Positions 1 to 64,000 of a stretch of DNA of 64,000 bases are shown here, piece by piece. Location of the stretch: positions 40,238,001-40,302,000 of the forward strand of contig JANJGN010000010.1 in NCBI GenBank assembly GCA_026770705.1, in the 5' to 3' direction. Both the position numbers and the translations under genes were made by a program. The notes beneath the pieces were generated by a model. The model saw nothing but the letters and a program-made list of their open reading frames with translations, had not been told where the DNA came from and ran no database searches. The DNA is from Isurus oxyrinchus (lineage: Eukaryota). How positions within the stretch are numbered: the first letter of the stretch is position 1; each line of letters starts with the position of its first letter.

Positions 1-52
1 TCATTTTTACTGTTAGGTTCACTTTTAGCATTTGTAGAGTTTCCCTGCAAAT
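1..52 (-). CDS. Repeat exon, short type, cut by the window edge
   Basis: Same acceptor at 53-54; open to the window start. Confidence 0.6.
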   Translation of the reverse strand, partial: MCRETLQMLKVNLTVKM

Positions 53-1394
53 CTACATGAACAAAAATATACATGCCATTGTAAACTCATTGCATACAGG
101 CGCTGAAACTACACTGGTAATGCAGTTCAATAATCATAAAAGAATACCTATGTATTTTGTTAAGCTTAATGTGCCTTCATCTCAGGACAGATATTATTAT
201 TTCTCAGCTAAGTGCTGCATGAGGGGCCTTCAGAATAATGCAAAATTTCATCTCACAGTGAATAATAGTGCCTTGTAGGCTTCGCTCCTTTTCCTCAATA
301 TACATCAATCAATTAGCTTCAAATATTATTGGTAGAATTGTACAACATAGATTCGCATGCTAGCGACATATCTTTTTGGGTTCAAATCATTGTACCAAGA
401 ACGTACTTTAATGTAACGATACATCAATGAAGTTCTACGCTATAAAATGGATCTATTTCTGAATTCTCTATTTTGATCATTTTATCAAATATTATGACCA
501 GTGTGAGAATTCAGCATTCCATCCAAAATGAGTTAGTTTTCAGACAAGATATCTCCTCAAGTCCTGGACTGGAACATCAACACATATCCCCCTGACTGAC
601 AGAACAGGTTTCTGAATAATGGAGCTAATACTTCCTGGAATATGAGAAGGCACTTTGTGCTTTTGATTCTTTAGTGAAAAACAATTCATATTTTCTCCAT
701 TTCAAAGAATACATAAGCCATTTCATTACAACTATAGCCTCCACCATCCATTGCAATCCCTTAGTATATTTACTTTCTCAGTACTTCCACTAGCATGCCT
801 TATTTCTGCTGACTTCTCTACATCCCTTCTTTATTATGTGTTCTCTGTACTTAACATAACATCAAGCAAAAGAAAGATATCTCAACTGGAGTATTTTTAA
901 TCCTTTCTGAGAAAGGAACCTCCACCCAATTCGACAAGCTGTATTTTTGCTCCTCAAGTCCAGTATTGATGATGTGACAGAAGGAAAACAGAAAAGTGAA
1001 TGCTAACTTTGTCTAAATAGACAAGTCCTGATCTGTTTCAAAGGATAGGGAATCTCCATTTGCACTAATGGGGCAGACATTCCGTTGCTCCAATTCTGCA
1101 TGAGTGATATCCACCTGGAGCTCGGCCAAGAACCTTCCTGTGGCACCTGATCACTCAGAGCATGATAGAGGGAGCCAAGAAAGCGTCCAAGCAACAAGAT
1201 TGTTCTGTTCACCTTTGCTTCTCATTTTGTTTAGTGTGTCAATCTCAAAAAAACTGTTGGCCAACATCATCACTGAGCTCGGCCTACATCATCAATGAGA
1301 TTTTGCAAACTGGAGCATTCTCCTACATTCCTCATCATCAATAAATTGTATTTCTATTTATTTGGTTAAATACTGCTTTGTCAGGGGAATCTTC

Positions 1395-1695
1395 CAAATA
1401 CACAACCATTGGGATGTAGATCAGGATAAGCAGCAGGTAGAGGGGCACACCAACACATGCAACTTCCTCTCTAAGACTTACAAAATCCGGACTTGGAAAT
1501 ATGTGTCAATCCTTCATGGGCACTGGGTTGAAAACCAGAAACTGCCTCCCGATTAGCTCTGTGGATGTACCTAGACCACACGGATTGCAGCAATTCCAGA
1601 ACCAGCATTAGCATCATACCATGGACAATTAATGATGCTAATAAATGTACGATCTGTCAAAATTACCCACATCCCATCAGCAAATAAGTGAAAGC
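1395..1695 (+). mobile_element. Decayed LINE 3' end embedded in every array unit (first full copy shown)
   Basis: Aligns by eye with LINE 3' ends at 42340-42612 and 57780-58035 (gacttggaaata, ccttca..g.cactggg, aataaatg, cccacatcccat). Confidence 0.75.
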
Positions 1696-1709
1696 TTTGC
1701 GCAACTTAC

Positions 1710-1799
1710 TATTTTCTTCATTCTTTACACTGCCGGTTCCCTGTTCTTCATTTTTACTGTTAGGATCACTTTTAGCATTTGTAGAGTTCCCCTGCAAAT
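1710..1799 (-). CDS. Repeat exon, short type 90 nt (xLQGNSTNAKSDPNSKNEEQGTGSVKNEEN)
   Basis: Acceptor tttttgttcatgtag, donor A|gtaagt; phase 1-1; open. Confidence 0.68.
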
Positions 1800-3457
1800 C
1801 TACATGAACAAAAATATACATGCCATTGTAAACTCATTGCATACAGGTGCTGAAACTACACTGGTAATGCAGTTCAATAATCATAAAAGAATACCTATGT
1901 ATTTTGTTAAGCTTAATGTGCCTTCATCTCAGGACAGATATTATTATTTCTCAGCTAAGTGCTACATGAGGGGCCTTCAGAATAATGCAAAATTTCATCT
2001 CACAGTGAATAATAGTACCTTGTAGGCTTCCCTCCTTTTCCTCAATATACATCAATCAATTAGCTTCAAATATTATTGGTAGAATTGTACAACATATATT
2101 CGCATGCTAGCGACATATCTTTTTGGGTTCAAATCATTGTACCAAGAACGTACTTTAATGTAACGATACATCAATGAAGTTCTACGCTATAAAATGGATC
2201 TATTTCTGAATTCTCTATTTTGATCATTTTATCAAATATTATGACCAGTGTGAGAATTCAGCATTCCATCCAAAATGAGTTAGTTTTCAGACAAGATATC
2301 TCCTCAAGTCCTGGACTGGAACATCAACACATATCCCCCTGACTGACAGAACAGGTTTCTGAATAATGGAGCTAATACTTCCTGGAATATGAGAAGGCAC
2401 TTTGTGCTTTTGATTCTTTAGTGAAAAACAATTCATATTTTCTCCATTTCAAAGAATACATAAGCCATTTCATTACAACTATAGCCACCACCATCCATTG
2501 CAATCCCTTAGTACATTTACTTTCTCATTTCTTCCACTAGCATGCCTTATTTCTGCTGACTTCTTTACATCCCTTCTTTATTATGTGTTCTCTGTCCTTA
2601 ACATAACATCAAGCAAAAGAAAGATATCTCAACTGGAGTATTTTCAATCCTTTCTGAGAAAGGAACCTCCACCCAATTTGTCAAGCTGAATTTGTGCTCC
2701 TCAAGTCCAGTATTGATGATGTGACAGAAGGAAAACAGAAAAGTGAATGCTAACTTTGTCTAAAAAGACAAGTCCTGATCTGTTCCAAAGGATAGGGAAT
2801 CTCCATTTGCACTAATGGGGCAGACATTCCGTTGCTCCAATTCTGCATGAGTGATATCCACCTAGAGCTCGGCCAAGAACCTTCCTGTGGCACCTGATCA
2901 CTCAGAGCATGATAGAGGGAGCCAAGAAAGCGTCCAAACAACAAGATTGTTCTGTTCACTTTTGCTTCTCATTCTGTTTAGTGTGTCAATCTTAAAAAAA
3001 ACTGTTGGCCGACATCATCACTGAGCTAGGCCTACATCATCAATGAGATTTTGCTAACTGGAGCATTCTCCTACATTTCACATCATCAATAAATTTTATT
3101 TATTTTTATTTGGTTAAATACTGCTTCATCAGGGGAATCGTCCAAATGCACAACCATTGGGATGTAGATCAGGAGAAGCAGCAGGTAGAGGGGCACACCA
3201 ACACATGCAACTTCCTCTCGAAGACTTACAAAATCCAGACTTGGAAATAGCTGTCAATCCTTCATGGGCACTGGGTTGAAAGCCAGAAACTGCCTCCCGA
3301 TCAGCTCTGTGGATGTACCTACACCACACGGATTGCAGCAATTCCAGACCCAGCATTAGCATCATACCAAGGACAATTAATGATGCTAATAAATGTACGA
3401 TCTGTCAAAATTACCCACATCCCATCGGCAAATAAATGAAAGCTTTGCGCAACTTAC

Positions 3458-3547
3458 TATTATCTTCATTCTTTTCACTGTCGGTTCCCTGTTCTTCATT
3501 TTCACTGTTAGGATCACTTTTAGCATTTGTAGAGTTTCCCTGCAAAT
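3458..3547 (-). CDS. Repeat exon, short type 90 nt
   Basis: Same splice sites; open. Confidence 0.68.
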
Positions 3548-5216
3548 CTACATGAACAAAAATATACATGCCATTGTAAACTCATTGCATACAGGCGCTG
3601 AAACTACACTGGTAATGCAGTTCAATAATCATAAAAGAATACCTATGTATTTAGTTAAGCTTAATGTGCCTTCATCTCAGGACAGATATTATTATTTCTC
3701 AGCTAAGTGCTGCATGAGGGGCCTTCAGAATAATGCAAAATTTCATCTCGCAGTGAATAATACTGCGTTGTAGGCTTCCCTCCCTTTCCTCAATATACAT
3801 CAATCAATTTGCTTCAAATATTATTGGTAAAATTGTACAACGTAGATTCACATGCCAGTGACATATCTTTTTGGGTTCAAATCATTCTACCAAGAACGTA
3901 CTTTAATGTAACGATACATCAATGAAGTTCTACGCTGAAAAATGGATCTATTTCTGAATTCTCTATTTTGATCATTTTATCAAATATTATGACCAGTGTG
4001 AGAATTCAGCATTCCATCCAAAATGAGTTAGTTTTCAGACAAGATATCTCCTCAAGTCCTGGACTGGAACATCAACACATATCCCCCTGACTGACAGAAC
4101 AGGTTTCTGAATAATGGAGCTAATACTTCCTGGAATATGAGAAGGCACTTTGTGCTTTTGATTCTTTAGTGAAAAACAATTCATATTTTCTCCATTTCAA
4201 AGAATACATAAGCCATTTCATTACAACTATAGCCTCCACCATCCATTGCAATCCCTTAGTATATTTACTTTCTCAGTACTTCCACTAGCATGCCTTATTT
4301 CTGCTGACTTCTCTACATCCCTTCATTATTATGTGTTCTCTGTCCTTAACATAACATCAAGCAAAAGAAAGATATCTCAACTGGCGTATTTTTAATCCTT
4401 TCTGAGAAAGGAACCTCCACCCAATTAGACAAGCTGAATTTTTGCTCCTCAAGTCCAGTATTGATGATGTGACAGAAGGAAAACAGAAAAGTGAATGCTA
4501 ACTTTGTCTAAATAGACAAGTCCTGATCTGTTTCAAAGGAATCGGGAATCTCCATTTGCACTAATGGGGCAGACATTTCGTTGCTCCAATTCTGCATGAG
4601 TGATATCCACCTAGAGCTCGGCCAAGAAACTTCCTGTGGCACCTGATCACTCAGAGCATGATAGAGGGAGCCAAGAAAGCGTCCAAGCAACAAGATTGTT
4701 CTGTTCACCTTTGCTTCTCATTTTGTTTAGTGTGTCAATCTCAAAAAAAACTGTTGGCCAACATCATCACTGAGCTAGGCCTACATCATCAATGAGATTT
4801 TGCTAACTGGAGCATTCTCCTACATTCTCCATCATCAATAAATTGTATTTCTATTTATTTGGTTAAATACTGCTTCGTCAGTATTCGTCAGGGGAATCTT
4901 CCAAATACACAACCATTGGGATGTAGATCAGGAGAAGCAGCAGGTAGAGGGGCACACCAACACATGCAACTTCCTCTCTAAGACTTACAAAATCCGGACT
5001 TGGAAATATTTGTCAATCCTTCATGGGCACTGGGTTGAAAACCAGAAACTGCCTCCCGATCAGCTCTGTGGAGGTACCTAGACCACACGGATTGCAGCAA
5101 TTCCAGAACCAGCATTAGCATCATACCAAGGACAATTAATGATGCTAATAAATGTACGATCTGTCAAAACTACCCACATCCGATCAGCAAATAAATGAAA
5201 GCTTTGCGCAACTTAC

Positions 5217-5306
5217 TATTTTCTTCATTCTTTTCACTGTCGGTTCCCTGTTCTTCATTTTTACTGTTAGGATCACTTTTAGCATTTGTGGAGTTTCCCT
5301 GCAAAT
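5217..5306 (-). CDS. Repeat exon, short type 90 nt
   Basis: Same splice sites; open. Confidence 0.68.
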
Positions 5307-6964
5307 CTACATGAACAAAAATATACATGCCATTGTAAACTCATTGCATACAGGCGCTGAAACTACACTGGTAATGCAGTTCAATAATCATAAAAGAATA
5401 CCTATGTATTTAGTTAAGCTTAATGTGCCTTCATCTCAGGACAGATATTATTATTTCTCAGCTAAGTGCTGCATGAGGAGCCTTCAGAATAATGCAAAAT
5501 TTCATCTCGCAGTGAATAATAGTGCGTTGTAGGCTTCCCACCCTTTCCTCAATATACATCAATCAATTTGCTTCAAATATTATTGGTAAAATTGTACAAC
5601 GTAGATTCACATGCCAGTGACATATCTTTTTGGGTTCAAATCATTGTACCAAGAACGTACTTTAATGTAACGATACATCAATGAAGTTCTACGCTGAGAA
5701 ATGGATCTATTTCTGAATTCTCTATTTTGATCATTTTATCAAATATTATGACCAGTGTGAGAATTCAGCATTCCATCCAAAATGAGTTAGTTTTCAGACA
5801 AGATATCTCCTCAAGTCCTGGACTGGAACATCAACACATATCCCCCTGACTGACAGAACAGGTTTCTGAATAATGGAGCTAATACTTCCTGGAATATGAG
5901 AAGGCACTTTGTGCTTTTGATTCTTTAGTGAAAAACAATTCATATTTTCTCCATTTCAAGGAATACATCAGCCATTTCATTACAACTATAGCCTCCACCA
6001 TCCATTGCAATCCCTTAGTATATTTACTTTCTCAGTACTTCCACTAGCATGCCTTATTTCTGATGACTTCTCTACATCCCTTCTTTATTATGTGTTCTCT
6101 GTCCTTAACATTACATCAAGCAAAAGAAAGATATCTCAACTGGAGTATTTTCAATCCTTTCTGAGAAAGGAAACTCCACCCAATTAGACAAGCTGAATTT
6201 TTGCTCCTCAAGTCCAGTATTGATAATGTGACAGAAGGAAAACAGAAAAGTGAATGCTAACTTTGTCTAAATAGACAAGTCCTGATCTGTTTCAAAGGAT
6301 AGGGAATCTCCATTTGCACTAATGGGGCAGACGTTCCGTTGCTCCAATTCTGCATGAGTGATATCCACCTGGAGCTCGGCCAAGAACCTTCCTGTGGCAC
6401 CTGATCACTCAGAGCATGATAGAGGGAGCCAAGAAAGCGTCCAAACAACAAGATTGTTCTGTTCACCTTTGCTTCTCATTTTGTTTAGTGTGTCAATCTC
6501 AAAAAAAACTGTTGGCCAACATCATCACTGAGCTAGGCCTACATCATCAATGAGATTTTGCTAACTGGAGCATTCTCCTACATTCCCCATCATCAATAAA
6601 TTGTATTTCTATTTATTTGGTTAAATACTGCTTCGTCAGGGGAATCTTCCAAATACACAACCATTGGGATGGAGATCAGGAGAAGCAGCAGGTAGAGGGG
6701 CACACCAACACATGCAACTTCCTCTCTAAGACTTACAAAATCCGGACTTGGAAATATGTGTCAATCCGTCATGGGCACTGGGTTGAAAACCAGAAACTGC
6801 CTCCCGATCAGCTCTGTGGATGTACCTAGACCACACGGATTGCAGCAATTCCAGAACCAGCATTAGCATCATACCAAGGACAATTAATGATGCTAATAAA
6901 TGTACGATCTGTCAAAATTATCCACATCCCATCGGCAAATGAATGAAAGCTTTGCGCAACTTAC

Positions 6965-7054
6965 TATTTTCTTCATTCTTTACACCGTCGGTTCCCTGTT
7001 CTTCATTTTTACTGTTAGGATCACTTTTAGCATTTGTAGAGTTTCCCTGCAAAT
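6965..7054 (-). CDS. Repeat exon, short type 90 nt
   Basis: Same splice sites; open. Confidence 0.68.
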
Positions 7055-8711
7055 CTACATGAACAAAAATATACATGCCATTGTAAACTCATTGCATACA
7101 GGCGCTGAAAATACATTGGTAATGCAGTTCAATAATCATAAAAGAATACCTATGTATTTAGTTAAGCTTAATGTGCCTTCTTCTCAGGACAGATATTATT
7201 ATTTCTCAGCTAAGTGCTGCATGAGGGTCCTTCAGAATAATGCAAAATTTCATCTCGCAGTGAATAATAGTGCCTTGTAGGCTTCCCTCCTTTTCCTCAA
7301 TATACATCAATCAATCAGCTTCAAATATTATTAGTAAAATTGTACAACATAGATTCACATGCGAGCGACATATCTTTTTGGGTTCAATCATTGTACCAAG
7401 AACGTACTTCAATGTAACGATACATCAATGAAGTTCTACGCTATAAAATGGATCTATTTCTGAATTCTCTATTTTGATCATTTTATGAAATATTATGACC
7501 AGTGTGAGAATTCAGCATTCCATCCAAAATGAGTTAGTTTTCAGACAAGATATCTGCTCAAGTCCTGGACTGGAACATCAACACATATCCCCCTGACTGA
7601 CAGAACAGGTTTCTGAATAATGGAGCTAATACTTCCTGGAATATGAGAAGGCACTTTGTGCTTTTGATTCTTTAGTGAAAAACAATTCATATTTTCTCCA
7701 TTTCAAAGAATACATCAGCCATTTCATTACAACTATAGCCACCACCATCCATTGCAATCCCTTAGTATATTTACCAACTCAGTACTTCCACTAACATGCC
7801 TTATTTCTGCTGACTTCTCTACATCCCTTCTTTATTATGTGTTCTCTGTCCTTAACATAACATCAAGCAAAAGAAAGATATCTCAACTGGAGTATTTTCA
7901 ATCCTTTCTGAGAAAGGAACCTCCACCCAATTAGGCAAGCTGAATTTTTGCTCCACAAGTCCAGTATTGATAATGTGACAGAAGGAAAACAGAAAAGTGA
8001 ATGCTAACTTTGTCTAAATAGACAAGTCCTGATCTGTTCCAAAGGATAGGGAATCTCCATTTGCACTAATGGGGCAGACATTCCGTTGCTCCAATTCTGC
8101 ATGAGTGATATCCACCTAGAGCTCGGCCAAGAACCTTCCTGTGGCACCTGATCACTCAGAGCATGATAGAGGGAGCCAAGAAAGCGTCCAAACAACAAGA
8201 TTGTTCTGTTCACCTTTGCTTCTCATTCTGTTTAGTGTGTCAATCTTAAAAAAAACTGTTGGCCTACATCATCACTGAGCTAGGCCAACATCATCAATGA
8301 GATTTTGCTAACTGGAGCATTCTCCTACATTCCACATCATCAATAAATTTCATTTCTTTTTACTTGGTTAAATACTGCTTCATCAGGGGAATCGTCCAAA
8401 TACACAACCATTGGGATCTAGATCAGGAGAAGCAGCAGGTAGAGGGGCACACAAACACATGCAACTTCCTCTCTAAGACTTACAAAATCCGGACTTGGAA
8501 ATATGTGTCAATCCTTCATGGGCACTGGGTTGAAAACCAGAAACTGCCTCCCGATCAGTTCTGTGGATGTACCTACACCACACGGATTGCAGCAATTCCA
8601 GAACCAGCATTAGCATCATACCAAGGACAATTAATGATGCTAATAAATGTACGATCTGTCAAAATTACCCACATCCCATCGGCAAATAAATGAAAGCTTT
8701 GCGCAACTTAC

Positions 8712-8831
8712 CATTTTCTTCATTGTTTACACCGTCGGTTCCCTGTTCACGGTTTGCTGGTTTGTCATTATGAACCTCCACCATTTCAGTCGTAGGTTCA
8801 CTTTTATCATTTGAAGAGTTTCCCTTCGAAT
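8712..8831 (-). CDS. Repeat exon, long type 120 nt (xSKGNSSNDKSEPTTEMVEVHNDKPANREQGTDGVNNEEN)
   Basis: Acceptor tttttgttcatgtag, donor G|gtaagt; phase 1-1; open. Confidence 0.68.
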
Positions 8832-10513
8832 CTACATGAACAAAAATATACATGCCATTGTAAACTCATTGCATACTGGATCTGAAACTAAACTGATAAT
8901 GCATTTGAATAATCATAAAAGAATACCTGTGCTTTTAGTAAAGCTTAATTTTCCTTCACCTCAGGACAGATATTATTATTTCTCAGCTAAGTGCTGCATG
9001 AGGGACCTTCAGAATAATGCAAAATTTCATCTCACAGTGAATAATAGTTCCTTGTATGCTTCCCTCCCTTTCCTCAATATACATCAATCAATTAGCTTCA
9101 AGTATTATTGGTAAAATTGTACAACGTAGTTTCACATGCGGCCCAGGAACCTACTAGCAACATATCTTTTTGGGGTTAAATCATTGTACAAAGAATGTAC
9201 TTCAATGTAACGATACATCAGTGAAGTTCTACGCTGAAAAATGGATCTATTCCTGAATTCTACATTTTGATCATGCTATCAAATATTATGACAAATGTGT
9301 GAATTCATCATTTCATCCAAAATGAGTTAGGTTTCAGACAAGATATCAGCTCAAGTCCTGGACTGGAACATCAACATATTTCCCACAGACTGACAGACCA
9401 GGTTTCTGAATAATGGAGTTATTACTTCGATGAATATGACAAGGCATTTTGTGCTTTTGATGCTTCAGTGAAAAACAATTCATATTTTCTCCATTTCAAA
9501 GAGTACATAAGCCATTTCGTTACAACTATTGCCTCCACCATCCATTGCAATCCCTTAGTATATTTACTTTCTCAGTACTTCCACTAGCATGCCTTATTTC
9601 TGCTGACTTCTCTACATCCCTTCTTTATTATGTGTTCTCTGTCCTTAACATAACATCAAGCAAAAAATGATATCTCAACTGGATTATTTTTAATCCTTTC
9701 TGAGAAAGGAACCTCCACCCAATTAGACAAGCTGAATTTTTGCTCCTCAAGTCCAGTATTGATGATGTGACAGAAGGAAAACAAAAAAGTGAATGCTAAC
9801 TTTGTCTAAATAGACATGTCCTGATCTGTTTCAAAGGATAGGGAATCTCCATTTGCACTAATGGGGCAGACATTCCGTTGCTCCAATTCTGCATGAGTGA
9901 TATCCACCTGGAGTTCGGCCAAGAACCTTCCTGTGGCAACTGATCACTCAGAGCATGATAGAGGGAGCCAAGAAAGCGTCCAAACAACAAGATTGTTCTG
10001 TTCACCTTTGCTTCTCATTTTGTTTAGTGTGTCAATCTCAAAAAAAACTGTTGGCCAACATCATCACTGAGCTAGGCCTACATCATCAATGAGATTTTGC
10101 TAACTGGAGCATTCTCCTACATTCTCCATCATCAATAAATTGTATTTCTATTTATTTGGTTAAATACTGCTTCGTCAGTATTCGTCAGGGGAATCTTCCA
10201 AATACACAACCATTGGGATGTAGATCAGGAGAAGCAGCAGGTAGAGGGGCACACCAACACATGCAACTTCCTCTCTAAGACTTACAAAATCCGGACTTGG
10301 AAATATTTGTCAATCCTTCATGGGCACTGGGTTGAAAACCAGAAACTGCCTCCCGATCAGCTCTGTGGAGGTACCTAGACCACACGGATTGCAGCAATTC
10401 CAGAACCAGCATTAGCATCATACCAAGGACAATTAATGATGCTAATAAATGTACGATCTGTCAAAACTACCCACATCCGATCAGCAAATAAATGAAAGCT
10501 TTGCGCAACTTAC

Positions 10514-10603
10514 TATTTTCTTCATTCTTTTCACTGTCGGTTCCCTGTTCTTCATTTTTACTGTTAGGATCACTTTTAGCATTTGTGGAGTTTCCCTGCA
10601 AAT
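10514..10603 (-). CDS. Repeat exon, short type 90 nt
   Basis: Same splice sites; open. Confidence 0.68.
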
Positions 10604-12261
10604 CTACATGAACAAAAATATACATGCCATTGTAAACTCATTGCATACAGGCGCTGAAACTACACTGGTAATGCAGTTCAATAATCATAAAAGAATACCT
10701 ATGTATTTAGTTAAGCTTAATGTGCCTTCATCTCAGGACAGATATTATTATTTCTCAGCTAAGTGCTGCATGAGGAGCCTTCAGAATAATGCAAAATTTC
10801 ATCTCGCAGTGAATAATAGTGCGTTGTAGGCTTCCCACCCTTTCCTCAATATACATCAATCAATTTGCTTCAAATATTATTGGTAAAATTGTACAACGTA
10901 GATTCACATGCCAGTGACATATCTTTTTGGGTTCAAATCATTGTACCAAGAACGTACTTTAATGTAACGATACATCAATGAAGTTCTACGCTGAGAAATG
11001 GATCTATTTCTGAATTCTCTATTTTGATCATTTTATCAAATATTATGACCAGTGTGAGAATTCAGCATTCCATCCAAAATGAGTTAGTTTTCAGACAAGA
11101 TATCTCCTCAAGTCCTGGACTGGAACATCAACACATATCCCCCTGACTGACAGAACAGGTTTCTGAATAATGGAGCTAATACTTCCTGGAATATGAGAAG
11201 GCACTTTGTGCTTTTGATTCTTTAGTGAAAAACAATTCATATTTTCTCCATTTCAAGGAATACATCAGCCATTTCATTACAACTATAGCCTCCACCATCC
11301 ATTGCAATCCCTTAGTATATTTACTTTCTCAGTACTTCCACTAGCATGCCTTATTTCTGATGACTTCTCTACATCCCTTCTTTATTATGTGTTCTCTGTC
11401 CTTAACATTACATCAAGCAAAAGAAAGATATCTCAACTGGAGTATTTTCAATCCTTTCTGAGAAAGGAAACTCCACCCAATTAGACAAGCTGAATTTTTG
11501 CTCCTCAAGTCCAGTATTGATAATGTGACAGAAGGAAAACAGAAAAGTGAATGCTAACTTTGTCTAAATAGACAAGTCCTGATCTGTTTCAAAGGATAGG
11601 GAATCTCCATTTGCACTAATGGGGCAGACGTTCCGTTGCTCCAATTCTGCATGAGTGATATCCACCTGGAGCTCGGCCAAGAACCTTCCTGTGGCACCTG
11701 ATCACTCAGAGCATGATAGAGGGAGCCAAGAAAGCGTCCAAACAACAAGATTGTTCTGTTCACCTTTGCTTCTCATTTTGTTTAGTGTGTCAATCTCAAA
11801 AAAAACTGTTGGCCAACATCATCACTGAGCTAGGCCTACATCATCAATGAGATTTTGCTAACTGGAGCATTCTCCTACATTCCCCATCATCAATAAATTG
11901 TATTTCTATTTATTTGGTTAAATACTGCTTCGTCAGGGGAATCTTCCAAATACACAACCATTGGGATGGAGATCAGGAGAAGCAGCAGGTAGAGGGGCAC
12001 ACCAACACATGCAACTTCCTCTCTAAGACTTACAAAATCCGGACTTGGAAATATGTGTCAATCCGTCATGGGCACTGGGTTGAAAACCAGAAACTGCCTC
12101 CCGATCAGCTCTGTGGATGTACCTAGACCACACGGATTGCAGCAATTCCAGAACCAGCATTAGCATCATACCAAGGACAATTAATGATGCTAATAAATGT
12201 ACGATCTGTCAAAATTATCCACATCCCATCGGCAAATGAATGAAAGCTTTGCGCAACTTAC

Positions 12262-12351
12262 TATTTTCTTCATTCTTTACACCGTCGGTTCCCTGTTCTT
12301 CATTTTTACTGTTAGGATCACTTTTAGCATTTGTAGAGTTTCCCTGCAAAT
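12262..12351 (-). CDS. Repeat exon, short type 90 nt
   Basis: Same splice sites; open. Confidence 0.68.
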
Positions 12352-14008
12352 CTACATGAACAAAAATATACATGCCATTGTAAACTCATTGCATACAGGC
12401 GCTGAAAATACATTGGTAATGCAGTTCAATAATCATAAAAGAATACCTATGTATTTAGTTAAGCTTAATGTGCCTTCTTCTCAGGACAGATATTATTATT
12501 TCTCAGCTAAGTGCTGCATGAGGGTCCTTCAGAATAATGCAAAATTTCATCTCGCAGTGAATAATAGTGCCTTGTAGGCTTCCCTCCTTTTCCTCAATAT
12601 ACATCAATCAATTAGCTTCAAATATTATTAGTAAAATTGTACAACATAGATTCACATGCGAGCGACATATCTTTTTGGGTTCAATCATTGTACCAAGAAC
12701 GTACTTCAATGTAACGATACATCAATGAAGTTCTACGCTATAAAATGGATCTATTTCTGAATTCTCTATTTTGATCATTTTATGAAATATTATGACCAGT
12801 GTGAGAATTCAGCATTCCATCCAAAATGAGTTAGTTTTCAGACAAGATATCTGCTCAAGTCCTGGACTGGAACATCAACACATATCCCCCTGACTGACAG
12901 AACAGGTTTCTGAATAATGGAGCTAATACTTCCTGGAATATGAGAAGGCACTTTGTGCTTTTGATTCTTTAGTGAAAAACAATTCATATTTTCTCCATTT
13001 CAAAGAATACATCAGCCATTTCATTACAACTATAGCCACCACCATCCATTGCAATCCCTTAGTATATTTACCAACTCAGTACTTCCACTAACATGCCTTA
13101 TTTCTGCTGACTTCTCTACATCCCTTCTTTATTATGTGTTCTCTGTCCTTAACATAACATCAAGCAAAAGAAAGATATCTCAACTGGAGTATTTTCAATC
13201 CTTTCTGAGAAAGGAACCTCCACCCAATTAGGCAAGCTGAATTTTTGCTCCACAAGTCCAGTATTGATAATGTGACAGAAGGAAAACAGAAAAGTGAATG
13301 CTAACTTTGTCTAAATAGACAAGTCCTGATCTGTTCCAAAGGATAGGGAATCTCCATTTGCACTAATGGGGCAGACATTCCGTTGCTCCAATTCTGCATG
13401 AGTGATATCCACCTAGAGCTCGGCCAAGAACCTTCCTGTGGCACCTGATCACTCAGAGCATGATAGAGGGAGCCAAGAAAGCGTCCAAACAACAAGATTG
13501 TTCTGTTCACCTTTGCTTCTCATTCTGTTTAGTGTGTCAATCTTAAAAAAAACTGTTGGCCTACATCATCACTGAGCTAGGCCAACATCATCAATGAGAT
13601 TTTGCTAACTGGAGCATTCTCCTACATTCCACATCATCAATAAATTTCATTTCTTTTTACTTGGTTAAATACTGCTTCATCAGGGGAATCGTCCAAATAC
13701 ACAACCATTGGGATCTAGATCAGGAGAAGCAGCAGGTAGAGGGGCACACAAACACATGCAACTTCCTCTCTAAGACTTACAAAATCCGGACTTGGAAATA
13801 TGTGTCAATCCTTCATGGGCACTGGGTTGAAAACCAGAAACTGCCTCCCGATCAGTTCTGTGGATGTACCTACACCACACGGATTGCAGCAATTCCAGAA
13901 CCAGCATTAGCATCATACCAAGGACAATTAATGATGCTAATAAATGTACGATCTGTCAAAATTACCCACATCCCATCGGCAAATAAATGAAAGCTTTGCG
14001 CAACTTAC

Positions 14009-14128
14009 CATTTTCTTCATTGTTTACACCGTCCATTCCCTGTTCACGGTTTGCTGGTTTGTCATTATGAACCTCCACCATTTCAGTCGTAGGTTCACTT
14101 TTATCATTTGAAGAGTTTCCCTTCGAAT
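14009..14128 (-). CDS. Repeat exon, long type 120 nt
   Basis: Same splice sites; open. Confidence 0.68.
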
Positions 14129-15810
14129 CTACATGAACAAAAATATACATGCCATTGTAAACTCATTGCATACTGGATCTGAAACTAAACTGATAATGCA
14201 TTTGAATAATCATAAAAGAATACCTGTGCTTTTAGTAAAGCTTAATTTTCCTTCACCTCAGGACAGATATTATTATTTCTCAGCTAAGTGCTGCATGAGG
14301 GACCTTCAGAATAATGCAAAATTTCATCTCACAGTGAATAATAGTTCCTTGTATGCTTCCCTCCCTTTCCTCAATATACATCAATCAATTAGCTTCAAGT
14401 ATTATTGGTAAAATTGTACAACGTAGTTTCACATGCGGCCCAGGAACCTACTAGCAACATATCTTTTTGGGGTTAAATCATTGTACAAAGAATGTACTTC
14501 AATGTAACGATACATCAGTGAAGTTCTACGCTGAAAAATGGATCTATTCCTGAATTCTACATTTTGATCATGCTATCAAATATTATGACAAATGTGTGAA
14601 TTCATCATTTCATCCAAAATGAGTTAGGTTTCAGACAAGATATCAGCTCAAGTCCTGGACTGGAACATCAACATATTTCCCACAGACTGACAGACCAGGT
14701 TTCTGAATAATGGAGTTATTACTTCGATGAATATGACAAGGCATTTTGTGCTTTTGATGCTTCAGTGAAAAACAATTCATATTTTCTCCATTTCAAAGAG
14801 TACATAAGCCATTTCGTTACAACTATTGCCTCCACCATCCATTGCAATCCCTTAGTATATTTACTTTCTCAGTACTTCCACTAGCATGCCTTATTTCTGC
14901 TGACTTCTCTACATCCCTTCTTTATTATGTGTTCTCTGTCCTTAACATAACATCAAGCAAAAAATGATATCTCAACTGGATTATTTTTAATCCTTTCTGA
15001 GAAAGGAACCTCCACCCAATTAGACAAGCTGAATTTTTGCTCCTCAAGTCCAGTATTGATGATGTGACAGAAGGAAAACAAAAAAGTGAATGCTAACTTT
15101 GTCTAAATAGACATGTCCTGATCTGTTTCAAAGGATAGGGAATCTCCATTTGCACTAATGGGGCAGACATTCCGTTGCTCCAATTCTGCATGAGTGATAT
15201 CCACCTGGAGTTCGGCCAAGAACCTTCCTGTGGCAACTGATCACTCAGAGCATGATAGAGGGAGCCAAGAAAGCGTCCAAACAACAAGATTGTTCTGTTC
15301 ACCTTTGCTTCTCATTTTGTTTAGTGTGTCAATCTCAAAAAAAACTGTTGGCCAACATCATCACTGAGCTAGGCCTACATCATCAATGAGATTTTGCTAA
15401 CTGGAGCATTCTCCTACATTCTCCATCATCAATAAATTGTATTTCTATTTATTTGGTTAAATACTGCTTCGTCAGTATTCGTCAGGGGAATCTTCCAAAT
15501 ACACAACCATTGGGATGTAGATCAGGAGAAGCAGCAGGTAGAGGGGCACACCAACACATGCAACTTCCTCTCTAAGACTTACAAAATCCGGACTTGGAAA
15601 TATTTGTCAATCCTTCATGGGCACTGGGTTGAAAACCAGAAACTGCCTCCCGATCAGCTCTGTGGAGGTACCTAGACCACACGGATTGCAGCAATTCCAG
15701 AACCAGCATTAGCATCATACCAAGGACAATTAATGATGCTAATAAATGTACGATCTGTCAAAACTACCCACATCCGATCAGCAAATAAATGAAAGCTTTG
15801 CGCAACTTAC

Positions 15811-15900
15811 TATTTTCTTCATTCTTTTCACTGTCGGTTCCCTGTTCTTCATTTTTACTGTTAGGATCACTTTTAGCATTTGTGGAGTTTCCCTGCAAAT
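15811..15900 (-). CDS. Repeat exon, short type 90 nt
   Basis: Same splice sites; open. Confidence 0.68.
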
Positions 15901-17558
15901 CTACATGAACAAAAATATACATGCCATTGTAAACTCATTGCATACAGGCGCTGAAACTACACTGGTAATGCAGTTCAATAATCATAAAAGAATACCTATG
16001 TATTTAGTTAAGCTTAATGTGCCTTCATCTCAGGACAGATATTATTATTTCTCAGCTAAGTGCTGCATGAGGAGCCTTCAGAATAATGCAAAATTTCATC
16101 TCGCAGTGAATAATAGTGCGTTGTAGGCTTCCCACCCTTTCCTCAATATACATCAATCAATTTGCTTCAAATATTATTGGTAAAATTGTACAACGTAGAT
16201 TCACATGCCAGTGACATATCTTTTTGGGTTCAAATCATTGTACCAAGAACGTACTTTAATGTAACGATACATCAATGAAGTTCTACGCTGAGAAATGGAT
16301 CTATTTCTGAATTCTCTATTTTGATCATTTTATCAAATATTATGACCAGTGTGAGAATTCAGCATTCCATCCAAAATGAGTTAGTTTTCAGACAAGATAT
16401 CTCCTCAAGTCCTGGACTGGAACATCAACACATATCCCCCTGACTGACAGAACAGGTTTCTGAATAATGGAGCTAATACTTCCTGGAATATGAGAAGGCA
16501 CTTTGTGCTTTTGATTCTTTAGTGAAAAACAATTCATATTTTCTCCATTTCAAGGAATACATCAGCCATTTCATTACAACTATAGCCTCCACCATCCATT
16601 GCAATCCCTTAGTATATTTACTTTCTCAGTACTTCCACTAGCATGCCTTATTTCTGATGACTTCTCTACATCCCTTCTTTATTATGTGTTCTCTGTCCTT
16701 AACATTACATCAAGCAAAAGAAAGATATCTCAACTGGAGTATTTTCAATCCTTTCTGAGAAAGGAAACTCCACCCAATTAGACAAGCTGAATTTTTGCTC
16801 CTCAAGTCCAGTATTGATAATGTGACAGAAGGAAAACAGAAAAGTGAATGCTAACTTTGTCTAAATAGACAAGTCCTGATCTGTTTCAAAGGATAGGGAA
16901 TCTCCATTTGCACTAATGGGGCAGACGTTCCGTTGCTCCAATTCTGCATGAGTGATATCCACCTGGAGCTCGGCCAAGAACCTTCCTGTGGCACCTGATC
17001 ACTCAGAGCATGATAGAGGGAGCCAAGAAAGCGTCCAAACAACAAGATTGTTCTGTTCACCTTTGCTTCTCATTTTGTTTAGTGTGTCAATCTCAAAAAA
17101 AACTGTTGGCCAACATCATCACTGAGCTAGGCCTACATCATCAATGAGATTTTGCTAACTGGAGCATTCTCCTACATTCCCCATCATCAATAAATTGTAT
17201 TTCTATTTATTTGGTTAAATACTGCTTCGTCAGGGGAATCTTCCAAATACACAACCATTGGGATGGAGATCAGGAGAAGCAGCAGGTAGAGGGGCACACC
17301 AACACATGCAACTTCCTCTCTAAGACTTACAAAATCCGGACTTGGAAATATGTGTCAATCCGTCATGGGCACTGGGTTGAAAACCAGAAACTGCCTCCCG
17401 ATCAGCTCTGTGGATGTACCTAGACCACACGGATTGCAGCAATTCCAGAACCAGCATTAGCATCATACCAAGGACAATTAATGATGCTAATAAATGTACG
17501 ATCTGTCAAAATTATCCACATCCCATCGGCAAATGAATGAAAGCTTTGCGCAACTTAC

Positions 17559-17648
17559 TATTTTCTTCATTCTTTACACCGTCGGTTCCCTGTTCTTCAT
17601 TTTTACTGTTAGGATCACTTTTAGCATTTGTAGAGTTTCCCTGCAAAT
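17559..17648 (-). CDS. Repeat exon, short type 90 nt
   Basis: Same splice sites; open. Confidence 0.68.
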
Positions 17649-19305
17649 CTACATGAACAAAAATATACATGCCATTGTAAACTCATTGCATACAGGCGCT
17701 GAAAATACATTGGTAATGCAGTTCAATAATCATAAAAGAATACCTATGTATTTAGTTAAGCTTAATGTGCCTTCTTCTCAGGACAGATATTATTATTTCT
17801 CAGCTAAGTGCTGCATGAGGGTCCTTCAGAATAATGCAAAATTTCATCTCGCAGTGAATAATAGTGCCTTGTAGGCTTCCCTCCTTTTCCTCAATATACA
17901 TCAATCAATTAGCTTCAAATATTATTAGTAAAATTGTACAACATAGATTCACATGCGAGCGACATATCTTTTTGGGTTCAATCATTGTACCAAGAACGTA
18001 CTTCAATGTAACGATACATCAATGAAGTTCTACGCTATAAAATGGATCTATTTCTGAATTCTCTATTTTGATCATTTTATGAAATATTATGACCAGTGTG
18101 AGAATTCAGCATTCCATCCAAAATGAGTTAGTTTTCAGACAAGATATCTGCTCAAGTCCTGGACTGGAACATCAACACATATCCCCCTGACTGACAGAAC
18201 AGGTTTCTGAATAATGGAGCTAATACTTCCTGGAATATGAGAAGGCACTTTGTGCTTTTGATTCTTTAGTGAAAAACAATTCATATTTTCTCCATTTCAA
18301 AGAATACATCAGCCATTTCATTACAACTATAGCCACCACCATCCATTGCAATCCCTTAGTATATTTACCAACTCAGTACTTCCACTAACATGCCTTATTT
18401 CTGCTGACTTCTCTACATCCCTTCTTTATTATGTGTTCTCTGTCCTTAACATAACATCAAGCAAAAGAAAGATATCTCAACTGGAGTATTTTCAATCCTT
18501 TCTGAGAAAGGAACCTCCACCCAATTAGGCAAGCTGAATTTTTGCTCCACAAGTCCAGTATTGATAATGTGACAGAAGGAAAACAGAAAAGTGAATGCTA
18601 ACTTTGTCTAAATAGACAAGTCCTGATCTGTTCCAAAGGATAGGGAATCTCCATTTGCACTAATGGGGCAGACATTCCGTTGCTCCAATTCTGCATGAGT
18701 GATATCCACCTAGAGCTCGGCCAAGAACCTTCCTGTGGCACCTGATCACTCAGAGCATGATAGAGGGAGCCAAGAAAGCGTCCAAACAACAAGATTGTTC
18801 TGTTCACCTTTGCTTCTCATTCTGTTTAGTGTGTCAATCTTAAAAAAAACTGTTGGCCTACATCATCACTGAGCTAGGCCAACATCATCAATGAGATTTT
18901 GCTAACTGGAGCATTCTCCTACATTCCACATCATCAATAAATTTCATTTCTTTTTACTTGGTTAAATACTGCTTCATCAGGGGAATCGTCCAAATACACA
19001 ACCATTGGGATCTAGATCAGGAGAAGCAGCAGGTAGAGGGGCACACAAACACATGCAACTTCCTCTCTAAGACTTACAAAATCCGGACTTGGAAATATGT
19101 GTCAATCCTTCATGGGCACTGGGTTGAAAACCAGAAACTGCCTCCCGATCAGTTCTGTGGATGTACCTACACCACACGGATTGCAGCAATTCCAGAACCA
19201 GCATTAGCATCATACCAAGGACAATTAATGATGCTAATAAATGTACGATCTGTCAAAATTACCCACATCCCATCGGCAAATAAATGAAAGCTTTGCGCAA
19301 CTTAC

Positions 19306-19425
19306 CATTTTCTTCATTGTTTACACCGTCCATTCCCTGTTCACGGTTTGCTGGTTTGTCATTATGAACCTCCACCATTTCAGTCGTAGGTTCACTTTTA
19401 TCATTTGAAGAGTTTCCCTTCGAAT
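19306..19425 (-). CDS. Repeat exon, long type 120 nt
   Basis: Same splice sites; open. Confidence 0.68.
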
Positions 19426-21096
19426 CTACATGAACAAAAATATACATGCCATTGTAAACTCATTGCATACTGGATCTGAAACTAAACTGATAATGCATTT
19501 GAATAATCATAAAAGAATACCTGTGCTTTTAGTAAAGCTTAATTTTCCTTCACCTCAGGACAGATATTATTATTTCTCAGCTAAGTGCTGCATGAGGGAC
19601 CTTCAGAATAATGCAAAATTTCATCTCACAGTGAATAATAGTTCCTTGTATGCTTCCCTCCCTTTCCTCAATATACATCAATCAATTAGCTTCAAGTATT
19701 ATTGGTAAAATTGTACAACGTAGTTTCACATGCGGCCCAGGAACCTACTAGCAACATATCTTTTTGGGGTTAAATCATTGTACAAAGAATGTACTTCAAT
19801 GTAACGATACATCAGTGAAGTTCTACGCTGAAAAATGGATCTATTCCTGAATTCTACATTTTGATCATGCTATCAAATATTATGACAAATGTGTGAATTC
19901 ATCATTTCATCCAAAATGAGTTAGGTTTCAGACAAGATATCAGCTCAAGTCCTGGACTGGAACATCAACATATTTCCCACAGACTGACAGACCAGGTTTC
20001 TGAATAATGGAGTTATTACTTCGATGAATATGACAAGGCATTTTGTGCTTTTGATGCTTCAGTGAAAAACAATTCATATTTTCTCCATTTCAAAGAGTAC
20101 ATAAGCCATTTCGTTACAACTATTGCCTCCACCATCCATTGCAATCCCTTAGTATATTTACTTTCTCAGTACTTCCACTAGCATGCCTTATTTCTGCTGA
20201 CTTCCCAACATCCCTTCTTTATTATGTGTTCTCTGTCCTTAACATAACATCAAGCGAAAGAATGATAACTCAACTGGAGTATTTTCAATCCTTTCTGAGA
20301 AAGGAACCTCCACCCAATTAGACAAGCTGAATTTTTGCTCCTCAAGTCCAGTATTGATGATGTGACAGAAGGAAAACAGAAAAGTGAATGCTAACTTTGT
20401 CTAAATAGACAAGTCCTGATCTGTTCCAAAGGATAGGGAATTCCATTTGCACTAATGGGGCAGACATTCCGTTGCTCCAATTCTGCATGAGTGATATCCA
20501 CCTAGAGCTCGGCCATGAACGTTCCTGTGGCACCTGATCACTCAGAGCATGATAGAGGGAGCCAAGAAAGCGTCCAAACAACAAGATTGTTCTGTTCACC
20601 TTTGCTTCTCATTTTGTTTAGTGTGTCAATCTTAAAAAAAACTGTTGGCCTACATCATCACTGAGCTCGGCCTACATCATCAATGAGATTTTGCTAACTG
20701 GAGCATTCTCCTACATTCCCCATCATCAATAAATTGTATTTCTTTTTATTTGGTTAAATAATGCTTCGTCAGGGGAATCTTCCAAATACACAAACATTGT
20801 GATGTAGATCAGAGAAGCAGCAGGTAGAGGGGCACACCAACACATGCAACTTCCTCTCCAAGACTTACAAAATCCGGACTTGGAAATATATGTCAATCCA
20901 TCATGGGCACTGGGTTGAAAACCAGAAACTGCCTCCCGATCAGCTCTGTGGATGTACCTAGACCACACGGATTGCAGCAATTCCAGAACCAGCATTAGCA
21001 TCATACCAAGGACAATTAATGATGCTAATAAATGTACGATCTGTCAAAATTATCCACATCCCATCGGCAAATAAATGAAAGCTTTGCGCAACTTAC

Positions 21097-21186
21097 TATT
21101 TTCTTCATTCTTTACACCGTCGGTTCCCTGTTCTTCATTTTTACTGTTAGGATCACTTTTAGCATTTGTAGAGTTTCCCTGCAAAT
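21097..21186 (-). CDS. Repeat exon, short type 90 nt (xLQGNSTNAKSDPNSKNEEQGTDGVKNEEN)
   Basis: Acceptor tttttgttcatgtag, donor A|gtaagt; phase 1-1; open. Confidence 0.68.
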
Positions 21187-22843
21187 CTACATGAACAAAA
21201 ATATACATGCCATTGTAAACTCATTGCATACAGGCGCTGAAAATACACTGGTAATGCAGTTCAATAATCATAAAAGAATACCTATGTATTTAGTTAAGCT
21301 TAATGTGCCTTCTTCTCAGGACAGATATTATTATTTCTCAGCTAAGTGCTGCATGAGGGTCCTTCAGAATAATGCAAAATTTCATCTCGCAGTGAATAAT
21401 AGTGCCTTGTAGGCTTCCCTCCTTTTCCTCAATATACATCAATCAATTAGCTTCAAATATTATTAGTAAAATTGTACAACATAGATTCACATGCGAGCGA
21501 CATATCTTTTTGGGTTCAATCATTGTACCAAGAACGTACTTCAATGTAACGATACATCAATGAAGTTCTACGCTATAAAATGGATCTATTTCTGAATTCT
21601 CTATTTTGATCATTTTATGAAATATTATGACCAGTGTGAGAATTCAGCATTCCATCCAAAATGAGTTAGTTTTCAGACAAGATATCTGCTCAAGTCCTGG
21701 ACTGGAACATCAACACATATCCCCCTGACTGACAGAACAGGTTTCTGAATAATGGAGCTAATACTTCCTGGAATATGAGAAGGCACTTTGTGCTTTTGAT
21801 TCTTTAGTGAAAAACAATTCATATTTTCTCCATTTCAAAGAATACATCAGCCATTTCATTACAACTATAGCCACCACCATCCATTGCAATCCCTTAGTAT
21901 ATTTACCAACTCAGTACTTCCACTAACATGCCTTATTTCTGCTGACTTCTCTACATCCCTTCTTTATTATGTGTTCTCTGTCCTTAACATAACATCAAGC
22001 AAAAGAAAGATATCTCAACTGGAGTATTTTCAATCCTTTCTGAGAAAGGAACCTCCACCCAATTAGGCAAGCTGAATTTTTGCTCCACAAGTCCAGTATT
22101 GATAATGTGACAGAAGGAAAACAGAAAAGTGAATGCTAACTTTGTCTAAATAGACAAGTCCTGATCTGTTCCAAAGGATAGGGAATCTCCATTTGCACTA
22201 ATGGGGCAGACATTCCGTTGCTCCAATTCTGCATGAGTGATATCCACCTAGAGCTCGGCCAAGAACCTTCCTGTGGCACCTGATCACTCAGAGCATGATA
22301 GAGGGAGCCAAGAAAGCGTCCAAACAACAAGATTGTTCTGTTCACCTTTGCTTCTCATTCTGTTTAGTGTGTCAATCTTAAAAAAAACTGTTGGCCTACA
22401 TCATCACTGAGCTGGGCCAACATCATCAATGAGATTTTGCTAACTGGAGCATTCTCCTACATTCCACATCATCAATAAATTTCATTTCTTTTTATTTGGT
22501 TAAATACTGCTTCATCAGGGGAATCGTCCAAATACACAACCATTGGGATCTAGATCAGGAGAAGCAGCAGGTAGAGGGGCACACAAACACATGCAACTTC
22601 CTCTCTAAGACTTACAAAATCCGGACTTGGAAATATGTGTCAATCCTTCATGGGCACTGGGTTGAAAACCAGAAACTGCCTCCCGATCAGTTCTGTGGAT
22701 GTACCTACACCACACGGATTGCAGCAATTCCAGAACCAGCATTAGCATCATACCAAGGACAATTAATGATGCTAATAAATGTACGATCTGTCAAAATTAC
22801 CCACATCCCATCGGCAAATAAATGAAAGCTTTGCGCAACTTAC

Positions 22844-22963
22844 CATTTTCTTCATTGTTTACACCGTCCATTCCCTGTTCACGGTTTGCTGGTTTGTCAT
22901 TATGAACCTCCACCATTTCAGTCGTAGGTTCACTTTTATCATTTGAAGAGTTTCCCTTCGAAT
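22844..22963 (-). CDS. Repeat exon, long type 120 nt
   Basis: Same splice sites as the 24635 exon; open. Confidence 0.68.
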
Positions 22964-24634
22964 CTACATGAACAAAAATATACATGCCATTGTAAACTCA
23001 TTGCATACTGGATCTGAAACTAAACTGATAATGCATTTGAATAATCATAAAAGAATACCTGTGCTTTTAGTAAAGCTTAATTTTCCTTCACCTCAGGACA
23101 GATATTATTATTTCTCAGCTAAGTGCTGCATGAGGGACCTTCAGTATAATGCAAAATTTCATCTCACAGTGAATAATAGTTCCTTGTATGCTTCCCTCCC
23201 TTTCCTCAATATACATCAATCAATTAGCTTCAAGTATTATTGGTAAAATTGTACAACGTAGTTTCACATGCGGCCCAGGAACCTACTAGCAACATATCTT
23301 TTTGGGGTTAAATCATTGTACAAAGAATGTACTTCAATGTAACGATACATCAGTGAAGTTCTACGCTGAAAAATGGATCTATTCCTGAATTCTACATTTT
23401 GATCATGCTATCAAATATTATGACAAATGTGTGAATTCATCATTTCATCCAAAATGAGTTAGGTTTCAGACAAGATATCAGCTCAAGTCCTGGACTGGAA
23501 CATCAACATATTTCCCACAGACTGACAGACCAGGTTTCTGAATAATGGAGTTATTACTTCGATGAATATGACAAGGCATTTTGTGCTTTTGATGCTTCAG
23601 TGAAAAACAATTCATATTTTCTCCATTTCAAAGAGTACATAAGCCATTTCGTTACAACTATTGCCTCCACCATCCATTGCAATCCCTTAGTATATTTACT
23701 TTCTCAGTACTTCCACTAGCATGCCTTATTTCTGCTGACTTCTCTACATCCCTTCTTTATTATGTGTTCTCTGTCCTTAACATAACATCAAGCAAAAAAT
23801 GATATCTCAACTGGATTATTTTCAATCCTTCTGAGAAAGGAACCTCCACCCAATTAGACAAGCTGTATTTTTGCTCCTCAAGTCCAGTACTGATAATGTG
23901 ACAGAAGGAAAACAGCAAATTGAATGCTAACTTTGTCTACATAGACAAGTTCCGATCAGTTCCAAAGGACATGGAATCTCCATTTGCACTAATGTGGCAG
24001 TCCTTCAGTTGCTGCAATTCTGCATGAGTGATATCCACCTAGAGCTTGGCCAAGAACCTTCCAGTGGCACTAGCTCACTCAGAGCATGGTAGAGGGAGCC
24101 AATAAAGGGTCCAAACAACAAGATTGTTCTGTTCACCTTTGCTTCTCATTTTGTTTAGTGTGTCAATCTTAAAAAAAACTGTTGGCCTACATCATCACTG
24201 AGCTAGGCCTACATCATCAATGAGATTTTGCTAACTGGAACATTCTCCTACAGTCCACATCAAGAATAAATTGTATTTCTTTTTATTTGGTTAAATACTG
24301 CTTCCTCAAGGGAATCTTCCAAATTCACAACCATTGGGATCTAGATAAGGAGGGGCAGCAGGTAGAGGGGCACACCAAAACAATCAACTACCTCTCTAAG
24401 ACTTACAAAATCCGGACTTGGAAATATGTGTCAATCCTTCATGGGCACTGGGTTGAAAACCAGAAACTGCCTCCCGATCAGCTCTGTGGATGTAGCTAAA
24501 CCACACGGATTGCAGCAATTCCAGAACCAGCATTAGCAGCATACCAAGGACAATTAATGATGCTAATAAATGTACGATCTGTCAAAATTACCCACATCCC
24601 ATCGGCAAATAAATGAAAGCTTTGCGCAACTTAC

Positions 24635-24754
24635 CATTTTCTTCATTGTTTACACCGTCCGTTCCCTGTTCACGGTTTGCTGGATTGTCATTATGAACCT
24701 CTACCATTTTATTCGTAGGTTCACTTTTATCAATTGAAGAGTTTCCCTTCGAAT
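24635..24754 (-). CDS. Repeat exon, long type 120 nt (DSKGNSSIDKSEPTNKMVEVHNDNPANREQGTDGVNNEEN)
   Basis: Acceptor tttttgttcatgtag, donor G|gtaagt; phase 1-1; open. Confidence 0.68.
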
Positions 24755-26403
24755 CTACATGAACAAAAATATACATGCCATTGTAAACTCATTGCAAACA
24801 GGATCTGAAACTACACTGACAATGCATTTGAATAATCATAAAAGAATACCTGTGCATTTAGTTAAGCTTAATGTGCCTTCACCTCAGGACATATTATTAT
24901 TTCTCAGCTAAGTGCTGCATGAGGGGCCTTCAGAATAATGCAAAATCTCATCTCACAGTGAATAATAGTTCCTTGTAGGCTACCCTCCCTTTCCTGAATA
25001 TACATCAAACAATTAGATTCACATATTATTGGTAAAATTGTATAACGTAGATTCACATGCTAGCAACATATCTTTTTGGGTTCAAATCATTGTACCAAGA
25101 ACGTACTTCAATGTAACAATACATCAATGAAGTTCTACGCTGAAAAATGGATCTATTTCTGAATTCTCTATTTTGATCATTTTATCAAATATTATGACCA
25201 GTGTGAGAATTCAGCATTCCATCCAAAATGAGTTAGTTTTCAGACAAGATATCTGCTCAAGTCCTGGACTGGAACATCAACACATATCCCCCTGACTGAC
25301 AGAACAGGTTTCTGAATAATGGAGCTAATACTTCCTGGAATATGAGAAGGCACTTTGTGCTTTTGATTCTTTAGTGAAAAACAATTCATATTTTCTCCAT
25401 TTCAAAGAATACATCAGCCATTTCATTACAACTATAGCCTCCCCCATCCATTGCAATCCCTTAGTATATTTACCAACTCAGTACTTCCACTAGCATGCCT
25501 TATTTCTGCTGACTTCTCTACATCCCTTCTTTATTGTGAGTTCTCTGTCCTTAACATAACATCAAGCAAAAGAAAGATATCTCAACTGGAGTATTTTCAA
25601 TCCTTTCTGAGAAAGGAACCTCCACCCAATTAGACAAGCTGAATTTTTGCTCCTCAAGTCCAGTATTGATGATGTGACAGAAGGAAAACGGAAAAGTGAA
25701 TGCTAACTTTGTCTAAATAGACAAGTCCTGATCTGTTCCAAAGGATAGGGAATCTCCATTTGCACTAATGGGGCAGACATTCCATTACTCCAATTCTGCA
25801 TGAGTGATATCCACCTAGAGCTCGGCCAAGAACCTTCCTGCGGCACCTGATCACTCAGAGCATGATAGAGGGAGCCAAGAAAGCGTCCAAACAACAAGAT
25901 TGTTCTGTTCACCTTTGCTTCTCATTTTGTTTAGTGTGTCAATCTTATAAAAAACAGCTGGACTACATCATCACTGAGCTAGGCCTACATCATCAATGAG
26001 ATTTTGCTAACTGTAACATTCTCTTACATTTCACATCATCAATAAATTGTATTTCTTTTTATTTGGTTAAATACTGTTTCCTCAAGGGAATCTTCCAAAT
26101 ACACAACCATTGGGATCTAGATCAGGAGAAGCAGCAGGTAGAGGGGCACACCAACACATGCAACTTCCTCTCCAAGACTTACAAAATCCAGACTTGGAAA
26201 TATGTGTCAATCCTTCATGGGCACTGGGTTGAAAACCAGAAACTGCCTCCCGATCAGCTCTGTGGATGTACTTAAACCACACGGATTGCAGCGATTCCAG
26301 AACCAGCATTACCAACATACAATTAATGATTCTAATAAATGTACGATCTGTCAAAATTACCCACATCCCATCGGCAAATAAATGAAAGCTATGCGCAATT
26401 TAC

Positions 26404-26523
26404 CATTTTCTTCATTGTTCACACCGTCCGTTCCCTGTTCACGGTTTTCTGGATTGTCATTATGAACCTCTACCATTTTAGTCATAGGATCTCTTTTATC
26501 ATTTGAAGAGTTTCCTTGTGAAT
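26404..26523 (-). CDS. Repeat exon, long type 120 nt (DSQGNSSNDKRDPMTKMVEVHNDNPENREQGTDGVNNEEN)
   Basis: Acceptor ttcgttcaagtag, donor G|gtaaat; phase 1-1; open. Confidence 0.62.
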
Positions 26524-26561
26524 CTACTTGAACGAAAATATACATGCCATTGTATACTCAT

Positions 26562-28300
26562 GGGCCTGAATTTTCATTGGCCGGGGAGCAGATCAGGAGC
26601 GTGCGGAGGCGGGGACGGGTGCTGCCATTTTACGCGGATGTGTAAATTAAGGCCCGCCTAGTGTATTTCTCGACTCTTCACCCATTCTAGGCTGCTCACA
26701 ATGGCAAGTGCAACGCCATAGCCATGGTGAGTGGGCCAGTCCGGAGGGTAGGCCAGTAGAGCAGGCCAGGCTGGAGGCTATGGTGGGGGGCCAGTTTGTC
26801 TCTGTTTTTTGGATGGCTGCCTTGCTGCCCTCCTCGATGAGGTGGCAGCACGGTGGGAAGTGCTGGTCACCCAGGATGGGAGGAGGAGGCCCTTCCACAT
26901 TACAAAACTTGCCTGTGAGGATGTGACGGAGGTGGTGAGCTTCCGTGATGTGGTGCAGCACACCTGGATCCAGTGTCGCAAGCGCTTCAATGACTTGCTG
27001 CGCTCTGGCAGGGTGAGCATCATGTTGGCATCGGGCATTTAACCCAGTAGGTCGGCTTTCCCCCTGCTGCCACCACCCCCAAGTTTGAGTGTCGTGACTG
27101 AATGATTGAACGCATGTATCCTTTGCTGGGCGGGCAAGTAGATACTGCCCATGCTGAGGCCAGCGTGAGAGGGTGATGAGATGTGTTTTGCCCCCGCACA
27201 TGTGTTACACTGAGTCCTACATGATTAGTTTGGGGGCAACCTGGAGGAGCTGCACCTAGGCACTGTGTTAGAACTCCAGGACATGTCCAAGTCAGGGTGA
27301 TGACACGCTGGGAGGGGACCTTCAAGGTGGCGTGGCAACGAATCATCTGCTGCCCTCTGTGCTCCACATGCTGTGCCTCCTTGCTATGGAAGGATATACT
27401 GTGTGGTGCTTAATGTGATGTAGGCAGCATGTGTCCAACAGGGTGGTGGGGAGGTGTGGAGCAGGCTTAGCATCTTGGTGTGAGTGCTCGGCAGCAGTGG
27501 GGTGAGGAGGCACTGGAGCCCTCATGTGTCCCACTCTGGTTGGTGTGGGCCATGCATGAGCAGAGTCCATGTGCAATTTGCACAAATCAATACTTGTCTC
27601 TCATTTTCAGGAGAAGAATGCATAGACTGTGGCCGAGCATATGAGGACTAGCGGTGGCCAGGTGCAGATTGCCATTCTAAGCCGTTTCGAGCAGGAGGCC
27701 CTGGATCTGGAGAGGCACCATGCACCCAGGTCCACTGGTGTCAGTGAGGCTGGGGTGCCATCACCAGATATTTATGCCCAACAGTGAGGTCAGTATCGTC
27801 CTCCCAATGGCCATAACACTGCTGAATGTTACATGATTCAATTTTGCAACATGGCTTGACCATTGGCTTTGGAATGATGAGAGCATAATGATCCGGGGGA
27901 CAGGGAAGAACTTTGTCATTGTCTCCACACTACGTGATCCACTGTCCTTGTTCTTCCTTTCAGCATCATCGAAGCAGGGCCGGGAGGAGGAGCAACAGAG
28001 GCCTTTCAGCTTCATTGACAGGCTGCATGAATCCTCCCATTGCATCCCCCCACCCAGCAGCTGTTCAGCTGCATGCAGCTAGCCTACGAGAGATTCTGGA
28101 GGGAGAAGTGTGTGTGTGTGGCAGAGCCTTTCGGAGCCTCATGCAAGCACTCTCCAACATAAGCGGATCCTTTCCACACTCATTTCAATCTCCTGAGCAT
28201 TTCCAATGTTGCCTGCTGGGGTTCATTTTCAGTTAACCATCTGAGCTGACCTGTATCTCTGCCTGCCCAGTGATCACACTCCCATACAGCACCTGATCAC
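26562..28300 (+). mobile_element. PIF/Harbinger-like DNA transposon remnant with a Myb/SANT-like ORF fragment
   Basis: Starts with TIR-like GGGCCTGAATTTT. ORF 26809-27042 (EDVTEVVSFRDVVQHTWIQCRKRFNDLLRSGR) resembles the Harbinger Myb/SANT-like DNA-binding protein. Right end approximate. Confidence 0.7.
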
Positions 28301-28339
28301 ACCCACCACGACTTTCATTTCACTTATATTAGGCAGCGT

Positions 28340-29317
28340 GGTAGCACTACGGTTTTTCTTTCACTCCCCTGTCTTTTCCCCTCTCCCAGTCACCCACTTC
28401 CTTTCCCCCATCACTGTCAACCCCCCACCCCCCAACTTCCACCTCCACTCCATGACCCACCAATCACAACCCTTTTCTTTCAGGGATGTCCAGGTTCCCT
28501 TCCTTCCTGAAACTCCCACCCCCATCCACATTAACCTGCCTGGCCTCCTTCTTCCCAGAGTCTGTGTCTGCCTCTAAGCCCCCACCAACCACCCCCTCCA
28601 TCCCTTCTACCGCTACCGTCAAGCCCTCACCCTCCCACTTGACTCTGCCCTCGGTCATTCTCACCTTTCCTTTGTACCATGCCCACACTCAGGTCTCTCC
28701 CCAGGAGGCAGTCATGGGCTCATCAGAGCCCTCGCTTGTACATTCACTTGGACATCCCCCTCCAGGCTCCTTCCCACCTTGGAACTGCTTCCCCGTCTGG
28801 ACTCCTTCCTCCCCCTGGACTCCTTTTCCTCTCCACACACCTTCCCCCCACACCCCCGGACTCCTTCCTCCCCCTGGCATCCTTTCTGCCTTTGCACTCC
28901 TTGCCCCACCAGACTCCCTTCCTCCCCCTAGATTCCTTTCTATCTCTGCACTCCTTCCTTCCTCTGGATTTCTTTCTCCCCCTGAGCTTCTTCACCTCTA
29001 CACATTCCTTCCCCCCTCAGAATCCCTTCCCTTACAAATTCCACCCCTCCTTACACCTATCTCCCCAGTTACCGTCTTCTTCCCCTCCTCCCCTGTATTC
29101 CCTCTACCCCCCAATCTCCTTCCCAACACCTTCGTCCACCCCTTCAACCCCCATCCCCCTGACACCTTCTTTCCCCCCTCCCAACCTCACCACCCCGACA
29201 CCTTTGTTCACCCCTCCCGACCTCCAACACCGTCGAACCCCAACCTCCAAACCTCACCACACCCTGATACCACTCCTCTCTCAGTTGATCCTAGACCTTC
29301 ATCTCCCACACCCATCT
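28340..29317. repeat. ~1-kb C/T-rich low-complexity tract (G-rich on the minus strand)
   Basis: Extreme pyrimidine skew; degenerate ctccttcc(c)ccc motifs. Confidence 0.85.
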
Positions 29318-30527
29318 TTTGCCAACTGGAACACTCTCCTACGTTCCACAACATCAATAAATTATGTTTCTTTTTATTTGAGCAAATACTGCTTCCTCAA
29401 GGGCAGTTTCCAAACACACAACCACTGACATTTAGAAGAACGAGGGCTGCAAGTGCATGGGAAAACCACCACAAGTAATTTCCTCTCCACGATGTACACA
29501 ATCCTGACTTGGGAATTTGTGTCCATTCCTTCATCGTCACTGGGTTGAAAACCTGAAAATCCCTCCCTTAGAGCTCTGCGGCTGTAACTACACCACACTG
29601 ATCACAGTGATTCCAGAATGATGATCACTCAAGGTCAATGAAAGATGCCAATAAATGTATCATGTGTCAACGTTCAGTGAGCAAATTAATGAAAACTTTG
29701 TGCAAGTTATTTTTTTCTTCTTTGATCCCACCTTCAGCTCCTGGCTTACCTTTTTCTGTATTGACATCTTGTGAACCTTCCATTTGATTCTTGGTATTGC
29801 TTTGATCATTTGAAGAGTTTTGCTGTGATTCTACATGAATTGAAAAATGCACGTTAATGTAAACACATTGTATACAAGTGCAGGAACTATAATGATTAAG
29901 CATTTGCTTAGTGATAAATGAATACATATGTATTTAGTTAAGCTCATTGCACCCATATCTAAGGACAAATATTATTATTTCTCAGATAAGTGCTGCATCT
30001 TAAGAATAATGCAATATTGCATCTCAGTGAATAATAACTTCTTTTGCTGCCCTGAATATACATCAGTCAATTGATTTCAAATGTTATCAGCAGAATTGCA
30101 TAATGTTGTTATACACAAGCTCAGGAATATACTGGCAAAATATCTTCTTGGGGTCGAATGACAACCGTGTGAATCCATCAACCCATGAAATAGGCACGAG
30201 GTTTCAGTCAAAATATTTCCTCAAGCCTCGAACTGGAATGTCACCACATTTCTTTGTGACTGACAGAAAAGGTTATGCTCCACCCAACCAAACAAGCTGA
30301 GTTTTTGATCCTCAATTCCAGTAGCGATGTTATAACAAAAGGAAAACAGGGAAGTAGATGCTAACTAACTAAAGAGACAAGTCCTGAGCTGCTTGAAATG
30401 CCACATTCTGTTTGTTTGCACACAGATGGGGCAGGCTACCAGGTGCTGCAATTCTGTATGAGTGATGTCCACAATGAGCTTGGCTGAGAACCTTTGAGTG
30501 GCCCCAGGTCACTCAGAGCATGATAAT
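29318..30527. repeat. Strongly diverged, internally deleted monomer of the same repeat
   Basis: Colinear matches such as catcaataaatt, ctacatgaa, tattattatttctcag.taagtgctgcat, ctccacccaa, agacaagtcctga and cactcagagcatgata. Confidence 0.88.
29750..29830 (-). CDS. Diverged repeat exon, 81 nt (ESQQNSSNDQSNTKNQMEGSQDVNTEK)
   Basis: Acceptor ttttcaattcatgtag is homologous to the array exons; donor AAG|gtaagc; phase 1-1; open. Confidence 0.65.
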
Positions 30528-31199
30528 GGGCCGAATTTTAGGATCCTTAGGCGGGCGCACGCCCAACCCGATCAGGTGTAAAATCGCACGAGAGGACATC
30601 AGACAAGTGACCCGACATCATCACGCACTCGTGCAATATTTTGCTTGGCGGGCATGCGCAGAAGTTGGAAGCACACCCGCCAATAATAAAGAGAGCAATC
30701 AAGCCCATTAACAACGCAATTGTCTCTGATTTTTCATGGCCTGTCCAACCTTACAGCAGGAGGATGAGTGGATTGGCCAAGACTCATCCGAAGGCAGGAT
30801 GATATTGCCATTATGAAATAAAATAAAAATAAATCTCTGTGGACAGTATTTTTATGTGACATATTTTCAAGTGTTTGATTGTGATGCAGGGATTTTTGAT
30901 GCAGCTTTTTAAACCTTTATTTAATCATTTGAAGGTGTGCAGCTCCCTCAGGCAGCTGTCTGCCTTCAGGGAGCTCTCTCATCGTGCTCACCTACACCGC
31001 GATGACACCATTGCCCGCACTCTCCCCGGCCACAGCCTGACACCGCTGAGCTTTTCAGAGCACATTCCACGCTGTCTGGCCGGTAATTGGCCAGCCAGTG
31101 TGAAATCGCGGTTGGGAACCGCTCGTGGTCGGCGGTCCATTTCCCGGAAACTCCTGAGCCGGCCAATTGCACTTACCCACCAAAGGCAAAGTTCAGCCC
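30528..31199. mobile_element. Non-autonomous DNA transposon (MITE), Harbinger-like TIRs
   Basis: Imperfect terminal inverted repeats GGGCCGAATTTT ... AAAGTTCAGCCC. Confidence 0.7.
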
Positions 31200-31549
31200 A
31201 TGGAATTGTGCTGAAGAGCCGTAAGGCCCACTTGAAACAGAGACACTTGAAAGTAAAGCATGAAAATGCAAAAGGCTGCACTTAATTCCTTGCGTGTGTG
31301 AAGAAAATGGAAATTTCCCCCAACTCACCGCCCCTCCCCCACTACCCCCAACCATTACATCCCACTAGACACCCAATAACCATCTCCTGCTGATTTATAT
31401 CCCAGGATGCATCAAAAAGTTTCTGAGTTGAAAACAAAATGGACTTTGGATTCAAAACATGCCAATTAAATTCCCTTCTGAAAATACCCAGAAATGAGTT
31501 TAAAAACTGGCTCTGGCAAACAGAGTGACAGAAGCAACACCTAGAATCC

Positions 31550-32475
31550 AGATCTTGGCGTGCAGGGGACAATTTCAAAGTTTGCAGATGATACAAAGCT
31601 TGGCAGTGTTGTGAACTGCAAGGAGGATGGTGTGGGGGGCATAGACAAGTTGCTGGAGTGGGCAGATAGGTGGCAGATGAAGTTCAATGCGGAGAAGTAT
31701 GAGGTGATGTATTTTGGTTGGAAGAACATGGAAGGACAATGTAAAATAAGGGGTGAAATTTGAAGGGGTGCAGGAGCAGGGTATATGTGCATAGGTCATT
31801 GAAGGTGTCAGGACAGGTGGAGAGAGCAGTTAATAAAGCATTTAGTATCCTGGTCTTTATTAATAGCAGCATAGAGTACAAGAGCAGCGAGGCTGTGCTG
31901 AATCTATATAAGACATTTGTTAGACATCTGCTAGAGTATTGTGTACAGTTCTGGGCATCACATTATAGGAAGGATGTGAATGCTTTAGAGAGAGTGCAGA
32001 AGAGGTTTACAAGAATGGTTCCAGGGATGAGAAAGTTCAGTTATGAAGATAGATGGGAGAGGTTGGGACTGTTCTCCTTGAGGAGAAGAATGTAAAGAGG
32101 AGGTTTGTGAGAGATGTTCAAAATCACAAGGGAGCTGGACAGAGTAGACAGGGAGAAGCTGTTCCCACTTGTAAAAGGATCAAAAATGACAGGGCACAGA
32201 TTTAAGGAGATTTGCAAAAGTAGTAAATGTGACATGAGAAAAAGCTTTTTCAGACAACGAGTGGAATGCACTGCCTAGAAGTGTGATGAAAGCAGGTTCA
32301 AACGAGGCATTCAAGGGGGCATTAGATGATTATTTTAATGGAAACAATGTGCAGGAGGCTTACAGGGAAAAAGCAGGGCAATGGCACTAGGCCATAATCT
32401 CATGAAGAGAGCCGGTACTGACACGGTGGGCCAAATGGCCTCCCTCTATGCTGTGAAAATTCTGTGATTCTGTGA
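31550..32475 (+). mobile_element. 5'-truncated CR1 LINE
   Basis: ISKFADDTKLG and LYKTFVRHLLEYCVQFW motifs; (ttctgtga)n-type 3' tail. Confidence 0.9.
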
Positions 32476-33585
32476 ACACCAATCTAAGTATCCCCTGCAG
32501 GGACAAGCAGGTGATCGCTCTTTCTCTCCCTCTTGCTGGAGGATAGTGCCTTTTAGTTGAGGCAGACAGCAAGCAGGAAGAAACAGGACAGCCTCCTCAG
32601 TCACCTCTGCAGAGGCAAGCAGGTCATCTCTCCCTCTGGGAGTACGCCATCAAGTGTCTCCATCAGACTGTGAAACTGCCAAAGTCAGCTCCCGCATTCT
32701 GCCAAAATCACCTAAAGGCCACAATGTGCCACCATCAATACCTCAATGACAAGCCAATGACTGGTTTGTATATTCTTTTTAATTTTGTTTGGACTCTTAC
32801 CTTTCTTATTCCTGATGTGTGTGTCACATCTTTTATTATTTTTCGTCGGGTTTTTAGCAACTAATAAACTTACTCTTTCCTTGACTCAAGAAAATCTGAT
32901 TGGATTGGCTCCTTATAGAAAAGTAAATACATTTGGATTGGGAAGAGGTATCCAGAGGGAAAGAAATCCAAACAAACCTTTGTTATGACCAACCAAGGGG
33001 TTGAAAAAAAGGAGAGCCACTCATTTACCCTCACCCGGTTCTAACAAAATTGGGGCTCGTAGCCGGGATTGTTCCCATAGACAAAATAAATGAATTCGAG
33101 CGGGAAAGGTAAATTTTTCTTTCAAAACCAATTTTAAAAACTGAAAATGGTTTTCTTGAGTCTGTACGACTAAAGTACAAAATGTCCACATTTGATGCCT
33201 GGAGTTTTCTAGATGGAAGGGAAATTGCGTCTGAGAATTTAAAGGTTCTGTCCATCGAAGAGTTAAAAGGCACTTGGAATTAGAATTTCGCCCAAAGGCC
33301 AGAAACTCCAAAATTTTAAAAGGGGTGGCCAACCATCTACTATATTGAGAATGATGAAATGGATAAAGTACTGGCAAAGAGATTCATATTGGAGCAACGG
33401 AAATTGGAACTGGAATTTCAGGAAAGGGGTAAAGAGAGAGAAAGAGAGAGAGACAGGAAAGGGAGACGAAGAGAAGAGAGAATTTCAGGACAAAGAGAAG
33501 GAAAGGCAATTTAAATTAAAAGAGCTTGAGCTGAGAAGCAGGCATTCCACTGTGTCCCTTGAAGACACCACCAGCTCAGATTTAA
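32476..33585 (+). mobile_element. LTR-retroelement remnant: LTR 3' part, tRNA-Pro PBS and decayed gag start
   Basis: LTR-like end ...TAACA at 33046; TGGGGCTCGTAGCCGGGAT at 33051-33069 is close to the tRNA-Pro PBS TGGGGGCTCGTCCGGGAT; followed by an E/R/K coiled coil (EKERQFKLKELEL) like Gypsy gag. Confidence 0.7.
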
Positions 33586-33699
33586 GGGCCTGAATTTTTA
33601 ATTCGTCGGCCGCAAGCAATCGGCTGGTCTGGACCGGGATGAGAAATGGGCCACCGGCCACGATCGGCTCCTGACCATGATTTTATACTGGCTGGCCAA

Positions 33700-35760
33700 T
33701 TTTTTTTTATTCATTCACGGGATGTGGGCTTCACTGGCTGGGCCAGCATTTATTGCCCATCCCGAGTTGCTCTTGAGAAGGTGGTGGTGAGCTGCTTTCT
33801 TGAACCGCTGCAGTCGATGTGGTGCAGGTACTGTTAGGAAAGGAGTTCCAGGATTTTGACCCAACCACAGTGAAGGAACAGCAATATGTTTCCAAGTCAG
33901 GATGGTGAGTGACTTGGAGGGGAACCTCCAGGTGGGAGTGTTCCCGTGTATCTGCTGCCCGTGTCCTTCTAGGTAGTAGTGGTTGTTGATTTAGAAGGTG
34001 CTGTCAAAGGAGCCTTGATGAATCCCTGCAGTGCATCTTGTAGATGGTACACACTGCTTCTACTGTGCGTCGCTGGTGGAGGGAGTAAATGTTTGTGGAT
34101 GTGGTGTCAATCAAGTGGGTTACTTTGTCCTGGATGGTGTCAAGCTTCTTGAGTGTTTTTGGAGCTGCACTCATTCAGACAAGTGGGGAGTATTCCATCA
34201 CATTCCTGACTTGTGCCTTGTAGATGGTGAACAGGTATTGGGGAGGTAGTAGGTGAGATCCTTGTCGCACGATTCCTAGCCTCTGACCTGCTCTTGTAGT
34301 CACAATATTTATACGGCTTGTCCAGCTCAGTTGGTCAATGGTAACCCCCAGGATGAATGTAGTGGGGGACTCAGTGATGGTAATGCCATTAAACATCAAA
34401 AGGCGACGGATTGCCCAGGTCTTCCTGCAGTTGGACATGAACTGCTTCAGTATCTGAGGACTCGTGAATGGTGCTGAACATTGTGCAATCATCAGTGAAC
34501 ATCCCCACTTCTGACCTTATGATGGAAGGGAGGTCATTGATGAAGCAGCTGAAGATGATTGGGCCAAGAGCACTACACTGAGGAACTCCTGCAGTGATGT
34601 CCTGGAGCTGAGATGACTGACCTCCAACAACCACAACCATCTTCCTTTGTGCTAGATATGACTCCAACCAGCGGAATATTTTCCCCCTGATTCCAGTTTT
34701 GCTAGGGCTCTTTGCTGCCACACTCAGTCAAATGCTGCCTTGATGTCAAGGGCAGTTACTCTAACCTCACTTGAACCAAGGCTGCAATGATGTCAGGAGC
34801 TGAGTGGCCCTGGCAGAACAGTGAGCAAGTTATTGCTAAGCAAATGCCACATGATAGCACTGTGGATGACCTTTCCATTACTCTCCTGATAATCAAGGGT
34901 ATACTGATGGGGCGGTAATTGCCTGGGTTGGATTTGTCCTGCTGTTTGTGTACAGGGCATACGTGGGCAATTTTCTACATAGCCAGGTAGGTGCCAGTGT
35001 TGTGGCTGTGCTGGGATAGCTTGGTTAATGGGGGGGCAGGTTCTGTACAATTGCCGCAATATCGTCAGGGCCTGTAGCCTTTGCAGTATCCAGTGTCTTC
35101 AACTAGTTCTTGATATCACATGGAGTGAATCGAATTGGTTGAAGACTAGCATTTGTGATGCTGGGGACCTCCTGGTGGAGGCCGAGATGGATTATCCACT
35201 TGGTATTTCCGGCTGAAGATTGTAGCAAATGCTTCAGCCTTATTTTTTGCACTGATGTGCTGAGCTCCTCCATCATTGAGGATGGGGACATTTGTGGAGC
35301 CTCCTCCTCCAGTGAGTTGTTTAATTGTCCACCACCATTCACAACTGGATGTGGTAGGACTGCAGAGCTTAGATCTGATCCGTTGGTTGTGGGATTGCTT
35401 AGCCCTGTCTAATGCTGTGCTGCTTGGCACTAAAGTAGTCCTGTGTTATAGCATCAACACATTGACACCTCATTTTCTGGTATGCCTGGTGCTGCTGCTG
35501 GCATGCCCTCCTGCACTCCTCATTGAACGGGTGTTGATCCCCTGGCTTGAAGGTAATGGTACAGTGGGGGTATATGCTGGACGATGACGTTACAGATTGT
35601 GTTCGAGTACAATTCTGCTGCTGCCCGTCAGTACCTCATGGATGCCCATTTTTGAGTTGTTAGATCTGTTCCAAATCTATCCCATTTAGCACAGTGGTCG
35701 TACCACACAACACAATGGAGGGTATCCTCCATGTGATGGCAGGGCATTATCTCCACAATG
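33700..35760 (-). mobile_element. CR1/L2-group non-LTR retrotransposon fragment
   Basis: RT motifs AGVPQCSALGPIIFSCFINDLP and MFTDDCT; 3' end cccacatcccgtgaatgaataaaaa at ~33700. Confidence 0.88.
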
Positions 35761-38444
35761 ACTTTGGTGGTTACAAATTGCATTCCCTACACCTGATTAA
35801 CAGCTCAGATGAATTTGTAGCTCAAGGCATTTTATCGAATTTATTATCTTCACTATCCTTTCCCTTCTCGCTACTGAGAGGATCAGAGTTTTTTTTGCAC
35901 TGCTTCATCGTTATCATCTGTTCTTCTTATATCCTCAACTATCAACATTGGAGTTAAATGAAACAGCTTCTTCTTTAATGTTGCTGAGGTTGAGGCTTTC
36001 TGAAATAAAAAACCTCTGCCCATTCAAGCAATCTGAATTTTAGCTTCTGAAATCTTGCACTGCTGCTGCACCAGAAGCAAAACACAAGAGCAACTCAAAA
36101 TCCCAAACAGGCAGGTTAGATCCTGTACAAATGCCAGGGATGTGCTACCTGCAATAATGGCACAGGTTTCCAGAAGTCGCAAGGATATATGTGAGACACC
36201 TTCCCTGGCATAGGACCTGAACATTTGATTGGCACCAAGTCACATAGAGGATGGTACCTTACTTTCTTTTCTCATTAGTAACTTTCGTCTTTTATAGAGG
36301 GTGCCTGTAATCCTTCATTAATGCAAAAAATCCCTATGAAGGATGTAAAGGCCATTGTGTAGAAGTGCAGAAACAGCAATGATATTGCTATTGGCCAATA
36401 TTAAACGATTACACAACTCTGTCAAAGGAGAAGTCTCTTTATTTCTCAGACTGATGCTGCATTAAATACTTTCAGATAAATACTGAATTGTTTCTCATTC
36501 TTATTGATTTCTCTTTTTGCTCTGATTTTATTCCAGTCAAGTAGACTCGAACAGCACAGAAGAAAATTCCACAACTTGGTTATAAAATTAAATAATTATA
36601 TAAAATACAGAAATGTGAAATTTGTGCAACTCCAATACAGGGCCATTACTCTTTCCTTAAGCCCTTTGCGTTGCTCTTGCATTGTTGCCAGGATCTTCCA
36701 GTTCCGTCAAAAGCCAGTGGAGCTTTGGCTGTCCCATCGCCTCCCCTGCAGTGGGTACCGCCACGGAGGGGCTGGAAAATCCCGGCCAATGTTCCTCTGA
36801 GAAACATTGAGGCCATTGTGTCACAGACAGGTGGAAAACAGCATGCATGCTGACTCTCCACATTCTGCGCACAAAGCGTTTTGGAGTCAGGCCCCGTTTG
36901 GAAAGCAGTTTGGGTCTGGGCTCAGTACCTCACATTTCCCACTTGACACGGCTGCTGTACAAGGGGATGGGACATACTGCCTGCTGAGAGTATGAATTCT
37001 CCTTGTTTTCATTAACATTTTCTTTCTTTCGTTAACATCATGTAACAGAATTACATTACCCAGAGCGGCAGCAGCTTCAGGTAAGAGGAAGGAGTCAAGT
37101 AAAGAAGAAACATAAACTGAACTAGGTTGAAGAAAGAGGACAGTTTGAGGTTGAGGGGAGTACTGATATGAACTGAGTGAGGAAAAGAGAAAAAAAAGTA
37201 GATCGAAGGTGCTAACATGAATTGGTGTAGGCAATGACAGCATGAACTTGGGTAGACTGCTGAGCATGAGTCCTGGGATCCTGGGTAGGCAATGCTAGCA
37301 TGAGAGGGGGTAGATAGTGGAGGGTTGGGCAGAGGAACTGGGAGGAGATGAATTATAGGGCAAACCAAGGAAAAGGGGAAACGGTGCCTCTGGCCTGGGA
37401 ATGATGCAGAAACATTAAGGTGACCTCCCAGCAGTTTCCTGTGGGTTGGGGGGCATGGGGCCTTTGTGTCTGGCCACTCCATGGCCCACAGAGTAGACCA
37501 CCAGTGCCAATGGCAACCCTGCCAACCTGAAACTGCCACTGGGGAAGTTATCCCCGTCCAACCACCGGGGGGGCTTGCCCACCTGGCCATGATATTGAAA
37601 TAAAAGTGGCTACTTAACTGTGAGGGCAGTTCAACATGGAGTCACCCTTCCTTTCCTCTTGCAGCCTCAGCAGTGGCTACCTCTAATGGTGATTGTGATT
37701 GAGGCAGCAACTCTGGGGCTGTAAAATAGCCTCTGCTGTCCTGCTATCCACCAACATGGGCTAGGGACACACATTTTGTGCTGATGTTGAGACCCACAGC
37801 ATGCTGTTAAAATCCTGGCATTGTGTTACACCTTAACAGGAATATAAACACTTTAATAATCAAATGTCACAAGAGGCTGTACCACAAACGTCTGTGATTT
37901 TTAAACAAGAAATGTCTGCCATGATCTTCTTCCATTTTTTAAAGTTGTTCATCAGGATTTTGTAGGTTTGTCGATTGTTGTGCATGGAACAGATACATAA
38001 GATTTGGTCCAACTCAGGGATTGATAAAATCCTGTTATTACTATAAGAACTGAAGTCAAAATTAAAATTCACACCCATATAATGTATCAGAAGGCACAAA
38101 ATAAGAGCCATCTGTTGCATCCTTAGAACAGTCAGTGGTAAGATTCCAATTCAGTGAGGTGGGAATTTCACTTTGCTCTTTTTCTCAAATATAACACTGA
38201 CATTAAATATGTTTGGCAGCACGAACAATTGGATAACTTGAGTCTGTGCTAAATTTGGTTGCGCTTATGTCGTTGAACTTGGAGAATGGAAACTTCAAAT
38301 CTAAAGCCTACTTTTATCTGAATGATATGCAGCTTGGGATCTAGATAGAAAAATGAAAAAAAAACTGTCTGGTACAAATGGCTAATAGCTTACTTGTTCC
38401 AGTTTCTGGTAGGTGTGGCACAGGTTTAGGGTCAGGTGACTTAC

Positions 38445-38486
38445 TGTTCAGAAATGATAGCTTTTCTTCATCATCTTGATTATGAT
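38445..38486 (-). CDS. Candidate cytoplasmic exon (DHNQDDEEKLSFLN); alternative in-frame donor at 38394
   Basis: 42 nt, acceptor ccatctag and donor A|gtaagt, phase 1-1, open in the TM-exon frame. Confidence 0.5.
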
Positions 38487-39389
38487 CTAGATGGAATGTA
38501 AATGTCAGGAACATGAGAAATTAAACATTGCATAATATAATGAAAAGTTAAATGTTGAACCTAATAACTTTGTTGCAAATACCCAGTTCATAATTTATAT
38601 GTTTTAGAGTATAACTTCTAGTTTTTCAATTAAATTTTTAACTGTAGAAATTGGGGCATCTGATTGAAAAACTGCTAAGCAATCCTGAGGAAAATGCAAT
38701 TCAAACAAGCTTGGCTTTAATTATAGTTAAAAGCTACCATATGTGTCTTTTGTCGGAGTTGATATTGGAAAACATCTTAAATAAAGTGTGGTTATCATTA
38801 TCGCAATAAAAGAAGCTAAACGCTAGCAATTCTGAGAAAGAGAGTCATAATCTCATCAGCAATATCAACGATCATATGGGTTGCAGAATCAAAAATTATA
38901 TTTTTGAAAGTATAAAAATTTGATTACACTTCTGGTTGAATCATCCCAAAGCCTGCCATGTTGCCTTGGAGATAGTGATTCATAGTGAATCCCTGGCCAG
39001 ATGGTTCTTCTGTTAATTTTTCTGTGTGTGGTTGCTAACTGAAGCAGTTCAGTTTAAGAACAGACAGAGGAAATGCAGTTTGGATTTCATGAGGATAAGA
39101 CAGCTGGAAGATTTATTCTAGCTTGCAGCTAGTGGGAGAAACCTATAGTGGTCCTCTCAGAGCCTTGTGGCAGAAAGCAGTCAGCAGAGTTAGCATGGAA
39201 AGCTGTGGAATGCAGTTGAATATGCTGGCAACCTAAACAAGGAGCTGATGCATCCACAGTCATGAGGCCAGGAACGGAAAAAGTGGAGCCAAAAAGCTAA
39301 TGGAAGGAGCCCCATAGAATCTTACCTCAGAGGAATAGCTGGAATACAAAGGAGAATTAAAGTAAATTCTGGAAGACTACTGTGTATGA

Positions 39390-39655
39390 ATGATGGAATG
39401 GCATGGGATGGGGGTCTAAGGAAGGAGTGGGAGGAATGGGATAGCATCACAGGGCTGGTATGGGGAGGATGAAATAGCATTGTATGGGAATGCTATGCAA
39501 GGAGTCGGAGGGAAGGGATGGCATGGGAGTGGTGGCATGGGAAGGATGGAATTACGTGGGATGGGTTTGGCTTGGGGCATGGCATGAGATAGATGGACTG
39601 ACATGGGATCAGGATGGCATGGGAGGGGCAAGGGGCAGGGATGGTATTGGAGGTG
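39390..39655. repeat. Degenerate (GGCAT/GGGAT)n simple repeat
   Basis: Recurrent ggatgg and gcatgg units. Confidence 0.6.
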
Positions 39656-41504
39656 TGACCTGCTATTTCCCACTAGCAAGCAGCCTGCCGCCATTGTCGC
39701 ACAAGCGGCAGATAGTCAGTTAGGCCAATCAAGGGGCAGGCCATTCTGCTGACACCAACTGAAATTTTTCAATTGGCATACAGGTGCACCCTGCTGAGCC
39801 TGAAACACAGCTGAGGAATGCCAGTGATCACCCAAACTCTATCCAGCTAGGAAATCACCATGCCTTGTACCTGCCATATCCATTGGGATCCACAAACAAA
39901 AGTCCAATTCTATAATTGCCAGCTGAACCGGTAATTTTAAATGGAATACTTTGCATATGGACTTTGAGAGTGTTTTTTATATAGGATTTATCTCTTCTAT
40001 ATTAATCTAAGTTAGTTACTTTTCATACAAAATTCAATAATTCTAAAAACATATCAAAAGCATTTTCTCATTATCTGTTCTACTTTAACTCTTCTTCCCC
40101 AGTTCCTGATTTTTCCTTATCTTTCTCTCCTCTTTCCCTTCCTCCACTATTCCTTCATACTCTCCTTGTCCTGTTCTAAGTCTGTTTCTGCTGAATTCTG
40201 CAGTTGTGTTACATTTCCGTGTGCAATGCCAGTGACATTTCCATTATTCCAACATTCTTCTGTTTTAGTTTGTACTGGAGGATGACAGTGCACCATGAAT
40301 CAATTGGATACACCATGTCTTCCACAATATTGAAACAATTTTTTTTAATATATTAAACACTTCTGTTGTCTAACTATACAGTTTGGGCTTTAATTTTATT
40401 TAATTGCTCAGTGATAATTATGATCTCTTCAAAAGTATGAAATGTGCTACTTTTGGTGCACTTATACTGCAAAACTGATTGACATTTTTCACTATATTGT
40501 TGGACCAACTCAAAAATATACTGAGTTTTGCTGGAATTGTTTTTCCTCTGAATTGTACTTCTTTATTAATTATTTATTTTTGGTACTATTAGAAAGGAAG
40601 TCTTTCAATTATATGACATTTTTTTATGACCTCAGTATGTCCAAAGGTGCTTTACAGTAAATGAAGTATTTTCAAATTCTAGTCTCTGTTGACATGTTTG
40701 AAATACAACATCTAATTTATTCACAGCAAGTTTCCACAAACAGCAAATGTAATAACGATCACAAAATTTATGTTTTTTTTAAGTAATGGTGGTTAAGGAA
40801 TAAACATTGGCCACAATTTCAAGTCTCTGGAGTACTACTTGAAACCTCGGCCTCTGCTGTGGAGGTAGGAATGCTACCATTGAGCCACAGCTGGCTTATA
40901 TGCATTTCATTCAAATAATGTTGAAGAATTTAAAACCACATTGTTGAAACAAAGCAGGCTGTAATGAAAAGAAAAATAGGCTCAAATGCCAAATGTATGG
41001 CTCCTTCAAATATAACTGGAGGATTGAGCTTTTGAAAGAATTAATACAACAACAGAGACTGTCCCTGAATCATTGTGGCTACGCCAATGATTAAAGGTTC
41101 ACTCACTCCACCAGCAGTACACAGTGACCGCATTCTTTGCTTTCTATAGAATGAACCGCAGTAACTCGCAAAGATTTCGACAGTACTGTCCAAACCCACA
41201 AATTTGCACCTCCATGTTCCGCTCTCAAATCACAAATCATTATAATTTAATTGGATATTATTCTGTTACTTCATCGTCATCAGCCAAAAAGTCTATAGCA
41301 CCCTAACTAAGAGCATAGTGGGAGTACCATCATCAGACAGACTTCAAGGGTTGAAGATGAAGGTTCATCAGCATCTTTACAGGGTATCGAGGGATGGGCA
41401 ATAAATGATGGCCTTGATAGCAGCTCCCACTGCCTAAGAATGAACTAAAGAAAAAACTAATAACAGGTTATTTCATTTATTTATAAGATTAAAAAGTGTC
41501 TTAC

Positions 41505-41609
41505 CTTTTGACTGCCTTCTCCAAATGAAAATTCCACAGCCAAGTGTTATACATAATAATACCGTAACACAGATTATAGCTGAAATTACAGGTGAATGAT
41601 TCCCAGGTT
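41505..41609 (-). CDS. NCR3LG1: B7-H6-like gene, transmembrane exon (EPGNHSPVISAIICVTVLLCITLGCGIFIWRRQSK)
   Basis: 105 nt, acceptor ctttacag and donor AAG|gtaaga, phase 1-1; hydrophobic helix followed by a basic stop-transfer WRR. Confidence 0.88.
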
Positions 41610-41699
41610 CTGTAAAGTTTAAGAATATAAAAACAAATAGGTATTTAAATTATTCAAAGCATAAGGAGAACTGATAATGATCCATGATGTTTAACGAAG

Positions 41700-43075
41700 C
41701 ATTCATGCAGATTTGGTGTTAACACTCAGTTCCTCAGAACGATAGCGAGAGCTTAGAAAACAATTAGAATAAAGACAAAAAATAAAATGTAAATACTGCA
41801 AATGATTACTTCCTTCAAGTATTCATAAAGGAAGACAGGAGCAATGTGCATTCACCAAAGAAAGATACTCCAAGTAAAATCAGTTACATAGATATAAGTG
41901 AGATGAAAGTCTTAGAAATGTTAAAAGTGCTTAAAGCAAATAAGTCAAAAGGAATAGATAATGTTTATCTCAGCAGATTTGTGAGACAATAATAAATATC
42001 ATGAAACAGTCCATGAAATTACAGAGGCTGCCAGAATATTGAAACAGAATAATATGGCACCAATAACCAAAAAGAGTGACAAAACAATAACAGGTAACTG
42101 CAGGCCCATCAATCTCACTTTAATTGTGTGTAAAATGATGGAATTGACCATTAGGAGCAAACCTGAGGATTTTCCATACCATATTAACCTAATAATCAGT
42201 TAACATGCTACATATAGGAAGGAAAAATAAACATAAGTGTCCCTCCATCACTGATGAACAGTAGCAGCAGTGTGTACCATCTACAAGATGCACTGCAGGA
42301 ACACATCAAGGCTCTTTAGACAGCACCTCCCAAACCCACGACCACTACCATCTAAAAGGACATGGGCAGCAGATACATGGGAACACCACCACCTGGAAGT
42401 TCCTCTCCAAGACACTCCATCCTGACTTGGAAATATATTGCCATTCCTTCACTGTCACTGGGCCAAAATCCTGGAACTCCTTTCCTAACAGCACTGCGGC
42501 TACACCACATGGACTACAGTGGTTCACCACCACATTCTCAAGGGCAAATACGGATATGTAATAAATGCTGGCCTAGCCAGCAAAGCCCACATCCCATGAA
42601 TGAATAAAAAAAATTGAATAATGTTGCAATAGTTAAGGATGAAGCCAAAAGAGAGCAAGGGGTCTGAGTGGACTCAATACTGAACAAGACCAGCAAATGC
42701 AGAGCAGAAATCAACAAAGACCATATGTGTTGAATTACACAGCCAAAACAGCTGAGCACAGATTTAAGTAAGTAATAATGAAATTTTACAGTGCTCTGAT
42801 CAGATCACACTATCACCATCCTGCAGTCAGTACAAAGAAGTGCTATAGGATGATCCCTTAGTGCCAGAAATTTGAATTATCTCAAAAAAAATTGTGTTTT
42901 TTAAGCTACAAAGGGAGTGTTTAAATAGCCCCCTTACAGAAGTAGATAAACTTGACAAGGAGATAAAATCCCTAGGATCATATACAAAATCATGGGATCT
43001 ACTGCGGGATGCAGTGGGATCTCAATAGCTTGATGAATTAAGATAAGTGGAATGACCAGCCTATTGGTATCTGAA
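41700..43075 (+). mobile_element. Old CR1 fragment with a nested LINE 3' end (42240-42612)
   Basis: Decayed GNxRPISLTxxxCKxME motif at ~42090; younger LINE tail ending atgaatgaataaaaaa. Confidence 0.6.
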
Positions 43076-43361
43076 AATTTCATTGGGGTCTTACAATCGC
43101 CCCAGCTCAATGTTTACATAAGCTTCCTCTGGTTTTGCTCATTTCAAGGCCCACGTACAATTGCATTGGGTGGGCATCTGATGGTCAATTTTCAATTGCT
43201 GGTCACCTCATTTTCCATCATAGCCAGGAGTGATAGCAAATGACAATTAACCCCACTGCTTTTAAGGTTATGTTAAGTCTTTTTGTAATGTGTTGCATTT
43301 GGTAAGTCTAATGATACAATCTTCAATGTAATTTGCAGGAACAGGAAGGCTAGATATTAAA

Positions 43362-43605
43362 ACAAAAACAGAATTACCTGGAAAAACTCAGCAGGTCTGG
43401 CAGCATCGGCGGAGAAGAAAAGAGTTGACGTTTCGAGTCCTCATGACCCTTCGACCGAACTTCTGTCGAAGGGTCATGAGGACTCAAAACGTCAACTCTT
43501 TTCTTCTCCGCCGATGCTGCCAGACCTGCTGAGTTTTTCCAGGTAATTCTGTTTTTGTTTTTGTTTTGGATTTCCAGCATCCGCAGTTTTTTTGTTTTTA
43601 TATTT
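43362..43605. mobile_element. Palindromic pair of Penelope-like terminal fragments with a 15-bp TSD
   Basis: ~100-bp inverted arms matching the termini of the 48-56 kb element; aggctagatattaaa at 43347-43361 and 43606-43620. Confidence 0.88.
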
Positions 43606-43726
43606 AGGCTAGATATTAAATTGTGTGATGGCCTTTGACCTGGAAGCAGTAACAGTAAGGAAAATGTCTAATTATTAAAATGTCTGGGAAATTTGTAATT
43701 GTCTTAGAAGTGTTAGAAATTGTTTA

Positions 43727-44445
43727 GGGGAAAATTTATGAGCAGTATTCTCCTGTCGGTGAGCAGGGGTGGGGCCTGCTCGTCAATGAGTAAAATGACG
43801 CACGGTGACGTTGGGAGTGCGTCCCAACATCACCGCGCATCATATAGATTGTCAGTTCGGCAGGTGCGCAGCCGCGTTGACTGCCCGCCCACAGAAATGT
43901 CAAAGGCCCATTAAGGCCATTAACAAAGTAATTAATGCTGTTAAGAATGCTGCCTGTCCAAACCTAGGGTTGGTGGGCAGGCAAACAGCCCAGGCGGCCT
44001 TCGCATTTTTCACGAAACCTCATCCACGGGCAGGATGAGGTTTCATGAAGGGTTTATTAATTTAATAAAAATGTTTGAAAAAAGTAATGGACATATCCCA
44101 GCTCATGTGACAGTTTCACATGAGGGTACATGTGTTAAAAAATTTTTTCAACTTTATTAAATTTTCCTGAAGCTCAACTAATCTCTCTGAGGCACCTCTA
44201 TGCCTCAGGGAGATTGCTGCACTCTTTCACACGCATGTGCGAAAGAACGCAGGCCCCGACTCAGGGAATACCACCCTCCCCCCACGCTCACACAGGGAGC
44301 ACAGAGCGCTTCTGGGTGTGTGTCACGCTGGACCGGCCTTAATTGACCCACCCAAGTAAAATGGCGGCATGCACCTGACCAGCACCCGCGCTCGCTCCCT
44401 CCCACCCGTGCACAAATGTCCCTGACGGGGGGAAAATTCTTCCCT
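43727..44445. mobile_element. MITE, same family as 63000-63690 in the opposite orientation
   Basis: Termini GGGGAAAATTT ... AAAATTCTTCCC; internal reverse-complement similarity to 63000-63690. Confidence 0.75.
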
Positions 44446-44689
44446 ATAATTACTTTAAAATGCCTAAAATGCAGTAATTGATTTAAAAATGGTTGACTTC
44501 TTTCAATTTCAGATTGTATGTTTGCTGTTCACAATGTAGTCTTTACACTGGGGAGGCCAAACACACATTGGGGACTACTTTTTGGAACATCTCTGTTTTG
44601 CCCATCAATGGCAACAGCATTGTATTCATTTACTATCTGGAAACTCACATACACCCCTTACTCTACCATTATTGTCAATGAGGAATGTA

Positions 44690-46435
44690 GGAGATCAGGC
44701 ATACCTAAAAATGAGGTACCAACATGGGGAAGCTACAACACAAGACTGCAAGCATGCTAAACAATGGAAACAGCAGAACTAAGTGATCCCACAACCAAAA
44801 GGTCAGTTCAATGCCCTGCAGTCTTACCACAACTAGTTGCAAATGGTGGTGGACAAGTACTAATGGGATAAGGAGTGCCATGACCCATTCTCAATGATGG
44901 ATGAGCAAAGCACCTTATTGCAAAAGACAAGGCTGAAGCATTGCAACCATTTTCAACCAAAAGTCCTAAGTGGATGATCCATCTTGGCTTCCTCCCCCAT
45001 CATCACAGATACCAGTTTTCAGTTAATCCGATTCACTCCTTGTGATATGAAGAAGAGGCTGAGCACCCTGGACACAACAAAGTTTGTGGGTTCCAACAAC
45101 ATCCTTCCTGTAGTCCTGAAGATTTGCGCTCCAGAACTAACCAACTCACTTAGCCAAACTGTTCTAATACAGCCACACACCAGAAAGTACCTGATAATAT
45201 GCAAAATTGCCCAGGTATGTCCTGCCTACAGAAAGGACATACCGAATCCAGCCAGTAAGCTTCCCATCAGTCTAATCTCAATCATCAGAAAAATAATGGA
45301 AGAAGCTGTCAACTGTGTAAACTAGAGACACTTACTTATCAATAACCCACTCATCGATGCTCAGTTTAGGTTCCACTATGATCATTTAGCTCCTGACCTC
45401 ATAATAGCATTGGTCCAAGCATGGACAAAAGAGGTGAATTCCAGAAGTAAAATGAGAGATGACCTGCCCATGACATGAAGACAGCATTTGACTGTGCTGT
45501 GGCATCAAGGACCCCTCAAACAATTGAAGTCAATGAGAATCGAGGGTAAACTTTTCACTGGCAGAAAGGAAAATTGTTGTGGTTGTTGGAGGAAAATCAT
45601 CTCAGCCCCATGACATTGATGCAGGAGTTCCTGCAGGCAGTGCCCTATGCCCAACCATCTTCAGCTGCTTCATCGATGATCTTCCCCCCATTATAAGATC
45701 AGAAAAAAAAGTGTCAATGACTATATAAGATTCAGCTCCATTCATAACTCCTCTGATAATGAAGCAGTCCATGTCAGCATGAAGCAAGAACTGGACACCT
45801 TAAGGCTTGGGCTGATAAGTGGCAAGTAACAATTGTGCCACACAATTGCCAGGTAATAACCAACTCCAACAAGAGAGAATCTAACCATCACTATTCTGTG
45901 CCAAGTAACTCACCTCCTGACATCCCAAATCCTTGTAAAAGGCACAAATCATGAGTGCAATGGAATACTCCCACTTTCCTGGATGAGTGCAGCTCCAACA
46001 ACACTCAAAAAGCTCAACCCCATCCAGGACAAAACAGCCCACTTGATTGGCACCCCACCCACCACCTGAAACCTTCACTCCCTCCAACCCGATGCACAAT
46101 GGCAGCAGTGTGTGCCATCCAAAAGATGCACTGTAGCATCTCGCCAATGTTTCTTCAGCAACCCCTTCCAAATTGCAACCTCTACCATTAGAACAGAGAC
46201 AACAGACACATGGAAACAATACCACCTGCAAGCTCCTCTCCAAGTCACACACCATCCTGACTTGGAAATATATAATCATCCTTTCACCGTCACAAAGTCT
46301 TAGAGCTCCCCATCTAAGAGCACTGTGAGTGTAGCTGAACTGGATAGACTACAGCAGTTCAAGAGGATGCCCTTCTCAAGGGCAATTCAGGACAGTCACT
46401 AAACAACACCTACTGGCCATGAATTAAAAAAAAGC
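44690..46435 (+). mobile_element. Decayed CR1/L2-group LINE, same family as 33700-35760
   Basis: Same RT-region sequence (gcaggagttcct..ggcagtgcccta..cccaaccatcttcagctgcttcatc) and the same 3' tail. Confidence 0.85.
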
Positions 46436-46739
46436 ATGACCCTGAGTGCAGGAGTGCACCTTCCACTCATCTGTCATTTTAATTTACTGCCACACTTCCA
46501 TTTCCCATCCTTGTTGGTTAATGCACATATTACCATCTAATGTTTTTAATTAATTATTAAAATTTTAAGGGATTAATGCACTACCAATCATTCCTCTTTC
46601 TCATTCCCTAATTTCCCTTTCCTCTCATGCGTCCACCTTAGCCATCCTCCTCCCCTTGCCTTCTCTCACTCACACTTGTCCTCCTCTCCTTCCTTCCACC
46701 CTCCTCTCACACTCACATTTCTTTCATGGTAGAACTCAC

Positions 46740-47060
46740 CTGTTACAGTCAGTACAGATTCTATTGTGAAACCATCAGGAAATGTTGAATGTTTCACTAC
46801 ACATCCGTACTTGTCACCATCATCTTTCACTGTTGGTCGAATCATCAGTTGACTGGAAACATTAAATGTTTTGTCATTATTGTTGGCAAAATGATTTGTA
46901 TAGCTTTCTAATGAAACATTTTCTGTTCTTGACTTTGATATCTTGATCCAGCTGATATCCAACTGCCGAGGATAAAACCCAGCGACGTCACATCTCACAG
47001 AACCCTCTGAACCACTCAGAATCGTAATGGATTGTGTAGACAAGCTAATGTTTGGTCGAG
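46740..47060 (-). CDS. NCR3LG1: B7-H6-like gene, IgC1 exon (ARPNISLSTQ...CDVAGFYPRQLDISW...NNDKTFNVSSQL...DGDKYGCVVKHSTF...VLTVT)
   Basis: 321 nt, acceptor ttctgcacag and donor G|gtgagt, phase 1-1. C1-set motifs CxxxGFYP, W, TFxxxSxL and YxCxVxH. Confidence 0.9.
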
Positions 47061-47951
47061 CTGTGCAGAAAGCAAATGTAAATTTAAGTATAGGTTACAG
47101 AGGTTAATAACACAACAGCAATATGCTGGCAAAATTGTACTGTACAGATAAGGTTTAGATTTTCTGGCTTTGTAGTAACGTAAGATTTGAACCAAATGCC
47201 TTCCTTTCCCTTTCCATGTTTTCACATGGAGCCATTCAAGTTTCAATATAATTTGTGATGCCACCAAGTCATAGAATTTCCAACAAACAAAACAGCTTTT
47301 GGTTTGAAGTGGAACTTCATGAATTGGAATCCGAAATGTTTGTCTTAGTCTTTTCTCAGGCATATATTTTGAAATCAAATACACAGTGTCCTAACCTCAT
47401 CTGGGAACCCCCAAAGTTGATCATTTCGACTTCCTTTTCCCAATAGTAGGTCAGGGCAAATTGAACAGCCTATGCATACCATAAAAGGAAGGAACTCAAT
47501 ATGCTAAATGGAGTTTGTGAGTCCTATCTGTGGATTGAGTGTTCAAGCCCTCAGAAATGTGAGATTCTTTTTTTTAATTCTTCTTAAAAGGAAGCTAATG
47601 GGCAATGCAGAGGGAGCAATTGCTTGAACACAGATCTACGTAACAATGTGTCAGCATGCAGCCTTAGGCCGAATGTGGGGACCTGGGATAGCTCCAAGCT
47701 GGGCATACTTAAATTTTGTGACCCTCCCAATAATCCACAAACAATGGGGTTAATCAGTCCAGGACCCTGACAGGCAAGACTCCTGCAATGCCTTGTAACT
47801 TCAGAGGAAGTGGAGAAGAAATATATGCATAAATAAGCTTTTTGCCATGCTTTTGGCAAAGTTATGGGGCACAGCGGGAGTAACTCTGAGGAAATAATCA
47901 TTACTTATAGACTTACAGATTTTTTGATGTCATTTAACAAAAAAAAATACA

Positions 47952-50900
47952 GAGATAAAAACAAAAAAATGCGGATGCTGGAAATCTAACACAAAATCAG
48001 AATTACCTGGAAAAACTCAGCAGGTCTGGCAGCATCAGCGGAGAAGAAAAGAGTTGACGTTTTGAGTCCTCATGACCCTTCAACAGAACTAGGTGAATAC
48101 CAGGAAGGGTTGAAATATAAGCTGGTTGAAGGTGCGGCGGGTGGGGTGGGGGGGTGGGGGGGTGGGTGGGGGTGGTGAGGGGGTGGTGGTTGGGGGGGGC
48201 GGAGTAGAGAATTGGAGGGGGTGGTGTGATTGTAGGCAAAAGCAGTGATAGAAGCAGATCATCAAAAGATGTCACAGATGGCAGAACAAAAGAACACATA
48301 GGTGTCGAAGTTGGTGATATTATCTAAACGAATGTGCTAATTAAGAATGGATGGTAGGGCACTCAAGGTCTAGCTCTAGTGGGGGTGGGGGGAACATAAA
48401 AGATTTAAAAATATTTAAAAATAATGGAAATAGGAGGGAAAAAAGAAAAATCTATATAATTTATTGGAAAAAAACAAAAGAAGGGGGAAGAAACAGAAGG
48501 GGGGTGGGGATGGAGGAGGGAGGTCAAGACCTAAAGCTGTTGAATTCAATATTCAGTCCAGAAGGCTGTAAAGTGTCTAGTCGGAAGATGAGGTGTTGTT
48601 CCTCCAGTTTGCGTTGGGCTTCACTGGAACAATGCAGCAAGCCAAGGACAGACATGTGGGCAAGACAGCAGGGTGGAGTGTTGAAATGGCAAGCGACAGG
48701 GAGGTTTGGGTCATTCTTGCAGACAGACCGCAGGTGTTCTGCAAAACGGTCGCCCAGTTTACGTTTGGTCGCTCCAATGTAGAGGAGACCACATTGGGAG
48801 CAACGAATGCAGTAGACTAAGTTGGAAGAAATGCAAGTGAAATGTTGCTTCACTTGAAAGGAGTGCTTGGGCCCTTGGACGGTGAGGAAAGAGGAAGTGA
48901 AGGGGCAGGTGTTACATCTTTTGCGTGGGCATGGGGTGGTGCCATAGGTGGGGGTTGGGGAGTAGGGCGTGATGGAGGAGTGGACCAGAGTGTCCCGGAG
49001 GGAACAATCCCTACGGAATGCCAACCGGGGAGGTGAAGGGAAAATGTGTTTGGTAGTGGCATCATGCTGGAGTTGGCGGAAATGGCGGAAGATGATGCTT
49101 TGAATGCGGAGGCTGGTGAGGTGATAAATGATGACAAGGGGGACTCGATCATGTTTCTGGGGGGGAGGAGGAGGCGTGAGGGCGGATGCGCGGGCGATGG
49201 GCCGGACACGTTTCAGGGCCCTGTCAATGACTGTGGGTAAAAAACCTCGGTTGAGGAAGAAGGAGGACATGTCAGAGGAACTGTTTTTGAAGGTAGCATC
49301 ATCAGAGCAGATGCGACGGAGGCAAAGGAACTGAGAGAATGGGATGGAGTCCTTACAGGAAGCGGGGTGTGAGGAGCTGTAGTCAAGGTAGCTGTGGGAG
49401 TCGGTAGGCTTGTAATGCATATTGGTGGACAGTCTATCACAAGAGATTGAGACAGCGAGGTCAAGGAAGGGAAGGGAAGTGTCAGAGATGGACCACGTGA
49501 AAATGATGGAGGGGTGGAGATTGGAAGCAAAATTAATAAATTTTTCCAAGTCCCGACGAGAGCACAAAGCAGCACCAAAGTAATCGATGTACCGGAGAAA
49601 GAGTTCTGGAAGGGGGCCAGAGTAGGACTGGAACAAGGAATGTTCCACATACCCCATAAAGAGACAGGCATAGCTGGGGCCCATGCGGGTACCCATAGCC
49701 ACACCTTTTATTTGGAGGAAGTGAGAGGAGTTGAAGGAGAAATTGTTCAGTGTGAGAACAAGTTCAGCCAGACGGAGGAGAGTAGTGGTGGATGGGGATT
49801 GTTCGGGCCTCTGTTCGAGGAAGAAGCTAAGGGCCCTCAGACCATCCTGCTGGGGGATGGAGGTGTTGAGGGATTGGACGTCCATGGTGAAGAAGAAGCG
49901 GTTGGGGCCAGGGAACTGGAAATTGTTGATGTGACATAAGGTGGCAGAGGGATGTAGGTGGGAAGGGACTGGACAAGGGGAGAGAGAAGGGAGTCAAGAT
50001 AATGAGAGATGAGTTCTGTGGGGCAGGAGCAAGCTGACACGATCGGTCTACCGGGATAGTTCTGTTTCTGGATTTTGGGTAGGAGGTAGAAGCGGGCCGT
50101 CCGAGGTTGGGCAACTATCAGGTTGGAAGCTGTGGGAGGAAGATCCCCAGAGGAGATGAGGTCAGTGACAGTCCTGGAAACAATGGCTTGATGTTCAGTG
50201 GTGGGGTCATGGTCCAGGGAGAAGTAGGAGGAAGTGTCTGTGAGTTGACGCTCAGCCTCCGCAAGGTAGAGGTCAGTGCACCAGACAACAACAGCATCAC
50301 CCTTGTCAGCGGGTTTGATGATGATGTCAGGGTTGGACCTGAGAGAATGGAGTGCAGTAAGTTCAGCGAGAGAGAGATTAGAATGGGTGAGAGGAACAGA
50401 GAAATTGAGATGACTAATGTCGCGCCGACAGTTCTCAATGAAAAGATCAAGAGAAGGTAAGAATCTAGAGGGAGGGGTCCAGGTGGAGGGAGAATATTGG
50501 AGGTGGGTGAAAGGATCCGTTGAACGGGGAGAGGACTCCTGCCCAAAGAAGTGAGCCCGGAGACGAAGACGGCGGAAGAAGAGTTCAGCATCGTGCCAAG
50601 CCCGAAATTCATTAAGGTGAGGGCGTAGGGGTATGAAACTAAGTCCTTTGCTGAGCACTGAATGTTCAGCGTCGGAGAGGGGAAGGTCAGGGGGTATATT
50701 GAATATACGGCTGGGGCTGGGATTGGAAGATGGGGTGGGGACGGAGGGACAGGCAGGGGTGGAGGGTCCTTGATGGGTGTTGGTGTCGATGAGTTGTTGG
50801 AGCTTGCGTTCCTTAGCACTTGAGAGAAAGAGAAAAAGTTTCTTGTTGAGGCGTCGGATGAGCCGAAGAATAAAATGAAACTGGGGGCACGCGCTGTTTT

Positions 50901-52478
50901 GGAAAAGGGTACGGCGGTGCTGCTGGAGGGAGAGGTCGAGTGTGTTCATATTGCGGCGCATGGCACTGAGTGTGGATCTCAGGATGCAATGGGAACAGCA
51001 GTCCGAGAAACGATTTATGTCCCGGAAATACCTGTAATCCTGGGTGGGTTCGAAACATGGGTGGAATTTCAGTTGAAATCCACGTGGGCTAATTCGGAGA
51101 CGGAGACAGTCACTTGGAAAGGAGATATGGCTGTGAAAGCAGGTTTTAGTAAACACCTTGTCAAGCACCAGGAGAGAAATGGAAAGCAATAAAGGTGAAC
51201 AAGGCAAACGAGAGATACGGAAATCTTGTCACAGAGACGAACAGAACTTTTTCAAGGAGGTAGGCCTTTCTTGAAGAGCAGTGGCAGTCAATTAAACACA
51301 GAGATAAAAACAAAAAACTGCGGATGCTGGAAATCTAAAACAAAATCAGAATTACCTGGAAAAAGTCAGCAGGTCTGGCAGCGTCGGCGGAGAAGAAAAG
51401 AGTTGACGTTTCGAGTCCTCATGACCCTTCAACAAATCTAGGTGAATCCCAGGAAGGGTTGAAATATAAGCTGGTTGAAGGTGCGGCGGGGGGGAGTTGG
51501 GTGGAGGGAGAGAAGTGGAGGGGGTGGTGTGGTTGTAGGCAAAAGCAGTAATAGAAGCAGATCATCAAAAGATGTCACAGACGGCAGAACAGAAGAACAC
51601 ATAGGTGTTAAAGTTGGTGATATATATCTAAACGAATGTGCTAATTAAGAATGGATGTAGGGCACTCAAGGTCTAGCTCTAGTGGGGGTGGGGGGAGCAT
51701 AAAAGATTTAAAAATATTTTAAAATAATGGAAATAGGAGGGAAAAAAGAAAAATCTATATAATTTATTGGAAAAAAACAAAAGAAGGGGGAAGAAACAGA
51801 AGGGGGGTGGGGATGGAGGAGGGAGGTCAAGACCTAAAGTTGTTGAATTCAATATTCAGTCCGGAAGGCTGTAAGGTGCCTAGTCGGAAGATGAGGTGTT
51901 GTTCCTCCAGTTTGCGTTGGGCTTCACTGGAACAATGCAGCAAGCCAAGGACAGACATGTGGGCAAGAGAGCAGGGTGGAGTGTTAAAATGGCAAGCAAC
52001 AGGGAGGTTTGGGTCATTCTTGCGGATAGACCGCAGGTGTTCTGCAAAGCAGTCGCCCAGTTTACGTTTGGTCTCTCCAATGTAGAGGAGACCACATTGG
52101 GAGCAACGAATGCAGTAGACTAAGTTGGGGGAAATGCAAATGAAATGTTGCTTTACTTGAAAGGAGTGTTTGGGCCCTTGGACGGTGAGGAGAGAGGAAG
52201 TGAAGGGGCAGGATATACATCTTTTGCATGGGCATGGGGTGGTGCCATGGGGTTGGGGAGTAGGGGGTGATGGAGGTGTGGACCAGGGTGTCCCGGAGGG
52301 AACGATCCCTACGGAATGCCGACAGTGGGGGTGAAGGGAAGATGTGTTTGGTAGTGGCATCATGCTGGAGTTGGCGGAAATGGCGGAGGATGATCCTTTG
52401 AATGCGGAGGCTGGTGGGGTGATAAGTGAGGACAAGGGGGACCCTATCATGTTTCTGGGTGGGAGGAGAAGGCGTGAG
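47952..52478 (-). mobile_element. Penelope-like retroelement (RT + GIY-YIG), near full length, with an upstream partial tandem copy (51300-52478)
   Basis: ORFs 49837-51207 and 48524-49885: KPADKG, PGRPIVS, DVQSL, GVAMGTRMGPSYA, VYCIRCSQCGLLYIG, GLN. One frameshift; RT motif reduced to YIDY. Confidence 0.93.
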
Positions 52479-55400
52479 GCCTTGAGTGCCCTACATCCAT
52501 TCTTAATTAGCACATTCGTTTAGATAATATCACCAACTTCGACAACTTGTGTTCTTTTGTTCTGCCATCTGTGACATCTTTTGATGATCTGCTTCTATCA
52601 CTGCTTTTGCCTACAACCACACCACCCCCCTCCACTTCTCTCCCCCCACCCAAACCCCACCCCCCACACCCCCACCTTCAACCAGCTTATATTTCAACCC
52701 TTCCTGGGATTCACCTTGTTCTGTCGAAGGGTCATGAGGACTCGAAACGTCAAATCTTTTCTTCTCCGCCGATGCTGCCAGACCTGCTGACTTTTTCCAG
52801 GTAATTCTGTTTTTGTTTTGGATTTCCAGCATCTGCAGTTTTTTGTTTTTATCTCTGTGTTTAATTGACTGCCACTGCTCTTCAAGAAATGCCTACCTCC
52901 TTGAAGAAGTTCTGTTCTTCTCTGCGACAAGATTTACGTATCTCTCTGTTGCCTTGTTCACCTTCATTGCTTTCCATTTCTCTCCTGGTGCTTGACAAGG
53001 TGTTTACTAAAACCCGCTTTCACAGCCATATCTCCTTTCTCAGTGACTGTCTCCGTCTCCGACTTACCCTACATGGATTTCAACTGAAATTCCACCCCTC
53101 ATGTTTCGAACCCACCCAGGATTACAGGTATTTCCGGGACATAAAACGTTTCTCGGACTGCTGTTCCCATCACATCCTGAGATCCACACTCAGTGCCATG
53201 TGCTGCCATATGAACACACTCGTCCTCTCCCTCCAGCAGCACCGCCGTACCCTTTTTCAACGCGGCGCGTGCCCCCAGTCTCATTTTACTCTTCGGCTCA
53301 TCCGACGCCTCAACAAGAAACTTTTTTCTTTCTCTCAAGTGCTAAGGAACGCAAGCTCCAACAACTCATCGACACCAACACCCATCAAGGACCCTCCACC
53401 CCTGCCTGTCCCTCCGTCCCCACCCCATCTTCCAATCCCAGCTCCAGCCGTATATTCATTATACCCCCTGACCTTCCCCTCTCCGATGCTGAACATTCAG
53501 TGCTCAGCAAAGGACTTAGTTTCATACCCCTACGCCCTCACCTCAATGAATTTCGGGCTCGGCACGGTGCTGAACTCTTCTTCCGCCGTCTTCGTCTCTG
53601 GGCTCACTTCTTTGGGCAGGAGTCCTCTCCCCATTCAACGGATCCTTTCACTCACCTCCAATATTCGCCCTCCACCTGGACCCCTCCCTCTGGATTCTTA
53701 CCTTCTCTTGATCTTTTCATTGAGAACTGTCGGCGCGACATTAGTCGTCTCAATTTCTCTGTTCCGCTCACCCATTCTAACCTGTCTCTCTCTGAACTTA
53801 CTGCACTCCATTGTCTCAGGTCCAACCCTGACATCGTCATCAAATCCGCAGACAAGGGTGGTGCTGGTGTTGTCTGGTGCACTGACCTCTACCTCGCGGA
53901 GGCTGAGCGTCAACTCACAGACACTTCCTCCTACCTCTCCCTGGATCATAACCCCACCACTGAACATCAAGCCATTGTTTCCAGGACTGTCACTGACCTC
54001 ATCTCCTCTGGGGATCTTCCTCCCACAACTTCCAACCTGATAGTCGCCCAACCTCGGACGGCCCGCTTCTACCTCCTACCCAAAATCCACAAACAGAACT
54101 GTCCCGGCAGACCGATCGTGTCAGCTTGCTCCTGCCCCACAGAATTCATCTCTCGTTATCTTGACTCCCTTCTCTCTCCCCTTGTCCAGTCCCTTCCCAC
54201 ATACATCCGTGATTCCTCTGACACCTTACGTCACATCAACAAGTTCCAGTTCCCTGGCCCCAACCGCTTCCTCTTCACCATGGACGTCCAATCCCTCTAC
54301 ACCTCCATCCCCCACCAGGATGGTCTGAGGGCCCTTAGCTTCTTCCTCGAACAGAGGCCCGAACAATCCCCATCCACCACTACTCTCCTCCGTCTGGCTG
54401 AACTTGTTCTCACACTGAACAATTTCTCCTTCAACTCCTCTCACTTCCTCCAAATAAAAGGTGTGGCTATGGGTACCCACATGGGCCCCAGCTATGCCTG
54501 TCTCTTTATGGGGTATGTGGAACATTCCTTGTTCCAGTCCTACTCTGGCCCCCTTCCAGAACTCTTTCTCCGGTACATCGATGATTACTTTGGTGCTGCT
54601 TCGTGCTCACGTCGGTACTTGGAAAAATTTATTAATTTTGCTTCCAATCTCCACCCCTCCATCATTTTCACGTGGTCCATCTCTGACACTTCCCTTCCTT
54701 GACCTCTCTGTCTCAATCTCTGGTGATAGACTGTCCACCAATATCCATTACAAGCCTACCGACTCCCACAGCTACCTTGACTACAGCTCCTCACACCCCG
54801 CTTCCTGTAAGGACTCTATCCCATTCTCTCAGTTCCTTCACCTCCGTCGCATCTGTTCCGATGATGCTACCTTCAAAAACAGTTCCTCTGACATGTCCTC
54901 CTTCTTCCTTAACCGAGGTTTTCCACCCACAGTCGTTGACAGGGCCCTTAACCGTGTCTGGCCCATCTCCCGCGCTTCCGCCCTCACGCCTTCTCCTCCC
55001 TCCCAGAAACATGAAAGGGTCCCCCTTGTCCTCACTTATCACCCCACCAGCCTCTGCATTCAAAGGATCATCCTCCGCCATTTCTGCCAACTCCAGCATG
55101 ATGCCACTACCAAACACATCTTCCCTTCACCCCCACGGTCGGCATTCCATAGGGATCGTTCCCTCCTGGACACCCTGGTCCACTCCTCCATCTCCCCCTA
55201 CTCCCCAACCCCCACCTATGGCACCTCCCCATGCCCACGCAAAAGATGTAACACCTGCCCCTTCACTTCCTCTCTCCTCACCGTCCAAGGGCCCAAACAC
55301 TCCTTTCAAGTAAAGCAACATTTCACTTGCATTTCCCCCAACTTAGTCTACTGCATTCATTGCTCCCAATGCATTGGAGAGACCAAACGTAAACTGGACG

Positions 55401-56134
55401 ACCGCTTTGCAGAACACCTGCGGTCTGTCCACAAGAATGACCCAAACCTCCCTGTTGCTTGCCATTTCAACACTCCACCCTGCTCTCTTGCCCACATGTC
55501 TGTTCTTGGCTTGCTGCATTGTTCCAGTGAAGCCCAATGCAAACTGGAGGAACAACACCTCATCTTCCGACTAGGCACTTTACAGCCTTCCGGACTGAAT
55601 ATTGAATTCAACAACTTTAGGTCTTGACCTCCCTCCTCCATCCCCACCCCCTTTCTGTTTCTTCCCCCTTCCTTTTGTTTTTTTCCAATAAATTATATAG
55701 ATTTTTCTTTTTTCTCTCCTATTTCCATTATTTTAAAATATTTTTAAATCTTTTATGCTCCCCCCACCCCCACTAGAGCTAGACCTTGAGTGCCCTACCA
55801 TCCATTCTTAATTAGCACATTCGTTTAGATAATATCACCAACTTCGAAACCTAAGTGTTCTTTTGTTCTGCCGTCTGTGACATCTTTTGATGTTCTGCTT
55901 CTATTACTGCTTTTGCCTACATCAACACCACCCCCCTCCACTTCTCTCCCCCAACCCAAACCCCTCCCCCCGCCCACCCCCCACACTCCCACCTTCATCC
56001 AGCTTATATTTCAACCCTTCCTGGGATTCACCTAGTTCTGTCGAAGGGTCATGAGGACTCGAAACGTCAACTCTTTTCTTCTCCGCCGATGCTGCCAGAC
56101 CTGCTGAGTTTTTCCAGGTAATTCTGTTTTTGTT
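52479..56134 (+). mobile_element. Penelope-like retroelement, full length between pseudo-LTRs, ORF 52865-55627 with two frameshifts
   Basis: FLRYIDDYFG RT motif; GIY-YIG with GLLY deleted; direct terminal repeats at ~52480-52815 and ~55785-56134. Confidence 0.93.
56034..56072 (+). ncRNA. Minimal type I hammerhead ribozyme motif in the Penelope pseudo-LTR (other copies 52717-52755 +, 51401-51440 -, 48052-48090 -, two within 43422-43498)
   Basis: AGUU-CUGUCGA-A-GGGUC(AUGAG)GACUC-GAAACGUC-AACU: stem I AGUU/AACU, 5-bp stem II, palindromic ACGU stem III. Confidence 0.7.
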
Positions 56135-56172
56135 AAAAAAAAATACACATATGTTTTCTTTGTGATCCTTAC

Positions 56173-56511
56173 CTGACACCTGCATTGCTGACGTCTGTTC
56201 TGCATTTTCAGGCGTTATGAATACATTGCAAGTGTATTTTCCTTCATCTGCTAATTGTACTTTCGGAAGGTGAAGTGAAGCATCTCCCTTCAGTAAAGCA
56301 CTATCAGAAATGTATGCTCCAGGTCGATTTGAGTGATGTTCACCTCCGAGGAAAGAATACACTGTTGTATATCCCTCTAGGATCCATTCGACTCCTACCG
56401 TTTTGGGGTCAATTGTAGCACCAACGTAGCCAGTTGCCTTGCATTTCAGATGAACATCTTCATTTAATAATACTTTCAGTGGGCTTTGAAATATCTCCAG
56501 ACCTATTGAGT
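56173..56511 (-). CDS. NCR3LG1: B7-H6-like gene, IgV exon (DSIGLEIFQSPLKVLLNEDVHLKCKATGYVGATIDPKTVGVEW...RPGAYISDSALLKGDASLHLPKVQLADEGKYTCNVFITPENAEQTSAMQVS)
   Basis: 339 nt, stop-free, acceptor ttttgaag and donor |gtaagg, phase 1-1. Has the V-set C..W..DxGxYxC signature. RPGA/GDASL.LP..QL/C.V..TP motifs match human B7-H6 as I recall it. An alternative in-frame acceptor lies at 56502. Confidence 0.88.
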
Positions 56512-57164
56512 CTTCAAAAAAAGATTAAAAATTTATGAAAACATCCAATAAGATATATTACTAAAATAATATCGTATTGTTTTGTCTAAAAGACACATTT
56601 GCACATTTCTTTAAAATCTAAAAAAAGCAACTTATATATGTGTACCATGCTTAATTTAAAGCAATTATTATGGAATATGTAGGACTTTTGCAACAAGACC
56701 TTCTGAGGCCAGAGCTGATCAGCATGTGTGGTAAAAAGTAGCTAATGATTGCAAATTGATCATAACTCTTTCTTGAGAATTTCATCTTTATACCAGTAAA
56801 AGTGAAAAGAATACAATGAATTTGACCTCTTTCTCAAGGATGTTAATGGGACAGGAGCTGTATTGACACAAGTTCACAGAATCGCAGAATAGGTACAGAA
56901 CAAAAGGCTATTCAACCTGTCGTGCCTGTGCTGGCTCTTCGATGGAGCAACTCACCGAATGCTACTGCCCCACCTTCTCTCTGTAGCCCCGCACATGCTT
57001 CATTTTCAGATAATAATCCATTCCCTCTTGAATTCCTTGATTGAACAAGCCTCCACCAACTCTCAGGCAGTGCGTTCCAGATACAATCACTCTGCCAATT
57101 ATCTCAAATCTGTGCCCTCTAATTCTGTGCCATAAATTTCTATGATTTTATGAAGAAGATTAAA

Positions 57165-58065
57165 CAACAACAATTTGTATTGATATAGCACATTTATGAT
57201 TGTAACATGGCCTTAGGCACTTCATAGAAGTATAACGAGACAAAAAATGATGCTGAGCCAAAGGAGGGAGGTAGTGCCAAAATCTTGGTCAAAAAGGTGA
57301 GATATAAGGAAGGTCTTAAATGAGGTAGGAAGGCGGAGAGGTCTAGTCAACTGGGGGAAAATTGGTCAATAGTAGGGCAAGAGGAGTGGTATGCAAAAGA
57401 GGCTAGAGTTGGAGGTTTGTTAGGCTGGAGCAGGTTACAAAAATATAGGGTGACAAGGTCGTGAAGGTTTAAAGAAAGAGAGAACAGTTTTAAATTTGAG
57501 ATATTAGGTGACCATGGACTAAAGTAGGTCAGCAAGGACAAAGCTGCCAGATAAAAAGGACTTGGTGCAATTTAAGGTAAGGACAACAGCGTTTCAAATG
57601 AGATGAAGCTTATGGATGGTGGTTGATGAGATCAGATCCCCAGATCATTAGTCGAATCTAGGGATGGCAAAAGTCAAGATAGGGGTTCCAGTGGTCGACT
57701 GGTTGAGTTTTGGATAAAGGTTGGACCCACAGCATCTCACCAAGGGTCCTTCAAACAGTAACTCAAACCCATGACCACTACCACCTGAAAGGACAAGGTC
57801 AGCAGATGCATGGAAACACCATCACCTGCAAATTTCCCTCCAAGCCACTCACCATCCTGACTTGGAAATATATCGCTATTCCTTCACTGTTGCTGGGTCA
57901 AAATCCTGGAACTCCCTTCCTAACAGCATTGTAGGTGCACCTGCACCACATGGACTGCAGTGGTTCAAGAAGACAGCTCACCGCCACCTTCTCAAGGGCA
58001 TTTAGGGATGGGCAATAAATGTTGGCTTAGCCAGCAAAGCCCACATCCCATGAACTATTTTTTTT
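57165..58065. mobile_element. Old L2-like fragment (-) followed by a LINE 3' end (+, 57720-58065)
   Basis: aacaacaacaatttgtattgatatagcac tail; 57780-58035 matches the 42340-42612 family. Confidence 0.6.
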
Positions 58066-61000
58066 AAATGTTGTGGAGGTAGAAGTATGTGGTATATGTT
58101 GTGAAGAGGATATGAGGTCAGTAGCTCAGTTTGGGGACAAATAGGAGAACAAAGTTGCAAACAGTTTACTTTGGCAAACGACATTATCTCTGTTACTGGG
58201 CTAAACTGACTTTACATACACACAAATCTCTGAAACTAGTTATCTCCAACCTTAGCAATAGAAACTTCTCCCTCTGGCTTTTCTACTCCATGTTGTAGCA
58301 TTTGATTTTTTTGAAACTGCCAATTGTTAAAAGACTGATTCTTTCCACCTCTTTTAAAACTGTTCTTCGATTTCGCTGTTAAATTATTTTTCTTTATTCT
58401 TCAGCTAGCAGGGGCTGTTTCCCGCTTCTCGGCAGAGTCTTGCTTTTTTGCACCACTTTCGGCTTTGGTTTCCCACCTGATGTGGAGGATAGCACCGTTT
58501 TGCACACCCCTGTATTGCTTTTGAATCTCTTACTGCACTTTCTATGGCACTATCTCTAGCTCCTTCTTGAAATCCAGATCCACTTCGGACAATAATCGTT
58601 TCTAAATAGAGTCTTCTTTCACTCCACACACTAAACAATCTCTAGGCATGTCATTCAGAGTCGCACTGAACTCACAATGTTCTGTTAACTGCTTCAAATT
58701 TGCCACAAGCAAGCAATCGTCTCACCCAGGGTTCTATTTCGCAAATTAAACCTGAACCTATGCATCATGACTGAGGGCTTGGGTTGAAAGTGATCCTTCA
58801 CAAGGTCAACCAATTCATCAAAATTCTTCGAACCTGGGGCACTGGGCGCCATCAAACTTCAAATCAAGCTGTAGGTTTTGCCCCCACAAGCACTCAAGAG
58901 GATCACTCACCACTTCTCTTCCCTCATAATCTTGTTCGCTTGAAAAAAGTACATGAGGTGTTCCATGTATTGAGACCAATCATCTGTGGCTGGTTCAAAA
59001 GAATCAATTCTGCCAAATTGTGGCATTTTGAGAGAGGATAACTTCTGCAATTCTAATGGAGCTTGCTACTTACAATCACTGGGCGAGGTACAGTGCTGAT
59101 TTATTTCTAACTTGATTTCTTCAGCTCAATCCTGTTTTATCCTCATCGCCAGTTTGTTGCAGAATGGCCGAGTTGTACAATTAGTGATAGAGTTGATCTG
59201 CAGACATGCCTTTGGTGGAAACTTTAAGTTTATTTACAAAATTTTCAGCAGCAACTATACGTGTGCTGTCAACTCCAACTCTAACACTACACTGACTGCT
59301 GAAGTAGCTTGCCTTACTCTCCTATTGGTTACTAGTGATCATGTGATGTTGCCTAACAAGTATTACTCTTAAAGGTACATTTCATACCAAATAAAACCAT
59401 AATTACAACAAAATATAATCAAAAACTGCTCAATATCCTTAGGCCAAATAATCAATATTCTTGAAATGTTACAATTCTCCTGCTGTAAAAAAAATTTCAT
59501 AGCGCTGCCTAAGTTTTTTTCCAAATTTCCATGGACCCACCAACTGATTCTACCAGTTAGAGGAATCAAATGTTCAACATCAATGGGCATCAGGCCATGA
59601 GCTGGGTTTAGTCCTGCAGACCACAGGCTTTGGACATAACCAAATTGGAGCATTTTGCTGAATCAGCAATGCAATGCAAATTTAGAGCAATAGTAGAATA
59701 ATTCAGGTAAGGTATGGTAAACAGTGCAGCCCAAATGTTACTCATTAATCTGATTATCTTGATACTTAGCCCACTGTAACTCAATTAAAAAGTAAACAAT
59801 TTCAAATGAAGCAAAGGCTGTAGCAATATCAAATTGCTCTCAAATAAACTCACTGTGAATGCCATGCCATGCTGTGTTAATGCTTCCATTTCACGTTCAC
59901 ACAGGTTTCAAAATCCAAATAAAATTTCAGTTATGTTTTGAGCAATTGAACAGAGAAACAATATGTAGATGCAAGACCTTTGATTTTATTTTATATAGAA
60001 AATGTAATTTAATACACTTTTATTTCCTAAAGATTCTGATGTGGGCCATAATTTTGTTTGCTAAGTATTTACTTTTGCTATTATTCCTTATGTCTTTGTG
60101 ATCAAATAAATGTATTGACAAACATACCAGAACATGTTTAGAATTTCCAAGAACTTGGAAAGTATAAAATGAAATTCGCAATATATTGAATTTTACTAGT
60201 TTTGTGTCCGTAGTACTTTTATTCACCCATAGCAACTCTTCAGGCTGCTCACGGATGTATTTCTAGCTATATTTGCTCCCTTTATTTCTTCCTAATTGCA
60301 CTTTTATTGCAAGTGATAATCTATAATCTGCCTCCAATTACTGTCTGTGCCTCAAAATTCTCTCTCTCCTGTTTTCCCCAACCTTCTTTTGCCTCTCCTG
60401 CTGTTTTCTGATAGCATTCCTTTTTGATAAAGCCTCCATTTTCGCCTAATTACACCCTGCTGAATGTTCTTTGCAAGCACCTTAAACCAAAACAACCTGG
60501 AAGCATTTAAACAATATCTCAACTACACTGCAGTAACAAACCTGGACTGAATGGATCTAGAATTATTTCCAGACAAATATATATTGTTATCCCTAAACAG
60601 CAATCTAAAGTTATTGGAAATTGCTTATTTCATTGTGTGGAAAGAAAAAATCAAAATCTGAATTTATTTGTGATGATTACGTTGGTATGTGAATACAGCT
60701 TCAAACTCAAAATGGCTCATCAGCCAGCTTGGCATAGTTTACACTGGCAATGGGCAGCTGATAAGACACCAGTTAAAACCCACCAAACACATACAGTTTT
60801 AACTAATAATTTCCCAGATTTGTAGAGATTTTAAATTTTAAAAAAGTTAGATTGTTTAGAAAGGACATTGAGCAGAAAGGACATAAGTCTGCTGAAAAAA
60901 TATCCAGCATATTCATGACCTGATTAGTTAGCTGACTAAATAGCAGAAGTGTTGTTATTTTCAATATGAAATTAATGATACATCATGGTAAATTTCTGCA

Positions 61001-61334
61001 AGACTCATAGAAACAGTAAGCTTACAAGTCATGAATATATTTAAATAATTAATCAATAGTTTAGTAACCATATCTGTTAAAATTCTGCTGATGCTGATTT
61101 TCAGTGTACGATGTTTATATGTGATCCAGCAATCCCTATTCGGAATGGCCTTGTCTGGAATCTAGTGGGAATGGGATCAGGCCTAGCTGTGATGCCAATT
61201 TTCAATAAACATCACCACACGCTACAAAGTAATGTCCTATAGTTTGCTGCAGTTAATTTGTGCTTTCTCTATGCAGTAGCAAGTGGACTTTGCCAATAAA
61301 CTGATTATCCTTACACTTGTAGATGTTAATACCA

Positions 61335-62575
61335 AAGTAAAACACTGCAGAAGCTGGAAATCTGATATAAAAACAGAAAAAGCTGGAAGTACTCAGCAGG
61401 TCAGGCAGCATCTGTGGAGAGAGAAACAAAGTTAACAGAGAAACGAACTATGCTTCCTCCACCTGGCTTTCTATTCCATTCTCCCAGTTTCTCTCTATCT
61501 GTGGCATCTATTCTGATGATGCCATCTTCTATCCCAGTGCTTCAATAGGCCTTCCATTTTCCACAACCAAGGTGTCCATTCCATTTCCTATGCTTCTGTT
61601 CTCATTTTCTGCCTTCCCAGCCAGAACCACAACAGGATTCCCTTGTTCTTACATTCCAATCCTCCTGCCTCCACATTCAATGGATCATCTTACCTCATTT
61701 CTGCCATCTTCAGTCTGATACGACCACAAACACATCTTCCCCTCCACACTCCTTACAGCATTGCAAAGGGTCCGGTCTATCTGTGAGATGCTAGTCCACT
61801 TCACAAGTACCCTCAACACCCCTCCCCTACCCACGACATCTTCTGTTGCAAGTGCAGTTGATGCGCCACCTGCCTTTTAACTTCCTCCCTTCCCAATGTC
61901 TTGGCCTTAAATTCTCTTTCCAAATGAAACAGCAATTTACTTCCACATCTTTCAATTTATTATACTATATTTGCTAATAATGATGCGGTCTTCTTTACAA
62001 AGATGTGGCAAAACACATTGGATGACTGTTTTGTGGAACACCTCTTTTGAGACAAAGACCCAATGCTGTTGATTGTGAGTGGAATGCTCTGCCTCACTCC
62101 CACTCTGACCTCTTTGGCCCCAGCCTCGGGTATTGTTTAGATGAAGCTCAGTGTAATCTTGAGGAACGTCATCTCAATCCTTTGATTGGGCACATTACAG
62201 CCTTCTGATATCAACACTGAATTTGAACAATTTCAGATCATGACTTCTGACCCCGTTTTTTGGACAGCAGCCAATTCTGCTATTCCCATTTACACCTTCT
62301 CCAGACCCATTTATTTCTTTTCCTGTCCCAATACCATTTTATTTTGCATAGCGCCATCGTTCCTTTAGTCACTTAATCACTCCTGCCTTCCACACTGTCA
62401 GAGATTTACTCTTTTGTTCCTCTCCTCCTCCACTTCCTGCGTCTATTCTTGATTTAAACCTGTTACATCACAAACTTTTTCCAGCTCTAATGGAAGGTCA
62501 ACCTAAAACCATAACTTTGCTTTTCTCTCCACAGATGCTGCCTGCTTAGTATTTCCAGCAATTTCTGTTTTTACT
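61335..62575 (+). mobile_element. Older decayed Penelope-like element with an inverted 5' terminal fragment
   Basis: GTLQPSDINTEF C-terminus; termini gctggaagtactcagcaggtcaggcagcatctgtggag and ctccacagatgctgcctg. Confidence 0.8.
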
Positions 62576-62686
62576 TGCAGGTGTTAACTGCAACGGAAGC
62601 GAAAACTCTCTAAAGACTTTTATTATCTGCCGATATTTTGTCATTATACAAATACTAAAAGAGAACTTAGATCAGTAATACTTTAC

Positions 62687-62735
62687 CTGATGTTGAAATC
62701 AATGATACAAGACAGCAAAAAGTCAAAATTTTCAT
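62687..62735 (-). CDS. NCR3LG1: B7-H6-like gene, coding exon 1 (signal peptide MKILTFCCLVSLISTS)
   Basis: ATG at 62735, short hydrophobic leader, ends CAG|gtaaag in phase 1 and joins the IgV exon in frame. Confidence 0.8.
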
Positions 62736-62768
62736 CTTTGTTTCAGAATTTCAAGCTTCTAAAGCATT

Positions 62769-62836
62769 TTCCAAGAACTATATCTACGCGTAACTGGACA
62801 TTTGCTGCAGAACAAATTCAGTCTTTCACTTTCACT
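62769..62836 (-). promoter_or_regulatory. Candidate IRF element (AGTGAAAGTGAAAG, 62823-62836) and GAS element (TTCCAAGAA, 62769-62777) just upstream of the ATG
   Basis: Match to IRF1/2 tandem GAAA and STAT TTCN3GAA consensus; TATAAA on the minus strand at 62924-62929. Confidence 0.4.
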
Positions 62837-62999
62837 ATTACCAAACAACGTCTTCTTTTCTTAGCCAGGACAAAGTCCAAGCACATAAAGTTAATTACTC
62901 ATTAGTTCTTAAAGTGGCAGCATTTTATATTATTGCGTTGTTGGACTGCTGAAGCAGTAGTTTCAATAAATTCTCAAGGACTGCTGGCTACGAAACACT

Positions 63000-63690
63000 G
63001 GGGAGAATTTTCTACCCATTGGGCGTGCGGTTCAGGAGCAGGCGTAGCCGATTGCTGCCTGCGATTGGCTGCGCACCGCCATTTTGCATGGGTGAGCCAA
63101 TTAAGGCCCGCTCAGCGTGACGCGCACCCGGAAGCGCTTAGCGCTACTTGTGCAGATGGGGGTAGGAGGGAGGAAGGAGAGTTGGGGCCTGCACTCTTTC
63201 ACGCATGTGCGTGAAAGAGCGCAGAAATCTCCCTGAGGCAGCTCCGTGCCTCAGGGAGATTAATTTGATTTGGAAAACTGAAAAAAAGAACTTAAGAAAT
63301 TATTCTTTCATGTCCCCTCATGTGACAGTGCCACATGAGTTGGGACATGTCAAGGAATTTTACTAAAATATTTTATTGCATTTATAAAGCCTTCATGAAG
63401 CCTCATCCCACCTGTGGATGAGATTTCATGAAAAATGTGAAGGCCGCCTGGGCTCTCCGCCTGTCCCCAACCTTAAGGTTGGACGGGCAACCCTGTTAAT
63501 TATTTCAATTAGTTTTTAAATGGCCTTAATAGGCCTTTGACAGTTCAGCACTCCGGTGCACGCCCGCCAAACTGAAGATCGGAATGACGCGCGGTGACGT
63601 CGGGATACATGCCTGACGTGATCACGCGTCATTTTACGTGTCAGCGAGCGAGGCCCCACCCCCGCACACCAACCCAAAAACTCAGGCCAC
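63000..63690. mobile_element. MITE (family of 43727-44445); another copy begins at ~63928
   Basis: GGGGAGAATTTT terminus and shared internal sequence. Confidence 0.75.
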
Positions 63691-64000
63691 TAACTTCATT
63701 GTGACATATTTACAGTTATGAGAATACCCTACATAAGCTTCTGACCATGCTTACACTCATGTTATCTGAGACTTCAGGTGAGTATGTCACTTCCTTCCAT
63801 GATTTCAAAGACTGTTACAGTTAAGCCTTGATTGGACTTAGTCTAACATACTCCATTATGCTACATCTCCACCCCCCCCAAGTCTCAGTTCGGACTTCAA
63901 CATTCTCTGATGTTCCCAGAAATTCTAGGGGCAGGATTTTCAGCTCAGTGTGTGGGTAGGTGCCCAACACACACAAGCATAAAATAGCGCTCGATGACGC

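What the first reader, a model, noticed from the sequence alone, without database searches (positions are those of the whole stretch)
1..29830. The apparent macrosatellite is a tandem array of coding exons: one symmetric phase-1 exon per 1.75-kb unit
Seen: on the minus strand every unit has a polypyrimidine acceptor (tttttgttcatgtag), an exon of exactly 90 or 120 nt and a donor (gtaagt; gtaaat in one). All 15 complete copies are stop-free and phase 1-1, and the junction codons are GAT or AAT. The only exonic length variant is an in-frame 30 nt, while indels in the intervening sequence are often frame-breaking (1 nt, 11 nt). Spliced together: 9x30 + 6x40 + 27 = 537 aa of N/E/S/K/D-rich repeats (e.g. 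DSKGNSSNDKSEPTTEMVEVHNDKPANREQGTDGVNNEEN), continuing off the window. Inference: whole exon-intron cassettes were amplified like satellite DNA to build a long, probably disordered repeat protein. Repeat masking and the ORF track hide this.
Basis: partly seen in the sequence, partly recalled or inferred. Interest (0 to 1): 0.9.

Follow-up and report, generated by a model that had tools for sequence, protein, structure and literature searches.

The report
Amplified tail exons of shark B7-H6-like gene
A 1.75-kb DNA unit repeated at least 15 times each carries one intact, in-frame small exon, and these most likely build a very long acidic tail behind the membrane anchor of a shark immune-ligand gene of the B7-H6 type, though no RNA data were available to show that the exons are used.

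Summary
On the minus strand there are 17 copies of one exon: 81 nt at 29830, 120 nt at 26523, then 14 complete copies and one cut copy, each 90 or 120 nt. All are phase 1-1 and open only in that frame, and they sum to 537 codons.

Context changes the reading. Upstream on the same strand lie four more exons:
- a leader exon (62735-62687);
- a V-set exon (56502-56173);
- a C1-set exon (47060-46740);
- a transmembrane exon (41609-41505).

All four are phase 1. Their best solved-structure matches are B7-H3 and B7-H6. The array therefore follows the membrane anchor and most likely encodes a cytoplasmic tail, not a free-standing repeat protein.

"All copies open" is weak evidence on its own. In the units, 53 of 212 arbitrary AG..GT open segments are equally intact. 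The stronger evidence is the divergence between long-exon and short-exon units:
- 9.5% in the upstream intron;
- 0.7% in the last 45 nt before the exon;
- 19.9% in the exon;
- 0% in the first 21 nt after it.

No RNA run held the locus, and no database protein carries the repeat, so splicing is inferred. The closest precedent is the chicken BG genes. A first-reader note 179 kb away in this genome describes a similar cassette tail; it is unchecked.

The parts
62823..62833 (-). ISRE/IRF-like motif GAAAGTGAAAG, about 90 nt upstream of the predicted start codon
   Evidence: It is the only exact copy in the window. Its position is read. A regulatory role is inferred, not tested.
62687..62735 (-). 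Predicted leader exon: MKILTFCCLVSLISTS, then G|gtaaag, ending in phase 1
   Evidence: It is the only ATG-plus-hydrophobic-plus-phase-1-donor candidate with a good donor upstream of the V exon.
56173..56502 (-). Ig V-set exon, 330 nt, phase 1-1
   Evidence: Pfam V-set 2.2e-8. Best PDB matches are CD276/B7-H3 at 2e-12 and NCR3LG1/B7-H6 at 1.1e-11. Boundaries were read.
48300..55630 (.). Penelope-like retroelements (RT plus GIY-YIG) in opposite orientations, inside the V-C1 intron
   Evidence: ORFs. Pfam RVT_1 1.2e-6 and GIY-YIG 0.002.
46740..47060 (-). Ig C1-set exon, 321 nt, phase 1-1
   Evidence: Pfam C1-set 1.3e-12. PDB matches are IgM constant domains at 6e-11 and B7-H6 at 1.6e-9. Boundaries were read.
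41505..41609 (-). Transmembrane exon, 105 nt, phase 1-1: (E)PGNHSPVISAIICVTVLLCITLGCGIFIWRRQSK
   Evidence: Found by the hydrophobicity scan; sequence and splice sites read. Its donor AAG|GTAAGA ranks 1 of 116 in 1.8 kb.
29750..29830 (-). First, most diverged repeat exon, 81 nt, phase 1-1. The ancestral donor is lost and a new upstream donor AAG|GTAAGC is used
   Evidence: The donor ranks 1 of 123.
26562..29316 (.). G+C-rich insertion, unclassified and probably a transposon, in the intron between the first two repeat exons
   Evidence: There is a break in unit homology, a G+C jump and no Pfam hit.
26404..26523 (-). Second repeat exon, 120 nt, phase 1-1, with weakened splice sites (caagtag acceptor, gtaaat donor)
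   Evidence: The donor ranks 8 and the acceptor ranks 17.
1..24813 (-). Tandem array of 14 complete 1747-1791-nt cassettes plus one cut by the window edge. Exons (start-end on the minus strand): 24754-24635, 22963-22844, 21186-21097, 19425-19306, 17648-17559, 15900-15811, 14128-14009, 12351-12262, 10603-10514, 8831-8712, 7054-6965, 5306-5217, 3547-3458, 1799-1710, 52-1 (cut)
8832..19425 (-). Two 5297-bp higher-order repeats (long-short-short) that are 100% identical. A third copy starts at 8831
   Evidence: Identity matrix.

Best explanation
The array is the 3' part of one minus-strand gene of the B7 family, closest to B7-H6/B7-H3. The gene model is leader, IgV, IgC1, transmembrane exon, then at least 17 small exons. 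Each small exon sits in its own 1.75-kb cassette.

All exons of the gene are phase 1-1, so any number of cassettes can be spliced in a row without breaking the frame. The cassettes spread by unequal crossing-over, most recently as a three-unit block of 5.3 kb.

The product would be a type I membrane protein. Its cytoplasmic tail would be a long, Asn/Glu/Ser/Asp/Lys-rich, strongly acidic and probably disordered chain of 30- and 40-residue modules: 537 residues in the window, with more beyond its edge.

Shown: the exon anatomy, the phases, the domain identities, the repeat structure and the divergence profile. Inferred: that the exons are spliced into mRNA, that nothing else lies between the TM exon and the first repeat exon, and what the tail does. 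My guess for the function is a length-variable spacer or docking region, as proposed for chicken BG tails.
For: 1. Seventeen exon copies have canonical splice sites and a single shared open frame.

2. That frame is the phase used by the V, C1 and TM exons upstream on the same strand. Those exons are confidently V-set, C1-set and B7-H6/B7-H3-like.

3. The TM exon ends in a strong donor, so at least one exon must follow it. No other leader-like exon with a good donor lies between it and the array.

4. The divergence between long-exon and short-exon units follows a valley-peak-valley profile: 9.5% at -300..-46, 0.7% at -45..-1, 19.9% in the exon, 0% at +1..+21, and 4% beyond. Exon versus flank gives Fisher p from 3e-3 to 4e-8. 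This is frozen splice signals around a fast-changing exon.

5. Of the 43 alignment columns fixed between long and short units, 42 lie inside the exon.

6. The exon's donor ranks 1-2 of about 100 GT sites and its acceptor ranks 5 of about 120 AG sites per 1.8 kb. That is as good as or better than the Ig and TM exons of the same gene.

7. The old copy at 29830 lost the ancestral donor but has a new strong donor that restores phase 1-1.

8. There is a precedent in the same superfamily. Chicken BG genes encode their cytoplasmic tails by 13-36 tiny exons (PMC4046983).
Against: There is no expression evidence. No listed RNA run holds the array. The four same-species runs laid on the C1-TM stretch cover only dispersed repeats, with depth 0 on both exons.

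No protein in 1.84 billion representatives carries the repeat, and none was found for the C1 exon.

The units are young, 92-100% identical, so open frames carry little weight: 25% of arbitrary pseudo-exons are equally intact.

pN/pS between exon types is about 1, and the exon is not better conserved than the intron in the old copy, about 75% in both. There is therefore no classical purifying-selection signal on the peptide.

The 3' end of the gene is off the window. The 11.7 kb between the TM exon and the first repeat exon could hide other exons or a terminal exon. A content of 21% Asn is unusual for a vertebrate cytoplasmic tail.
Confidence: 0.55

Rival explanations
1. The array is a silent satellite seeded by one real exon. 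Either the gene's transcripts end upstream of the array, or the whole gene is an unexpressed recent pseudogene. The copies look intact only because they are young.
For: Units are 92-100% identical and two 5.3-kb blocks are identical. In the control, 53 of 212 arbitrary pseudo-exons are also intact in all unit types. pN/pS is about 1. No RNA and no database protein were found. If the donor of the 29830 copy were not used, the frame would run into a stop 24 codons later.
Against: The splice flanks are invariant (0-0.7%) inside introns that differ by 4-9.5% between unit types, and the exon body differs by 20%. A neutral satellite should show neither the valleys nor the peak. The V, C1, TM and leader exons are all intact with canonical Cys/Trp residues. 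Exon copies with sites this strong inside a transcription unit would normally be spliced in.
Confidence: 0.25
2. The repeat exons are expressed, but not as a cytoplasmic tail. One option is that they form a separate downstream gene with its own first exon. The other is that the phase 1-1 TM exon is skipped in some transcripts, giving a secreted V-C1 protein with a long glycosylated acidic tail.
For: All exons are phase 1-1, so skipping the TM exon keeps the frame. Every copy keeps an N-S-S or N-S-T sequon, and long exons gain an N-D-S sequon at the junction; these would matter only outside the cell. There are 11.7 kb of unexplored intron between the TM exon and the array.
Against: No leader-like exon with a good phase-1 donor lies between 41.5 and 29.8 kb. 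The TM exon has the best donor in its neighbourhood and a typical stop-transfer RRQSK. Sequons are expected by chance in a sequence with 21% Asn and 11% Ser.
Confidence: 0.12
3. The number of copies is partly an assembly artefact. The identical 5297-bp blocks would then be one block written two or three times.
For: Units 4-6 and 7-9 are 100% identical over 5297 bp, and units 10-11 are nearly so.
Against: At least eight distinct unit types remain after identical copies are collapsed, so a multi-copy array exists in any case. This rival changes the count, not the nature of the feature.
Confidence: 0.15

Closest known systems
Chicken BG genes (butyrophilin/B7 superfamily)
   Same: They are B7-superfamily type I membrane proteins whose long cytoplasmic tail is encoded by many small symmetric exons, 13-36 per gene. 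Exon number differs between paralogues, and exon groups are shuffled by recombination (PMC4046983).
   Different: BG has a single V domain and no C1. Its tail exons are 21 or 24 nt and encode heptads of a coiled coil. Here the exons are 81, 90 or 120 nt, they contain Pro and Gly, and they are acidic and Asn-rich, so a coiled coil is unlikely. They sit in 1.75-kb cassettes arranged as a satellite-like higher-order repeat.
B7-H6 (NCR3LG1) and B7-H3 (CD276)
   Same: The layout is leader, IgV, IgC1 and TM, with every exon in phase 1. The V exon matches CD276 at 2e-12 and B7-H6 at 1.1e-11, and the C1 exon matches B7-H6 at 1.6e-9.
   Different: From my own knowledge, the human B7-H6 tail is one long exon with Gag-like sequence and signalling motifs. 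Here the tail is an exon array with no Tyr at all. Orthology was not tested.
Coding macrosatellites / tandem exon-cassette amplifications (LPA kringle IV-2, NBPF, DMBT1, titin PEVK; from established knowledge)
   Same: Kilobase-scale tandem units each carry complete exon(s) in a symmetric phase, so copy number sets protein length.
   Different: Those units encode folded domains or are documented in mRNA. Here the unit encodes a 30- or 40-residue low-complexity module, and inclusion in mRNA is not shown.

Membership tests
B7 family, B7-H6/B7-H3-like | N-terminal V-set Ig domain with B7-type sequence | tested here: met
   Pfam V-set 2.2e-8. The top PDB matches are CD276 at 2e-12 and NCR3LG1 at 1.1e-11.
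B7 family, B7-H6/B7-H3-like | Membrane-proximal constant Ig domain (C1-set in B7-H6) | tested here: met
   Pfam C1-set 1.3e-12. B7-H6 is the best match that is not an antibody, at 1.6e-9.
B7 family, B7-H6/B7-H3-like | Single-pass TM after the Ig domains, with separate phase-1 exons | tested here: met
   The TM exon 41609-41505 has 23 hydrophobic residues followed by RRQSK. All exon phases are 1-1.
B7 family, B7-H6/B7-H3-like | Orthology to NCR3LG1 (phylogeny, linkage to NKp30, NKp30-binding residues) | not tested
   No full-length relatives could be fetched: the length filter applied and one search came back blank, and the joined model was not searched by rule. Only first-reader notes speak of a B7-H6-like cluster nearby.
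Chicken BG-type tail | Tail exons of 21/24 nt encoding heptad coiled coil, with a single V ectodomain | tested here: not met
   The exons are 81/90/120 nt with Pro/Gly and no heptad pattern, and the ectodomain is V plus C1. It works like BG but is not a member.
Tandem exon-cassette amplification (coding macrosatellite) | Kilobase tandem units, each with a complete exon, intact splice sites and symmetric phase | tested here: met
Tandem exon-cassette amplification (coding macrosatellite) | Exons included in mature mRNA / protein | not testable with these tools
   No RNA holder was listed. Contigs of four same-species runs do not cover the gene's exons.
Tandem exon-cassette amplification (coding macrosatellite) | Evidence of selection on the exon or its splice signals | tested here: inconclusive
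   In favour: the splice flanks are at 0-0.7% versus 4-9.5% in the neighbouring intron, and the exon is at 19.9%. Against: pN/pS is about 1, and the pseudo-exon control shows intactness alone is uninformative.

The most novel reading that the evidence does not exclude
The cassettes may be an adaptive, copy-number-variable module system. Two exon types have diverged 2-5 times faster than their introns while their splice signals stayed frozen. Blocks of them are still being amplified. This would give members of a shark B7-H6-like multigene family tails of different length and make-up: cytoplasmic tails or, by in-frame skipping of the TM exon, secreted ones. It would be an independent invention of the chicken BG principle in the oldest jawed vertebrates.
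Probability: 0.3. Interest if true: 0.65.

Novelty: new variant of a known kind. Interest (0 to 1): 0.5.

Why it matters
If the exons are used, this is a second, independent case in the B7 superfamily of a cytoplasmic tail built by amplifying small symmetric exons. Chicken BG is the first. Here it would be caught in the act, with identical 5.3-kb blocks in a satellite-like array.

It would show that repeat masking hides the larger part of an immune gene's coding sequence in shark genomes. It would also give a tractable example of protein length set by unequal crossing-over.

The exon-limited divergence with frozen splice flanks is a useful sequence-only criterion for finding such hidden exons elsewhere.

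The function of B7-H6-like genes in sharks, and of any such tail, is unknown.

Tried and rejected
- **Tandem Repeats Finder.** It found nothing because its longest period is 500. The array was defined by pattern search and alignment instead.
- **Rfam.** No RNA family was found in the window.
- **39-aa long exon against 1.84 billion representative proteins.** The one hit at E 1.4e-4, P0001, is a reverse-transcriptase concatenate and was rejected as spurious.
- **C1 exon in the search for homologous proteins.** Nothing was found. The length filter (0.55-1.75 times the query) excludes full-length relatives, so the blank means little.
- **The look-up of sequencing runs, kind rna.** No holder was found, only five small same-species runs with next to none of the words.
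- **Read laying on 41450-47100.** Only dispersed repeats were covered and both exons had depth 0. This is no evidence either way.
- **Translated and nucleotide searches for further repeat exons upstream of 29.9 kb.** None was found. The hits at 42.4, 46.2 and 57.9 kb belong to a dispersed repeat inside the unit's intron.
- **Hydrophobic stretch at 57281-57225.** It was considered as a leader and rejected: it lies in TE-like sequence, with no ATG or donor.
- **Extracellular mucin-like stalk.** This was my first idea. I dropped it when the TM exon was found upstream of the array.
- **Papers PMC4594805 and PMC3709836 on B7H6 evolution.** Neither is held.
- **Joined spliced model.** Exons were searched one by one by reference, and tail composition was counted exon by exon.
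Full report
**1. The observation**

The window has no N and about 38% G+C over 1-26 kb. On the minus strand the string tttttgttcatgtag occurs 15 times, 1747-1791 nt apart. Each occurrence is followed by exactly 90 or 120 nt and then gtaagt.

Two older copies lie upstream:
- an exon at 26523-26404 (120 nt), with acceptor caagtag and donor gtaaat;
- an exon at 29830-29750 (81 nt), with donor gtaagc.

A 2.75-kb G+C-rich insertion (26562-29316) splits the intron between them.

The tally is nine 90-nt, six 120-nt and one 81-nt complete exons, which is 537 codons, plus one copy cut by the window edge. Only the phase-1 frame is open in all 17 copies. The only exonic indel is 30 nt, whereas intron indels are 1, 10 and 15 nt.

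**2. Structure of the array**

The units fall into about eight distinct types that are 92-98% identical. A three-unit block (long-short-short, 5297 bp) is present at least twice at 100% identity, and a third copy is nearly identical. So the latest amplification is very recent, or the assembly wrote one block more than once. I could not lay DNA reads to decide between these.

**3. How much is "all copies intact" worth?**

Little. I enumerated every AG..GT-bounded, symmetric, open segment of 60-200 nt in a reference unit, on both strands. I then asked how many keep both dinucleotides, the frame and an open reading frame in all nine unit types. The answer is 53 of 212.

**4. What does separate it**

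(a) Splice signals. I used a rough vertebrate splice matrix written from textbook frequencies (approximate). With it, the array donor ranks 1 (long exon) or 2 (short exon) of about 100 GT sites in the surrounding 1.8 kb. The acceptor ranks 5 of about 120 AG sites. That is as good as or better than the undoubted Ig and TM exons of the same gene.

(b) The divergence profile between long-exon and short-exon units:

| Region relative to the exon | Divergence |
|---|---|
| -900..-601 | 4.3% |
| -600..-301 | 8.4% |
| -300..-46 | 9.5% |
| -45..-1 | 0.7% |
| exon | 19.9% |
| +1..+21 | 0% |
| further downstream | 4-5% |

Comparing the exon with its flanks gives Fisher p from 3e-3 to 4e-8 for three independent pairs. 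Of the 43 columns fixed between long and short units, 42 lie in the exon.

A neutral satellite predicts neither the two valleys at the splice signals nor the peak between them. This is the pattern of a spliced exon whose body changes fast.

Between the types, non-synonymous change (pN 0.17-0.22) exceeds the neighbouring intron rate. Synonymous change (pS 0.12-0.25) is too noisy to tell, since there are only about 16 synonymous sites. pN/pS is about 1. So there is no classical purifying signal on the peptide, and diversifying selection is suggested but not proven.

(c) The oldest copy. It lost the ancestral donor (GGTAAGT became ATAACT) but uses a new, strong upstream donor, AAG|GTAAGC. This donor ranks 1 of 123 and again gives a symmetric phase 1-1 exon.

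**5.

Upstream on the same strand lie four more exons:
- **Leader exon, 62735-62687.** It encodes MKILTFCCLVSLISTS and has the donor CAG|GTAAAG.
- **V-set exon, 56502-56173.** Pfam V-set 2.2e-8. PDB matches are CD276/B7-H3 at 2e-12 and B7-H6 at 1.1e-11.
- **C1-set exon, 47060-46740.** Pfam C1-set 1.3e-12. B7-H6 at 1.6e-9 is the best match that is not an antibody.
- **Transmembrane exon, 41609-41505.** It has 23 hydrophobic residues followed by RRQSK. Its donor AAG|GTAAGA is the best in its neighbourhood.

All four are phase 1 at both ends, except the leader, which ends in phase 1. This is the rule for immunoglobulin-superfamily genes, and it is exactly the phase of the repeat exons. The TM exon's last base G joined to the first repeat exon's AA gives GAA.

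No further repeat exon and no convincing second leader lies between 41.5 and 29.8 kb.

The simplest model is one gene: leader, V, C1, TM, then the exon array. The array then lies after the membrane anchor, so it encodes a cytoplasmic tail. It is neither a stalk nor a free-standing repeat protein. My own first guess, a mucin-like stalk, was wrong for the same reason.

**6. The predicted tail**

Composition was counted exon by exon, without joining the exons. There are 537 residues in the window:
- N 21%, E 14%, S 11%, D 9%, K 8%;
- net charge -71;
- no Phe, Trp, Tyr or Cys.

It has no Pfam match. It should be disordered and polyanionic. It contains no tyrosine motif, so it is not an ITIM- or ITAM-type signalling tail.

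**7. Expression and relatives**

No RNA run holding the array was listed. Contigs of four small same-species runs laid on the C1-TM stretch covered only dispersed repeats, with depth 0 on both exons. These results say nothing either way.

No protein among 1.84 billion representatives carries the repeat; the single weak hit is a reverse-transcriptase artefact. The C1 exon found nothing in the length-limited search.

Exons were searched one at a time by reference. Splicing and translation therefore remain inferred.

**8. Comparison with what is known**

The closest working analogue is the chicken BG family, which belongs to the B7/butyrophilin superfamily. Its long cytoplasmic tails are encoded by 13-36 exons of 21 or 24 nt, and the number varies among paralogues (PMC4046983).

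This locus is not a BG gene. It has V plus C1 rather than V alone, exons of 81-120 nt rather than 21 nt, and no heptads.

By domain content it belongs with B7-H6/B7-H3, but orthology was not tested.

As a genomic phenomenon it belongs with coding macrosatellites such as LPA kringle IV-2 or NBPF (from established knowledge). It differs in that the module is a short low-complexity peptide.

Earlier first-reader notes of this scan place a cluster of B7-H6-like genes within 0.6 Mb of this window. One, 179 kb away, is described as having an amplified 120-nt cytoplasmic exon cassette. These notes are unchecked and are not independent evidence. I reached the cytoplasmic reading before seeing them. 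The scan's notes also call the genome a shark's; I did not verify the species.

**9. Verdict**

- Best explanation (0.55): an amplified exon-cassette tail of a shark B7-H6-like membrane protein.
- Main rival (0.25): a young, unused satellite of exon copies.
- It is a new variant of a known kind.
- Interest is moderate (0.5). The anatomy is clean and the divergence profile is striking, but use of the exons is unproven and the principle has precedents.

Noticed in passing
window 62823-62833 (-): An exact GAAAGTGAAAG (tandem GAAA, ISRE/IRF-type element) lies about 90 nt upstream of the predicted start codon of the B7-H6-like gene. It is the only exact copy in the 64 kb. It hints at interferon-inducible expression.
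   Followed up: partly
window 48300-55630: Penelope-like retroelement copies (RT plus GIY-YIG ORFs of 390-530 aa, partly intact) sit in opposite orientations inside the 9-kb V-C1 intron.
   Followed up: partly
window 26562-29316: A 2.75-kb G+C-rich insertion breaks the first cassette. It contains a G-rich low-complexity stretch (about 28.4-29.3 kb on the minus strand). It has no Pfam match and is unclassified.
   Followed up: partly
window 1-24813, each unit: The upstream half of each intron co-varies with the type (long or short) of the exon that follows it. The first roughly 850 nt after every exon is homogenised across types. So the evolutionary unit is 'upstream half-intron plus exon', not 'exon plus downstream intron'. 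The cause is not explained.
   Followed up: partly
window 1-29749, about 350-460 nt downstream of each repeat exon: Each cassette carries an AATAAA within 'caaataaaaagaaa'. If the donor is not used, the frame ends 15 codons after the exon. Each cassette could in principle act as an alternative terminal exon. This was not tested.
   Followed up: no
window 42366-42519, 46223-46271, 57790-57971: A dispersed repeat of about 180 nt, also present at positions 290-470 of every array unit, recurs in the introns of the same gene. It is heavily covered in all four runs laid.
   Followed up: no
window 31760-32095 (+), 34389-34721 (-): LINE-type reverse-transcriptase fragments lie in the TM-to-array intron.
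   Followed up: no

What the first reader, a model, noticed from the sequence alone, without database searches (positions are those of the whole stretch)
1..62735. B7-H6-like ligand with a potentially >500-aa exon-repeat cytoplasmic tail
Seen: the NCR3LG1-like gene is on the same strand, upstream of the array, and its TM exon ends in phase 1 with no stop, so all repeat exons splice in frame. I found no other gene start between 41.5 and 29.8 kb. Established: B7-H6 is the ligand of the NK receptor NKp30, and the human tail is Gag-derived. Inference: this paralog has an unrelated, modular, copy-number-variable acidic tail (no Tyr; CK2-type S/T-x-x-E sites such as SKNE and TDSE), an architecture I do not know from B7 proteins. 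Caveat: each repeat has an N-S-T/N-S-S sequon (changed position-wise but retained across types), which would instead fit an extracellular stalk, e.g. a TM-skipping isoform (phase-compatible) or a different gene.
Basis: inference. Interest (0 to 1): 0.82.

Follow-up and report, generated by a model that had tools for sequence, protein, structure and literature searches.

The report
Shark B7-H6-like gene, exon-repeat tail
A shark gene for a B7-H6-like natural-killer-cell ligand runs on into a 1.75-kb tandem repeat whose units each add one small coding exon, and transcript contigs show these exons spliced in frame, giving a very long acidic tail that current gene models lack.

Summary

**Gene.** On the minus strand lie a leader exon, an IgV exon, an IgC1 exon and a TM exon. 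Its closest relatives are shark and ray proteins that NCBI names "NCR3LG1-like", and the best solved structure for the V domain is human B7-H6.

**Array.** Downstream is one diverged unit, then a 1.75-kb macrosatellite that runs off the left edge of the window. I count 16 phase 1-1 exons of 81, 90 or 120 nt. All are open in one frame and have intact splice sites. Together they encode 537 aa with no Tyr, Phe, Trp or Cys and a net charge of about -69.

**Transcript evidence.** In contigs of small runs that behave like RNA, coverage falls on the repeat exons and not on their introns. These contigs show:
- repeat-to-repeat junctions;
- a last repeat joined to a terminal exon outside the window, with a stop after five codons.

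The 38.4-kb exon matches the peptide that directly follows the TM region in a catshark homologue. This ties the tail to the gene by homology. I could not read the TM-to-38.4-kb junction directly.

**Known parallels.** Chicken BG genes, also of the B7/butyrophilin family, already have exon-repeat tails, so this is a new variant of a known kind. The function of the tail is inferred only.

The parts
62687..62735 (-). Leader exon (ATG at 62735; MKILTFCCLVSLISTS, ends in phase 1)
   Evidence: Identical to the N-terminus of Cetorhinus P0001.
56173..56511 (-). IgV exon (339 nt, phase 1-1)
   Evidence: Pfam V-set. Best solved-structure matches are human B7-H6 chains at E 1e-9. 90% identical to Cetorhinus NCR3LG1-like.
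46740..47060 (-). IgC1 exon (321 nt, phase 1-1)
   Evidence: Pfam C1-set at 1.3e-12. B7-H6 chains at 1e-9 among PDB matches.
41505..41609 (-). Connecting peptide and transmembrane exon (105 nt, phase 1-1), ending ...IWRRQSK G|gtaag
   Evidence: Visibly similar to the TM region of P0003.
38394..38486 (-). First cytoplasmic exon, 93 nt, phase 1-1: (D)HNQDDEEKLSFLNSKSPDPKPVPHLPETGT.
   Evidence: A 30-letter loose end of an X2 contig maps here exactly. 55% identical (E 1e-7) to the peptide right after the TM region of S. torazame P0003.
29317..30525 (-). Diverged copy of the repeat unit (about 72% identical to array units)
29750..29839 (-). Repeat exon 0. It is 81 nt from the predicted acceptor at 29830. 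The RNA contig enters 9 nt further upstream, in frame. The donor is shifted relative to array units.
   Evidence: X1 contig ends exactly at 29750. X2 contig joins 38.4-kb exon to 29842/29839.
26404..26523 (-). Repeat exon 1 (120 nt), first array unit. The unit is truncated 37 nt upstream of the exon by other sequence.
   Evidence: RNA-type contigs cover 26301-26500 only.
1..26561 (-). 1.75-kb macrosatellite with 15 units in the window, running off the left edge. One exon per unit at 24754-24635, 22963-22844, 21186-21097, 19425-19306, 17648-17559, 15900-15811, 14128-14009, 12351-12262, 10603-10514, 8831-8712, 7054-6965, 5306-5217, 3547-3458 and 1799-1710.
   Evidence: RNA-type contigs lie on 24635-24754 and show repeat-to-repeat junctions.

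Best explanation
This is one gene on the minus strand, a shark B7-H6 (NCR3LG1)-like type I membrane protein. Its order is leader, IgV, IgC1, TM, a conserved 31-aa cytoplasmic exon, one diverged repeat exon, then at least 15 near-identical exons. Each near-identical exon sits in one unit of a 1.75-kb macrosatellite. A short terminal exon outside the window follows (...NNDPS-stop).

All exons after the leader are phase 1-1, so any number of units keeps the frame. The product carries a cytoplasmic tail of more than 500 aa that is rich in Asn, Glu, Ser, Lys and Asp. The tail has no aromatic residues or Cys and is strongly acidic, so it is almost certainly disordered.

Shown here: the exons exist in transcript contigs with the predicted borders and frame, the 38.4-kb exon is joined to the first repeat, repeats are joined to repeats, and the last repeat is joined to a stop-bearing exon.

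Inferred:
- The TM exon is spliced to the 38.4-kb exon (by homology with a catshark model).
- The tail is cytoplasmic (RRQSK after the TM helix).
- Most units are included in each mRNA (contig depth ratios).
- The tail length changes through unequal crossing-over.
- It acts as a multivalent acidic or phospho-acidic docking or sorting module (CK2-type S/T-x-x-D/E sites, 1-2 per unit). This last step is the weakest.
For: **Family.** Pfam finds V-set and C1-set. The best solved structure for the V half is human B7-H6, and B7-H6 is among the best matches for the C1 domain. The nearest proteins are named NCR3LG1-like in Cetorhinus (90%), Scyliorhinus and Mobula.

**Exon anatomy.** There are 16 exons of 81, 90 or 120 nt. 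All are open only in the phase-1 frame. Acceptors are (T)CA[TA]GTAG and donors GTAAG/GTAAA in 16 of 16. Length differences between exon types are 30 nt and 6 nt, and the donor shift in exon 0 also keeps the frame.

**Transcripts.**
- In X1, X2 and X3, depth falls on 24501-24900, 26301-26500 and 29701-29900. It is zero in the intron bins 24901-26300. The DNA-like run X5 covers those introns.
- An X1 contig stops exactly at the exon 0 donor, 29750.
- An X2 contig joins ...AACCTGTGCCACACCTACCAGAAACTGGAA to exon 0. That sequence is window 38426-38397, exact.
- X2 and X3 loose ends read ...AAT A|ATTTGCAGGGAAACTC and ...A|ATTCGCA, which are the predicted starts of repeat exons.
- A 404-nt X2 contig continues from a repeat exon into AAC AAT GAT CCA AGT TAA. 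This sequence is absent from the window.

**Link to the gene.** The 38.4-kb exon aligns to P0003 residues 204-236, directly after its TM region.

**Inclusion.** In X2, copy-specific contigs have depth 5.2-6.5. The exon type present 3-4 times in the window has depth 14.3-18.8.
Against: - The TM-to-38.4-kb junction was not read, because read laying is capped at one call and limited to 6 kb.
- The runs are only guessed to be RNA, and they are Logan contigs, not reads. Strand, ends and isoform structure cannot be seen, and depth is rough.
- The junction into exon 0 has no AG acceptor in the window sequence (GT..AA at best).
- Among array copies the exon is no better conserved than the introns. Substitutions are 17 nonsynonymous to 5 synonymous, so there is no sign of purifying selection on the peptide.
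- A profile of the repeat peptide found no protein among 1.84 billion representatives.
- The annotated homologues are 211-273 aa with short or no tails.
- No protein-level evidence exists.
Confidence: 0.75

Rival explanations
1. The tail is real, but the repeat is a tolerated recent macrosatellite expansion with no function of its own. The exon was amplified along with its 1.65-kb intron, and inclusion is harmless because the exon is symmetric and disordered.
For: - Units are 97-100% identical and show higher-order structure.
- The exon is not more conserved than the intron.
- The nonsynonymous-to-synonymous count of 17:5 is about the neutral ratio.
- Mobula and other models have short tails.
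- No homologue of the repeat peptide was found.
Against: - All 16 exons keep their frame, splice sites and openness.
- The three indel or donor-shift events between exon types all keep the frame.
- The diverged unit 0 (72% identity) still keeps a spliced, in-frame exon.
- With so few substitutions, the lack of stops is not significant. By my estimate, about 2 would be expected.
Confidence: 0.35
2. The 38.4-kb exon and the repeat exons belong to a separate transcription unit that starts downstream of the TM exon, not to the B7-H6-like gene.
For: The TM-to-38.4-kb junction was not observed directly. RefSeq-type models of homologues end soon after the TM region.
Against: - In S. torazame P0003 the homologous peptide is continuous with the TM region.
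- The exon is phase 1-1 like the TM exon and has an AG acceptor, not a start codon.
- It lies on the same strand and in the right order.
- The X2 contig extends 183 nt upstream of the junction, which is 90 nt more than the 93-nt exon. Its letters are not shown.
Confidence: 0.07
3. The repeats are mainly used in a TM-skipping isoform and form an extracellular or secreted N-glycosylated stalk.
For: The TM exon is phase 1-1, so skipping it keeps the frame. Every repeat keeps an N-S-S/T sequon.
Against: - No junction from the IgC1 exon to the 38.4-kb exon or to a repeat exon was seen or could be looked for.
- The 38.4-kb exon follows the TM region in P0003.
- The composition (Asn/Glu/Lys-rich, few Pro/Thr) is unlike mucin-type stalks.
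- N-x-S/T triplets are expected by chance in a peptide with 21% Asn and 17% Ser plus Thr.
Confidence: 0.07
4. The array is a non-coding satellite with chance open frames, and the contigs are DNA contamination.
For: Short open frames flanked by AG and GT are common in AT-rich DNA. The run type is only a guess.
Against: In X1, X2 and X3, coverage falls on the exons only and is zero in the introns. Contigs end at the predicted borders and cross exon-exon junctions, including one spanning 8.5 kb of genome.
Confidence: 0.03

Closest known systems
Human B7-H6 / NCR3LG1 (ligand of NKp30)
   Same: Leader, IgV, IgC1 and TM layout. The best solved-structure match for the V domain and a strong one for the C1 domain. 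Elasmobranch relatives are named NCR3LG1-like.
   Different: The human tail is a single Gag-related sequence with Tyr-based motifs (my recollection of Brandt et al. 2009, not checked here). This tail is unrelated, has no Tyr and is built from repeated exons. Binding to shark NKp30 is untested.
Chicken BG genes (B7/butyrophilin superfamily)
   Same: An Ig-domain membrane protein whose long cytoplasmic tail is encoded by many small repeated exons. Their number varies from 13 to 36 between genes (PMC4046983).
   Different: BG exons are 21-24 nt heptads that form a coiled coil, and BG has a single V domain. Here the exons are 90 or 120 nt, rich in Pro, Gly and Asn, with about 8% hydrophobic residues. 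That composition suits disorder, not a coiled coil. Each exon also lies in a 1.75-kb near-identical macrosatellite unit.
Coding macrosatellites with whole exons per unit, such as human LPA kringle IV-2 (from my own knowledge)
   Same: Kilobase-scale tandem units at very high identity. Each carries complete frame-neutral exon(s) that are spliced in series, so copy number sets protein length.
   Different: LPA units encode a folded extracellular domain from two exons. Here one short exon per unit encodes a low-complexity cytoplasmic segment. Copy-number polymorphism was not tested here. There is only a hint: contig depth in a related organism's DNA run is 25-55 times that of the single-copy flank.
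Titin PEVK region (from my own knowledge)
   Same: Dozens of short symmetric exons that encode a disordered, charged region and can be included in variable number.
   Different: It is a muscle spring protein, not a membrane ligand. Its exons are old and diverged, not a young homogenised array.

Membership tests
B7-H6 / NCR3LG1 (B7 family) | Type I protein with leader, IgV, IgC1-set and TM regions encoded by separate phase-1 exons | tested here: met
   Exon map. Pfam V-set and C1-set.
B7-H6 / NCR3LG1 (B7 family) | Closest sequence relatives are B7-H6 rather than other B7 members | tested here: met
   For the V half, B7-H6 chains score 1e-9 and CD276 2.7e-9, a narrow margin. For the C1 domain, B7-H6 scores 1e-9 and no other B7 member is among the best 60. 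NCBI names the relatives NCR3LG1-like.
B7-H6 / NCR3LG1 (B7 family) | Binds NKp30 | not testable with these tools
   Needs binding assays with the shark NKp30 ectodomain.
B7-H6 / NCR3LG1 (B7 family) | Gag-like cytoplasmic tail with Tyr motifs (human protein) | tested here: not met
   The 537 aa of repeat exons contain no Tyr. Pfam finds no family above threshold in the repeat ORFs. This is probably a mammalian feature, not one that defines orthologues.
BG-type exon-repeat cytoplasmic tail | Tail encoded by many small repeated exons after the TM exon | tested here: met
   16 exons in the window. Junction contigs.
BG-type exon-repeat cytoplasmic tail | 21-24-nt exons encoding heptads with coiled-coil potential | tested here: not met
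   Exons are 81, 90 or 120 nt. The peptide has Pro and Gly in every unit, and Val+Leu+Met+Ile total about 8%.
Coding macrosatellite (LPA KIV-2 type) | Kilobase tandem units at high identity, each with complete frame-neutral exon(s) | tested here: met
   Period 1745-1802 bp, 88-100% identity. Exon lengths are multiples of 3, phase 1-1.
Coding macrosatellite (LPA KIV-2 type) | Units spliced in series into the mRNA | tested here: inconclusive
   Repeat-to-repeat junctions and depth ratios fit serial inclusion. Short contigs cannot count the units per transcript.
Coding macrosatellite (LPA KIV-2 type) | Copy number varies between individuals | not tested
   Only one assembly was available. The depth hint from a related organism is not a test.

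The most novel reading that the evidence does not exclude
An NK-cell ligand whose cytoplasmic tail length is set by a young coding macrosatellite: 16 or more units in this assembly, perhaps tens in a related shark. That would give a tail of 500 to over 1000 aa, acidic and disordered, that varies between individuals and species. It would act as a tunable multivalent phospho-acidic scaffold controlling surface display or signalling of the ligand. This would be a new way of generating polymorphism in an immune ligand, on the inside of the cell rather than at the binding face.
Probability: 0.2. Interest if true: 0.8.

Novelty: new variant of a known kind. Interest (0 to 1): 0.62.

Why it matters
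B7-H6 and NKp30 form one of the oldest receptor-ligand pairs of innate cytotoxic cells, and little is known about what the ligand does inside the cell that displays it.

This shark orthologue has a transcript-supported tail that is absent from every gene model found here (211-273 aa). The tail is made by a mechanism seen elsewhere only in a few genes, namely chicken BG, LPA and titin PEVK.

If the tail length varies between individuals, it would offer a natural allelic series for testing what the tail does.

The case also shows that automatic annotation drops exon arrays that lie inside macrosatellites.

Tried and rejected
- **Repeat peptide search.** A profile of the repeat peptide (A1, 29 positions) against 1.84 billion representative proteins gave 0 hits. 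A single repeat is near the detection limit in so large a library, but a multi-repeat protein would have scored. So no such model is in the library.
- **IgC1 ORF search.** A homologue search in the 69-219 aa range gave nothing. The length filter hides longer relatives.
- **Pfam on repeat ORFs.** No family passed threshold.
- **Selection tests inside the array.** Conservation of exon versus intron and the synonymous/nonsynonymous counts gave no signal of constraint. Concerted evolution and low divergence make these tests weak either way.
- **Literature.** The B7-family evolution paper by Flajnik and colleagues and the Ohta and Flajnik review were not held. The papers I could search gave nothing on shark B7-H6 tails.
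- **Joined model.** All searches were exon by exon, by reference, and composition was summed exon by exon.
- **Non-coding satellite.** I considered and rejected this reading, because contigs follow the exons and cross junctions.
Full report
**What is in the window**

The first 26.5 kb have a uniform composition. They consist of a tandem array with a period of 1745-1802 bp. Fifteen units are 88-100% identical to each other, and the array runs off the left edge of the window. Units come in three types arranged in a higher-order pattern. A further copy, about 72% identical, lies at 30525-29317. It is separated from the array by 2.7 kb of GC-rich, very high-copy sequence.

**The upstream gene**

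On the minus strand I mapped four exons:
- A leader exon at 62735-62687, encoding MKILTFCCLVSLISTS.
- An IgV exon at 56511-56173.
- An IgC1 exon at 47060-46740.
- A connecting-peptide and TM exon at 41609-41505. It ends ...IWRRQSK followed by G|gtaag, in phase 1.

Pfam finds V-set and C1-set domains. Among solved structures, the V half matches human B7-H6 best (E 1e-9), narrowly ahead of CD276. The C1 domain matches B7-H6 at 1e-9.

The nearest database proteins are named NCR3LG1-like by NCBI:
- Cetorhinus maximus, 273 aa, 90% identity.
- Scyliorhinus canicula, 211 aa.
- Mobula hypostoma, 273 aa.
- A partial S. torazame model, 236 aa.

The window is therefore from a shark, probably a lamniform. 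"B7-H6-like" is a fair name.

**The repeat exons**

Each unit contains one candidate exon on the minus strand. It is bounded by ...tttttgttcatgtag| and |gtaagttgc. The exons are 90 nt (types A and B) or 120 nt (type C). The diverged unit has an 81-nt version. There the ancestral donor has decayed and a new GTAAGC upstream keeps the frame.

My first pattern search missed one exon, at 26523-26404, because its acceptor reads caagtag and its donor GTAAAT. It is intact. That makes 16 exons and 1611 nt, or 537 codons, in the window.

All 16 are phase 1-1, like the Ig and TM exons. All are open in that frame, while the other two frames carry 0-3 and 1-8 stops. Length differences between types (30 nt, 6 nt and the donor shift) all keep the frame.

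The summed composition is:
- Asn 21%, Glu 14%, Ser 11%, Lys 9%, Asp 9%, Gly 8%.
- No Tyr, Phe, Trp or Cys.
- Net charge about -69.

**Sequence alone is weak evidence**

Within the array the exon is not better conserved than the intron; if anything it is more variable. Variable sites are 17 nonsynonymous to 5 synonymous, roughly the neutral ratio. With so few substitutions, the absence of stops is not significant. The case for coding therefore had to come from transcripts.

**Transcript evidence**

I searched for runs with the IgC1 exon, so that runs were chosen by the upstream gene and not by the repeat. I then laid four runs on 24301-30300.

Three small runs are labelled "RNA?" by the tool: X1 and X2 from organism A, and X3 from organism B. 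In the array part they give depth only in the bins that hold the three exons (24501-24900, 26301-26500, 29701-29900). Depth is zero across 24901-26300. The large run X5 covers those introns and so behaves as DNA. This exon-only pattern, with contigs ending at predicted borders, is my basis for treating X1-X3 as RNA.

Specific contigs:
- An X1 contig ends exactly at 29750, the shifted donor of exon 0.
- A 255-nt X2 contig matches 29771-29842 without a mismatch. It continues upstream into a sequence whose last 30 letters are found once in the window, exactly, at 38426-38397 on the minus strand.
- Loose ends in X2 and X3 continue from the end of a repeat exon into AATTTGCAGGGAAACTC and AATTCGCA. 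These are the last exon base plus the predicted first bases of A/B-type and C-type exons.
- An X1 contig joins 24636 back to 24754 with one letter between.
- A 404-nt X2 contig runs from the last 55 nt of a C-type exon into AACAATGATCCAAGTTAACAC.... In the coding frame this reads Asn-Asn-Asp-Pro-Ser-stop. The sequence is not in the window, so the terminal exon lies beyond the left edge.

Around 38.4 kb there is a clean phase 1-1 exon at 38486-38394, bounded by ccatctag| and |gtaagc. It encodes (D)HNQDDEEKLSFLNSKSPDPKPVPHLPETGT.

It aligns at 55% identity (E 1e-7) to the last 33 residues of S. torazame P0003. In that protein these residues follow the TM region directly...FWRKHSKGGNRDNEESQSFLKSVSPDHKSKLLPGPDISETGT. 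This is the link between the tail and the B7-H6-like gene.

The link rests on homology plus matching phase, strand and order.

**How many repeats per transcript**

Contigs cannot count repeats, but their depths are suggestive. In X2:
- Items that are single-copy by sequence have depths of 5.2-6.5. These are exon 0, the variant specific to the 24754 copy, and the last-repeat-to-terminal-exon contig.
- Contigs that match the C-type variant present three to four times in the window have depths of 14.3 and 18.8.

This fits inclusion of every copy about once per transcript. The tool warns that contig depth is rough, so I treat this as a hint.

In organism B's DNA-like run, array contigs have 25-55 times the depth of the single-copy flank. 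The array may be larger in that organism, or other copies may exist elsewhere in its genome.

**An unexplained detail**

The X2 junction into exon 0 shares CAA on both sides. Whichever cut is chosen, the intron in the window does not end in AG. The best reading is GT...AA, with the exon starting 9 nt upstream of the predicted tag| acceptor. The 9 extra bases keep the frame, and the TAG is not read as a codon. An A/G polymorphism at 29840, an assembly error, or a true non-canonical site would all fit.

**Mechanism**

The RRQSK sequence after the hydrophobic helix argues for a standard type I topology, so the tail is cytoplasmic. Its composition predicts disorder, not a coiled coil.

Each unit has one or two S/T-x-x-D/E sites (SKNE, TDSE, SSND), which fit casein kinase 2 targets. 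Runs such as TDSEKNEEN recall phospho-acidic sorting clusters (this comparison is from my own knowledge). My best guess is a multivalent acidic docking or sorting module whose length changes by unequal crossing-over. This is inference only.

The conserved N-S-S/T is expected often by chance in so Asn/Ser-rich a peptide and does not by itself argue for an extracellular position. A TM-skipping isoform stays possible and untested.

**Comparison with known systems**

The architecture is not unprecedented in the B7 superfamily. Chicken BG genes have tails of 13-36 exons of 21-24 nt that encode heptads (PMC4046983). Here the exons are longer, are not heptads, and sit in a young homogenised macrosatellite. 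That setting resembles the LPA kringle IV-2 array (my own knowledge).

None of the homologous gene models found has such a tail. A profile of the repeat found no protein among 1.84 billion representatives. The Cetorhinus model ends in the +1 frame of the TM exon, so it is probably a truncated model.

**Limits**

- Earlier notes of this scan on the same stretch (s1-866805, s1-866884, s1-866947) describe the exon array, the donor shift and the higher-order repeat. My results agree with them.

**Verdict**

This is a real gene feature supported by transcripts and missing from the annotations found here. It is a new variant of a known kind. The function of the tail is open.

Noticed in passing
window 47900-55700: The IgV-IgC1 intron holds two large copies of a retroelement in opposite orientation. 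Long ORFs lie on the minus strand at 48524-51207 and on the plus strand at 52865-55627. Pfam finds RVT_1 in one copy. The C-terminal motif YIGETKRKLGDRFAEHLRS looks like the GIY-YIG endonuclease of Penelope-like elements; this is from memory and Pfam gave no hit.
   Followed up: partly
window 26600-28700: GC-rich sequence between the diverged unit and the array. In the DNA-like run its contig depth is 13,000-32,000, against about 9 for the single-copy flank, so it is a very abundant interspersed repeat. It cuts the first array unit 37 nt upstream of its exon.
   Followed up: partly
window 41505-41609 versus P0001: The C-terminus of the Cetorhinus maximus model (..YTWLWNLRLEKAVKRS) matches the +1 frame of the second half of the TM exon. 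That model therefore contains a frameshift, either real or an assembly error, and ends early.
   Followed up: partly
window 41460-41505: Reading through the TM exon donor gives KTLFNLINK-stop, with an AATAAA overlapping the stop. This could be a short-tail isoform made by intron retention and early polyadenylation. It is untested.
   Followed up: no
window 38441-38446: The 38.4-kb exon contains a perfect internal donor consensus (AAC A|GTAAGT) that is also in phase 1. Using it would give a 42-nt version of the exon. The RNA contig uses the downstream donor.
   Followed up: no
window 42366-42519, 57790-57971, 46223-46271, 33797-33995 and each array unit about 230-400 nt downstream of its exon: A dispersed element of about 180 nt is shared between the array unit and several other places in the window at 65-80% identity. 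Each macrosatellite unit therefore carries an old interspersed repeat, probably a SINE.
   Followed up: no
window 28767-29224 and 39388-39565: Small tandem repeats: 18-nt and 36-nt CT-rich units at 28.8-29.2 kb, and a 77-nt unit in 2.3 copies at 39.4 kb. RNA-type contigs over the 28.8-29.2-kb repeats are almost absent (trace X3 depth only). The 39.4-kb repeat lay outside the stretch laid.
   Followed up: no
window 29398-30291 versus run X5: Organism B's contig differs from the window at 20 of 894 positions in the single-copy flank. At 30291 it continues into sequence that fits an array unit better than the window's diverged unit. Organism B is a close relative, not the source, and its locus may be arranged differently.
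   Followed up: no

Follow-up and report, generated by a model that had tools for sequence, protein, structure and literature searches.

The stretch of DNA analysed here (the window) comprises 64,000 nt of contig JANJGN010000010.1 of the shark Isurus oxyrinchus (positions 40,238,001 to 40,302,000; contig coordinates carry the prefix C10). Its minus strand contains a gene, referred to as gene A, whose exons for the signal peptide, the IgV and IgC1 domains, the transmembrane (TM) segment and the first cytoplasmic stretch all have AG/GT ends and form a single open frame into an exon of 81 nt, M1 (Table 1). Downstream lies an array of 67 tandem units, 59 with a 90-nt exon and eight with a 120-nt exon, all with an AG acceptor and free of stop codons, and a second diverged monomer, Mlast, ends the array (C10:40142238). 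Since M1 and the array are located downstream of the TM exon, both encode cytoplasmic tail.

Table 1. Features of gene A, exon M1 and the tail array, in window positions.
Feature	Position	Strand	Basis or remark
Signal-peptide exon of gene A	62687..62735	-	ATG, GT donor, phase 1; matches P0001 residues 1-19
IgV exon of gene A	56173..56511	-	Pfam V-set above cut-off; 90% to P0001
IgC1 exon of gene A	46740..47060	-	Pfam C1-set above cut-off; 92% to P0001
Transmembrane exon of gene A, 105 nt; hydrophobic run, then RRQSK	41505..41609	-	Sequence and translation; aligns to TM of P0002/P0003
First cytoplasmic exon of gene A, 93 nt, phase 1-1	38394..38486	-	Sequence and translation; alignment to shark models
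Exon M1, 81 nt, phase 1-1, open	29750..29830	-	Sequence; a contig of run X5 is identical over the whole exon and no further
Used donor gtaagc, site D81 (+81)	29744..29749	-	Overlaps GGT AAG codon pair of the longer frame; X5 contig
Purine-rich 39-nt segment, exonic in array units, intronic in M1 when D81 is used	29711..29749	-	79% purine vs 44% after
Latent in-frame donor gtggga, site D99 (+99)	29726..29731	-	GT in 10/10 monomers
Dead array-homologous donor ataact, site D120 (+120), context AAA/ataact	29705..29710	-	Follows 29711
In-frame TGA for M1 without donor use (53-aa predicted read-through)	29667..29669	-	Sequence
Stretch of 2.75 kb between M1 and first array unit, no homology to array unit	26562..29316		Sequence comparison
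16 of 67 tandem 1.75-kb units, one 90- or 120-nt phase 1-1 exon each	1..26523	-	Array runs on to C10:40143023
First array exon, 120 nt	26404..26523	-	Not the partner of 29750 in the only contig seen
Nearest 90-nt array exon, of the kind spliced to 29750; like 45 other units it shows 1 mismatch	21097..21186	-	Comparison with X5 contig

Judged by its sequence, the host of M1 is a B7-H6/NCR3LG1-like gene. The Cetorhinus protein P0001 is named NCR3LG1-like and, in a search of solved structures, has human B7-H6 as its best match (E 5e-29, as compared to 2e-15 for CD276). Taken alone and per domain, the V exon of gene A too scores higher with B7-H6 (48 bits in one stretch) than with CD276 (25 bits per stretch), and the ectodomain composed of IgV and IgC1 is closest to B7-H6 among solved structures. 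KCNJ11 and USH1C, the neighbours of NCR3LG1 in human, are found on the contig of gene A at a distance of 14 Mb. The topology of gene A reads as type I, with a signal exon, a single hydrophobic run and basic residues after it, and its exons apart from the tail array are intact. Within the TM exon the Cetorhinus model P0001 changes frame and stops at 273 aa, either by a frameshift or by a model error in Cetorhinus. Between 47945 and 56134 the V-C1 intron is filled by a retroelement, presumably Penelope-like, in inverted copies whose frames resemble reverse transcriptase. Human B7-H6 is laid out as IgV, IgC1 and TM (PMC10684670), and gene A resembles this NKp30 ligand (PDB 3pv6, 4zso, 6yjp) in having IgV, IgC1 and one TM segment. 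Different from B7-H6, however, gene A lies within a cluster of V exons and its tail is an acidic low-complexity exon array of up to ~2,100 aa in a model that includes all 64 units with a GTAA donor. With read-through of Mlast also assumed, this modelled tail has 2,115 aa (22% Asn, 14% Glu, 12% Ser) and consists of linkers without a domain exon.

The cluster comprises ~9 B7-H6-like V exons on one strand (C10:39.64-40.29 Mb). One paralogue, gene B (C10:40052333-40082920), is ~97% identical to gene A from the TM region on and carries the monomers M1, M2, M3, M4 and Mlast (four further monomers, versus 68 in gene A). Its signal-exon donor is dead, a 1-nt deletion leaves its C1 exon with 320 nt, and a 78-nt deletion has removed both M1 donors; because of the first two of these defects gene B is probably a pseudogene. 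Exons for a tail domain of 140 aa, repeated and in some cases broken, occur at C10:39.69-39.97 Mb in neighbouring paralogues only and are absent from genes A and B; this domain is labelled Ig-like owing to a weak similarity with the C1 exon and not by a fold test. The proteins P0002 of Mustelus asterias and P0003 and P0004 of Scyliorhinus torazame share the ectodomain, the TM segment and the first tail exon with gene A, and a linker of P0002 matches M1 at the equivalent place in 15/37 residues (E 0.023) and runs through the same G-K-P. Their tails, however, alternate the 140-aa domain with short linkers, whereas genes A and B have no exon for that domain. Among 150 listed homologues eight were inspected, and five of these have long repeat tails without that domain. 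A search of C10:39.84-40.04 Mb gave no outgroup monomer, and a profile of six monomers found no protein among 740 candidates. Our literature search found nothing on shark B7-H6 tails, by which we do not claim absence from print, and passages of PMC10751288 contain nothing bearing on the tail.

The donors of the array units read GTAA in 64 of 67 cases, ATAAGT in two and GTGTGT in one. The units with a lost or damaged donor (C10:40206567, 40201328 and 40144786) are left with weak in-frame GTs at +42 and +69. Two adjacent units (C10:40151806-40161151) are each ~2.9 kb longer, with spacings of 4673 and 4672, and represent a duplicated insertion. The first array exon is chimera-like in that its start matches the old monomer M2 of gene B and its end is of the array type. 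The acceptor of Mlast is AA in the assembly of gene A and AG in gene B, which reflects a different allele or an assembly error. The predicted read-through of Mlast ends in VFMYLPMGSGQC, which includes a YxxM motif. A 3.6-kb repeat after the array was considered as terminal exon and rejected, as it is a CA/CT microsatellite.

M1 encodes the peptide SQQNSSNDQSNTKNQMEGSQDVNTEK. An earlier, sequence-only reading of this DNA had described a diverged copy without GT at the position homologous to the array donor, with a strong donor exactly 39 nt upstream that yields an 81-nt phase 1-1 exon, with a persisting acceptor ttcatgtag and with large flanking deletions, and all of this is borne out on the minus strand: the acceptor stands just before 29830, the donor AAG/gtaagc at 29750/29749 and AAA/ataact after 29711. 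Around M1, some 1.2 kb of the 1.77 kb of a unit remain, with upstream gaps of ~306 and ~91 nt. The series of three in-frame exon lengths holds as well, with 81 nt in M1 and 90 or 120 nt in the array units.

Is the donor at 29750 used? Runs X5, X2, X3 and X1 of the same species were compared with the window between 24400 and 30900, the nature of X5 as RNA being a guess. Pieces on the exons of this region came from X5 alone, and neither the blanks of X1-X3 nor the uncovered M1 read-through were counted as evidence; over 15.4 kb, X1, X2, X4 and X5 gave predominantly transposon matches and no usable joint. An X5 contig of 114 nt agrees with 29750-29830 in every letter and then has a loose end of 30 letters, which differs by one letter from 46 of the 59 90-nt units, by 6 from the exon beginning at 26523 and by 22 from the genomic continuation. 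As the contig leaves the genome at 29750, the donor is used and its partner is a 90-nt unit, a join carried by 30 letters as against a bridging rule of 31, with three unseen letters on the acceptor side. Thus, of the junction 29750 to 26523 that the sequence-only reading had put forward as a check, the donor stands and the partner does not, on one contig of one run. The join means that the three 120-nt exons are skipped or that this animal has a different array. At the other end of the array, a second X5 contig (1222 nt) joins an exon of the last-unit type to the start of Mlast, despite the AA acceptor in the assembly; a second AG lies in frame 12 nt inside Mlast. A further X5 contig of 159 nt is an exact match to the intron stretch 30168-30326 and represents unspliced RNA or DNA in the run.

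Which way, then, did the donor move? Each monomer has at most three GT sites, at +81, +99 and +120, and we compared their states in ten monomer rows. All three sites occupy codon positions 2-3 of Gly, Ser, Arg or Cys codons; an xGT codon that serves as donor is necessarily split in phase 1, and the exon comes out as phase 1-1 with any of the three. Nine of the ten rows have GT at +81, with the full gtaagc in M1 and in both copies of Mlast, and the site is therefore not a compensating gain of M1. In the 59 short units a 30-nt deletion removes the +81 GT. At +120 the first donor position is A in the three old lineages M1, M2 and Mlast, and G in the six rows of the array clade (support 99/99), so that the direction proposed earlier, a donor shift in M1, is probably reversed; the presence of gtaagc in the equally diverged Mlast goes against such a shift too. 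These states are explained by one A-to-G gain on the array stem, while for the opposite direction the same loss must have happened repeatedly, or the root must lie on that stem. The monomer tree has no outgroup, and the direction is based on the tip states and two trees. In the intron-only tree the midpoint falls between M1 and the rest and not on the array stem; flank identities, however, do not reject a root there (76% vs 81%, p 0.06), and with such a root a single loss of +120 would be equally short. On balance we consider it likely from these site states that the +120 donor was re-activated in the array and that M1 did not acquire a new one. Purine content drops at +120 from 77-82% to 41-54% in 6/6 monomers checked and a residual TAAGT is found there, and on account of this switch and consensus remnant +120 probably served as an exon end at a yet earlier time.

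It thus seems fairly probable that M1 uses an old donor motif which was carried by the ancestor, and that a second donor, 39 nt beyond it, was switched on again in the array. According to this explanation +120 would have been the exon end long ago and would have ceased to work by the time of the ancestor that the monomers share; a single A-to-G change on the array stem would have restored it, after which +81 would have been weakened or deleted. With three in-phase GTs, whichever site is chosen would yield a phase 1-1 exon. The tail exons may then be interchangeable acidic, Asn/Ser-rich spacer modules that set the length of the tail, and selection, if any, would act on the open frame and not on the peptide.

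The direction favoured by the sequence-only reading, in which +120 was the ancestral donor and its loss in M1 was compensated by selective fixation of the in-frame +81 donor, appears rather unlikely to us. It can draw on the likeness of +120 to an old exon end, on the recurrence of G-to-A donor loss within the array (2/67 units) and on the fact that only paralogue B, broken at other sites as well, has lost the +81 donor of M1 by deletion; in addition, the motif GAEGGI of the 39-nt segment recurs three times in the tail of the homologue P0041, a weak point as this is one of 157 proteins. It would, however, require that two or three lineages underwent an identical G-to-A change, or else that the root lies on the array stem, and the gtaagc at +81, being common to Mlast, was there beforehand. 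Moreover, an in-frame outcome is likely by chance. In a neutral simulation that scored donors by an approximate weight matrix, with 27% divergence, four starting sequences and two thresholds, the strongest donor left kept the frame at a frequency of 0.41-0.75.

A further point against this direction is that no conservation of sequence is seen. Exon identity is lower than flank identity in 6/6 pairs, which are not independent of one another, and significantly so in three pairs without M1; between M1 and the array type the exon is 73-76% and the flanks are 77.5-78.2% identical (p 0.48-0.66). The dN/dS of M1, which with 26 codons is short and of low power, ranges from 0.65 to 1.29 against six array-type exons and is 0.40 against M2. 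The proposed test, that the exon be conserved above its flanks, therefore came out negative. Among the 56 regular units of the 67, 29/90 exon columns vary as compared to 441/1632 intron columns (p 0.28), and the exon variants of the array are 10 synonymous and 22 non-synonymous (expected share 0.22, p 0.29). The array would lack stops by chance with a probability of 0.27 and exon indels with one of 0.31. Exon indels are in frame in 2/2 cases (deletions of 30 and 3 nt), intron indels in 4/23 (p 0.05), and the joint chance of the in-frame indels and the in-frame donor is 0.012-0.083. Frame preservation, which had been called the best internal evidence of selection, hence leaves a plausible and modest frame constraint on the tail exons; constraint on their sequence is not seen, and the in-frame donor by itself is what neutral change gives in 41-75% of cases. 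In a separate comparison the array-type exon 24635-24754 is 87.7% identical to C10:40053409 and the introns are 96.3% identical (p 0.002); this faster divergence of the exon is possibly due to diversifying selection or to conversion limited to introns.

The array numbers also bear on whether the tail exons are spliced but functionless, the product of a neutral tandem expansion that is tolerated because the units are frame-symmetric. The lack of a purifying signal, the sizeable chance of finding neither stops nor exon indels and the three of 67 units with a lost or damaged donor all agree with this. On the other hand, the remaining exons of gene A are intact, and five other homologues inspected have different long repeat tails, so that long tails recur in this family. 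We regard a functionless tail as unlikely.

A third alternative starts from the in-frame TGA, which is present in both M1 and Mlast: the monomer would have begun as a terminal exon, and M1 would still be a switch between splicing at 29750 for a long tail and the TGA at 29669 with polyadenylation for a short one. Two deletions, one of 9 nt in the M1 read-through and one of 78 nt in paralogue B, both keep the frame, which makes 4/4 indels as against 4/23 (p 0.004, a set chosen after the fact). An AATAAA lies at 29378-29373, +452 of M1, and the contig that enters Mlast continues for 1145 nt, with an AATAAA at +1001 in the genome. Then again, 30 letters of that continuation are visible, AATAAA is frequent in such AT-rich DNA, and the 78-nt deletion lies in a probable pseudogene; we accordingly hold the switch to be improbable. 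In its full form, which we likewise hold to be improbable, M1 would be the switch of an immune ligand with a tail tunable from ~85 to >2,000 residues, read-through and polyadenylation giving the short form and splicing at 29750 opening the 67-unit array, and the array would have arisen by duplication of a terminal exon and recruitment of three different in-phase latent donors after the ancestral tail domains had been lost.

Two further known systems can be compared with gene A. Titin PEVK is a symmetric-exon array of many short, same-phase, low-complexity exons that can be skipped without frameshift, and the tail of gene A is built likewise; unlike PEVK, however, its array consists of near-identical 1.75-kb units including their introns and belongs to an immune ligand, of which it forms the tail. 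Orthologous exons often differ by in-frame donor shifts; for human and mouse, bioRxiv 10.64898/2026.06.30.735536 gives a donor shift of 24 bp and corrects 452 exon boundaries. As in M1, the donor of such orthologous exons moves by a multiple of three; here the difference is between paralogous units of one gene, three sites are in phase and one state has been amplified 67-fold.

The in-frame donor shift itself is thus nothing new in kind, and by these numbers it counts only weakly as evidence of selection. Codons of the type xGT followed by AAG or GGG stock a low-complexity exon with in-phase spare donors, so that little selection is needed for the frame to survive donor turnover. The host locus is more unusual: a shark B7-H6-like gene without the tail domains of its orthologue models, in which one linker exon has undergone 67-fold amplification, and transcripts support the array at either end. 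The locus of gene A adds to the signs of repeated remodelling of B7-H6 tails in cartilaginous fish.
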